Positions 1 to 32,000 of a stretch of 32,000 nucleotides of DNA are shown here, piece after piece. The translations under genes and the position numbers were made by a program. Positions within the stretch are counted from its first letter, which is position 1, and the number at the start of each line of letters is the position of its first letter. Below the pieces are notes generated by a model that saw only the letters and a list, made by a program, of their open reading frames with translations, did not search any database and had not been told where the DNA came from. This stretch comes from Candidatus Methanophagaceae archaeon (GTDB lineage Archaea; Halobacteriota; Syntropharchaeia; Alkanophagales; Methanospirareceae): contig PQXB01000001.1 of assembly GCA_003194425.1 (NCBI GenBank), positions 610,444 to 642,443 on the forward strand, read 5' to 3'.

Positions 1-560
1 GTGCTTGAAGTCAAGGTTTGGCTTGCCTTCTTCCGGTAACTGCGCCTCTTCTACCGCTTCTAAATCCTCTATTCTACCGTCGGCAACCTCGAAATATGCC
101 GTGCCAGAGCCTGTGGCTGTTTCCACTGCCTCCTCTCGCGGCACCGTACTCACTCTCGCTGCACCCTCCGCAAAGACGGACTCCCCGCAGAACTCACCAC
201 TAACATTCGCAGTGTTTCTGTCCTCGCCTTCTTCTACTACTGTCGCGTTAAACTCGATGCTCAGGTTCTCGCAGTATTTTAGCTCAAGCGGCGGGAACGA
301 CCACCTACATTCTTTCCCCACCACGGTTGGCTCCACCGCTGCTACTGTTCCGTTTGGATACCGAACCGTTGCGTCGCCTGCCTCGTAGGTCAGGCTCTCC
401 GAGAGAATGTCCTTTACCAGAATATTGGAGAGGTTGCAGGTCTCGTTCTCGTAGCGGTTGTGCAGCCAAATTCTGAACCGCACGGTCTCGTTGACACGAA
501 CAGTGCTCTCGCTCGCCCATTCCACGCTCGTCTCGTTGAAGACTGTTTTGGTTACTTCTA
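1..560 (-). other. DUF11-like 'conserved repeat domain' module, truncated by the window edge
   Basis: Translation is ..IEVTKTVFNETSVEWASESTVRVNETVRFRIWLHNRYENETCNLSNILVKDILSESLTYEAGDATV.. This fits the pattern typical of DUF11 repeats. Assigned from memory. Confidence 0.35.
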
Positions 561-3500
561 TTCTTGGCTTTGTCGGCGGCGGTCCCGGGGCGTCTATTCT
601 TAAATTCGTGCTGTCTGTCCCCGTTAATCCGTCGTTGTCCATTACTTTAAGAGAGACAACGCCGGAATACGCAGCGTCCCAAGTCTTCGACGGCTTCGCA
701 CCAACAGCGTCGTCAAACTCGCCGTCGTCGTCAAAGTCCCATTTATAACTTTCTATCCTCCCGTCCGCGTCGTAAGAACCCGTGCCGTCAAAAACTACTG
801 GAACTCCGACAACACCTGTGTAGGGTCCGTTTGCGTCTGCTACTGGCGGCTCCCCCGAGCCGGCCTCAGCGTCAAAATACTCCGCTCCCGAGACAAGCGC
901 CGTCAAACCGCTCCCGTTTAAATCCGCGTAAAACCCGTAAACCACCGCGTGCACTCCGCTCGTGCCGGTCAAAAGCGTCCTGCTCACTTCTATTTCTGTC
1001 TCGCCTGCTCGCAGCGACTCGTTCTGCTCAAATTCGTCCAGTAACTCGTCCTCAGCGTTGTAAATCTCTGTCCTCAACCGCCCGCCGCTGCCCCCTGAAA
1101 CATTCCGGTTTGACTCTATTTTCAACTTCAGCTCCAAATCCTCCCCTGAAATATATTCTTCCTTATCCAAACTCACTTCCAAAATCCGCGCAGAAAAGCC
1201 GACGACGTCAAAGGGGTGCGCAGAAGAGTAGTTCCCGAACGCGTAGTCAACATAGTAAGTCCCGGACCGCAGTTCGGCGGGCAGCGTGAATTCCAGCGTC
1301 CTCGGACCGTTAACGGTGTCGTTGAAGGTGTAGCCCGGCGCCGTCAGGTTCAACTCGTCTGTCCTCGTAACATCCACTATTTCTATCTTCACATTCTCGC
1401 CCATTTTGTAAACATCCTTCTCCGTGTACAACCGCAACGGAACCCCCGCCTTCTTCTCGTAGACATAAATTGAGTTGAGGTAAAGCGCCCTGCCAGAGTC
1501 GGTGTAGACGGAGTAGAGCATTTTATTGTCGCCCGTGAAGTTAGCAGGCACATTAAAAGTCAGCGTTTTAGACGCAAAACCGGTTAGGTTGAACCCAGTC
1601 GTGTTCTCGTACTCCCCGAACTTCACCCTCGAATACAAACTCAAATCCATATTCCTGTTGTTCTTCACATCCAGTCTCAGCACCGCCACCTCGCCTTCTT
1701 CGTACAACTTCTTGTCCAGCGACGCGTTAACCGAAATGTTCGCACCCTGCACCAAGTAAACGAACTCTCCTCGCTCTCCTCCGCCGTCCAACAACTCGTA
1801 AATCCCCTTGTACCGCTTCTCCTCCAAGTCGTCGGGAATTGTAAAGTTGAAGCTGACATTCTCCTCCGCGCCCGCTCTCACCCAAGTCCTGTTCGTCTCC
1901 TCAAAGTCCGCGACCGAGAGTTTTAACTCCGCCTCGCCTTCCGAACCGCCCTCGTTCTTTACGCAGAAGACGAGTGTAACATTCTCGCCGAGAGTGAAAT
2001 TCCGCTCCGCCTCAGCAGGCAGAACCGCAGCGACAACAAATTCCGCCGGCGACTGGACATTTACCGTGACATTCACCTCCTCGAACGGCGAGCAGTACCG
2101 CAGCAGGTGCGCCCCCTTTGTCAAGTTGAACGAGACGCTCCCGTTTATTTCCCCTCCTTTCGGCACGAAGAAGTGTTTAGTAATTGTTTGCCGCTCGGTA
2201 GAGGAGACGGAGAAAGTGGCGTTGAACTCCGAATCCAGCACGCCCGTGTTATTTATTGTGAACGGGATCTCTACCTCGCCCTCTAAATATATCGGGTCGG
2301 GCGTTAGGTTTATCTTCGAATTCTCTCCAAATATTATTTCCTTTTGGATTGTTTTGTTCACATCGCCAGAAATCGTAACCTTTAGCGTCGTGTTCTTCGT
2401 GATATTTCTCGTGGTCTCTAACAGCCTCGATTCGCCTTCCGGGACCGTTATGTTCCACGTGCTTGTGGTACTACTGTTTAGCCGGACATTTAGGTCAGCG
2501 TATATTTTTCCAATGTTCTCTATCAGCACACCGACATTGAAATCCTCTAAACCAACTACATCCGGCGTGATTATGCTGACATTTATGCTCGCTGCCTCTA
2601 CGCTGACGAAATCTGTAACTGTTACGCCGTCTACCGTTCCTTCAAGCGTAAAGGAGGTTTTTGAAGTTGTGTCCGTTGTAAAGACATAACTTTCACTCGG
2701 ATCGAGCGTAAAAGTATCAGAGAATATCTCTACACCGTCTTTCTTTATTGACAAGTTGTAATCGTCGGTTAGCACTGCGTTATTTCGCACCTCGCCGAAG
2801 ATCTTTACCGACTCCTTCGGCTTGTACACTGCCTTGTCGGTCTCTAAAGTCAGCGAGGTGTTCTTGTCGGTAACGAAGAACGAGTACCGCTCACTGCTGT
2901 TCATTACCTGCGACGAATTTATGTGGTTGTAGAGCGTTGCGTGCAAGTCTAACTTCCCCACGGCGTCGTTTAGGTCGTCCTGCACGCTGAGCTCGGTAAC
3001 CACATCTTTTACGTCGCCCGCTAACAAGTCTACAGGAATGTCCTTCTCCCAAACGAGTTTTGAAAAGCCTTCCTCTGCTTCCGCAGCGTCGTAGAGGCTC
3101 AATATTTCCTCCTTCGAATCCCCGAGCAAGTAGTACAAAATTACTGTCGTGCTCTCTCCTGGGTCTAAATCTGTCTCCTCCCACTCGAAGAATACGCAGC
3201 CGTCGAACGCCCAACCGTTTGGGTCCGCGTCGTCAATAAAAGTGTCGTAAGAAACAAGGTCCCCCCAGGCGTCGGCGTCCCAGCGGTCTGCGGGCGTTGA
3301 GGAGGACTGTGCTAACGCTGCGTAGTGCTCGTCCCACGCAAGCATTATCGGCTTCCCGTCTGTCTCTTCTAAGTAGTCCCAGAAATCATTCTCGGGACTT
3401 CTGTCAACGTCCCAGTCGCAGACACGTCGGTACTTCAAGCCTGAAATCCTTTCAGAGCCGACATTCTTCAGGCTGACCTTCAGAACCACATATTTCTCTG

Positions 3501-6500
3501 ACTTGGGCAGCAGGAAGTCGTGCGTAAGCTCTAAATTCCCTCCAGTGTCTCTCAAAACAACGACATATTCGCCCTCGCTCTCAGCCTCCGTCTTCTCCTC
3601 AGACACGAACTCTAACCCTTCCACTCCGCTGTCCTCGTAACTGTACCCGTCGTGCAGAGTGCCACCCACGAAATAGCCGAAGTAGAATCCTTCGCCCCAC
3701 CAGCCGACTGCTAAGTGTTCGTTGCCGATTGGATATTGAAGCCCGTAGTAAAGATCATAATCACAAATGTGTGCGAAACTGTCTATTCCTAACTTGATGT
3801 AAGTGCCTGTTGTTCCGAAACCAGCAGTCCCGGGAGGAGAGCCTCGCTCGCTCTCTAAACGGCTGACGTTCTGTTCTTTGACTTGGTTTTGAATTTTAGA
3901 GGTGTTGCTACTACTTGAAGCGGGGCGAGGTGCTTTAGTCCCTTCCACCTCCCTCTGTTGCTGCCGGCTGCTCTTTGAGTAGATTTTTAGGTTGAGCGTT
4001 CCGTTTACGACGGCGCCGTCGAGGTTTGCGATCGTGGTCGTGAGGGTTACATTTTCGTCACTGAAGTAGGCTTTTTTGTCGCTTACCGAGGAAAGAACCG
4101 CTTTCAGCCCCGCCACCTCGCAGGTCTTTGACAGTTTTGAGACCTTTCCGGTTCTGTTGTCCTTGCAGGAGACGAGGAGGTTGTAAGTCCCGTTTACGGC
4201 TTGGTCAGGAATCTCGAACGAGACGGTCTCTGTTTCACCCGCCGAGACATTCCCCTGCTGGTCGTTCTCATAAATCACGAACCCTTTCTTGTCAGAGAAT
4301 TTAATGCTGCAGTTGACGAAGGTCGTGTCGACGCCGCCGGTGTTCGAAATCTTAACGCACACATTCTCGCCTGCGTTGTAACTCGTTCTCCCGCCCCCGA
4401 GACAGAGTTCCAAGTTCGATTCAGGGACGAAAAAAGCGTCCTTCTGCGTGGTGTTGTCGACCGCGATTTCAACGAAGACCTCGTGCTTCCCCGCTGCTGC
4501 GTTACCGACATTCAGGTCGTAGCAGATTTCCTCGGTCTCGTTCGGCCGCACCTCCACGAACCGAGCGTCAGCGAACGCCAAGTCGGGAACTGCAGTCCGA
4601 ACCGTCGAGTTCCAGACGCCTGCACCGAGATTCTTTACCTTCAGGAAGAGCCTCAAGTCCTCCCGCACCCTGTAAATCTTGTCCGGGTTGTCAAAGCTCA
4701 GGTCGACGAGGTAGGACTTGAAGACCTCAAAGTAAGTGGAGTCGGAGCCGATTTTCTTCCCCCCCTCACCGCCCTCTTCGTACGCCTCCGCGGTGACGAT
4801 GTAAATGCCTTTTTCCGCGGCTGCAGGCAGCGTGTAGTAGAGCGTTCGGTTCTCTGTCGCACCAGCGCTGAGGTTGACGGTTAGCGTCTCCTCAAAGACC
4901 TTCTTGTTATTTGGGTCAAGCACTTTTACGGTCACTGTTGCGTTGTGGCGGACGCTCTGCCTGTTCTTGAAGTTCAGGAGTACCGGAACTTTCTCTCCAG
5001 ACGCGTACTCGCTCTTCCCTGTTTCTACCTTAATTTCGAGGGTCGGGCGGAAGCAATAAAACGCTCGCGACGCACCGCCCAAATATGTGCGTGAGGTCTC
5101 GTCGCCCTCGTAAAAGTCTGCCCACAGCCGGTCGTAAGAGAAGACAGGGACAGAGTAGACGAAGCTCGCCTCGCCGTGCGCCGGCACTCTCAGCGTCCTG
5201 TGCAGGTTGCTACGGTGACCTGGTCTCGTCGTGCCGGGGCTGCCGTAAATCGGGTCGTGCTTCGCCCAGTAGTTGTGCGGGAACGACCACCAGCAGGTTA
5301 CAGTCTTATCAGTGTCGCCGTGGTTCCAGAGTTGGATTGTGAACGTGCCGTTACTGCCGTAGGCATAATTTTCACTCTTCGAATTCACGCCATAACTTAT
5401 CCCCTTCCCTTTGTAAACCCAACCATCTGGGTTCGCTGCGTATTTGCTCACTGCGAACCGCTGTGTATCACGCACGCGCTGGACTTCTCCGACACTGTCA
5501 TTCGCCAACGAATAATCAAGATGCCATATTCCGAGTTTTGAACGAGCGGTATCAGTGAAATTAACAGCCCTTGTTTCATACGGCGACACAGTAGTTGCTA
5601 CATTTACAGTGTCTACGACATTTTTATCTGGGTCGATTACCGTGAATTTTACTTTATCGGCGGTTAAATCAATATAACTCCCTACATTTATCGGAATATC
5701 CACAGAATCCCCGGAGCCATATTCAGGCAGTTCTTCTGGGTTCTTTGCCCAAACGACCATATCTCGAATAAGATGTTTTCCGTCTGCTGTCGCTTGATGA
5801 TGCCCGTAAGCCCAATCCGTGTAAATTGTGGTTGCAATTACCGTTCCGTTGCCGTATTCATACATCAGCATTGCGGGCATTCCGTTCTTCGTTCTGCTGA
5901 GCAGCACTGTAGCGTCCTCTGAATATTTCGTGAAATAGCCATCGACATTAACATCCGAAATCTCAGAATCCTGACCTGACAGAATCGGGTGGTAAGTGCT
6001 AATGCCGACAGAACGATGATGACAGCTCTGGTCTTCAAGCCAGCCGTAGCCGCTTAAATCTCCAGGCACTGTGTCAAATTCGTAACCGCGCTGTTGTGCC
6101 AAAACGATGAGCGTGCTGCCGTTCCTGACATACTGCTCTAATTTTGATTTGAACGATTTTAACGAACTTAAACCATAAAAACCTCCAGAGGGAATAACGA
6201 AGACAGGGTGTTTATTCAACTCTTCTATAGAAACATCAACATCCACAAAACCACAGGATTCACCAACTTCATTCAAAATGTCCGAGAATTCATGATAAAA
6301 CCCTCTCGAAAGTACCGCAATCTCTGATTCCGATTCGTAACTCCCGCCCCCGTCCCCTGCACCTCGCGGCGAATAAGAGAGAATAGAGACATCGTAGTTG
6401 TCGTCAGGGTGGTCGTTTCCGGGCCCTGGTGGTGTTTCTCCGTCCTCTTCTCTCTCAAACCCTTCAACACTTTCCGTGTCTTCTCCTTCATTTTCTCCAA

Positions 6501-9500
6501 ATAATAGATCCTTGCCCAAACAAAAAAGCGTCCAGAGGAAAGTAGCGCGATTAGGGGAGGGCACAGTACCCCATATTGCGTCGATTAAGTCAATCAAAAA
6601 TGGATAAGCACGGTAGATGAATGGAAGGAGCGTTGTAAAGTAAAAGCTAACTCCAGTAGACCATAACCAGGGTAGCCCAGTACTCCCCAACCATGACAGA
6701 CCTGCTAATAAATAGGGTCCGCCAAACCACGCTGTAACAGCTGTAAGCATTGAGATGCCGGTTGCTATTCCCACTCGTGGCCACCAATATTTAGCGTAAT
6801 GCCAATAAGTTTGAGCGAAATCAACAGTCGCTTTCCATGCAGTCTCTGCCGCTTGCTTTACTGCTTTAGCGGCTTGCACGACTTTCTGCTTTACCACTTT
6901 AGCGGCTTGCACGACTTTCTGCTTTACCACTTTAGCGGCTTGCACGACTTTCTGCTTTACCACTTTAGCGGCTTGCACGACTTTCTGCTTCCCCACTTTA
7001 GCCGCTTTCACCACGGGTTTCACATACATTTTTTTGAAAAAGTACTTGTAAGTCTGCCAGAAGTCACTCAACCACCCATGACCAGATGGGTCTATCAGAT
7101 TAACCGGATTGTTGTCTACATAATTATATAAATTACCCGTAACTCTCATCTCGCTAATCAAAGAATCTTTACTCAAGAACCTGCCAACAGTTGCGTCGTA
7201 ATATCGCGCGCGATAAAAATACAACCCCGTCTCCTCGTCCTGCTCTCTACCTGTAAATTTATAAGGGTTTTCTACCGCCTCTCCTGTCTCCGCTAAAATC
7301 TTGCCAAAAGCATCATATTTGTAACTCGCCACAATGTCCCCATTTACATCGGTCAGCGAGGTTACGCTGCCCAAGCCATCGAAGAGATAATAGAAGGTAG
7401 CACCACCTCTGCTTATGCTAACAGGCTTATCCACGCCAGGACTATGCGTGTACCTCGCTTTTTGCGTGCCTGTGGCATCTAATTCCATTAAAATATCCTC
7501 GGGCTCGTAGAAAATATTCTTAAAATCATAGAGATAATTTGTCGTTCCGTCCTTGTCTGTCTTACTCAATCTGTCTCCAAGTGGCGAGTACTGGTAGGTT
7601 ACCTGGCTCGCATCTGGAAGCGTCACCTTTGTCAGTCTGTTCTCGTAATCGTATTCGTAACGCGTGGTGCCGGATGCGTTTACTTTTCTTATTAAATTCC
7701 CGTTGTTGTCATAATTGTAACTCGTTCCACCCGCAGTTAACAACCGGTCGTCTGCGTCGTAAGTATAATAAGTCGTGCCATTAGCATCTTTCTCTGATAA
7801 TCTATTGCCTACAACATCGTAAGTGTATTGAGTGAACCCCTCACCGAGTGGGTAAGTTACTTTAGTTAGCTGGTCTAACGCGTCGTATTCATATCGTGTA
7901 ATCCCCCCATTTGCTTCGGTCTTGGTCAGCCGATTGCCCATATTATCGTAAGTGTAAGCGTAGCTATCGTAAGTGTAAGCGTAGCTTGATTTTTTATTTA
8001 CAGTTACAAGCTCGAGCATTCTTCCCGCAGCGTCATAAGAGCAGTGTGTAGAAATGCCGTTTTGATATTGCGTCCCTACAGTCCTACCAAGTCTGTCATA
8101 TTGATATTTCGTAACTTCGCCTGAGGGGTTCGTGAGTTTAACCTGCCTATTGAGTGCGTCGTATTCATATCTTGTGATCCCTGCATCTGGGTCCTTCATC
8201 CTCACACGGTTGCCATTTGCATCGTAGCCATATTTTATGGTCTTGGAAAATGCACCGTAATCTCGTTTAACAGACGCGAGCCTGTCGAGTTCGTCGTATG
8301 AAAATTTTGTAACATCGTTTAATCCAAGACCGATATTTGATATTTTAAGGATATTTCCAACAGCGTCGTAGTCCCGTACAACTTTACCGCCATTTGGATA
8401 GGATGTGGTGAGAAGCCTATTCAAAGGGTCGTAGGAATAAGTTGAGATATTTCCATTCGCATCGACGCGGGAGATGAGGTTTCCAACCGCGTCATAGGCG
8501 TATTTTGTCTGATAGCCAAGAGGGGAAATGGTCTTTGTAAGCATATCCAGAGCGTCATATTCATATCTTACGACCTGCCCTTTCGCATCCGTGTGACTTA
8601 ACAGATTCCCGTTTGCATCATAAGAGAACCTCGTCTCACTACCCGAAGGATCGCTAATCTTACTCAGCCTATTCAAAGCGTCATATTCGTATTTCGTCGT
8701 GCGTCCGTTCACATTTTGCACCGAACGGAGGTTGGAGACTGCGTCATAAAAATAACTTGTTGCGTGACCCAGAGGGTCTGTTGTTTTTGTTAGTCTATTT
8801 AGTGCGTCGTAATTGTAGGAGGTAAGATTATTGGTCTTGTCTATTATGTGAATCCGATTTCCCACTGCGTCGTAAACATAACTTTCTCTATTTCCAAGAG
8901 CATCGACAACGGATATTAATCTATCCAAAGCGTCGTAGTTCATCCTTGTCTTGTTGCCCTTCGCATCAGTGTATTCAATTAAGTTCCCTTTTTGATCGTA
9001 TTTAAACGAAGTTGTATTCCCGGATGCGTCTGTAACACCCCCGATTTTGCCAATAACATTTGGAGCAGTGGAGGTGCTGTGTCCATTTGCATCGATGGTA
9101 TTTATTAAGGTGCCTTCTGCATTGTATTCATATTTCGTTTCATTTCCAAGTGCGTCTGTCTCTTTAACGAGGTTGTCATTTGCATCGTATTCGTATTTCG
9201 TTCTGCCTCCATTTGCATCGGTCGTACCTATCAATCTACCAACAGCATCATACGAAAATTCTGTAACATTTCCCGTCGCATCTCTGATGTTAATCAAGTA
9301 TCCGTGCGTGTCGTAACCAAAAAAGGTAGTAAAGCCCCTAAAATTTCTTATACTCGTCATATCTCCAAACGAATCATAACTCATAACCGAATAATTCCCA
9401 GTGGCATCTCTTATTTTAATCAAGTTGAAGTCCGTGTCATACTCAAGGTTAGTGGCAAAACCTCGCGCATTTGTAGTTCTTACAAGCAGAGAAATATACT

Positions 9501-10809
9501 TCAGCTCGGTGTCAATGTTGTTCCAGTCATCGCGTCTTGAATTACCTAAAGCGTCTGTTTCTTTGATTAAATTTCCGTAAGCATCGTATTCATAAGAGGT
9601 GGTCGCTCCATTTGCGTCTGTAAAGCTCTCCAAATTCATATCGCTGTCCCACTGCATCGTTGCAACACCGCCTAAGGCGTCGGTGATTTTTATCGGGTTG
9701 CCGTTTGAATTGTGCTCTATTTTTGTTTTATTACCGGATACGTCGATTACATTGGTGACATTATTTGGGGAATATTTGAGTTCATAAATAGGGAAGTTTT
9801 TGATTATAGTGGCTTTCTTGACGATGCCCCCTCCTCTGTCTGAGCGTACTGTTGCGGCTTGGGCTTGGGCTATGTATTCATACGTATATGTAAGCACGAT
9901 ATCTTTACCCAGAAATTTGCCGTCCTCACCGTAGCGAAACATAGTCTCGCTTTCAACACGATCCTCTTTGATATCTTTAGTTTCAACAGGATACAAACGA
10001 TTCTTCTTATCTTTGAGTTTGTGATTATTATAATATTCGTAGAAAGAAGAATTCCCCAGGGCGTCGGTTACTTCAACAAGGTCTGAAGCAGCGTACTCAT
10101 ATTTTATCTCTCTCCCGAGCGGGTCGGCAACGCTGCTAATTTTGCCGTGCAAATCGTAATTAATATTCAAAAACATCCCAGAATCGTCGGAGACGCGCGT
10201 TAGTCTTCCAAGTAAATTATACTCAAAATTCAAATGATTTCCGTTTTTGTCGGCGATGTTATTTATTCTGCCGTTTGAGGCGAAGTTGTACTTTGAGCCG
10301 TCCGTGAACCAGAGAGAGAAAGAGTCGTCAGGATTTTTCGTTAGCTTTGAGTGAATTCCTGGTGGTGCATTGTATTCGCTTCCTCCCGCGGGAGAGAAGG
10401 TGTGTGCAGAGCCGTCTTCGTCAAAGAAGGTTACCGTGCTGTCCTTATTTTTTATGAGATAAAGGTTGTAGTTGTGTGTCCAGCCGAAGCCGAAGGGACC
10501 GTGCTTTCCACTGTTGTGGCTGTTGTAGGACCTGATGATTTCGATCTCGAAGCCACGTGCTGTTATCGAGATGTCCTTTTCTTCGCCGAGGTAAAGGTTG
10601 CCGTTTGCTGTGTTCACAATCCCGCCCGCGGCGTAGTAGTACCAGGGTTCGTAGCCGGTGTTGCCTGTGTTTGGTGGTGCGTTTAAAGATGCACTCCCTG
10701 TTTTGTTCTCCGCCGTCACCGCGCCCGCGAAGAGCGAGCAGAGCATTATCGCGATGAAGAGTAGCGATGTCAGTTTCGTGTTCAGTTCAATCTTTTCATC
10801 TTCCCCCAT
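1..10809 (-). CDS. Giant secreted RHS/YD-repeat protein that continues into a TM cluster, a GATase-like domain and a long Ig-like/PKD/DUF11-like array. The C-terminus lies beyond the window (>=3,603 codons visible).
   Basis: ATG at 10809-10807 with GGAGGG (10816-10821) 6 nt upstream. Codon phase is plus positions 3n+1..3n+3. I reverse-translated more than 25 sixty-nt lines spread over the region (1-60, 601-900, 3661-3960, 4981-5040, 5281-5760, 6001-7260, 10621-10809) and found no in-phase TTA/CTA/TCA. The ORF track lists no closed minus-strand ORF in this phase anywhere in 1-10809. It also omits the other edge-truncated ORF at 31480+, which is what one open frame running off the window predicts. 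The + strand ORFs listed here are low-complexity antisense shadows. Confidence 0.9.
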   Translation of the reverse strand, partial: MGEDEKIELNTKLTSLLFIAIMLCSLFAGAVTAENKTGSASLNAPPNTGNTGYEPWYYYAAGGIVNTANGNLYLGEEKDISITARGFEIEIIRSYNSHNSGKHGPFGFGWTHNYNLYLIKNKDSTVTFFDEDGSAHTFSPAGGSEYNAPPGIHSKLTKNPDDSFSLWFTDGSKYNFASNGRINNIADKNGNHLNFEYNLLGRLTRVSDDSGMFLNINYDLHGKISSVADPLGREIKYEYAASDLVEVTDALGNSSFYEYYNNHKLKDKKNRLYPVETKDIKEDRVESETMFRYGEDGKFLGKDIVLTYTYEYIAQAQAATVRSDRGGGIVKKATIIKNFPIYELKYSPNNVTNVIDVSGNKTKIEHNSNGNPIKITDALGGVATMQWDSDMNLESFTDANGATTSYEYDAYGNLIKETDALGNSRRDDWNNIDTELKYISLLVRTTNARGFATNLEYDTDFNLIKIRDATGNYSVMSYDSFGDMTSIRNFRGFTTFFGYDTHGYLINIRDATGNVTEFSYDAVGRLIGTTDANGGRTKYEYDANDNLVKETDALGNETKYEYNAEGTLINTIDANGHSTSTAPNVIGKIGGVTDASGNTTSFKYDQKGNLIEYTDAKGNKTRMNYDALDRLISVVDALGNRESYVYDAVGNRIHIIDKTNNLTSYNYDALNRLTKTTDPLGHATSYFYDAVSNLRSVQNVNGRTTKYEYDALNRLSKISDPSGSETRFSYDANGNLLSHTDAKGQVVRYEYDALDMLTKTISPLGYQTKYAYDAVGNLISRVDANGNISTYSYDPLNRLLTTSYPNGGKVVRDYDAVGNILKISNIGLGLNDVTKFSYDELDRLASVKRDYGAFSKTIKYGYDANGNRVRMKDPDAGITRYEYDALNRQVKLTNPSGEVTKYQYDRLGRTVGTQYQNGISTHCSYDAAGRMLELVTVNKKSSYAYTYDSYAYTYDNMGNRLTKTEANGGITRYEYDALDQLTKVTYPLGEGFTQYTYDVVGNRLSEKDANGTTYYTYDADDRLLTAGGTSYNYDNNGNLIRKVNASGTTRYEYDYENRLTKVTLPDASQVTYQYSPLGDRLSKTDKDGTTNYLYDFKNIFYEPEDILMELDATGTQKARYTHSPGVDKPVSISRGGATFYYLFDGLGSVTSLTDVNGDIVASYKYDAFGKILAETGEAVENPYKFTGREQDEETGLYFYRARYYDATVGRFLSKDSLISEMRVTGNLYNYVDNNPVNLIDPSGHGWLSDFWQTYKYFFKKMYVKPVVKAAKVGKQKVVQAAKVVKQKVVQAAKVVKQKVVQAAKVVKQKVVQAAKAVKQAAETAWKATVDFAQTYWHYAKYWWPRVGIATGISMLTAVTAWFGGPYLLAGLSWLGSTGLPWLWSTGVSFYFTTLLPFIYRAYPFLIDLIDAIWGTVPSPNRATFLWTLFCLGKDLLFGENEGEDTESVEGFEREEDGETPPGPGNDHPDDNYDVSILSYSPRGAGDGGGSYESESEIAVLSRGFYHEFSDILNEVGESCGFVDVDVSIEELNKHPVFVIPSGGFYGLSSLKSFKSKLEQYVRNGSTLIVLAQQRGYEFDTVPGDLSGYGWLEDQSCHHRSVGISTYHPILSGQDSEISDVNVDGYFTKYSEDATVLLSRTKNGMPAMLMYEYGNGTVIATTIYTDWAYGHHQATADGKHLIRDMVVWAKNPEELPEYGSGDSVDIPINVGSYIDLTADKVKFTVIDPDKNVVDTVNVATTVSPYETRAVNFTDTARSKLGIWHLDYSLANDSVGEVQRVRDTQRFAVSKYAANPDGWVYKGKGISYGVNSKSENYAYGSNGTFTIQLWNHGDTDKTVTCWWSFPHNYWAKHDPIYGSPGTTRPGHRSNLHRTLRVPAHGEASFVYSVPVFSYDRLWADFYEGDETSRTYLGGASRAFYCFRPTLEIKVETGKSEYASGEKVPVLLNFKNRQSVRHNATVTVKVLDPNNKKVFEETLTVNLSAGATENRTLYYTLPAAAEKGIYIVTAEAYEEGGEGGKKIGSDSTYFEVFKSYLVDLSFDNPDKIYRVREDLRLFLKVKNLGAGVWNSTVRTAVPDLAFADARFVEVRPNETEEICYDLNVGNAAAGKHEVFVEIAVDNTTQKDAFFVPESNLELCLGGGRTSYNAGENVCVKISNTGGVDTTFVNCSIKFSDKKGFVIYENDQQGNVSAGETETVSFEIPDQAVNGTYNLLVSCKDNRTGKVSKLSKTCEVAGLKAVLSSVSDKKAYFSDENVTLTTTIANLDGAVVNGTLNLKIYSKSSRQQQREVEGTKAPRPASSSSNTSKIQNQVKEQNVSRLESERGSPPGTAGFGTTGTYIKLGIDSFAHICDYDLYYGLQYPIGNEHLAVGWWGEGFYFGYFVGGTLHDGYSYEDSGVEGLEFVSEEKTEAESEGEYVVVLRDTGGNLELTHDFLLPKSEKYVVLKVSLKNVGSERISGLKYRRVCDWDVDRSPENDFWDYLEETDGKPIMLAWDEHYAALAQSSSTPADRWDADAWGDLVSYDTFIDDADPNGWAFDGCVFFEWEETDLDPGESTTVILYYLLGDSKEEILSLYDAAEAEEGFSKLVWEKDIPVDLLAGDVKDVVTELSVQDDLNDAVGKLDLHATLYNHINSSQVMNSSERYSFFVTDKNTSLTLETDKAVYKPKESVKIFGEVRNNAVLTDDYNLSIKKDGVEIFSDTFTLDPSESYVFTTDTTSKTSFTLEGTVDGVTVTDFVSVEAASINVSIITPDVVGLEDFNVGVLIENIGKIYADLNVRLNSSTTSTWNITVPEGESRLLETTRNITKNTTLKVTISGDVNKTIQKEIIFGENSKINLTPDPIYLEGEVEIPFTINNTGVLDSEFNATFSVSSTERQTITKHFFVPKGGEINGSVSFNLTKGAHLLRYCSPFEEVNVTVNVQSPAEFVVAAVLPAEAERNFTLGENVTLVFCVKNEGGSEGEAELKLSVADFEETNRTWVRAGAEENVSFNFTIPDDLEEKRYKGIYELLDGGGERGEFVYLVQGANISVNASLDKKLYEEGEVAVLRLDVKNNRNMDLSLYSRVKFGEYENTTGFNLTGFASKTLTFNVPANFTGDNKMLYSVYTDSGRALYLNSIYVYEKKAGVPLRLYTEKDVYKMGENVKIEIVDVTRTDELNLTAPGYTFNDTVNGPRTLEFTLPAELRSGTYYVDYAFGNYSSAHPFDVVGFSARILEVSLDKEEYISGEDLELKLKIESNRNVSGGSGGRLRTEIYNAEDELLDEFEQNESLRAGETEIEVSRTLLTGTSGVHAVVYGFYADLNGSGLTALVSGAEYFDAEAGSGEPPVADANGPYTGVVGVPVVFDGTGSYDADGRIESYKWDFDDDGEFDDAVGAKPSKTWDAAYSGVVSLKVMDNDGLTGTDSTNLRIDAPGPPPTKPRIEVTKTVFNETSVEWASESTVRVNETVRFRIWLHNRYENETCNLSNILVKDILSESLTYEAGDATVRYPNGTVAAVEPTVVGKECRWSFPPLELKYCENLSIEFNATVVEEGEDRNTANVSGEFCGESVFAEGAARVSTVPREEAVETATGSGTAYFEVADGRIEDLEAVEEAQLPEEGKPNLDFKH
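600..830 (-). other. PKD domain
   Basis: Translation is ADANGPYTGVVGVPVVFDGTGSYDADGRIESYKWDFDDDGEFDDAVGAKPSKTWDAAYSGVVSLKVMDNDGLTGTDSTNL. This matches the classic PKD signature (SYDxDG..xYxWDFGDG ... V.D..G). Confidence 0.8.
850..5700 (-). other. Array of Ig-like beta-sandwich (CARDB/MG-like) modules, interrupted by an unassigned W/Y/G-rich domain at about 3200-3850 and an S/Q-rich linker at about 3850-3960
   Basis: A recurrent pattern of the type LEIKVETGKSEYASGEKVPVLLNFKNRQSV..TVTVKVLDPNNK..LSAGATENRTL was read in several spot translations. Module boundaries are not resolved. Confidence 0.5.
5740..6320 (-). other. Alpha/beta domain resembling a class-I glutamine-amidotransferase-like / ThuA-like fold
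   Basis: Translation is ..HPVFVIPSGGFYGLSSLKSFKSKLEQYVRNGSTLIVLAQQRGYEFDTVPGDLSGYGWLEDQSCHHRSVGI..GNGTVIATTIYTDWAYGHH..MVVWAK. The resemblance is from memory of the family pattern, not from a search. Confidence 0.3.
6500..6790 (-). other. Trp/Gly-rich hydrophobic cluster (about 3 predicted TM helices) directly after the repeat
   Basis: Translation is ..YWWPRVGIATGISMLTAVTAWFGGPYLLAGLSWLGSTGLPWLWSTGVSFYFTTLLPFIYRAYPFLIDLIDAIWG..FLWTLFCLG. The TM call is by eye only. Confidence 0.5.
6865..6996 (-). repeat. 33-bp tandem repeat x4 (three perfect copies and one variant) inside the giant ORF, encoding (KQKVVQAAKVV)n
   Basis: Unit tttagcggcttgcacgactttctgctttaccac occurs at 6865-6897, 6898-6930 and 6931-6963. 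A variant copy lies at 6964-6996, with a degenerate tail to about 7017. The repeat is in phase with the ORF. Confidence 0.95.
7078..10660 (-). other. RHS/YD-repeat shell plus RHS repeat-associated core domain
   Basis: Dozens of YD units were read directly (..TKYEYDANDNLVKETDALGNETKYEYNAEG.., ..RYEYDALDQLTKVTYPLGEG..). The N-terminal RHS lead-in is present (..RSYNSHNSGKHGPFGFGWTHNYN..). The core end is KFTGREQDEETGLYFYRARYYDATVGRFLSKDS..NLYNYVDNNPVNLIDPSGH (7078-7260), with DPSG at 7081-7092. Confidence 0.9.
7944..7985 (-). repeat. Perfect 21-bp tandem duplication inside a YD repeat (SYAYTYD x2)
   Basis: tatcgtaagtgtaagcgtagc occurs at 7944-7964 and again at 7965-7985. Confidence 0.95.
10711..10809 (-). 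other. N-terminal signal peptide / membrane anchor of the giant protein
   Basis: Translation is MGEDEKIELNTKLTSLLFIAIMLCSLFAGAVTA|ENKTG: a charged n-region, a ~20-aa hydrophobic core and an A-x-A-like VTA site. Confidence 0.7.
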
Positions 10810-11233
10810 TTTTATCCCTCCTTCTTCTTTTTCTTCACGATTTTATTCTACTTTTGAATTACTGCATTTAGGAGAAGGGGGTAATATAAATTTTTCTGTT
10901 TTTTCAGATATAAAATCACACATCCCCTTCGTTTTCCCCCTCTTCCTATCCCTCTTCCTCCCCTTCTTCCCCTTTTTTAGCCCTCTCTGCCCTGATTTTA
11001 TCTGTATTTGAATTAATAAGAATTAAAATATGAGGGTTAATATAAGGTTTTCGATGGGGAGTAAATAAACCTTTCGATTTTTTTGTACTGAAATATAAAT
11101 CTTTTGGACGCCTCTTCTCTCCCTCACGATTTTTCTCCCTCTTGCTTTTTTTACTTTTTACTTTTCTCTAAAATGTAAATTTGTGAGTATTTAAAAGCTT
11201 TAAAGTTCAGAAGAAAAGAAGAACGACCAACCG
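10810..11233. promoter_or_regulatory. 424-bp AT-rich divergent intergenic region between the giant gene and the RND exporter gene
   Basis: No credible ORF. Several TATA-like strings are present (tttatatt on the minus strand near 10875-10890; atttaaaa near 11189). Long pyrimidine tracts lie at about 10921-10985 and 11100-11170. Confidence 0.4.
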
Positions 11234-13468
11234 ATGATTCAACGAGTCCTTAACAGGTGGGCGGAGATTTCGAAGCGCTACTACGCGGTGATTATTTTGG
11301 TCGCGGTTGTTGTCGGTGCCGTCTCGTTTGTGAGTGCGAGCGAGACCGAGATTTCTACAAAATACTTCGGCTTCTTCTACCCCGAGACGAATTATATGGA
11401 AGAGATTCGGTTCATTCAGTCCGAGTTTCCGGGGACGCAGACCGCCCAGATTTTAATCGCCGTGGACAGAATTAACGCAAGGAGCGTGCTTGAGCCAGAC
11501 CTGCTCGAAATGAGAGCGGACTTGGTAGAGGCGGTCTCCGATGTTGCGGGGGTGAAGAGCGTTGAGAGCGTGCTCGACCTCGGAGGGACGAAAAATGAAA
11601 TTCTTTCAAGACCGAGCGAGCAGCGCAGTCCGTTCGTTGACGAGAAGTTGCGGCACTCTCTCGTCACCGTGAAGTTGGACGCAACCGAGATTCCAGATAG
11701 CAGGGAATTAGTAGAGACCTTTCAGAAGACGATAAAAAAGGTGGACGAGGTGCGAGGTTCGTCGGTTACGCTAACGGGCCAAATTGCGTGGGGCTACGCG
11801 TGGGACCGGGCGATAAGAAGTGGATTTTCAAGGTCGCTCCTCGTCGGGTTCGTAGCGATTTTCATCCTCCTCTTTCTGCTCTTCAAAAGCCCGACGACGC
11901 CGTTTGTCGTTCTCTTTCCGGTGCTGGTTGCGGTGCTTGCGAGCTTCGGGCTGATGCATTTCATCCAAATCCCGCTCAACTTCTTGACCGCGATGTTCGG
12001 CGCCGTAACGCTCGGGCTCGGCGTTGACTACGCTATTCATTTAGTTCACCGGCTACCACGAAGAGTCGGCGCGGGGAGGGCAGTAGCAGGGGGAAACAAC
12101 GAGCGGGCGTTGAACATTGCGTGTATGAAAATTGGGCGAAACACGCTCGTTACGAGTTTGACGACGATGGCTGCGTTCTCTTCGATGGCTCTTTCGCCGA
12201 TTCGGATGCTTGGGGAGTACGGAATAATGTCCTTCATCGCAATCTCGTTCTCCGCACTCTCGGTCTTCCTCTTTGTCCCTTCCCTGCTCGTGCTTGAAGA
12301 GAAAATCGGGTGGGGTGTGAGAGGAGGGAGAAGGACGTTGGACTTTTCGGGGCTCGCGCGGTTGCTCGGCACCGAGCGGCTCATTTCACGAACGATGGAA
12401 CGCGTGGCGGATTTTTCGCTGAAACGCTCGGTCGGTGCGGTTCTTATCATCGGGCTCACGCTACTCCCGATTCTTGCGGGCGTGGGAATGATTGAAAGCA
12501 GGAGCGAGCAGGAGATGTGGATTCCGGAGGGCGACCCGCTGATGGTGGCGTGGCGGGTCGTGGACGAGGAATTCTGCGATTACGAGTACTCCACGATTCT
12601 GGTGCGGGCGGACGACATAAGAACGCCGGAGATGATGAAAGCGCTGGCGGAGGTTGAAGCGAGCGTTCGGGAGGTGCCGGGGGTTGTAGCGTTGTCTTCT
12701 TGAGGGAGAAGGAGGAGGCGAGATTCGTGCGGAGAAGAGGGAGATTGAGAGGCGGATTGCGGCGATTCCCGCGGACTTGCGAGAGAGTTTTGTTACGAAC
12801 GACTACACGGCAGCGCTGATTATCATAAAAGCCGACGAAGAGATTGAAGAGAAGCAGGTGCGGGAGATTGACGATGCGATTCTCTTTGTAGAGACGCCAG
12901 GCGACGCCAGTTTCAGGCACGCGAGCTTTTCTACGCTCTTTTCCCAGATGGACAGAATGATGGAAGAGAGTCAGGCGAAGACGACCGGGGTAAGCCTCGT
13001 TTTAGTCTTTGCGATTCTGTTCTCGTTTTTCAGAACCCCCTTTCGGATAATTCTCGCGTTTGCACCCGTCCTGTTCGCGATAATTTACGCTCTCGGCACA
13101 ATGGGGCTCGTCGGAATTCCGTTTACGCCGCTCACGGTGATGATAATGACGATTCTAATCGGGCTTGGAACCGACTACTCGGTCCATTTCGTCTCACGCT
13201 ACCGAGAGGAGCGGGCGAAGGGGTTTGAGACGCAGGCGGCGCTGCAGACGACGACGCTGACCGTGGGTTCGGCGATTCTGACGGCGTCGCTCTGACGACG
13301 CTCTTCGGCTTTTTGGCGCTTACCACGATGTCGCTCGTGCCTGTGCAGGACTTCGGCAGGATTGCAGCGGTGGGGCTCGTTTACGCTGCGTTCTTAACGC
13401 CTGTCGTCGTCTCGCTCGGGATTCTTGCGCAGGAGCGGGTGGCTCAGGCTCTAAAACGAAGATTTTGA
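11234..13468 (+). pseudogene. RND-superfamily (MMPL/COG1033-type) exporter, split into three frame segments
   Basis: Piece 1 is 11234-12703 (phase 2), piece 2 is open from 12690 to 13295 (phase 0), and piece 3 is 13295-13468 (phase 2). Both halves carry the family motif (GLGVDYAIHLVHR.. and GLGTDYSVHFVSRYREE..). Read-through is colinear: ..VPGVVALSS / LLEGEGGGEIRAEK.. and ..GSAILTASL / TTLFGFLALTTMS... Confidence 0.7.
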
Positions 13469-13491
13469 GCAAGCAAGTGCAAGCAAGTTAT

Positions 13492-13911
13492 TCAAGGTTC
13501 AAGGTTAAGGTTGCTGGCAAGTTCTACTAGCCGCTTGACATGTTTTAGCCGCCACCACACCGCGTCCGGCTTCAACCGTTCCTCGTGAAACCCTTCGACG
13601 TGCAAATACCACGCCTCTGCCCAACCGTGACTCACATCCTCACCGAGTTCTCTTTCCAAATTCCTGACTCCTTTGTCCAGCAATCCGACACTCCACCTGC
13701 CTCTGCTCTCAACATCCCTGTAAATTTCAGGTGCGTGCGTCTTCACGAGAACCTTGACCGCGTCCTCGGCAGCCTTGTAAATCTTCTCGCACGCCTGCAC
13801 AACATCGCCAGCCTTCAGTAGCCGCTCGCCTTCTTCAAAGAACCGCTTTACACCGCTGACTGGTAAAATTACTACTCCTTTTACCCCTCCTCTTGACGCT
13901 GCTTCTGCCAT
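13492..13911 (-). CDS. Small helical protein, PaREP1-like (HEPN-related four-helix bundle family)
   Basis: 139 aa. The ..AEAWYLHVEGFHEERL.. and ..ACEKIYKAAEDAVKVL.. patterns resemble archaeal PaREP1. Family assigned from memory only. Confidence 0.45.
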   Translation of the reverse strand: MAEAASRGGVKGVVILPVSGVKRFFEEGERLLKAGDVVQACEKIYKAAEDAVKVLVKTHAPEIYRDVESRGRWSVGLLDKGVRNLERELGEDVSHGWAEAWYLHVEGFHEERLKPDAVWWRLKHVKRLVELASNLNLEP

Positions 13912-13933
13912 ATTTTTTGTTTATGCTTGCGCG

Positions 13934-13940
13934 TTTAAAT
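13934..13940 (-). promoter_or_regulatory. TATA-like box (ATTTAAA on the minus strand) 23-29 nt upstream of the 13911 ATG, suggesting a leaderless transcript
   Basis: Position and sequence only. Confidence 0.3.
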
Positions 13941-14074
13941 AAGAACGGAGACCCGTGCAGCGCGCTAAAAGGAGACGGATGTTTATCAAAATCCCAACTT
14001 TATTCGGCTTCTTTTCTAAAACCCACGCTTTTTAGGGGTCATTATTTGTGTGCCTAACTGCATTTAGTGTAATT

Positions 14075-15127
14075 ATGAAAAAACTATCTGAAGTAAATGA
14101 AAGTTTTGAGGGGCTGTACAGGACGCTCGTGGCATCGATAAAATCGAAGCTGCTGCTTGCAGGAATCGAACTAAAAGTCTTCAACCACTTGAGCGAACCC
14201 CAGTCGGCTGAGGCTGTGGCGAAGGCAGCAGACACTCACCCAGAGAACACGAGGCGGTTTCTGGACTGACTGGCGGCGAGCGACCTGGTGGTGAAGCGGA
14301 AGGGACTGTACCAGAACACGCCGACCACGCAGACATTTCTCGTGGAGGGCAGCTCGACTTTCTTGGGCGAGTTTCTTGCCACGCAGTTGCAGTGGCACAA
14401 GCCCGTCCTCGAAGACCTCTCCACGCTGGTTAGGAACGGACCCCCGCAAACGCTGCCGTCGGAAATTGATGCGGAATCCGAAGACCTGTGGGCTCAAACG
14501 GCTGTGCTTATGGCAAACTACGAGCGGTCCGGGACGGCACAACAGGTAGCAAAAGTCGTCTCGGAACTGCCGGAATTCCCGTCGTTTCGGAAGATGCTGG
14601 ATCTGGGCGGAGGTCCGGGGCTTCTCGGAATCGCGATTGTGGCGGCGCATCCGAGAATGAAGGGCGTTGTACTCGACCGCCCTGCCGTGGCGAAGGTAGC
14701 CGAAAAGTTTATTAAAGAGTACGAGCTAGAAGATCGGATGGAAGCGCTGGGCGGCGACTACAGAACTGACCACCTCGGCGGGGCGTACGACCTAATCTTG
14801 GCGTCGGCGACACTCAATTTTGTGAAAGACGATTTGGATGCGTTTTTGAGGAGGGTGTACGACGCACTCAATCCCGGCGGCGTGTTCGTCGCTATTTCGG
14901 ACGGCTTGACAGACGAGCGGACGAAGCCTGAACTTATGGTGACTAGCTGGTTGTCGATGGGGCTCACGGGTCAGGAAATGGGTTTTGAGCAGGGCTTTGT
15001 TGCCGATTCAATGCTCCGCGTCGGGTTCAAGTCCGTCCGTTCACGCACGTTGGAGATGCCAATGGGTCTGATGGACTTCGATGTTGGGCGGAAAGGGAAG
15101 GAGGGGGGAGGAAACAAAAATGTTTAA
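14075..15127 (+). pseudogene. SAM-dependent O-methyltransferase (winged-helix dimerisation domain + class I MTase) interrupted by an in-frame TGA at 14267-14269
   Basis: Track ORFs 14048..14269 and 14288..15127 are in the same phase. The join reads ..ENTRRFLD*LAASDLVVKRKGLYQNT.., a contiguous dimerisation-domain motif. SAM motif I is LDLGGGPG. The likely start is ATG 14075 (MKKLSEVNE). Confidence 0.7.
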
Positions 15128-15836
15128 GAAAATAGTACCTGCTGTTGTTTTTGGTGTAGTTTACGCAGCGTTAATTTTAGTCGGCTGGGGACTTGAAGAT
15201 GTGGGTGGCTTCTTCTCGCACCTCGCAAGGACGACACTCTTTGCGGTTACGATTTCTGCGAACACGCTGACGATGTTGTTCAAAGACAAATTTAATGTAG
15301 AATTTTTTAAAAAGGGAGAAAAAGAAGACCCGAAAGAGAAATTGACGGGAGTGGCGTTGCCGACTTTAATTGGATTTCTGATAATGCTCGTTGCTCCTTT
15401 TTTGGACAGCCACAATTTTCTCACCCTAAACGGCGGAGATATTTTGCGATATTTTGGGCTGTTCCTCTTTCTTGTTGGCTATATTTTTATGATTTGGGCG
15501 CCGCTGCATTTAGGGAAGCAGTTTAGCGGGCTGGTTACAGTACAGGAAGAGCACGAATTAATTACTGACGGTCCGTTTCGGTACATTCGGCACCCGAGGT
15601 ACAGCGGAATTATCCTGTGGATTTTCGGGGTTGCCCTGATTTTTGTTTCTACTGCGGCACTGGTGCTGGCGGTTTTGATGGCGGTGTTAATGCTGCTGCG
15701 GATTCCGAAGGAAGAGAAGATGCTGCACGAGGAGTTTGGGGGCGAGTGGGAGGACTACTGCAGGCGGACGGCTAAAAAATCTTTTAATCGTCCGAGTCCT
15801 TGCTCCTGGCGGACTTTTCCTGCTGTTAATATTTGA
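15120..15836 (+). CDS. Isoprenylcysteine carboxyl methyltransferase / phospholipid methyltransferase family membrane protein
   Basis: Multi-TM protein with ..FRYIRHPRYSGIILW.. (RHPxYxG motif) and ..EEKMLHEEFGGEWEDY... ATG 15120 follows AAGGAGGGGGGAGG. It overlaps the upstream stop by 8 nt (ATGTTTAA). Confidence 0.75.
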   Translation: MFKKIVPAVVFGVVYAALILVGWGLEDVGGFFSHLARTTLFAVTISANTLTMLFKDKFNVEFFKKGEKEDPKEKLTGVALPTLIGFLIMLVAPFLDSHNFLTLNGGDILRYFGLFLFLVGYIFMIWAPLHLGKQFSGLVTVQEEHELITDGPFRYIRHPRYSGIILWIFGVALIFVSTAALVLAVLMAVLMLLRIPKEEKMLHEEFGGEWEDYCRRTAKKSFNRPSPCSWRTFPAVNI

Positions 15837-16085
15837 CTAACTTTGTTCCTGACTGAAGGTAGGGTCATTCTCGCGGTGGAAGCGTTCAGAGTGGACTTTA
15901 CGGCGATTCTGAAATGCGAGATGATGCAGTGAAGTAAAAAAGTTTGACCCTGCGTTGGTTAAAGACCCCGCCAAATTGTCTGTAGATTTTACTTCAGAAC
16001 TGCACTTGGTTCTGCCCGAGACCGAGGAGTTTAACAGCCGGGATTTAACAAGAAGTAGAAAAGAGGAGCTAGAAGAGGCGGAGAG

Positions 16086-16532
16086 GTGAGCGGAGAGGTG
16101 CTGATAAAAGACATTAAAAACTGCGAGTATTTTCGGGTGTTGGACAATTCAAGCCTCTGCGAGCTTCTGCAGGTTGCCAAAGACAAGGAGGCTCGCTGCA
16201 GCGTTAGCAGCGTTAGCCTTGCTCACGCGATTGTAAAGCCCGGCGAGACCACGCTGCCGCACAAGTTAAAGACTTCTGCGGAGGTGTATTTTATTTTAGA
16301 GGGGGCGGGAAGGATGAAAATAGAGGACGAAACTGCGGAAGTTCGCCCTGGTCAAGCAGTTTACATTCCGCCAAATTCAAGACAGTGCATTCAAAACACA
16401 GGGAGTTCGGATTTGAAGTTCTTGTGTGTTGTTTCTCCGATGTGGCGGAAGGAGGACGATTGTTTTTTGTCTTCTACCCGTACTAATTTAGGTCAAGGAA
16501 AAGTAGAAACTAAAAATGAAAATGAAGATTGA
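16086..16532 (+). CDS. Cupin-domain protein
   Basis: The ..PGETTLPHKLKTSAEVYFILEGAGRMKIEDETAEVRPGQAVYIPPNSRQCIQNTG.. pattern is typical of cupin_2. The GTG start is uncertain (16086 or 16098). Confidence 0.7.
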   Translation: MSGEVLIKDIKNCEYFRVLDNSSLCELLQVAKDKEARCSVSSVSLAHAIVKPGETTLPHKLKTSAEVYFILEGAGRMKIEDETAEVRPGQAVYIPPNSRQCIQNTGSSDLKFLCVVSPMWRKEDDCFLSSTRTNLGQGKVETKNENED

Positions 16533-17463
16533 GGAGACTTATTGCGAGGCGTTTGAGGGGTTGTTCGTGCGGCTGTGCGTAACTGCTGGAGACGAGAAGA
16601 GGCTGAAGCGGGCGGCTTACAGTGCCACTGCGCTGCCCTGCACGGTCTTTGGCGAGTCGGAGGGCGGGGTGGAGAAGTGGTTGAACGAGGGCGAGGGCGA
16701 AGGTGAGAACGAGACGCCGGACGGCAGAGTAGGTGCGTTGGTTCAAGTGTGGGTGAATTCTGATTCTGCGGTGGAGGTGGGAACGGCTAAAAGGCTGGAG
16801 TACGAGGTCTCGAAGCGGATTCGGCAGGGGGTGCTGGTCGTGCCTACGACCGCGGTTTTCAACGCGTTTCCGACCACTCACGCGGACGGGAAAATTGACA
16901 CGATGCAGAGGGTAGGGCACTGCGGCGACGGACACGAGACGGTCGATCAGAGGTTTGGACGGGAGGTGGTGGCGGTGCCGATAATGATGGGCGAGTTCCT
17001 CGTGGAGCGTTATTTGGGGTACGGGAAAGGCGTGATGGGCGGGAACTTGTGGTTCTTCTGCGAGAGCTTGGAGTCGGCGTTAGAAGCGGGGGAGAAGGCA
17101 GTCGCAGCAGTGAACGGCGTAGAGGGCGCCGTCGCTCCGTTCGAGATTTGCGCCGCGGGGTCAAAGCCGGAGACGAAATATCCTGAAATCGGTCCGACGA
17201 CCAACCACCTTTACTGCCCCTCGCTAAAGCGTAGGTTAAGAGGGAGCGAGTCGAAGGTCCCTGCGGGAGTGAATTTTATTCCCGAGGTCGTCATAAACGG
17301 CGTCTCACTCGACGCTGTGCGAGAAGCGATGCGAGCGGCGGTAGAGAGCGTGCAGGACGTTAAGGGCGTAGTAAAGGTTTCGGCAGGGAATTACGGGGGT
17401 AAATTGGGACGCTACAAAATTTATTTAGACGAACTTTTAAGTTTAAGAAAGCGGGGTGATTAA
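16516..17463 (+). CDS. ftr: Formylmethanofuran--tetrahydromethanopterin N-formyltransferase family protein
   Basis: Family landmarks are present: ETPDGR, VPIMMGEF, GVMGGNLWF, GPTTNHLYCPSLK, EVVINGVS..AVREAM, VSAGNYGGKLGRYKIYL. Contains a low-complexity EGEGEGENE insert. Confidence 0.8.
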   Translation: MKMKIEETYCEAFEGLFVRLCVTAGDEKRLKRAAYSATALPCTVFGESEGGVEKWLNEGEGEGENETPDGRVGALVQVWVNSDSAVEVGTAKRLEYEVSKRIRQGVLVVPTTAVFNAFPTTHADGKIDTMQRVGHCGDGHETVDQRFGREVVAVPIMMGEFLVERYLGYGKGVMGGNLWFFCESLESALEAGEKAVAAVNGVEGAVAPFEICAAGSKPETKYPEIGPTTNHLYCPSLKRRLRGSESKVPAGVNFIPEVVINGVSLDAVREAMRAAVESVQDVKGVVKVSAGNYGGKLGRYKIYLDELLSLRKRGD

Positions 17464-18301
17464 AATTATCGACATTCACTGCCACCTGACATTTGAGCAG
17501 TACAACGCCGACCGGGAGCAGGTAGTGGCGGGTGCGAAGAAGGTCTTGAAGGCTGTGGTGACGAGCGGAGTAGAGCCTGGAGATGCGAGGCTTGCGTTGG
17601 AACTTTCAGAGAGGCACGAGGGCTTTGTTTTTGCTACGCTTGGACTTCACCCAATTCACGTGGCGGGGCTGACAGGTCAGGAAGTAGGGGAGTACGCGGA
17701 GTTTGTAAGCGAGAACCGGCGGAGAATCGTGGGCATCGGCGAGGTCGGGCTTGACTACCACTGGGTGCGAGACCCGTTGAAGGTAAAGAGGACGAAGGAG
17801 GTTTTTGTGGAGTTTTTGGGGCTTGCAAAGGAACTGGGTCTGCCGGTTGTTCTTCACTTACGCGGGTCGGGCAGCGGGTCGGGCAGCGGGACAAGTAGCG
17901 GGGCGTTAGAGGAGGGTTTGAAGACTCTTTTGGACGAGGACATAAAAAAAGGAAAAGCGGTCTTTCACTGCTTCACCGGTAAACCGCAGCTTGCGGAGCG
18001 GATTTGCGAGGAGGGGTATTTCGTCTCGCTGCCCGCGTCGATTGTGAGGAGCAAGACGATGAAGAAGGTGGCGAAGCGAATTCCGCTCTCGTCTCTGCTC
18101 ACCGAGACCGACGCTCCTTACCTCTCGCCGGTGGAAGTGGAGGTGGAGGGAGAGGGGGCGGAGAAGAGGAGAAGGAATGTTCCGCAGAATGTGAAAGCGG
18201 TGTACGAGGAGGTTGCGAGGCAGAGGAAGACCGAGGTTCCTGCAGTGGAGCGGGAAGTAGAGCGGAACTTTGAGCGGGTGTTTGGGGTTGTGGTGAGATG
18301 A
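17456..18301 (+). CDS. tatD: TatD-family metal-dependent hydrolase/DNase
   Basis: IIDIHCHL, GLHP, IGEVGLDYH, PVVLHLR, FHCFTG and TETDAPYL motifs are present. GTG start at 17456, overlapping the ftr stop. Confidence 0.85.
   Translation: MIKIIDIHCHLTFEQYNADREQVVAGAKKVLKAVVTSGVEPGDARLALELSERHEGFVFATLGLHPIHVAGLTGQEVGEYAEFVSENRRRIVGIGEVGLDYHWVRDPLKVKRTKEVFVEFLGLAKELGLPVVLHLRGSGSGSGSGTSSGALEEGLKTLLDEDIKKGKAVFHCFTGKPQLAERICEEGYFVSLPASIVRSKTMKKVAKRIPLSSLLTETDAPYLSPVEVEVEGEGAEKRRRNVPQNVKAVYEEVARQRKTEVPAVEREVERNFERVFGVVVR
17864..17890 (+). repeat. 12-bp tandem repeat (gggtcgggcagc x2.25) giving GSGSGSGSG directly after the HLR motif of TatD
   Basis: Copies at 17864-17875 and 17876-17887, plus ggg. 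Confidence 0.9.
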
Positions 18302-18312
18302 CAATAATTCAA

Positions 18313-18921
18313 TTACTCTTCTCGTTTTGGTCGAAAATTTTCCACAGCTTTGATTGTTCGTCGTAAACTGAGTGAAGTGTGCATAGCTTCATTTGGGTTC
18401 CAGACCTTTTCAACGAAAGATATTAAACAACCGTTGTAGTTTGGACCCTGCTTTGCGGTACTTCCTCGGGTTGGCACGATATCTTCCTGCAATTTCCGTT
18501 TGCGTGATTTCCTGACGAGATTGATCAGATATTCCTTAGGATCATCGATCTCATCAACATCCACAGGAACCTGCTCCTTCTTGATACCAAGAAATTTGGC
18601 GAAATGATCGCGGTCTGCAAGAACCCAGGATTCGACCTCCCGCACAGCCACACGAAAGAGCAGATTGTGATGCGGGGTAGAAACTGACAGCCACTTTTTT
18701 ATGAGCTTTGGCGGACACTCCTCTCTGTCAAGGTCTGTCAGCACTAGAAAAGGCATTCCTTTTGCGGCGTTATTGAATCCGCGGATGTTCTTTTTAAGAT
18801 AACCAAATCCCCTTTTTTTGTAACAGTCGCTCACTGTGTACTTGGCGGGAAGCAGTTTTCTAAGAACAGCTTCGCTTAAGTCGTCTTCGACAGCAAGGTT
18901 GATTGATATGTCCAAGTTCAT
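18313..18921 (-). CDS. TOPRIM/OLD-nuclease-like small protein (DUF4276 / RloB / DUF4435-type)
   Basis: 202 aa with an N-terminal acidic motif (NLAVEDDLSEAVL), a DxD-type motif (FLVLTDLDREECP) and REVESWVLAD. This order and spacing match split TOPRIM partners of ABC ATPases. The start is directly adjacent to the upstream stop (18921/18922). Confidence 0.6.
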   Translation of the reverse strand: MNLDISINLAVEDDLSEAVLRKLLPAKYTVSDCYKKRGFGYLKKNIRGFNNAAKGMPFLVLTDLDREECPPKLIKKWLSVSTPHHNLLFRVAVREVESWVLADRDHFAKFLGIKKEQVPVDVDEIDDPKEYLINLVRKSRKRKLQEDIVPTRGSTAKQGPNYNGCLISFVEKVWNPNEAMHTSLSLRRTIKAVENFRPKREE

Positions 18922-20100
18922 TTAAAAAAGCTCCGTCTGATAATCCGTCTGATAAAAATCTTTTATATTCTTTGGTACAGTTTTCGGCAAAACCGCGTCA
19001 GCTATGCTCAAACCCCCTTCCAGCAAATCCCGGATTTCCCGGATCGAGGAAGCTACCTTGACCTCGGTTCCCTCTGCACTTGGCGAAAGGATTAAGACCT
19101 CCTCGCCACCGATCCCTTTATCTGACAACAGTTCTGCACTGTGGGTGCTGAGGATCACCTGCCTTCTCTGCCGAGATTTTTTCTGTTGCTGTAATCGGTG
19201 CATCAAAGCGGGCAATTTACTGACAATCCCTGAATTCAACGACAGCTCTGGCTCCTCCAGCAGCAGCAAAGAATCTCCGTCCAAGAGTGACCAGAGTAAC
19301 CCGATCAGACGCAAAGTTCCATCAGAAAACTGGTCTTCACGTTGCTTAACTCCTCTTCGTCTCCAGTGCTCATAAGTTGCTTCTAGATGTGGAAAGCCTA
19401 CTTCGTCCTTTGTCTCAGTAAGATTCTTCAATTGTGGAACCGCTACACGCAATGCCTCTTCAATCTTTTTTAGGAGGCGTTCACGCTTTTTCTCAGTTGT
19501 TCTGGCAACACGCTCCAGAAAGTTCCGCCCGTACGGATCTCCTGGAATGGTCGGTCCTGGAAAAGCACTGGGGTTGCGAACAAGTTGCGGGATGAGATGC
19601 AAGTACTGAACAGAGTCAAAAAACTTTGAAATTTCTCTAAACTCTTGATTAAGGCTAATCTGCTCGAGATGTGTCTGGGTCAGGCGTAGTTTGTCCTGCT
19701 CATCATTAGAGTCGGGTCGAGTGAGTATCTGCTGGTTCCCCTTCCACACCTTCTCGTAAGTAAGGAGCGTGTCGTGGCGACCACGAACCTCCTGCTTAAT
19801 TCCTAATGCATATTTCCACAACGTCTCTTTAGTAGCGGATTTTGCAAGGGAAACTTCTATTTCAACATTGGGCTTCTTGCGTGCTGCGAGGCAGCGTATC
19901 TTGGATAAACCTCCGCGGTCACTGATTGCTTTCTGCAGACCACCTCCTGGCTTGGCGATGTCTCGGAGGAAGCGGAAGACATCAAGGAAATTTGATTTAC
20001 CTGAAGCGTTGGGACCAACCAGAAAGACACGATTGCCCAGTTCAACATCGACTGATTGGAAATTGCGCCAGTTTTTCAGGACGATGTGGGAGACGATCAT
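18922..20100 (-). CDS. ABC/SMC-like AAA ATPase (AAA_15/AAA_21-type), partner of the TOPRIM-like protein
   Basis: Walker A is VGPNASGKSN (19990-20019). A signature-like FSDGTLRLIGLL is present. Walker B is SLLLLEEPE and the H-loop is LSTHS. Confidence 0.85.
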   Translation of the reverse strand: MIVSHIVLKNWRNFQSVDVELGNRVFLVGPNASGKSNFLDVFRFLRDIAKPGGGLQKAISDRGGLSKIRCLAARKKPNVEIEVSLAKSATKETLWKYALGIKQEVRGRHDTLLTYEKVWKGNQQILTRPDSNDEQDKLRLTQTHLEQISLNQEFREISKFFDSVQYLHLIPQLVRNPSAFPGPTIPGDPYGRNFLERVARTTEKKRERLLKKIEEALRVAVPQLKNLTETKDEVGFPHLEATYEHWRRRGVKQREDQFSDGTLRLIGLLWSLLDGDSLLLLEEPELSLNSGIVSKLPALMHRLQQQKKSRQRRQVILSTHSAELLSDKGIGGEEVLILSPSAEGTEVKVASSIREIRDLLEGGLSIADAVLPKTVPKNIKDFYQTDYQTELF

Positions 20101-20123
20101 TGTTCCATTTAACTAAAAAGCCC

Positions 20124-20133
20124 AAATAAAAAT
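20124..20133 (-). promoter_or_regulatory. TATA-like box (ATTTTTATTT on the minus strand) 24-33 nt upstream of the ATPase ATG, in the 40-nt gap after arcS
   Basis: Position and sequence only. Suggests a dedicated, possibly leaderless, promoter. Confidence 0.35.
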
Positions 20134-20140
20134 CCTCGGT

Positions 20141-21943
20141 TTAAATTTCCTCCACCTCCCGCACCTGCACTGCCACGCCCCTTCGCGACTCTACCATTTC
20201 CCAGCCGCTCATTTTCGCCCTGCCAACGCCGAACGCCTTCTCGCCACAAAACACAACCTCGTCGTTCTCCCTGATTTCAGGGTCCGCGTTTACAACCCCC
20301 GGCGCCAAGACCGAACCCTTAGGAACGAAATCACCGATTTCCACTTTGTAAGAAGAGCGAGGCGAGAGGAAATTTGCGATTCTTCGGGCTCCCTTTACCG
20401 TAAGAGCCAGCGTCCCGAATTCAGGCACGATTCTCGCAAGAACTTCGCCCTTCGAGCTGAGTTTGTAGAAAGGGAACTTCCCGGTTATTTTCATTCTTTC
20501 ACCCTCTTTTTTCTTTGGTAAATTTTTTTTTAAAGAAAGGTTTCCCACAAGCCCGCTGCCTGCACCGAGACCGAACTGAAAGTCAGCCAACGCTTTTACC
20601 ACCCCGGCTTTCAACTCAAACCCCGTCAACCTCTGTTTCTCGCCGCACAACTCGGCTACTACTTCTTTCAGCCTGCTCAAACCCTCTTTTGAACACACAG
20701 CGGTAGTCGCTTCCTCGCCTCTTTCTCCTTCGCAGGTCTGCACAATCTCTACGCCCAACTCCGCTGCAACGCCTGAACAAATTTCTCTTGCTGCACCGCC
20801 GAGGTGTGCGACCACTACCGCCGATTCGTAATTTTGGAGGTTCCGCTCAAGGTACGCCCGCAGGCACGAGGCTACCCACGCCCGCTCCTCCGCGTCCCAG
20901 TAGCCCGTCACGGGAATGTCGTAGAACGCTGCGGGGTAAGCCAACTCAAGCTCTCTCGGGACAACGCCAAGCGGAGAAGTCAAAATCAACTCGTGCAGGC
21001 AGCCTCTGAAATCCGCAACCGCCTCAACGAACTTCCTGTGCGACTGCGACGCCGAGTAAGGCTTCCTCGCCGAGCACGGTAGCAGCACCAAAACCCGCCT
21101 CCCCGCAGGCGGTTCGTACCGCTCCTGCACACGCCTCGCAAACCGCCTCACCTCAACTCGCTTCAGCGACTCCATCGTGTTCGCCTTCAACTGCACACCC
21201 CGCCGAGCAACAGGCGTCCTGCGTTCAAAATACACCTCCGCCTCGCTGTCCAAAATCCGCAGCACCGCGGTCAAAAACACCGACGACCTTACCTTCTGCT
21301 CCACGTACTCTCGCAAAGTCCCTGCCCTCACGCGTGCCCTCACTTTCTTCACCTCCTTCTCAAGCAGCAGCGTGTTGTGCCTTGCGAGCAGCAACGCCCG
21401 TTTCCTACCCGCCTTCTTCCGCAATTCCCCCGCACTCAACGAACTGCAAACACTGCAGTTGCACGGCAACTCCTCCAAACTCTCCAACCTCTCTTCTCCC
21501 TCTTCCGTCTGGTAAATCCCCCCGTAGCCTTTCAGCACCGCGTTCGTGTTGTCCACTAAATCTACGCCCGCGTAAAAGAGAACCGCGGCATTCTCTGCAG
21601 TCGCTACCCCAGGCACCCACAACGCCGCATCCGGCGGAATTCGCTCCCTCGCCCCGACAATTCTCCGAGCAAAATCCCGCGGGCTGTTGAGCAACGCAGA
21701 AGCGAACGCGAGAACGAAGAAATCTCCCGATTGGGAATTCCCAGCCTCAAAGAAAGGGTGAACTTCTGGCAAGAGCACCGCACCGACCGCTCCTCGCGGA
21801 ACTTCGCCTCGCCCTTCTTTACTCTCCCAATAAGTCAAAGATTCTACCCGCAACATCAACGGCGTTTGCACAACCTCGTTTAGCTGCAGTCGTCCGATTC
21901 TCGCCGCTCCGTCCTTCTGCCGCACCTCGTAAAACCTGCTCAT
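20141..21943 (-). CDS. arcS: Archaeosine synthase alpha subunit (TGT-like N-domain + DUF5591 + PUA)
   Basis: N-terminus is MSRFYEVRQKDGAARIGRL..QTP (TGT-like). A CNCSVCSS zinc motif is present. LLPCSARKPYSASQSH matches the PCSxxKPY motif of ArcS. The C-terminal PUA-like region is ..GDFVPKGSVLAPGVVNADPEIRENDEVV... Confidence 0.8.
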   Translation of the reverse strand: MSRFYEVRQKDGAARIGRLQLNEVVQTPLMLRVESLTYWESKEGRGEVPRGAVGAVLLPEVHPFFEAGNSQSGDFFVLAFASALLNSPRDFARRIVGARERIPPDAALWVPGVATAENAAVLFYAGVDLVDNTNAVLKGYGGIYQTEEGEERLESLEELPCNCSVCSSLSAGELRKKAGRKRALLLARHNTLLLEKEVKKVRARVRAGTLREYVEQKVRSSVFLTAVLRILDSEAEVYFERRTPVARRGVQLKANTMESLKRVEVRRFARRVQERYEPPAGRRVLVLLPCSARKPYSASQSHRKFVEAVADFRGCLHELILTSPLGVVPRELELAYPAAFYDIPVTGYWDAEERAWVASCLRAYLERNLQNYESAVVVAHLGGAAREICSGVAAELGVEIVQTCEGERGEEATTAVCSKEGLSRLKEVVAELCGEKQRLTGFELKAGVVKALADFQFGLGAGSGLVGNLSLKKNLPKKKEGERMKITGKFPFYKLSSKGEVLARIVPEFGTLALTVKGARRIANFLSPRSSYKVEIGDFVPKGSVLAPGVVNADPEIRENDEVVFCGEKAFGVGRAKMSGWEMVESRRGVAVQVREVEEI

Positions 21944-23205
21944 CCTTTAAAATACTTCTCTGCGTCTTTGTAATCAAAATTCTCCGCCTCAAGCACGCCC
22001 CTTATAAAATTAAACATTTTCCGCCTCGTCTCCAGCGAAATATTTGGGTACCAGACAGGCGAAGCGACCACGAGCCCGCGGAACGCGTAGAACGGCTGCA
22101 ACACCTCCAACAACTCGTAGTCCCCGCTACTCTTAAGGTAGGTCTCAAAAAACAAGTCGTACAACCGCTTGAAATCACGGTCAACCTCTCGCCCGTCGGT
22201 CTTGAGCAGTCCGAAGAAGAGGTAATTTATCGTCATCGCCGTGACATCGTCCGCCGCCTCGCCCCACTCCCCCCTGCTCCTGTCAAGCACCGTAAAATCC
22301 GTCCCTTCTCCTTCGCGGAAGATTACATTCCAAGGATGAAAATCGCCGTGAACCTGGCACAGCCTTCCCGCTCCCTGCTCCTCTCCCTCTTCTTCCCGCT
22401 CCTTCAGCCTCCACCGCCAGTCTACGCACCTCTTCTCGATCTCCTTCAACTCCTCGCTCGTGATAAACTCGTTTCCAGGCGGGTAGCTGTCTGTAAGCCC
22501 GAAGATGCACTCGCTGTGCCCCACCAGCTCCCGCAGGCGCCGAGCGTAAAGTTCCGCGGTGTCTTTGTCGTTCTTCTTGACCGCGTGAATCTCGGCAAGG
22601 TAGGAAGCCAGTGCAGACGCCCTCTCCTCGTCGCTCTTCTTCAGTTTTCCTCCGTCTCTCAGTCTTTCCAAGTCCTTTACATATTCTTCACCCTCCACTT
22701 TCTCGCAGACAATGAAATACTCCTCCGCGTCGCTAGCCGACTTCATTCTGCCGTCCTTCGTGAAGTAGCCGAGATCCAGGGACTTGACATGCCTCGCGAG
22801 TGTGTTAAACGCGTGGTGCTGCCAAATCAAGACTTGCGCACGGTCCGAGAAATGGTCGTGTCCAAACCCGTTGCCCTTCATCGACGAGACGACCACCTCT
22901 TTTACTTCTTTTCCTCCCCCTCTCTCAAACTCAAACTTCACAAAATACGGCTTCCCGTACCCAAACCCTTTTATTTCCTGCCCTCTCTCCTCTCCTGCCT
23001 TTCCTGCCTCTTCTGCCTTTCCTGCCTCTTCTGCCTTTCCTGCCTTTCCTGCCTCTTCTGCCTTTCCTGCCTTTCCTGCCTCTCCTGCCTCTCCTGCCTC
23101 TCCTGCCTCTCCCTCTGATTCCAGCCCCAACTCCTTTACGCTCGTTATTTTTAACGGTCTTCCCAATTTACTCGCCAAGTAGTCCTGCAGTGCTTCTTGC
23201 AACAT
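21940..23205 (-). CDS. Aminoglycoside-phosphotransferase/choline-kinase-like (APH fold) kinase family protein
   Basis: CQVHGDFHPWNVIF and FTVLDRSRGEWGEAADDV are Brenner/APH motifs. I prefer ATG 23205 (MLQEALQDY) over the track start at 23343. The stop overlaps the arcS ATG (ATGA). Confidence 0.7.
   Translation of the reverse strand: MLQEALQDYLASKLGRPLKITSVKELGLESEGEAGEAGEAGEAGKAGKAEEAGKAGKAEEAGKAEEAGKAGEERGQEIKGFGYGKPYFVKFEFERGGGKEVKEVVVSSMKGNGFGHDHFSDRAQVLIWQHHAFNTLARHVKSLDLGYFTKDGRMKSASDAEEYFIVCEKVEGEEYVKDLERLRDGGKLKKSDEERASALASYLAEIHAVKKNDKDTAELYARRLRELVGHSECIFGLTDSYPPGNEFITSEELKEIEKRCVDWRWRLKEREEEGEEQGAGRLCQVHGDFHPWNVIFREGEGTDFTVLDRSRGEWGEAADDVTAMTINYLFFGLLKTDGREVDRDFKRLYDLFFETYLKSSGDYELLEVLQPFYAFRGLVVASPVWYPNISLETRRKMFNFIRGVLEAENFDYKDAEKYFKG
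22992..23108 (-). repeat. 9-bp tandem repeat x13 (ytyctgcct) encoding (A-G/E-E/K)n near the kinase N-terminus
   Basis: Thirteen consecutive 9-mers were parsed by hand: ctcctgcct, ttcctgcct and cttctgcct variants. Confidence 0.95.
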
Positions 23206-23227
23206 ATTTTTTATTAACTGAAAGCAG

Positions 23228-23237
23228 TGTAAAAAAG
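23228..23237 (-). promoter_or_regulatory. TATA-like box (CTTTTTTACA on the minus strand) 23-32 nt upstream of ATG 23205
   Basis: Position and sequence only. Same spacing as at 13934 and 20124. Confidence 0.3.
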
Positions 23238-23238
23238 T

Positions 23239-23448
23239 ATGGAGAACCTGTTTGAAGACCAGGAAGAAGAGGGAAAGGCGGGCAGGATATTTACAGGCAA
23301 AGAGGTGCTTTGCCCTACCTACATTCCCGAAAACCTCCCGCATCGTGAGAAGCAGGTAAAAAGTTTGAGAGTGTGCAGAGCGTCCAGTCCGTCTAGTCCG
23401 TCCTGCTTGAAAAATATAAACTTAAACCGATTTCTAATATCAAAGTGA
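23239..23448 (+). pseudogene. 5' remnant of an orc1/cdc6 gene (only about the first 43 codons are recognisable)
   Basis: MENLFEDQEEEGKAGRIFTGKEVLCPTYIPENLPHREKQVKSL matches the conserved archaeal Orc1/Cdc6 N-terminus (..F..r.vL.p.YiPe.LpHRe.qi..L). No Walker A follows in any frame. The ORF then degenerates and stops at 23448. Confidence 0.6.
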
Positions 23449-23487
23449 AAACGCAGATAACTTTGTAGAGGAGAAGAGAGAAGAAAA

Positions 23488-23856
23488 ATGAGTAAAATAT
23501 ATGTAAAGTTCGAAGTGCCAGAGGAATTGCAAAAGAAGGCGTTAGAAGCGTTGGATTTAGCGAAGAGCACGGGTAGCGTGAAGAAGGGGACGAACGAGAC
23601 AACAAAAATCGTGGAGCGTGGAATGGCGAAGTTGGTGCTTGTTGCCAGCGACATCAGTCCTGAGGAGATTGTGATGCACATTCCGCCACTCTGCGAGGAG
23701 AAAGGGGCGGCTTATGTTTTTGTGAGCAGCCAGAAGGATTTGGGCGCGGCGTGCGGAATAAAAAAGGGCTGCGCCTCTGCCGCCATCGTGGAGCCGGGAA
23801 AAGCCGAAAGTGCGATCGAGGAGATTGTGAAGGAGTTAGAGAAAATAAAAGTGTAG
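23488..23856 (+). CDS. rpl7ae: Ribosomal protein L7Ae
   Basis: ..[48 protein letters not shown].. GAGGAG lies upstream. Confidence 0.95.
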
Positions 23857-23863
23857 AAACAAC

Positions 23864-23946
23864 GGGAAGGAAAAGAAAAGAAAAAGAAGGAAAAGGAAAG
23901 AGAAAGAAGGGAAAAAAGAGGAAGGAAAAGAAGGGAAGGGAAAAAA
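23864..23946 (+). repeat. 83-nt uninterrupted polypurine (A/G only) tract filling the rpl7ae-rps28e spacer
   Basis: Read base by base: no C or T from 23864 to the A of the rps28e ATG at 23946. Confidence 0.95.
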
Positions 23947-24161
23947 TGAGCGAAGAGAGGGGGACGCCCGCAGAGGTGGTTGAAATTGTGGGCAGGACAG
24001 GAATGCACGGCGAATCAACGCAGATAAAATGCAAACTTCTGGCGGGGCAGAATCGAGGACGTGTTATAACTCGGAATTGCAGAGGTCCTGTAAAGACTGG
24101 CGATGTAATTGTGCTGCTGGAGACGGCGAGGGAAGTGAGGAAATTAATGAGGCGGAGGTGA
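23946..24161 (+). CDS. rps28e: Ribosomal protein S28e
   Basis: MSEERGTPAEVVEIVGRTGMHGESTQIKCKLLAGQNRGRVITRNCRGPVKTGDVIVLLETAREVRKL. The track start at 23751 is rejected because it reads through the polypurine tract. Confidence 0.9.
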   Translation: MSEERGTPAEVVEIVGRTGMHGESTQIKCKLLAGQNRGRVITRNCRGPVKTGDVIVLLETAREVRKLMRRR

Positions 24162-24221
24162 AGAGGGGGTAAGGAAGAGGTAAAGCAGGGGCAAGGAAAG
24201 GACAAAAGAGAGGACAAAAAA

Positions 24222-24422
24222 ATGGGAAAGAAATGCTCGTTTTGTGAGTCGCAGATTGAGCCTGGAACGGGGAAGATGTTTGTGAGGCGGGACGGGACGG
24301 TCTTTTATTTCTGCAGTTCCAAGTGCGAGCGGAATATGATAAAGCTAGGTAGGAAGAGAAGGAAGGTGAAGTGGGCAGCGAGCGAGGGTGTTGGTGCAGG
24401 TGCAGGAGGGGGTGCAAAATAG
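24222..24422 (+). CDS. rpl24e: Ribosomal protein L24e
   Basis: [51 protein letters not shown]. Confidence 0.9.
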
Positions 24423-24428
24423 AAAATA

Positions 24429-24836
24429 ATGGTAAAAGAGCGAACATTTTTGATGATTAAACCGGAGGGAGTGGAGCAGGGGCTTGTCGGCGAGATAATC
24501 GGCAGATTTGAGCGGCGGGGCTTTCGGGTGGTTGCACTCAAACTCTCAACGCTGGGCAGGGAGTTGGCGGAGAAGCAGTACGAGGAGCATCGCGGAAAGG
24601 AGTTCTTTGAGGACTTGGTTGCTTACATTTGCTCTGCTCCGACGGTTTCGGTGGTCGTTGAAGGAGAGAACGCGGTTGCGACGGCGAGGGAAATGGTGGG
24701 TGCTACGGACCCGAAACTTGCAGCCCCGGGAACCGTGCGCGGCGACTACGGGTTGGACGTGCAGCGAAACACGATTCACGCCTCGGACTCAGAAGCGTCG
24801 GCGAAGCGCGAAATTTCTCTGCATTTCGGATTATGA
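24429..24836 (+). CDS. ndk: Nucleoside diphosphate kinase
   Basis: [12 protein letters not shown].., ..[18 protein letters not shown].., NTIHASDS (catalytic His). Confidence 0.95.
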
Positions 24837-26554
24837 AAAAAAAATCTCTGTTGGTTGTTTTACTGCTGCTGGTGGCGGTGCTGGTGGCGACACTGCAGGC
24901 GCAGACAGCGGGAGCGAGCTACTCCTTCGACGGCACGCCTTACGCAGACAAGTTGGACTTGGTGGCTCACGGGAATTTTAACGGCGGCGTCTACGTCGGC
25001 GAGAGCCACAAACTCGCAGACCCTCCTTTTACGCAAACCTTCGCAGTGCCTGAAAATGTCAGGGTCAAGTGGGCGAGGCTGTACGTGGGCGTTTGGGGCG
25101 GCACAGAGCGGTACGAGGGCTGGGTGCAGACGACTCTCAACGGGCAGGACCTCGGTAAGACGGCTCTCCGCGGCGTAAACGACGAGAACCCGAATGTTTA
25201 CTGCTCGGGACACGGCGTCTACTGGGTCTTCTACGACGGAGTAGCAAAAAAAGTAAAGGCAGGGCTTAACACCGCCACCGCGACCACAAGTAGGGGCGAA
25301 CGCGGAAACCAACTCGACGGCAGAATTTACAGCATTATTCTCGTGGCAGTCTACGAAAACGGAGACGGGGGTGCGAACGCAAAAGCACCCGAGATTTCGT
25401 TCTGGGTCGCAGACGGGAACGCGAACCTGCACGGTCAGGGCTGGACAGGAAAGTTAGCCACGACAAACGACTTCGCTTCGGTGCAGTTTGACGGTTCGGT
25501 TGAGCCTGCGAACGTGGCGGCTGCGAACCTTACGGTCGTCTACCTCGCTGGCAACCCCGGCGAACCCGACTACCTGGAATTCAACGGGCAGGACCTCGGC
25601 GGCGGGGAAGAGGTGGCGAACTGCGGGGACGGCGAGACCTACGGAATTGACCTCAAGACCTTTGAAGTTACAAAATTTCTGCAGGCGACGGAGAACCGCC
25701 TTCTTTTCCTACGCGGAAAGGACACTAACCACGACGGCAAAATAGACACGGACGACGAGGGACAGCAGGAGGGCGAGCACTACCTCCACCCTGTCCTTGC
25801 AGTCCTCGTTGCACGGCACGAGAGCACCGAGAAAGTCTTGCCTGACCTCTCGGTTCGGCTTGAGCAGGAGGGAGAAGAGGGGCAGGAGAGAGAAGAGAGA
25901 GGAAACCTGACCGAGGGCGAGAACACGCTCACCGCAGTCGTAACAAACTACGGCAGGTCTTTTGAGGGCGATTTTCTGCTGAAAGTCTCTGCAGACGAGT
26001 CAGAAATTTACTCGCAGGTTCTTCAAATGGACTACAGCGGCATTAAAAAACAGCCGCTGCGCTGGAACGCGACGCACGGCACGCACACCCTCAAAGCAGA
26101 GGTCACAGCCGACTCTGGAGGGAAGAGCGAAGTGCAGCGGGAATTTTTTGTTCTGAGTAGCTCTGACCTCTCTGTTCGGATTTTAACGCCCGTGCCTGCG
26201 AAAGGGGGAGAAGCAGAGGAAAAGGCAGAGAAGACCCTCAAGACCCAGCTCTTACAGCGGTTGCTCGATTTCTTGCTCGGCAAGAGTGAGCAGGCAGAAG
26301 CCGAGTCGGAGTTGGTAAAATATTCGGTTCCAGTGGAGGTAAAGAACGAAGGAGAAGCGGCAGCACGGAACTTCAAACTCGCTCTTTACTTGGACGGCGA
26401 GAAGACCAAGACCAAAAAGATTGAGTGGTTAGAAGGCGGCGAGTCGGCTACTGAAGAGTTCTCAATTGTGGTGGCGGAAGGTAAGCACCACGTTCGTGCA
26501 GTGGTAGACGAGGAGGGGAGGGTTAAAGAAAATGAAATCTCGTTCGATTTTTAG
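24833..26554 (+). CDS. Secreted protein of unknown function (DUF3344-like N-domain) with two C-terminal CARDB-like domains
   Basis: Signal peptide is [28 protein letters not shown]. The ..[13 protein letters not shown].. motif resembles archaeal DUF3344 (name from memory). CARDB-like segments include ..[20 protein letters not shown].. and ..[24 protein letters not shown]... The ATG overlaps the ndk stop (ATGA). Confidence 0.8.
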
Positions 26555-27632
26555 CGGCTTTGTTTTTGCACTAATTCTCGCAGTCACAGCGTCGGTGGCA
26601 GTAGTAGTAGCAGTGGCAGTAGCAGTGGCAGGGGCTTCGTACGCAGGCGACAAACCGCTTGCTACTGTCTCGCACGGCGAAGTTTGCGGCGGCGTCTTCT
26701 TTACTCTCGGCGACAGCAAGTACAGCGGGCGAATGAATTTCAACGACTCCTACACCGTCAATTTTGAAACCAGCACGCTGGGGAGTGAAGGAGGGAAGGA
26801 AGGAGGGAAGGAAGGAGGGAAGGAGGGAGGTAAAAAAGTGAAATTAGCACGGCTCTACGTTTACTGGGTCTGGAGCCAGAACGAGAATGTAGGCGTCTAC
26901 CCAAAAATGCAGGTGCTGGCTTCGGCAGGGAAGCGAGGGAAGGCACTGAATTTGGATTTGGACGCGACTTACACAGACACCAAAGGGTTCGTCGGAAAAT
27001 ACGACTACTTCTCGGGCGTTAACGTTTACAACTGCGACCTAAACCTAAACACGACGAGTCTGAATGTTGTGGTAAAAAATGAGGACGCGAACGGAAGCAC
27101 TTTCTGCGTGCAGGGAGTCGGGCTGCTGGTGGTTTACGAGTGTCAGGGGGGAGAGGGAGGAGGGGAGGTCTGTGGCGGTCCGAACTGTCAGAGAATTGAG
27201 TACTGGGTGAACGAGGGCTGCGACATGATTTTCGCGGAGTACGGAATTACACCAGAAATGGCGACCACCAAGATTTATTTTGACGGTGAGTTGGACTTGA
27301 AGGAGGTGAAGCAGGCGTTCCTAACGACAGTCGTCCCCTCGGGCGGTTACATCTCTGGCGGGGCGACTTCGCACAACCGACTTTACTTCAACGACGAAGA
27401 GGGCTGGCTCAGCAGCCTGCCACTCTTAAAACAGCTGCTCAGGCTCTTGCTCGGCTACGGCGGCGGGGCTTGGAGCGACGTTTACCACTCGGACAACACC
27501 GTCCAAATTGGGCTTGACCAGCGTGAGGTTACCGACTACCTAAAAGTCTCGAACAACTTCGCCGCGGTTCAGGACAACCGCGATTATATGATGGTAACGA
27601 ATGCGGTGTTGGTTGTGGAGAAAGTTGTTTAG
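26532..27632 (+). CDS. Secreted/anchored paralogue of the preceding protein (DUF3344-like)
   Basis: N-terminal hydrophobic segment is ..FVFALILAVTASVAVVVAVAVAVAGASY. It shares motifs with its neighbour: GASY, VKLARLYVYWVW vs [20 protein letters not shown] vs ILVAVYEN, and IEYWVNEG vs ISFWVADG. The start lies 23 nt inside the upstream ORF, after GAGGGGAGGG. Confidence 0.8.
   Translation: MKSRSIFSGFVFALILAVTASVAVVVAVAVAVAGASYAGDKPLATVSHGEVCGGVFFTLGDSKYSGRMNFNDSYTVNFETSTLGSEGGKEGGKEGGKEGGKKVKLARLYVYWVWSQNENVGVYPKMQVLASAGKRGKALNLDLDATYTDTKGFVGKYDYFSGVNVYNCDLNLNTTSLNVVVKNEDANGSTFCVQGVGLLVVYECQGGEGGGEVCGGPNCQRIEYWVNEGCDMIFAEYGITPEMATTKIYFDGELDLKEVKQAFLTTVVPSGGYISGGATSHNRLYFNDEEGWLSSLPLLKQLLRLLLGYGGGAWSDVYHSDNTVQIGLDQREVTDYLKVSNNFAAVQDNRDYMMVTNAVLVVEKVV
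26787..26834 (+). repeat. 12-bp tandem repeat x4 (gaaggagggaag) encoding (EGGK)4
   Basis: Three perfect copies at 26787-26822 and a variant at 26823-26834. Confidence 0.9.
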
Positions 27633-27648
27633 ATTAAGAAAGGAGAAT

Positions 27649-29043
27649 ATGCTAAAAAAAGAAAATAGTCTGGTCTTCGGTGGCGTGAATGTGTTAGAAC
27701 TGGTGGAGCGGTACGGCACGCCTCTTTATGTCACCGACGAGAGAAAGTTGAGAGCGAATTTTAGGGGCTACAAAACCGCTTTTGAGACCGCCGAGACTGA
27801 GATTTACTACGCTGTGAAGGCGAACGGGAATCTTGCGATTCTGCGAATTTTGGCGAGCGAGGGTGCGGGCGCGGACGTCTTCTCGGTCGGCGAACTCCAG
27901 CTCACGAAATTGGCGGGCGTGCCTGCGGAGAAGGTGCTGTTCAACGGTAACTCGAAGAGCGAGTCGGACTTGAGAGCTGCGGTTGAGGCGGGCGTGAAGG
28001 TGTCTGTGGATTCGGTAGACGAGTTGCGGGCTTTGTCAAGGGTGGCGAGCGAAGAGGGGGAGGGGCGAGAGAAGGACGAAGAGGGGCGAGAGAAGGACGA
28101 AGAGGGGCGAGAGAAGGACGAAGTAGGACAAGAGAGGGGGGTGGAGGTTGCGGTGCGTGTGAACCCAGACGTCTCGCCGGAGGTGCATCCAAAAATAGCG
28201 ACAGGTCTTAAGACCTCGAAGTTCGGAGTTCCGTTCTACGAGGCGGTCTCGGTCTGCGAGGAGGCGAGGAGGCTGCCCGGGATTTCGCTTGCAGGAATTC
28301 ACTGCCACATCGGCTCGCAAATTCTTGATGTGAGCGTCTTCCGAGAGGCGGCGGAAAAGATGCTGACACTCGTTGCAGGACTGCACGAACGCGGAATTGA
28401 ACTCAAATTCGTGGACCTCGGCGGCGGGCTTGGAATTTCACACCGGCACGAGGAAGGAGAGGTAGCACCCACGCCGAGAGACCTTGCAGGAGCGATTTTG
28501 CCGGTCTTTGAGAAAACAAATTTGAAACTCATTCTTGAGCCTGGCAGGTCGCTCGTGGGTGCGACTACAATTCTGCTGAGCAGGGTCAACGCAGTCAAGC
28601 GAGCCTACAAAAATTTCGTGGCGATCGACGCAGGGTTTAATTTGTTTATGCGACCTGTGCTGTACGACGCCTACCACGAGGTTGTGGTCGCGAACAAGGT
28701 AAACGAGCGTCGAGGTTTGGGTGGTTCGGAGGGTGGTTCGGAGGGTGGTTCGAAGGGTGGTTCGGAGGGTGGTTCGGAGTCCGAGATTTACACGGTGGTT
28801 GGGCCTGTCTGCGAGTCGGGAGACATAATTGCGAGGGACAGGAGGCTTCCGAAAGTGGAGCGGGGGGATTTGGTTGCGATTTTGGACGCAGGTGCTTACG
28901 GGTTCTCGATGAGTTCGCAGTACAACGGCAGACCGCGGTGTGCAGAAGTGCTGGTCTGCGACGGAGAGGCGGATTTGACAAGGTCGCGGGAGAGCGTTGA
29001 GGATTTGGTAAGGCGTCAGGAGATTCCCGCGAGGCTGTTGTGA
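27649..29043 (+). CDS. lysA: Diaminopimelate decarboxylase
   Basis: ..YGTPLYVTDE.., YAVKANGNLAILR (PLP Lys), ..HCHIGSQI.., ..EPGRSLVG.., ..GPVCESGD.., ..GAYGFSMSSQYNGRP... ATG 27649 follows AGGAG (27641-27645). The track start at 27601 is rejected. Confidence 0.9.
   Translation: MLKKENSLVFGGVNVLELVERYGTPLYVTDERKLRANFRGYKTAFETAETEIYYAVKANGNLAILRILASEGAGADVFSVGELQLTKLAGVPAEKVLFNGNSKSESDLRAAVEAGVKVSVDSVDELRALSRVASEEGEGREKDEEGREKDEEGREKDEVGQERGVEVAVRVNPDVSPEVHPKIATGLKTSKFGVPFYEAVSVCEEARRLPGISLAGIHCHIGSQILDVSVFREAAEKMLTLVAGLHERGIELKFVDLGGGLGISHRHEEGEVAPTPRDLAGAILPVFEKTNLKLILEPGRSLVGATTILLSRVNAVKRAYKNFVAIDAGFNLFMRPVLYDAYHEVVVANKVNERRGLGGSEGGSEGGSKGGSEGGSESEIYTVVGPVCESGDIIARDRRLPKVERGDLVAILDAGAYGFSMSSQYNGRPRCAEVLVCDGEADLTRSRESVEDLVRRQEIPARLL
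28060..28122 (+). repeat. Perfect 21-bp tandem repeat x3 (gaggggcgagagaaggacgaa) encoding (EGREKDE)3 inside lysA
   Basis: Copies at 28060-28080, 28081-28101 and 28102-28122. Confidence 0.95.
28720..28779 (+). repeat. 12-bp tandem repeat x5 (ggtggttcggag, one copy with a G>A change) encoding (GGSE)5 inside lysA
   Basis: Copies at 28720, 28732, 28744 (variant), 28756 and 28768. Confidence 0.95.
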
Positions 29044-29078
29044 CTTTTATTTATTCAAAAACGCCCTATTTTAACGAG

Positions 29079-30647
29079 ATGAAAATGAGAACGAGGTCGT
29101 TGTGTCCGGAGTGTCTCGAAGTAGTAGACGCCGAAGTTTACGAAGCAGAGAGCGAGGGCAGGAGCAAAATACTGATAAAAAAGCGGTGCGAGAAGCACGG
29201 CGAGTTTGAGGACGTTTACTGGTCTGACGCAGAGTTGTACCGCAAATTCGCGAAGTGGCGGTACGAGGGCAACGGTGCAGGACTCACGCTCACGAAGACG
29301 ACGGAGAATGGCTGCCCCTTTGACTGCGGTCTCTGCCCGGAGCACAAGAGTTCGACGATGCTCGCGATCATTGACCTCACGAACAGGTGCAACCAGCGCT
29401 GCCCGACCTGTTTTGCGAACGCCGCGGCTGCAGGCTACCTCTACGAGCCGACGGTTCCGCAGTTGCGTGAAATGATGGAACTGCTGCGGAGCGAGACGCC
29501 ACCCTGTCCTGCGGTTCAGTTTGCGGGCGGCGAGCCGACGATTCGGGAGGGGTTTGTGGAGATTGTGCGGCTGGCACGAGAGGTAGGGTTCGCACACGTT
29601 CAAGTCGCGACGAACGGAATTGCGTTGGCGAAGAGCGAGCAGTTCTGCCGCCGCCTGCGAGAAGCTGGGCTGCACACGGTTTATTTGCAGTTCGACGGCG
29701 TTACCGAGGAGCCGTACCGGGTGCTGCGTGGAATTCCAGCGTTGAAGACGAAGTTGCGGGCGATTGAGAACTGCAGGCGGGGCGGGCTAAATAGTGTTGT
29801 GCTTGTTCCGACGCTTGTGCGGGGCGTGAACGACGGTCAGGTTGGGGATTTGGTGCGGTTTGCGGCGAAGAACTTGGATGCTGTGAAGGGCGTGAACGTG
29901 CAGCCTGTCGCGTTTGAGGGCAGGGTCGAGGCGGGCGAGAGGAAGGAGCGGCGAATTACAATTCCTGATTTTATAAACCTGCTGGAAGAGCAGACAGGCG
30001 GCGAAATTCCGCGTGAGAGCTTCTACCCCGTCCCTTTCGTTGTTCCTGTCTCGCGTTTTGTGGAGGCGTGGAAGGGCGTGCCGCAGTTGGAACTCTCGGT
30101 TCACCCGCACTGCGGTGCAGCGACTTACGTCTTCGTTGAGGACGGGCGGTTCAAGCCGATAACCGAGTTCCTGGATGTTGAGGGTTTTATGGAATTCCTG
30201 AAAGAAAGAGCGGACGAGATGAGCAGCAGCGGGTCGAAGGTGAGCAAATCAGGAGTGGACAAATCAAGAGTGGACAAATCAAGAGTGGACAAATCAAGAG
30301 AGGGCAAATCAAGAGTGGGTAAAATAAAAGCAGTGGCAGGGCTGGTCTCGGCGTTAAGGAAATTTGTGGACAAGGCGAAGATGCCAGAGGGCGTTGACCC
30401 TTTAGGTCTGCTTGCAGGTGTGCTGAAAATAGGGAGTCGGGAGGCTCTTGCAGAGTTTCACCGCAAAGCCCTCTTCATCGGTGCAATGCACTTTCAGGAC
30501 GCCTACAACTTCGACTTGGAGCGTGTCAAGCGCTGTGGAATCCACTACGCCACGCCCGACCGCCGAATAATTCCGTTCTGCTCTTACAACGCAATTCACC
30601 GACCCGCAGTGGAGAAGGCTTTTTCTGTGCCTTTAAACTTTAAATAA
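29079..30647 (+). CDS. Radical SAM enzyme with an N-terminal Cys-rich ribbon (COG1964-type; resembles the tetraether-lipid/macrocyclic-archaeol synthase Tes/GDGT-MAS family)
   Basis: SLCPECLEVV..RCEKHGEF, GCPFDCGLCPEH, and the radical SAM motif NRCNQRCPTCF (CxxxCxxC). The specific Tes assignment is from memory of the family architecture. The start is ATG 29079 or 29085. Confidence 0.7.
   Translation: MKMRTRSLCPECLEVVDAEVYEAESEGRSKILIKKRCEKHGEFEDVYWSDAELYRKFAKWRYEGNGAGLTLTKTTENGCPFDCGLCPEHKSSTMLAIIDLTNRCNQRCPTCFANAAAAGYLYEPTVPQLREMMELLRSETPPCPAVQFAGGEPTIREGFVEIVRLAREVGFAHVQVATNGIALAKSEQFCRRLREAGLHTVYLQFDGVTEEPYRVLRGIPALKTKLRAIENCRRGGLNSVVLVPTLVRGVNDGQVGDLVRFAAKNLDAVKGVNVQPVAFEGRVEAGERKERRITIPDFINLLEEQTGGEIPRESFYPVPFVVPVSRFVEAWKGVPQLELSVHPHCGAATYVFVEDGRFKPITEFLDVEGFMEFLKERADEMSSSGSKVSKSGVDKSRVDKSRVDKSREGKSRVGKIKAVAGLVSALRKFVDKAKMPEGVDPLGLLAGVLKIGSREALAEFHRKALFIGAMHFQDAYNFDLERVKRCGIHYATPDRRIIPFCSYNAIHRPAVEKAFSVPLNFK
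30244..30318 (+). repeat. 15-bp tandem repeat x5 (caaatcaagagtgga; two perfect copies and three variants) encoding (KSRVD)n in the radical SAM enzyme
   Basis: Units at 30244, 30259, 30274, 30289 and 30304. Confidence 0.9.
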
Positions 30648-30720
30648 AAGAAGAGCGAAAGTAAAAATGCCCTTTTCGAAGAGTAGCGTGACTTGGTGAA
30701 CGCGAACGGCGAACGCGACG

Positions 30721-30774
30721 ACGAACGCGAGCGACGAACCGCGAACGACGAACGCGAGCGACGAACCGCGAACG
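30721..30774 (+). repeat. Perfect 27-bp tandem repeat x2 (acgaacgcgagcgacgaaccgcgaacg), with a degenerate third copy upstream (30698-30720), in an intergenic region
   Basis: Copies at 30721-30747 and 30748-30774. Confidence 0.9.
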
Positions 30775-30813
30775 ACGGAGGATGAACGCTGCAGCAAACA
30801 AAGGGCGACAAAC

Positions 30814-30886
30814 GCCGTATTGTACGGTCCCTGCGGTACGCTTCTCTTAAAAACGGCAATGACCGTAGCGGCAACCACAATACGGC
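30814..30886 (+). other. Interrupted inverted repeat / potential stem-loop upstream of trx
   Basis: gccgtattgt-acggtc (30814-30829) pairs with gaccgt (30861-30866) and acaatacggc (30877-30886), giving 16 bp in total with a 10-nt bulge. A TATA-like aaatatttta follows at about 30888-30897. Confidence 0.5.
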
Positions 30887-30924
30887 ACAAATATTTTAGG
30901 GGCAGTTAAATACGGAGAAAAGGA

Positions 30925-31374
30925 ATGAGTGAAGAAATAGAGCGGATAAAGGAGCGGAAGATGCGGGAAATGGAAGAGGAAATGAAAGCAAGGGTAGAAG
31001 GGGAAAAGGGGAAAAAGGGACTGCGAGGGCAGAGGCAAGGGCAGGGTCCTAAAATCGACCACACGTTGACGCTGACTGACAACAGTTTTGTAGAGACGGT
31101 GCGGAAATATCCGCTGATTGTCGTGGACTGCTGGGCGCCCTGGTGCGGTCCCTGCAAAATGGTTGCACCAGTGTTAGAGGAGTTGGCGAAGGAGTACGCG
31201 GGCAGGGTGGTCTTTGGGAAGTTGAACGTGGACGAGAACCCGAGAGTGGCGACTGAATTTGGGATAATGGCGATTCCAACGCTCTTTATTTTTAAGAACG
31301 GCGAGCCTGTGGATGTCATTCAGGGAGCGTTACCGAAGCAGCATTTGGAAGCCCGCGTAAAAGAGTGGCTGTAA
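30925..31374 (+). CDS. trxA: Thioredoxin with a charged, low-complexity N-terminal extension of about 40 aa
   Basis: ..VVDCWAPWCGPCKMVAPVLEELAKEYAGRVVFGKLNVDENP..FGIMAIPTLFIFKNGE.. (the WCGPC active site). Confidence 0.9.
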   Translation: MSEEIERIKERKMREMEEEMKARVEGEKGKKGLRGQRQGQGPKIDHTLTLTDNSFVETVRKYPLIVVDCWAPWCGPCKMVAPVLEELAKEYAGRVVFGKLNVDENPRVATEFGIMAIPTLFIFKNGEPVDVIQGALPKQHLEARVKEWL

Positions 31375-31479
31375 GTAAAACTTTTAAGAAGAGTTTTATT
31401 AAAAGAATTACACTCTTTCTTAGCACAGGTTCTTTCTTTAGAAAGAAAGTTTGACTAAAGAAAAAGTGTAAAAAAAGCG

Positions 31480-32000
31480 ATGCAGAGGGGAATAGAAATA
31501 GTGCGGAGGTTTGCGGATTTTGGATTTCAAGTCCAGCCAGAAGCGGTTGAACAAGTCTCTGAACTGCTGAGTCAGCAGTCCGACGCGGAAGCCGAGAGTC
31601 TGTTTGACCTCAACAAAATCGTAGAAGGCGTGAGTAGTTCGTTGGACCCCTCGGTCTTCGTGATTTCTAGCGAGCAGGTAGCCGAATTTCTGAAGAACAA
31701 CGGAACTGCTGCTGCCGCCGCTGACGCAGTGGTAGAGGCGCCGGAAATAATTAAGTCGTTCTCGGACGACGGAAAAGGGGTGGAGCAGAAGGATTTCTTA
31801 CCGCACTTCCTTGACCGCTACGAGCGGCTGAGCAGGCTGATAAAACGAAGGCTGAACTGCGGGCAGATAAAGTCTTTGAAACTGGGTCAGGGCAGAGAGC
31901 GGGGCAGAGGTCAGGGGTGGAGGGACGAGGAGGTCTCGGTAGTGGGAATGGTCTCCTCGGTGAACCGAACTGCGAAAGGAAACCTCCGCGTAGAATTAGA
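31480..32000 (+). CDS. polB: DNA polymerase II (PolD) small subunit DP1, N-terminal part. The ORF runs off the window.
   Basis: ATG 31480. MQRGIEIVRRFADFGFQVQPEAVEQV.. then ..FLPHFLDRYERLSRLIKRRL..EEVSVVGMVSSVNRTAKGNLRVEL. This matches the DP1 pattern (N-terminal helical domain, then YF..R...L..il and the start of the OB fold). Not in the track because it is open at the edge. Confidence 0.7.
   Translation, partial: MQRGIEIVRRFADFGFQVQPEAVEQVSELLSQQSDAEAESLFDLNKIVEGVSSSLDPSVFVISSEQVAEFLKNNGTAAAAADAVVEAPEIIKSFSDDGKGVEQKDFLPHFLDRYERLSRLIKRRLNCGQIKSLKLGQGRERGRGQGWRDEEVSVVGMVSSVNRTAKGNLRVEL

Follow-up and report, generated by a model that had tools for sequence, protein, structure and literature searches.

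A giant ANME-1 archaeal protein with an N-terminal RHS/YD shell, a variable internal segment and a long, probably surface-anchored stalk

The giant gene and its reading frame

The window, i.e. the whole stretch of DNA analysed here, comprises 32,000 nt from Candidatus Methanophagaceae archaeon (ANME-1), namely positions 610,444-642,443 on the forward strand of contig PQXB01000001.1 (assembly GCA_003194425.1). On its minus strand, a frame without a stop runs from position 10842 down to base 1 (3,614 in-window codons); counted from the Met at 10809, the ORF has 3,603 codons in the window. A first-pass annotation had described a complete RHS/YD cage at the N-terminus of an ORF of more than 3,600 codons which leaves the window still open, and ORF and domain searches confirm this observation. 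Extension of the ORF on the metagenome contigs L001 and L002 located the true stop 121 codons (363 nt) past base 1, giving a full-length protein of 3,724 aa. The RHS core is followed by 2,359 in-window codons without a stop, where more than 2,350 had been claimed, and by 2,480 codons up to the true stop. The contigs were found by a metagenome scan with the first 51 bases of the window; an exact-match scan of the GTDB representative genomes with the same bases gave no match. The features of the gene are as follows (window positions, all on the minus strand):

1..10809, minus: giant gene, in-window part, codons 1-3603 of 3,724
10711..10809, minus: signal peptide, aa 1-33 (h-region LLFIAIMLCSLFAGAV, followed by a VTA/EN cut; Kyte-Doolittle peak 2.36)
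10396..10620, minus: DUF6531, aa 64-138 (Pfam PF20148, E 9.6e-17), read as N-terminal plug
7318..10392, minus: YD/RHS repeat shell, aa ~140-1164 (matches to RHS_repeat, TIGR01643 and PDB 7q97)
7078..7317, minus: Rhs-associated core (aspartyl-protease plug), aa 1165-1244 (TIGR03696, E 2e-24)
6433..7077, minus: variable post-core segment, aa 1245-1459 (~215-217 aa), no known family
6854..7011, minus: 33-bp tandem repeat, 4.8 copies, encoding the basic 11-aa unit AAKVVKQKVVQ
6514..6762, minus: aromatic/Gly-rich hydrophobic block, aa ~1350-1432 (maximal 19-residue Kyte-Doolittle mean 1.36)
6385..6432, minus: boundary motif PPGPGNDHPDDNYDVS, aa 1460-1475, which opens the shared stalk module
5731..6330, minus: domain with predicted class-I-GATase-like fold, aa ~1494-1693 (AF2 and Foldseek)
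5443..5736, minus: first Ig/CARDB-like module, aa 1692-1789 (AF2 model and self-HMM)
5380..5440, minus: recombination junction, read from a GC3 step and an identity break, just after FAVSKYAxNPxGWVYxGK
3856..5412, minus: Ig-like array 1 (MG2/CARDB-type modules), aa 1800-2318 (MG2 E 5e-11; self-HMM)
2890..3822, minus: Ser/Gln-rich linker and a domain without family, aa ~2330-2640 (no significant Pfam/NCBIfam match)
862..2856, minus: Ig-like array 2 (7 modules), aa 2652-3316 (self-HMM)
604..852, minus: PKD domain, aa 3320-3402 (PKD_4, E 1.2e-12)
193..516, minus: weak DUF11-like/isopeptide-type domain, aa 3432-3539 (DUF11 E 9e-5; TIGR04226 E 2e-5)
1..24, minus: start of a choice-of-anchor U domain, aa 3596-3689 (NF041766, E 4e-31; remainder on L001 and L002)

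Contigs L002 (JGI) and L004 (ENA) are independent assemblies, which stem from other samples and pipelines than the source MAG. Both are 99% identical to the window gene and keep its frame through the junction of RHS part and extension; the differences from it are two copies of the repeat (66 nt) and another in-frame indel of 18 nt. The gene call on L004 is one product (3,708 aa), which matches DUF6531, RHS and TEN_YD-shell. L003, a third contig, has the gene with internal deletions or duplications (at least 11, many of them out of frame), one of which abuts an identity break at ~5,400 that is described below. We regard L003 as either badly assembled or a decayed allele and do not count it as evidence on the junctions. 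Elsewhere in the window, a neighbouring MMPL gene is split (489 + 172 aa).

The RHS head and the variable post-core segment

Domain searches show that the N-terminal, distal head of the protein is a complete RHS/YD shell made up of a putative plug, repeats and an aspartyl-protease core. The N-terminus, MGEDEKIELNTKLTSLLFIAIMLCSLFAGAVTA|EN, resembles a signal peptide; besides it, just one other segment of the protein reaches a 19-residue Kyte-Doolittle mean of 1.6, and the same signal peptide occurs in the relatives P0023 and P0008 as well as in the non-RHS protein P0001. DUF6531 is a domain found N-terminal to RHS shells and is read here as a candidate plug closing the shell. Between 7078 and 10660, profile searches recovered 17 RHS_repeat stretches (PF05593, E 9e-138), YD_repeat_2x (TIGR01643, E 4e-106) and the strongly scoring core, in line with the signal peptide, YD repeats and textbook RHS core end that the first-pass annotation had listed. 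About 1,100 aa align to solved YD shells, among them 7q97 (E 2e-75), 8h8a and 8cp6 (Tse5), and the alignments to solved Rhs shells end at aa 1243-1246, i.e. at the ends of cleaved Rhs chains. The core ends in DPSG|H; the DPSG (aa 1240-1243) lies at 7092-7081, exactly where it had been placed. By alignment, the Arg of YRARYYD, the Asp of SKDS and the Asp of IDPSG fall on the positions that PMC13018210 and PMC8636562 give as catalytic in Rhs cores. In place of a proper first DPxGL motif the protein has the degenerate DSLIS, and the residue before the canonical cut is His instead of Leu; among RHS-headed relatives this residue varies (H/E/M/F/L). Autocleavage at DPSG|H is thus uncertain.

The segment following the core, which we call cargo for brevity, has as its only relatives the alleles of the same gene and P0023. 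A word-indexed search returned a fragment of the same gene as sole homologue; P0023 surfaced in an exhaustive search with the stalk module. No Pfam or NCBIfam family matched the segment, and scans of other cargo types, eight against Pfam and five against NCBIfam, were likewise without a family match. The basic 11-aa repeat noticed in the first pass corresponds to the 33-bp tandem repeat and is present in five copies in the window gene and in three copies in L002, L004 and P0023. The repeat has the character of an amphipathic helix (hydrophobic moment 0.40, z 4.4; net charge +17), and AF2 likewise predicts a helix with a pLDDT of ~75. The adjoining region is rich in aromatic residues (24% of aa 1331-1432, including 9 Trp). 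The whole cargo is modelled as all-helical at a pLDDT of 51, with values below 50 beyond the first 70 residues.

The aromatic and Gly-rich block had been taken for a TM cluster. Its hydrophobic character was seen correctly, but its maximal Kyte-Doolittle mean of 1.36 is below the usual TM threshold. If the block were nevertheless a true multi-pass membrane domain, RHS head and stalk would both lie outside and the protein would be tied to the membrane at three points. P0008, P0021 and P0025, which each possess one post-core segment with a 19-residue mean of 2.1-2.5, agree with this idea. However, the haloarchaeal segments at the same place are non-hydrophobic and Gly/Cys-rich, and similar predicted TM helices of SGS1 were found buried in its shell (PMC9935623). 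Given the hydropathy maximum and the haloarchaeal segments, we rejected a multi-pass domain as highly improbable.

With ~215 aa and an estimated mass of ~24 kDa, the cargo sits at the limit of <25 kDa stated for the 28,000 cubic-angstrom cavity of Rhs1 (PMC8636562), which we count in favour of a cargo fitting the shell. It is also similar in size to the ~230 aa of predicted TM helices that the SGS1 shell buries (PMC9935623).

A comparison of shell, cargo and stalk module shows conserved flanks around a hypervariable post-core segment in the methanogen/ANME group. Identity values for shell, cargo and module are 45, 9 and 49% in the non-halo group and 57, 2 and 64% between the giant protein and P0025; for P0023, they are 88, 62 and 89%. 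Among the haloarchaea, the post-core segments belong to a single family of moderate conservation (34% identity), so that for these a structural internal linker fits better than a polymorphic toxin. The idea that they are halocin-C8-like (bioRxiv 10.64898/2026.07.27.741052) found no such match in NCBIfam, which may lack a model. A small immunity-like ORF, which the first-pass annotation had proposed to look for downstream of the gene, has no plausible candidate in the ~1.1 kb that follow the gene on L001; none adjoins the Halovivax gene either, where the neighbours are housekeeping genes.

These data bear on the possibility that the protein is a teneurin-like adhesion or recognition protein without toxicity, in which the YD shell would be a rigid tip platform and the post-core part an uncleaved internal linker sealing the shell ahead of the chain's exit, and which would serve cell-cell or cell-matrix contacts in ANME-1 filaments or consortia. 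The conserved haloarchaeal family, the lack of an immunity gene at both sites inspected, the degenerate first DPxGL and the varying pre-cut residue are all as expected for such an adhesin. A structural linker should, however, co-vary with its shell, whereas Methanophagales-type cargos are only 2-9% identical between flanks of 45-65%. Moreover, the cationic amphipathic helix and the hydrophobic block look membrane-active, the core keeps its catalytic Arg/Asp/Asp positions, and FN-plug and NHL domains were not detected. On balance, we regard a mere adhesin as rather unlikely, and the post-core segment looks like an internal polymorphic cargo which, by analogy with teneurins and SGS1, is threaded out of the shell.

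The stalk module, its family and the recombination junction

A conserved PGNDHPDDNYDVS motif precedes the GATase-fold domain. Its consensus, PGxDHPDDNxDVS, is found in all relatives regardless of the type of head; in the AF2 model it appears disordered (pLDDT ~30). The adjoining domain had been called GATase-like, which is right with respect to the fold: the model has a pLDDT of 76.5, and Foldseek matched it with E-values of 2e-8 to 2e-10 to the GH42 domain and to the class-I-GATase-like proteins 2a9v, 3fij and 2gk3; no Pfam or NCBIfam model matches it. Invariant motifs are IPSGG, QQxG, GWxEDQSC, VDGYF and SRTKNG. Judged from sequence and secondary structure, the strand TLIVL/F is followed by x-Q-Q-H/R-G without a conserved Cys or Ser; the invariant Cys lies elsewhere, in EDQSC, and there are invariant Asp residues as well as a His (in TYHP) conserved in at least 90% of the sequences.

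This arrangement raises the question of whether PGxDHPDDNxDVS is a site of processing, at which the GATase-fold domain itself might cut. The head would then be freed and, in combination with the DPSG|H cut, a closed Rhs capsule with a free cargo of ~215 aa would be released from the surface. The motif is placed exactly between variable heads (RHS, M23, amidase, thioredoxin) and a constant module, it reads as disordered, the adjoining domain offers the invariant Cys and Asp and the nearly invariant His, and the topological problem of a chain exit would disappear. Yet the nucleophile-elbow position of the fold lacks a conserved Cys or Ser, structurally the fold is closest to non-catalytic GH42 domains, and the motif might just as well serve as a conserved linker, a metal site or a site of recombination. 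We consider release by this route unlikely.

The remainder of the stalk is dominated by Ig-like modules. The self-HMM recognised ~12 related modules of ~100 aa each, in support of the more than 10 that had been proposed; since the E-values of the iterated self-HMM are circular, it should be added that the first single-seed pass alone gave 6 matches with E <0.02. The PKD domain was equally borne out (PKD_4, E 1e-12). The DUF11-like domain fared less well: the match exists, but at 23.2 bits it stays under the cut-off of 24.6. Over aa 2584-2902, the stalk is 65% identical to P0003.

The C-terminus, which L001 and L002 supply past the window, is a PEF-CTERM-like tail, PVPEF-NLFGLLGLVGVLSVVLAAALL-RVRKD, with ~22 hydrophobic residues in the middle. 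The tail matched none of the Pfam and NCBIfam models, and an archaeosortase gene does not occur within the 32-kb window. Clear PGF-CTERM signals close three haloarchaeal relatives, and in several other relatives the C-terminus is a hydrophobic helix followed by basic residues; P0219 (Methanophagales, 3,817 aa) ends without a hydrophobic anchor. Judging by these termini, the giant protein is probably a C-terminally anchored cell-surface protein.

The architecture of an RHS head, NPxxxxDPxG, 139-287 aa and the motif with its module was found in 16 of 165 fetched relatives. These represent at least 16 protein clusters from Methanophagales, Methanomicrobia and Halobacteria; complete members comprise 3,457-4,806 aa. 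Among them are WP_247730448.1 (Halovivax limisalsi), WP_276257590.1 (Haloglomus litoreum), HDS44597.1 (Methanomicrobia) and MCK4735244.1 (Methanophagales). Two members stem from cultured haloarchaea with closed genomes, and in the closed Halovivax genome the architecture is one gene of 4,457 aa. The stalk module as such was matched by 732 representative clusters (E <=1e-10), and module-bearing clusters number 886 in all. An orthologue search of the kind proposed in the first pass thus found it without RHS, behind thioredoxin, M23 peptidase, amidase_3 and other heads. Homologues exist, some of them in RefSeq under the name 'NosD domain-containing protein', so that the gene does not stand alone. 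The first-pass annotation had held that many annotated homologues of the same architecture would refute its reading, and in part they do. In the literature searched, no description of an N-terminal RHS head combined with this stalk was found; the main survey of archaeal polymorphic toxins, Makarova et al. 2019, may mention the family.

At ~5,400, just past the conserved sequence FAVSKYAxNPxGWVYxGK, GC3 steps from ~0.44 to ~0.72 and identity to P0023 drops from ~88% to ~43%. Composition and identity thus indicate a recombination junction inside the stalk and not at the RHS boundary. The gene would accordingly be described as a recombinant, in which a head-and-neck block (codons ~150-1800) may have been joined to a different stalk at conserved sequence.

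One could suspect that the whole ORF is an artefact or accident, produced either by chimeric assembly or by read-through that only very recently fused an RHS toxin gene to the adhesin gene next to it. The sharp break at ~5,400 and the rearranged contig L003, with one of its events at this very site, might be quoted for this suspicion. However, the break lies inside a conserved module, 1.7 kb past the end of the RHS part, and can therefore not be the event that joined RHS and extension. In addition, 3,724 codons are open, L002 and L004 keep the same junctions in frame, and the RHS-plus-module order recurs in the clusters listed above, including a closed isolate genome. The two independent assemblies and the clusters argue against a chimera, and recurrence in these clusters and in a closed genome argues against a recent fusion at the RHS end; both readings were rejected. 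An artefact or accident is highly improbable: the giant ORF is one real gene, neither chimera nor one-off fusion.

The first-pass annotation had offered two interpretations, a new architecture and a recent in-frame fusion. The former, an RHS cage heading a surface fibre with ~150-200 post-core residues as cargo, is favoured by the 139-287 aa found before the motif in every RHS-headed relative, by the anchor U domain and by the PEF-CTERM-like tail. The latter is not supported at the RHS end; a recombination junction lies elsewhere, at ~5,400.

A proposed mechanism and comparison with known systems

The function of the giant protein we infer from its sequence. As the best explanation, which we hold with moderate confidence, the protein is a member of a so far unrecognised family of giant archaeal surface proteins with Sec export, and its RHS shell caps the membrane-active tip of an anchored stalk encoded by a recombinant ANME-1 surface gene. 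The shell would enclose only the ~215-aa segment, consisting of the +17 amphipathic 11-mer helix and the subsequent aromatic/Gly-rich hydrophobic helical block. The chain would then leave the shell as in teneurins and SGS1 and continue as a stalk, whose length we estimate from the number of modules as ~50-60 nm, down to the PEF-CTERM-type anchor. Enclosure of the cargo and an exit path through the shell wall are both inferred from the size of the segment and by analogy with these proteins. If the cargo is enclosed and the chain exits to an anchored stalk, the shell would therefore be a protective cap that keeps a membrane-active tip away from the surface of the producer. Contact with a neighbouring cell might expose the tip, possibly after autocleavage at DPSG|H, and the exposed tip might insert into or perturb the membrane of the neighbour, resulting in antagonism or attachment. 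The hydrophobic pore-forming cargo of the Rhs protein Tse5 (PMC10684867) is counted as a precedent for such a tip. The premise of the first pass that the post-core part is always short, terminal and enclosed was too strict, given that teneurins and SGS1 thread their chain out of the shell (PMC5851990, PMC9935623).

More tentatively, and with clearly less confidence than in the cap itself, the protein can be pictured as a contact-dependent device of an archaeal class not recognised before. In it, the RHS capsule would be a removable safety cap, the cargo a polymorphic internal cassette between the conserved recombination motifs NNPxxxxDPxG and PGxDHPDDNxDVS, and recombination would shuffle entire head-and-neck blocks from stalk to stalk. 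ANME-1 might use it for killing or harpooning neighbouring cells in methane-oxidising consortia, at the end of a stalk of some tens of nm with an archaeosortase-type anchor, and the same stalk platform might display or release other heads (peptidoglycan hydrolases, thioredoxins) across archaea and some bacteria.

RHS/YD shells are usually viewed as capsules whose cargo is formed by the last 100-300 residues of the protein. The archaeal family reverses this order, with the shell first, a variable cargo in mid-chain and an anchored stalk of more than 2,200 residues behind it. If the cargo is indeed enclosed and threaded, prokaryotic surface proteins with reversed polarity would share the solution of teneurins and SGS1, and an internal cassette between two conserved motifs would constitute a new design of polymorphic effector. 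To our knowledge, almost nothing has been established experimentally about contact-dependent interactions in archaea, and the family is a concrete candidate for them. This includes ANME-1, in which interactions with bacterial partners and with competitors influence methane oxidation. The analysis also exposes a widespread module without Pfam or NCBIfam model, namely PGxDHPDDNxDVS, GATase fold and Ig arrays behind interchangeable N-terminal heads, in ~730 clusters.

With bacterial Rhs toxins (the T6SS proteins Rhs1, RhsA, RhsP and Tse5, and WapA of Gram-positives) the archaeal protein shares a homologous YD shell and Rhs core (7q97, 8h8a, 8cp6), a core ending at the canonical DPxG with the Arg/Asp/Asp positions kept, and a variable segment after the core (139-287 aa in the archaeal family). 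In the toxins, this segment is a toxin domain of ~9-25 kDa that ends the protein; in the archaeal protein it is internal and 2,260 residues follow. In contrast to the toxins, the archaeal protein lacks a PAAR, VgrG, TcB or LXG-type delivery domain: Pfam scan and hydropathy detected only the Sec-type signal peptide and DUF6531 upstream of the repeats. WapA-type proteins are also Sec-exported. Further differences are the missing adjacent immunity gene (downstream on L001 and in the Halovivax neighbourhood), the degenerate first DPxGL and the pre-cut His. The cargo of Tse5 is a hydrophobic pore former that inserts into membranes (PMC10684867).

Teneurins and bacterial TLPs likewise carry a YD shell in a membrane-tethered extracellular protein; the giant protein matches 9pt5 with E 7e-45 and teneurin-2/4 with ~1e-13, and its homology to them is confined to YD shell and core. 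The polarity is opposite, as teneurins have an N-terminal anchor and a shell near the C-terminus, whereas the archaeal shell is N-terminal and the anchor C-terminal, and a Pfam scan of the whole archaeal protein detected neither FN-plug nor NHL domains. After the exit from the shell, teneurins carry only ~200 aa, compared to the ~2,260-aa stalk of the archaeal protein. Chain exit from the YD shell of teneurins has a precedent in PMC5851990; in bacterial TLPs, the cargo lies wholly within the shell and immunity genes are present (PMC13018210).

A parallel for the threading is offered by the mosquito salivary proteins SGS1 and SGS4, giants of ~3,364 aa with a YD shell, in which ~230 aa of predicted TM helices are buried right past the aspartyl-protease site and a loop through a mid-shell opening links to a C-terminal structure outside (PMC9935623). 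The core of the giant protein matches SGS1 (8fjp) with E 1e-12 and 2e-14. Unlike the archaeal protein, SGS1 and SGS4 are eukaryotic and soluble, with a C-terminal shell, a short post-exit moiety and no anchor.

The archaeal tail resembles those of archaeosortase substrates (PGF-/PEF-CTERM), with PVPEF, ~22 hydrophobic residues and RVRKD after choice-of-anchor U, albeit without an HMM match; we know of no described archaeosortase substrate with an RHS head. Finally, the non-RHS proteins with the same module, many of them 2,500-4,800 aa long, are 35-77% identical over aa 1449-1800 but carry thioredoxin, M23 peptidase, amidase_3, glycosidase-like or unknown heads instead of RHS.

The giant gene and its RHS head

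The giant gene lies on the minus strand, in a frame which is open from 10842 to window base 1; counted from the first methionine at 10809, 3,603 codons are in the window. A scan of JGI metagenomes for exact matches to the first 51 bases of the window gave two contigs reaching beyond it, L001 (Ga0164310_10015351) and L002 (Ga0164318_10005956). Both place the stop codon 121 codons further on, giving a full protein of 3,724 aa. HMM searches recovered the complete RHS head which the first-pass annotation had claimed:

Elements of the RHS head (minus strand)
aa 64-138, DUF6531 (E 1e-16)
17 stretches, RHS_repeat (E 9e-138)
YD_repeat_2x (E 4e-106)
aa 1165-1244, Rhs_assc_core (E 2e-24)
aa 1240-1243, nucleotides 7092-7081, DPSG, at the place already assigned to it

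In a comparison with the PDB, solved Rhs shells matched the RHS region, among them 7q97 (E 2e-75), 8h8a and Tse5 (8cp6), as did teneurins, a teneurin-like protein from bacteria and SGS1. All of this alignment stops at aa 1243-1246, which is the canonical autocleavage position, and the Arg and both Asp residues of the aspartyl-protease site align with solved Rhs structures. Rhs shells possess two canonical DPxGL motifs (PMC8636562); in the giant protein the first is degenerate (DSLIS), and His, not Leu, precedes the canonical cut position. Inside the RHS repeats, SYAYTYD is encoded twice by a perfect 21-bp tandem duplication (window 7944-7986); at this spot, 66 nt are absent from L003, a further metagenome contig.

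PXF51408.1-PXF51414.1, encoded on a 1.19-Mb contig of a Methanophagales (ANME-1) MAG, are identical to the products of the genes around the giant gene. Two other assemblies of the giant gene, L002 and L004 (ENA k141_492008), were made from other samples with other pipelines; over all they cover, both keep the frame and show 99% identity. L002 covers nearly the whole gene; L004 has a single called product of 3,708 aa with RHS matches. Relative to the window, they differ in the copy number of a 33-bp repeat, by two, and in a single 18-nt indel that keeps the frame. The giant gene with its RHS head is a real feature and was correctly observed.

The post-core segment and the stalk

Between the cut position and a conserved motif at aa 1460 lies an internal segment of cargo size (aa 1245-1459), for which no family match was found in Pfam or NCBIfam. 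At its start AAKVVKQKVVQ occurs five times, the product of a 33-bp repeat (4.8 copies, 6854-7011). The copy number varies among populations: five in the window, three in L002, L004, L003 and the RHS-headed relative P0023, in which another 11-aa unit, GLxWLGGTGVA, has extra copies instead. For the AAKVVKQKVVQ stretch, the helical hydrophobic moment at 98-100 degrees is 0.40 (z 4.4 versus shuffles), and the net charge of the basic part (aa 1245-1330) is +17. An aromatic block follows (24% aromatic, 9 Trp); its earlier description as a TM cluster was only partly right, because the 19-residue Kyte-Doolittle mean never exceeds 1.36. The C-terminal end is an acidic linker. AF2 predicted an all-helical segment, with low confidence beyond residue 70.

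Identity of shell (last 400 aa), post-core segment and module
Methanogen/ANME-type members, mean: 45%, 9%, 49%
Giant protein versus P0025 (RHS-headed relative): 57%, 2%, 64%
Giant protein versus P0023 (closest relative): 88%, 62%, 89%
Haloarchaeal members, mean: 46%, 34%, 50%

The post-core segments of P0023 and the giant protein differ by entire 11-residue repeats; the haloarchaeal segments form one Gly/Cys-rich family. Judged by these comparisons, the variable segment appears to behave as a cassette. One of the two main rivals to a shielded, membrane-active tip is a teneurin-like, non-toxic adhesion head. In its favor, the segment is conserved in haloarchaea, and no immunity gene was found in the roughly 1.1 kb downstream of the giant gene or beside the Halovivax gene. 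Two ORFs lie downstream of the giant gene on L001, neither of which resembles an immunity gene:

336-521 (-), truncated flavodoxin-like ORF of 61 aa
792-1088 (+), convergent 98-aa ORF, with a signal peptide and then a CARDB-like start

From aa 1460, a module of about 340 aa starts with PPGPGNDHPDDNYDVS. Its AF2 model (pLDDT 76.5) consists of an alpha/beta domain, which has a class-I-GATase-like fold (Foldseek: GH42 domain, 2a9v, 3fij, 2gk3; E 1e-8 to 1e-10), and a beta-sandwich. Invariant in the GATase-fold domain are Q, D, C, D, R and D. Where this fold normally has its nucleophile, no Cys is conserved among module relatives; an invariant Cys sits elsewhere, in EDQSC. The boundary motif PG(N/G)D(H/K)PD(D/E)Nx(D)VS (aa 1460-1475, window 6385-6432) is kept in every relative with any type of head, despite being disordered by prediction, and may serve in processing, metal binding or recombination. 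Its conservation and disorder favor the other main rival, according to which the stalk is a launch pad and processing at this motif frees the heads.

Further elements of the stalk (minus strand)
About 12 related Ig-like modules of about 100 aa each
One domain of about 300 aa, no family match
PKD domain (E 1e-12)
DUF11-like domain (weak)
Choice-of-anchor U domain (E 4e-31)

The tail, PVPEF-NLFGLLGLVGVLSVVLAAALL-RVRKD, is an anchor-like signal built like PEF-CTERM sorting signals; no model matched it.

A mosaic family of archaeal proteins

The giant gene is not unique: it belongs to an archaeal family that lacks annotation. With aa 1245-2281 as query, 21 proteins were matched; in all of them, homology starts at aa 1430-1470, at or slightly upstream of the HPDDN motif. 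With the module alone as query, an exhaustive phmmer search gave 886 representative clusters (732 at E <=1e-10), and many of these proteins are 2,500-4,800 aa long. The module is shared with non-RHS proteins: the heads of the 21 proteins are of thioredoxin, M23 peptidase, amidase_3, RHS and other, unknown types. The order RHS head, NPxxxxDPxG, 139-287 aa, motif and module was found in 16 of 165 fetched proteins, among them:

WP_247730448.1, Halovivax limisalsi, 4,430 aa
WP_276257590.1, Haloglomus litoreum, 4,260 aa
HDS44597.1, Methanomicrobia
MCK4735244.1, Methanophagales (cluster includes a 3,817-aa protein)

In the closed Halovivax genome, the union is a single 4,457-aa gene with housekeeping genes around it. 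These occurrences argue that the RHS-stalk union is old and recurrent and no accident of the source genome. Of the two readings proposed initially, a new architecture gains support from the domain order kept family-wide, whereas a recent fusion is not supported. P0001, an ENA contig product of 1,450 aa, combines a signal peptide nearly identical to that of the giant protein and the same stalk module with a Cys-rich, non-RHS head, as would be expected if heads were swapped inside a single lineage.

The family has evolved as a mosaic. GC3 is about 0.65 and host-like in codons 1-140 (host genes 0.64-0.70), about 0.44 in codons 150-1780, and about 0.6-0.8 from codon 1790 onwards, with a sharp step from about 0.44 to about 0.72 at window 5380-5440 (codon ~1800). 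The identity to P0023 is 82-95% across most of aa 1-1800, lower at aa 201-400 (57-72%) and in the cargo, and drops from about 88% to 43-44% directly after the conserved FAVSKYAxNPxGWVYxGK. The two breaks coincide, so the stalks of two lineages differ behind one head-and-neck block, which comprises the shell, the cargo, the GATase-fold domain and the first of the Ig modules. The recombination joint near window 5,400 lies within the shared module, 1.7 kb downstream of the RHS end. L003 (Ga0073580_130941) carries the gene with 97-100% block identity, but at 11 or more internal places 35-325 nt are deleted or duplicated, in many cases out of frame; one deletion (5443->5117) adjoins the GC3 junction. 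Taken for a decaying allele, or for an assembly that is poor or made from amplified DNA, this contig was left aside as junction evidence.

Other genes in the window include:

11234-13295 (+), MMPL/RND-type transporter gene, split into ORFs of 489 and 172 aa
18313-20100 (-), AAA_21-type ATPase and DUF4276 pair, matching the PADLOC candidate defence system HEC-01A/HEC-01B (E 8e-161 / 1e-69)
24833-27632 (+), two DUF3344 genes side by side, the first with a CARDB domain

The transporter is one 598-aa gene in L004; its split in the window probably reflects a frameshift, pseudogene formation or an error in the sequence. GC3 of the HEC-01 pair (0.46-0.50) is lower than in the adjacent genes, which hints that a small defence island was acquired here. 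The DUF3344 pair may represent more surface proteins.

Comparison with known RHS systems

We infer that the shell would enclose the variable segment, while the chain would leave it towards the tethered stalk. The shell would thus shield a cationic, amphipathic and hydrophobic tip, which might act on another cell's membrane upon contact. In the literature searched, which did not extend to the survey of archaea by Makarova et al. (2019), no description of an RHS head joined to such a stalk was found; for Methanosarcina, Zhang et al. 2012 report classical RHS toxins only (PMC3482391). Teneurins and SGS1 are examples of a chain that leaves its shell behind an internal segment (PMC5851990, PMC9935623), and Tse5 shows that Rhs shells can accommodate a hydrophobic cargo which inserts into membranes (PMC10684867). 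The size of the post-core segment is within the capacity of RHS shells (Rhs1, <25 kDa, PMC8636562; SGS1, ~230 aa, PMC9935623), and the family is best classed with the RHS/YD-shell proteins, as a variant without an earlier description in the literature searched.

Follow-up and report, generated by a model that had tools for sequence, protein, structure and literature searches.

Short, young tandem repeats occur within the everyday enzymes of a cellular chromosome at a density that had previously been described solely for Borg elements. The stretch of DNA that was analysed (32,000 nucleotides, hereafter the window) comes from the chromosome of a Guaymas-type ANME-1 (Methanophagaceae) species, and the core enzymes affected make lysine and membrane lipids, modify tRNA and replicate DNA. 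We consider it probable that the arrays are best explained by a slippage-type turnover of repeat units at purine-rich seeds, which is raised in this species and is filtered within genes by selection for the reading frame. Among the papers searched, none ties ANME-1 chromosomes to tandem repeats.

The orthologues and the synteny of the window are those of the Methanophagales. Its genes include FTR, ArcS, TatD, LysA (TIGR01048), Tes (NF045702), L7Ae/S28e/L24e, NDK and the PolD subunit DP1. The gene order TatD-ArcS-kinase is common to the window and other ANME-1, and NCBI proteins of a 1.19-Mb Methanophagaceae contig match window proteins. The species is presumably the one that represents ANME-1 in enrichment cultures from Guaymas Basin. 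HEC-01, a candidate defence pair, is present as an insertion within the window, so insertion of foreign DNA does happen here. One might therefore imagine that the repeat-bearing genes were taken up from a repeat-forming virus or Borg-like element, and both this insertion and a repeat density equal to the Borg average would fit such an import. However, the repeat-bearing genes are ANME-1 orthologues that share 60-79% identity and the same neighbours with other ANME-1, the GC content is 51.5% versus ~33% in Borgs, both strands carry genes with ribosomal protein genes and DP1 interspersed, and the repeat of Tes arises from native sequence. Best hits, too, suggest that these genes belong inside ANME-1. 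Import is thus very improbable. The earlier note was right to place the repeats in core housekeeping genes, and the replicon is cellular, as FTR, the ribosomal proteins, DP1, LysA, Tes and synteny with ANME-1 attest.

All ten repeats listed in the earlier note were reproduced at their positions by TRF and by unit-by-unit read-out, and arrays absent from that list were found in TatD (18130), ArcS (21468), DP1 (~31900) and intergenic DNA (23381 and 23866). There are 17 perfect tandem repeats of at least two copies and at least 18 nt in the window versus 0.27 expected from block shuffles; codon shuffles give 3.6, three of which are untouched intergenic repeats. Counting perfect repeats that reach 30 nt, there are 2.5 per 10 kb in the window and 5.5 and 4.3 in the conspecific assemblies L081 and L082, compared with 0.10 in other ANME-1 species (518 kb) and 0.05 in Methanoperedens/Methanothrix loci. 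These comparators are short-read MAG contigs, and the conspecific short-read contigs nevertheless keep their arrays. The 80 background loci came from a contig search with ArcS, which turned up no conspecific genome and had a best match of 69%.

By the criterion applied to Borgs (perfect nucleotide repeats of at least three units and at least 50 nt), repeats make up 0.597% of the window, a value resting on two regions (6864-6990 and 28060-28123; n = 2), versus 0.62% in Borgs and at most 0.01% in Methanoperedens (Schoelmerich et al. 2023, PLoS Biol, PMC9879509). The likeness to Borg repeats that had been proposed from the sequence is therefore quantitative. The same paper describes such repeats as virtually absent in cellular (Methanoperedens) genomes. 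Under this criterion, other ANME-1 species show no perfect repeat across 518 kb, and 0.009% is reached in 588 kb of outgroup sequence.

We infer that this density holds genome-wide, which is an extrapolation from ~39 kb of conspecific sequence, all of it within or adjoining a window that was possibly itself chosen for repeat richness. Perhaps the density belongs instead to a neighbourhood of ~40 kb, for example one near a replication origin, a terminus or a recombination hotspot. That all the conspecific sequence covered is from this one place would suit a local hotspot, as would the smaller number of strong TRF arrays at 11-20 kb than at 22-32 kb of the window and the lack of any perfect repeat as long as 30 nt in the 9 kb from the conspecific L084. 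Yet arrays span the full 32 kb and go on for 7 kb past its right end (in DP1, UppS, a thiolase and a NifH-like/CfbC-type protein), they lie in genes of both strands, and the window has no skew switch or origin-like feature particular to its repeat-rich part. A hotspot is accordingly an explanation to which we give little credence.

Two arrays are found in LysA (27649-29043, forward strand). The protein really begins at Met17 of a 480-aa ORF, which had no exact match, and in this form of 464 aa it is NCBI PXF51423.1. The first array (28060-28123) is perfect, has 3.05 units of 21 nt encoding EGREKDE, and is present in two copies in other strains. In an AlphaFold model it lies between a helix (123-138) and a strand (165-172) at a pLDDT of 46-54, and it maps to residues 147/149 of 2p3e. 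The second array (28719-28779) has 5.1 units of 12 nt encoding GGSE or GGSK, an E/K substitution that separates strains, and a pLDDT of 31-41 in the model; its loop carries unrelated insertions in other ANME-1. Both arrays are coil in this one modelled protein (pLDDT 31-54, model mean 75), and both are absent in ~119 other LysA orthologues. In L082 there is a 174-bp in-frame loss that ends within the GGSE array, with no obvious microhomology at its ends.

The radical SAM host (29085-30647, forward strand) is the tetraether lipid synthase Tes (NF045702, 681 bits). Its array (30245-30318) consists of 4.9 units of 15 nt encoding KSRVD or KSRVG, is absent in ~119 Tes orthologues, and is represented by three, four or five units across 15 conspecific proteins; L082 has a 30-bp indel. 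In place of the one KSR[IV]GK found in all other ANME-1 Tes proteins, this species carries three to five KSRV[D/G] units, and the array appears from these alignments to have grown out of this native seed. Among 119 LysA and 119 Tes homologues, the only perfect peptide repeat of at least three copies is one trivial MKMKMKMK start of a Tes protein, and there are none in 82 cupin homologues.

There are two insertions in TatD (17456-18301, forward strand). The first, with 2.4 units of 12 nt (17862-17890), encodes GSGSGSGS right after the metal-binding His strand (VVLHLR). This 8-aa insertion aligns to a gap in PDB 6l25, is missing from five ANME-1 orthologues (71-73% identity), and is fixed in the species with one S-to-T variant. 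The second, with 3.3 units of 6 nt (18130-18149), encodes VEVEVEGEGA after ETDAPYLSP, is likewise an 8-aa insertion relative to PDB 6l25, and varies among strains; L084 has a 6-bp indel at this site, and one of the variants in the population is a +10 aa GEGAGEGAGEDEGT allele. On the reverse strand, ArcS (20141-21943) has 2.8 units of 9 nt by TRF (21468-21493). Both L081 and L082 have a 15-bp indel at 21486, and the ArcS proteins of the cluster are 600, 603 and 605 aa long.

The longest series of units (22976-23112, reverse strand) occupies an APH-family kinase-like gene (21940-23343), where 15.3 units of 9 nt encode (E/K)AG with 85% matches and form a perfect higher-order unit of 27 nt. It is a 38-aa insertion that 12 ANME-1 orthologues do not have, and both L081 and L082 show 9-bp unit indels. 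As expected in the earlier note, orthologue alignment supports lineage specificity. Judged from these alignments, the repeats of TatD, the kinase, LysA and Tes are lineage-specific insertions, absent from 5, 12, ~119 and ~119 orthologues, respectively, and the idea that they are ancestral linkers was rejected because they are without counterpart there. An all-purine array in the second of two DUF3344 paralogues (26532-27632, forward strand) is probably of the same kind. It has 3.7 units of 12 nt encoding EGGK (26787-26830), sits in a 21-aa gap relative to the other paralogue (24833-26554), and shows no unit indel in L081 or L082.

The giant ORF at the left end (1-10842, reverse strand) runs off the window and encodes an RHS/DUF6531/MG2/PKD protein with YD repeats. 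It contains 4.8 units of 33 nt encoding KQKVVQAAKVV (6854-7011; TRF score 274; perfect core 6864-6990) and, in its YD-repeat part, a perfect 21-nt duplication encoding SYAYTYD SYAYTYD (7944-7986). Strain L088, which is 99.7% identical, has two 33-bp gaps in the former, equal to two units fewer, and has the same 21-nt duplication. The earlier note had described all repeats as charged or Gly/Ser-rich, presumably disordered segments. This fits the low-confidence coil of the LysA arrays, but it does not fit KQKVVQAAKVV and SYAYTYD, and the units of the giant ORF look helical or beta. The weakest member of the collection is the repeat in the cupin gene (16086-16532, forward strand), which is 20 nt long with 2.2 units of 9 nt encoding SVSSVS (16198-16217) and shows no copy variation in L084. 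With just two residues more than orthologues, it is marginal and was set aside as a clear insertion.

DP1 begins at 31480 on the forward strand and runs off the window; its identity comes from the full-length L082 copy (NF003118, 493 bits). At an (RGQG)n site with a 12-nt unit (31882-31917), L081 has 36 bp and L082 has 24 bp more than the window, and the PDE domain has another array, (GGSSN)4-6, immediately beyond the window end. The lineage-specific insertions described above fall in loops, and those of TatD and DP1 adjoin catalytic motifs. The proposal that the repeats occupy surface loops fits the LysA arrays, which lie between secondary-structure elements, but calls for some qualification in TatD and DP1, and the positions of these insertions are contrary to what pure tolerance of harmless loops would predict.

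Intergenic DNA has arrays as well. A 9-nt array found by TRF (23381-23403) lies between the kinase and L7Ae, and strains have 31 or 37 extra bp there, neither divisible by 3. A tract of 98% purine (23866-23955) lies between L7Ae (23488-23856) and S28e (23946-24161) and has indels of 4-11 bp, four in L081 and two in L082. Between Tes and thioredoxin, an array that can be read as 3.0 units of 27 nt or six of 13 nt (30698-30777) has one 27-bp unit fewer in each of these two strains. Searches for Rfam families and tRNAs found none within the window, and so gave no sign of a non-coding RNA in the intergenic arrays.

The unit length was at first thought to be always a multiple of 3. This is so inside ORFs, where all nine strong arrays comply (binomial p = 5e-5), but intergenic arrays with units of 7, 10, 22 and 29 nt, which were not in the first list, are also present. 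When the genic versus intergenic tabulation suggested in the earlier note was run on the window, 22 of 26 genic and 5 of 11 intergenic units among all non-redundant TRF rows proved divisible by 3. The same contrast is evident between strains, wherein all 12 distinct genic indels are multiples of 3 and the intergenic indels include lengths of 31, 37, 11, 5 and 4 bp. Selection for frame is thereby supported, and because the rule of three is confined to genes, with exceptions in intergenic DNA, frame preservation looks like a selective filter over a process that is itself blind to frame.

Five other assemblies of the species, at ~98.7-99.7% substitution identity, differ from the window in length almost exclusively by whole units (33, 21, 15, 9 and 27 bp). 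L088 has 29 mismatches and four indels, two of which are 33-bp units; L081 has 80 mismatches and ten indels, every one within arrays (21, 27, 9, 15, 36 bp and others); and L082 has unit indels of 21, 30, 27, 9 and 24 bp. The allele differences correspond to integral unit numbers (33+33, 21, 30 as 2x15, 27, 9, and 36 or 24 bp for the 12-nt unit), and within one 90% cluster Tes has three, four or five units and LysA two or three. Not every array is demonstrably unstable, given that the TatD GSGSGSGS, the 21-nt duplication and EGGK are fixed in the species. The inference of youth made from identical copies agrees with conspecific assemblies that differ almost solely by whole repeat units.

Chimeric contigs, or mistakes in assembly or sequencing, could in principle create repeats or copy differences of this sort. 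The kinase array (137 nt) is near read and k-mer length, the 174-bp LysA loss of L082 could be a collapse, and some Logan contigs stop near arrays. However, most arrays are 30-80 nt and far shorter than reads, arrays are found in at least six independent assemblies (ENA, JGI, NCBI and Logan), three Logan contigs agree with the window at 100% identity across 2-7 kb, and individual alleles turn up again, together with their linked substitutions, in several contigs. We therefore find an artefact hardly credible. Copy numbers that differ between near-identical strains indicate a real and ongoing process of repeat formation.

The 33-nt, 15-nt and 12-nt arrays share an anatomy in which the edge units are degenerate and the central units are identical, which is typical of slippage or unequal exchange. 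The residues encoded are mainly G (20%), K (16%), E (14%), A (13%) and S (10%). On the coding strand, genic arrays are 76% purine (A 33%, G 43%, C 13%, T 11%) versus 57% for genes overall (A 26%, G 31%, C 21%, T 22%), and intergenic arrays are likewise purine-biased.

Such a composition could mean that the peptides are adaptive, with slippage merely supplying variation from which positive selection keeps and tunes useful flexible segments. Possible uses are solubility, interaction motifs, regulation, or thermal or pressure adaptation, as proposed for the aaTRs of Borgs, for which selection has been argued (PMC9879509). Some arrays are indeed fixed in all conspecific strains, such as the TatD GSGSGSGS, and several adjoin catalytic motifs rather than arbitrary loops. 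In contrast, the host enzymes are cytoplasmic, unrelated to one another and without a shared need, changes between copies and strains are non-conservative (E/K, D/G), and copy number varies in near-identical strains with no visible pattern. TRF arrays are, moreover, ~6-fold denser per kb in non-coding DNA (~6% of the window), and because the purine bias also marks intergenic arrays, it looks mutational. Adaptation is thus possible but rather unlikely, and most arrays may be near-neutral.

In the process that we favour, the species would continually gain and lose direct repeats of 6-33 nt as whole units. The molecular step would be a slipped-strand misalignment that begins at existing short purine-rich seeds while DNA is replicated or repaired, and it would act without regard to reading frame, on intergenic DNA as well and at any unit length. 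In genes, purifying selection would discard variants that break the frame or fall at structurally intolerant sites. What remains would be in-frame arrays in permissive loops of conserved enzymes, rich in G, K, E, A and S and probably flexible. Either the rate or the tolerance would have to be far higher than in sequenced relatives. Unequal recombination or template switching would leave the same pattern as slippage. Slippage driven by hairpins was rejected, given that DNA folding of eight arrays revealed no structure beyond that of shuffles (z of -1.35 or higher, with several arrays at 0 kcal/mol).

The signature that has been presented as a hallmark of Borgs is now seen, equally dense, on the chromosome of another methane-oxidising lineage, and thus a Borg is not required for the process and repeat density alone is no marker of Borg-like elements in metagenome binning. 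Differences in protein length across MAGs of this species are real alleles, the arrays are ready strain-typing markers, and the natural series of three, four or five units makes it possible to measure how fast in-frame repeats are gained and how this affects fitness. A bolder idea, which we offer as a long shot, is that the species generates repeats genome-wide at the level of Borgs, and that the cause is its own replication or repair machinery with no mobile element. PolD is one candidate cause, wherein the proofreading subunit DP1 has two hypervariable peptide repeats, one of them in its phosphodiesterase domain. If so, Borg-like repeat formation would be a property that a cellular replisome can acquire. 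If the organism is indeed that of the Guaymas enrichments, it would offer a model in which the repeat mechanism of Borgs could be approached by experiment.

Bacterial VNTRs or minisatellites, which are used for MLVA typing and change by slipped-strand mispairing, usually number a handful per genome and are mostly found in surface or hypothetical proteins. The arrays of the window resemble them in the in-frame gain and loss of units among strains, the homogenised central units and the polymorphism at the species level, but occur about once per 1-4 kb and in housekeeping enzymes. Phase-variable contingency loci, simple-sequence repeats that turn genes on or off, share a repeat number made unstable by slippage, and some arrays of the window are intergenic or located in promoters (23381, 23866 and 30698). 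However, contingency loci break the frame or alter promoter spacing, whereas unit changes in intact genes preserve the frame here. On/off switching as in phase variation was not seen, in that all genic strain indels in intact genes are in frame. In Plasmodium and other eukaryotes, low-complexity inserts in housekeeping proteins are generally regarded as largely neutral. They derive from slippage and are similarly lineage-specific, biased in composition and located in loops of conserved enzymes, but inserts of the Plasmodium type are AT-rich, rich in Asn and Lys, and mostly cryptic or degenerate, whereas the units of the window still have identical DNA sequences and are polymorphic.

A biochemical means by which archaea could gain and lose units comes from PolB and PolD of P. 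abyssi, which slip on direct repeats in vitro and are suppressed in this by PCNA (Castillo-Lizardo et al. 2014, PMC4134008), and the gene at the right edge of the window is that for DP1 of PolD. That slippage requires a hairpin between the direct repeats, whereas the window arrays have no hairpin potential, so it is not obviously the route taken here.

The closest likeness is to Borgs. Common to both are perfect or near-perfect head-to-tail repeats that make up ~0.6% of the sequence, in genes and between them, with genic units divisible by 3 and intergenic units mostly otherwise. Units are T-poor and purine-rich, flanking units are degenerate, unit number differs among close relatives, and the repeats are absent from homologues. 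The aaTR peptides of Borgs look disordered, and a coil of low pLDDT is seen here in LysA, the one protein modelled. The replicon differs, being an ANME-1 cellular chromosome here and a linear extrachromosomal element of Methanoperedens in the case of Borgs, which have low GC (~33% versus 51.5%), one coding strand per replichore and terminal inverted repeats, whereas window genes lie on both strands. Borg repeats are enriched in A and depleted in T, whereas the T-poor units of the window have more G than A, and its arrays are short, with two to five units and one of 15. Finally, the aaTRs of Borgs favour extracellular and membrane proteins, whereas here most hosts are core enzymes of the cytoplasm (LysA, Tes, TatD, ArcS and DP1), with two of about nine being of secreted type (RHS and DUF3344).

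A gene map built by six-frame analysis with Pfam and NCBIfam scans indicates dense archaeal gene content. A gene for a giant RHS/YD-repeat protein of more than 3,614 amino acids with DUF6531, MG2 and PKD domains (1-10842, minus strand) runs off the left end, and is followed by a split MMPL transporter (11234-13295), PaREP1 (13492-13911, minus strand), two methyltransferases (14288-15836), a cupin (16086-16532), formylmethanofuran:H4MPT formyltransferase (FTR; 16516-17463), TatD (17456-18301), a DUF4276 and AAA_21 pair (18313-20100, minus strand), archaeosine synthase ArcS (20141-21943, minus strand) and an APH-family kinase-like protein (21940-23343, minus strand). Next are ribosomal proteins L7Ae, S28e and L24e with NDK (23488-24836), two secreted DUF3344 paralogues (24833-27632), diaminopimelate decarboxylase LysA (27649-29043; TIGR01048), the radical SAM tetraether lipid synthase Tes (29085-30647; NF045702, 681 bits against a cut-off of 450), thioredoxin (30925-31374) and the N-terminus of the PolD small subunit DP1, which starts at 31480 and runs off the right end (NF003118, 493 bits for the full-length copy at 11165-12778 of the conspecific assembly L082). 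The closest relatives of ArcS are found in Methanophagales/ANME-1 MAGs (54-69% identity), and the window proteins are the NCBI proteins PXF51411-PXF51919 of Candidatus Methanophagaceae archaeon, encoded on a contig of 1,187,124 bp. Thus, the window is part of a cellular chromosome and not of a mobile element. Its GC content is 51.5%, Logan contigs from SRR6664617 and SRR6664622 match it with 100% identity, and ANME-1 cluster archaeon ex4572_4, known from a JGI metagenome, is a closely related strain.

There are 17 perfect repeats of at least two copies and at least 18 nucleotides in the window, where only 0.27 are expected by chance from block shuffles. Codon shuffles give 3.6, three of which are intergenic repeats that this shuffle leaves untouched. 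All ten repeats listed in the earlier note were located by TRF and by unit-by-unit read-out. Its assertion that unit length is always a multiple of three is correct within ORFs but fails in intergenic DNA. All nine ORF arrays with a TRF score of at least 50 have such units (binomial p = 5e-5), as do 22 of the 26 genic TRF rows overall, versus 5 of 11 intergenic rows. Units of 7, 10, 22 and 29 nucleotides are among the intergenic arrays, and arrays per kilobase are about sixfold denser in non-coding DNA, which makes up roughly 6% of the window.

Five other conspecific assemblies span parts of the window, in addition to three Logan contigs that are 100% identical to it. Assembly L088 (window 1-10799) carries 29 mismatches and four indels (3, 15, 33 and 33 bp), each of which lies in the giant ORF and has a length divisible by three. 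The 33-nucleotide array (6854-7011) is two units shorter in this assembly than in the window. With L081 (19572-32000; 80 mismatches), all ten indels fall within arrays. These include unit changes of 15 bp in ArcS, 9 bp in the kinase (22976-23112), 21 bp in LysA (28060-28123), 27 bp in an intergenic array (30698-30777) and 36 bp in DP1 (31882-31917), together with other intergenic changes of 31, 9, 5, 4 and 6 bp. L082 (20125-32000; 55 mismatches, 12 indels) exhibits similar types of change plus 30 bp, or two units, in Tes (30245-30318). The second TatD array (18130-18149) differs by 6 bp in L084 (11002-19253; 105 mismatches, 13 indels), and L087 (12441-15810) differs by seven mismatches and two indels of 2 bp each. 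Among population alleles, defined as one protein cluster at 90% identity, Tes has 3, 4 or 5 units in 15 cluster members, LysA has two or three EGREKDE units, and one TatD allele carries a 10-residue expansion. The whole-unit copy-number differences between strains, over some 39 kb of the species, bear out the proposal that the repeats are young and active. Furthermore, each of the 12 distinct length changes found in intact genes is divisible by three, whereas in intergenic DNA only about half are, and this difference supports frame preservation by selection. The exceptions in genes are differences of 1 and 2 bp in MMPL, which is already split, and one of 1 bp where the cupin and FTR genes overlap.

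In the window, the MMPL transporter is divided into two ORFs of 489 and 172 amino acids. Indels between strains are located at 12052 and 13292 (1 bp and 2 bp; L084 and L087), where the gene is called in two to three pieces, and this reflects either a decaying pseudogene or homopolymer sequencing errors. There is no alignment of L084 to the window left of 11002, and therefore the upstream region of the giant gene differs between strains. The giant ORF itself contains 17 matches to RHS/YD repeats, with DUF6531 close to the N-terminus and an RHS core match at residues 1150-1185. A further 2,400 or so amino acids follow and include MG2 and PKD domains, and such an architecture is unusual among RHS proteins. 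The DUF4276 and AAA_21 pair between TatD and ArcS matches HEC-01, a candidate defence system in PADLOC (HEC-01A 533 bits, HEC-01B 232 bits). Because no counterpart is present in any of 80 ArcS loci from other species, the pair looks like an inserted island.

Several further differences lie at or near arrays. The (RGQG)n array of DP1 is shortest in the window, with about two units, and is longer by 24 bp in L082 and 36 bp in L081, and the (GGSSN) array of the same gene has four units in L081 and six in L082. The most indel-prone spot between strains is a 90-nucleotide tract (23866-23955; 98% purine; four indels relative to L081) that immediately precedes the S28e gene and extends over its start codon (23946). 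In L082 (ex4572_4), the LysA gene (7576-8775 of that assembly) is missing 174 bp, or 58 codons, of its core, corresponding to window 28597-28770 and ending within the GGSE array (28719-28779). The 399-amino-acid product has lost conserved residues, and the junction of the 174-bp loss has no clear microhomology. Either a collapse during assembly or an allele that has been inactivated may account for it. The window-identical Logan contigs (L083, L085 and L086; window positions 11249, 16096, 16154 and 18111) have ends at 16096, within a 12-nucleotide repeat (16078-16100), and at 18111, 19 nucleotides short of the variable TatD array (18130), which recalls the remark in the Borg paper that repeats terminate contigs.

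By the Borg-paper criterion of perfect repeats with at least three units and at least 50 nucleotides (PMC9879509), 0.597% of the window is repetitive, a percentage that rests on two regions. Published values are 0.62% for Borgs and at most 0.01% for Methanoperedens (PMC9879509). The share is zero in 41 ArcS-centred loci (518 kb) from other ANME-1 species and 0.009% in Methanoperedens/Methanothrix loci (588 kb). Perfect repeats of at least 30 nucleotides occur at 2.5 per 10 kb in the window, 5.5 in L081 and 4.3 in L082, versus 0.10 and 0.05 in these two backgrounds, which consist of short-read contigs centred on ArcS, while the species is sampled over only about 39 kb and the window may have been picked for its repeats. 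Eight further perfect arrays are found in 7 kb of L082 to the right of the window end, namely in DP1 ((RGQG)n and (GGSSN)6), UppS ((QPV)3), thiolase (S8) and a NifH-like/CfbC-type protein ((AGG)4 and (SERS)3). Short perfect repeats of at least 18 nucleotides are about fourfold more frequent in other ANME-1 loci (1.12 per 10 kb) than in Methanoperedens/Methanothrix loci (0.29), and one 5-kb contig of ANME-1-LC (L028) has six. ANME-1 as a whole may thus have a weaker tendency to form repeats.

Comparison with orthologues supports the view that the repeats are lineage-specific insertions for TatD, the kinase, LysA and Tes, although the cupin duplication is marginal (two additional residues). The GSGSGSGS segment of TatD (17862-17890) is missing from five ANME-1 orthologues that are 71-73% identical, the 38-residue (E/K)AG array of the kinase is missing from 12 orthologues, and neither LysA array is present in any other homologue. 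The EGGK array of DUF3344 (26787-26830) corresponds to a 21-residue gap in its paralogue. Other than a trivial MKMKMKMK start, no perfect peptide repeat of at least three copies is found in 119 LysA or 119 Tes homologues. All other ANME-1 Tes proteins have a single KSR[IV]GK at the place where this species has 3-5 KSRV[D/G] units, and thus the Tes array arose from native sequence.

The LysA inserts map between residues 147/149 and 336/340 of PDB 2p3e. In an AlphaFold2 model of LysA, the sole protein modelled (77-sequence alignment, mean pLDDT 75), both arrays form coil between secondary-structure elements (pLDDT 31-54). Unrelated, non-repetitive insertions occupy the GGSE loop (alignment column ~433; equivalent to window 28700-28790) in other ANME-1 LysA proteins (P0020, P0022, P0031, P0046 and P0076), such as EDGHGHGH, a 27-residue Pro-rich segment and ELSKLSEDKHELAVDS. 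The second site is therefore a permissive loop and a hotspot for lineage-specific insertions. The two TatD inserts come after the metal-binding 'HLR' strand and after the 'ETDAPYLSP' motif, and the (GGSSN)n array of DP1 occupies a tight turn within its phosphodiesterase (proofreading) domain (PDB 6knb residues 405/407). From these positions, a loop location is correct, but distance from the active site is not general, with TatD and DP1 as exceptions.

Purines make up 76% of the coding strand in genic arrays (G 43%, A 33%, T 11%) versus 57% in genes overall, and two arrays are entirely homopurine. Intergenic arrays are also purine- or pyrimidine-rich. The arrays encode G, K, E, A, V and S, and units are identical in the array centre and degenerate at the edges. 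These observations fit a process that adds and removes units without regard to frame and that would be strongly raised in this species, wherein selection would retain in genes only in-frame arrays at tolerant sites. Some arrays are fixed and some lie close to catalytic motifs, and an adaptive role is conceivable for some of them, but the hosts are varied, unit-to-unit differences are non-conservative and array density is even higher in intergenic DNA, and for these reasons we favour a mainly mutational origin. We infer slipped-strand misalignment as the molecular step that needs the fewest assumptions. In vitro, archaeal PolB and PolD are prone to slippage, which is restrained by PCNA (PMC4134008). 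For eight arrays, folding was no better than for shuffled DNA, and because the arrays are without hairpin potential, it is not obvious that they follow the route studied in vitro. Notably, two of the most variable arrays are in DP1, the subunit with which the replicative polymerase PolD proofreads, although this is possibly no more than a consequence.

Our literature search found no report of such repeats in ANME-1. The arrays resemble Borg tandem repeats in density, in their spread over genes and intergenic DNA, in unit lengths divisible by three within ORFs, in rapid turnover and in being absent from homologues. Their units are also poor in T, and the encoded segments are probably disordered. 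The earlier note had drawn this likeness for core genes of a higher-GC replicon, and it is upheld by the nearly equal shares for the window and Borgs and by hosts such as LysA, Tes, TatD, ArcS and DP1. In contrast to Borgs, the replicon is an ANME-1 chromosome of high GC content, G exceeds A in the units, the arrays are short and most of the host proteins are cytoplasmic enzymes; by membership, they are not a Borg feature. They are also similar to bacterial coding VNTRs, but are far denser and are located in housekeeping genes. Finally, they are unlike contingency loci because reading frames are never switched.
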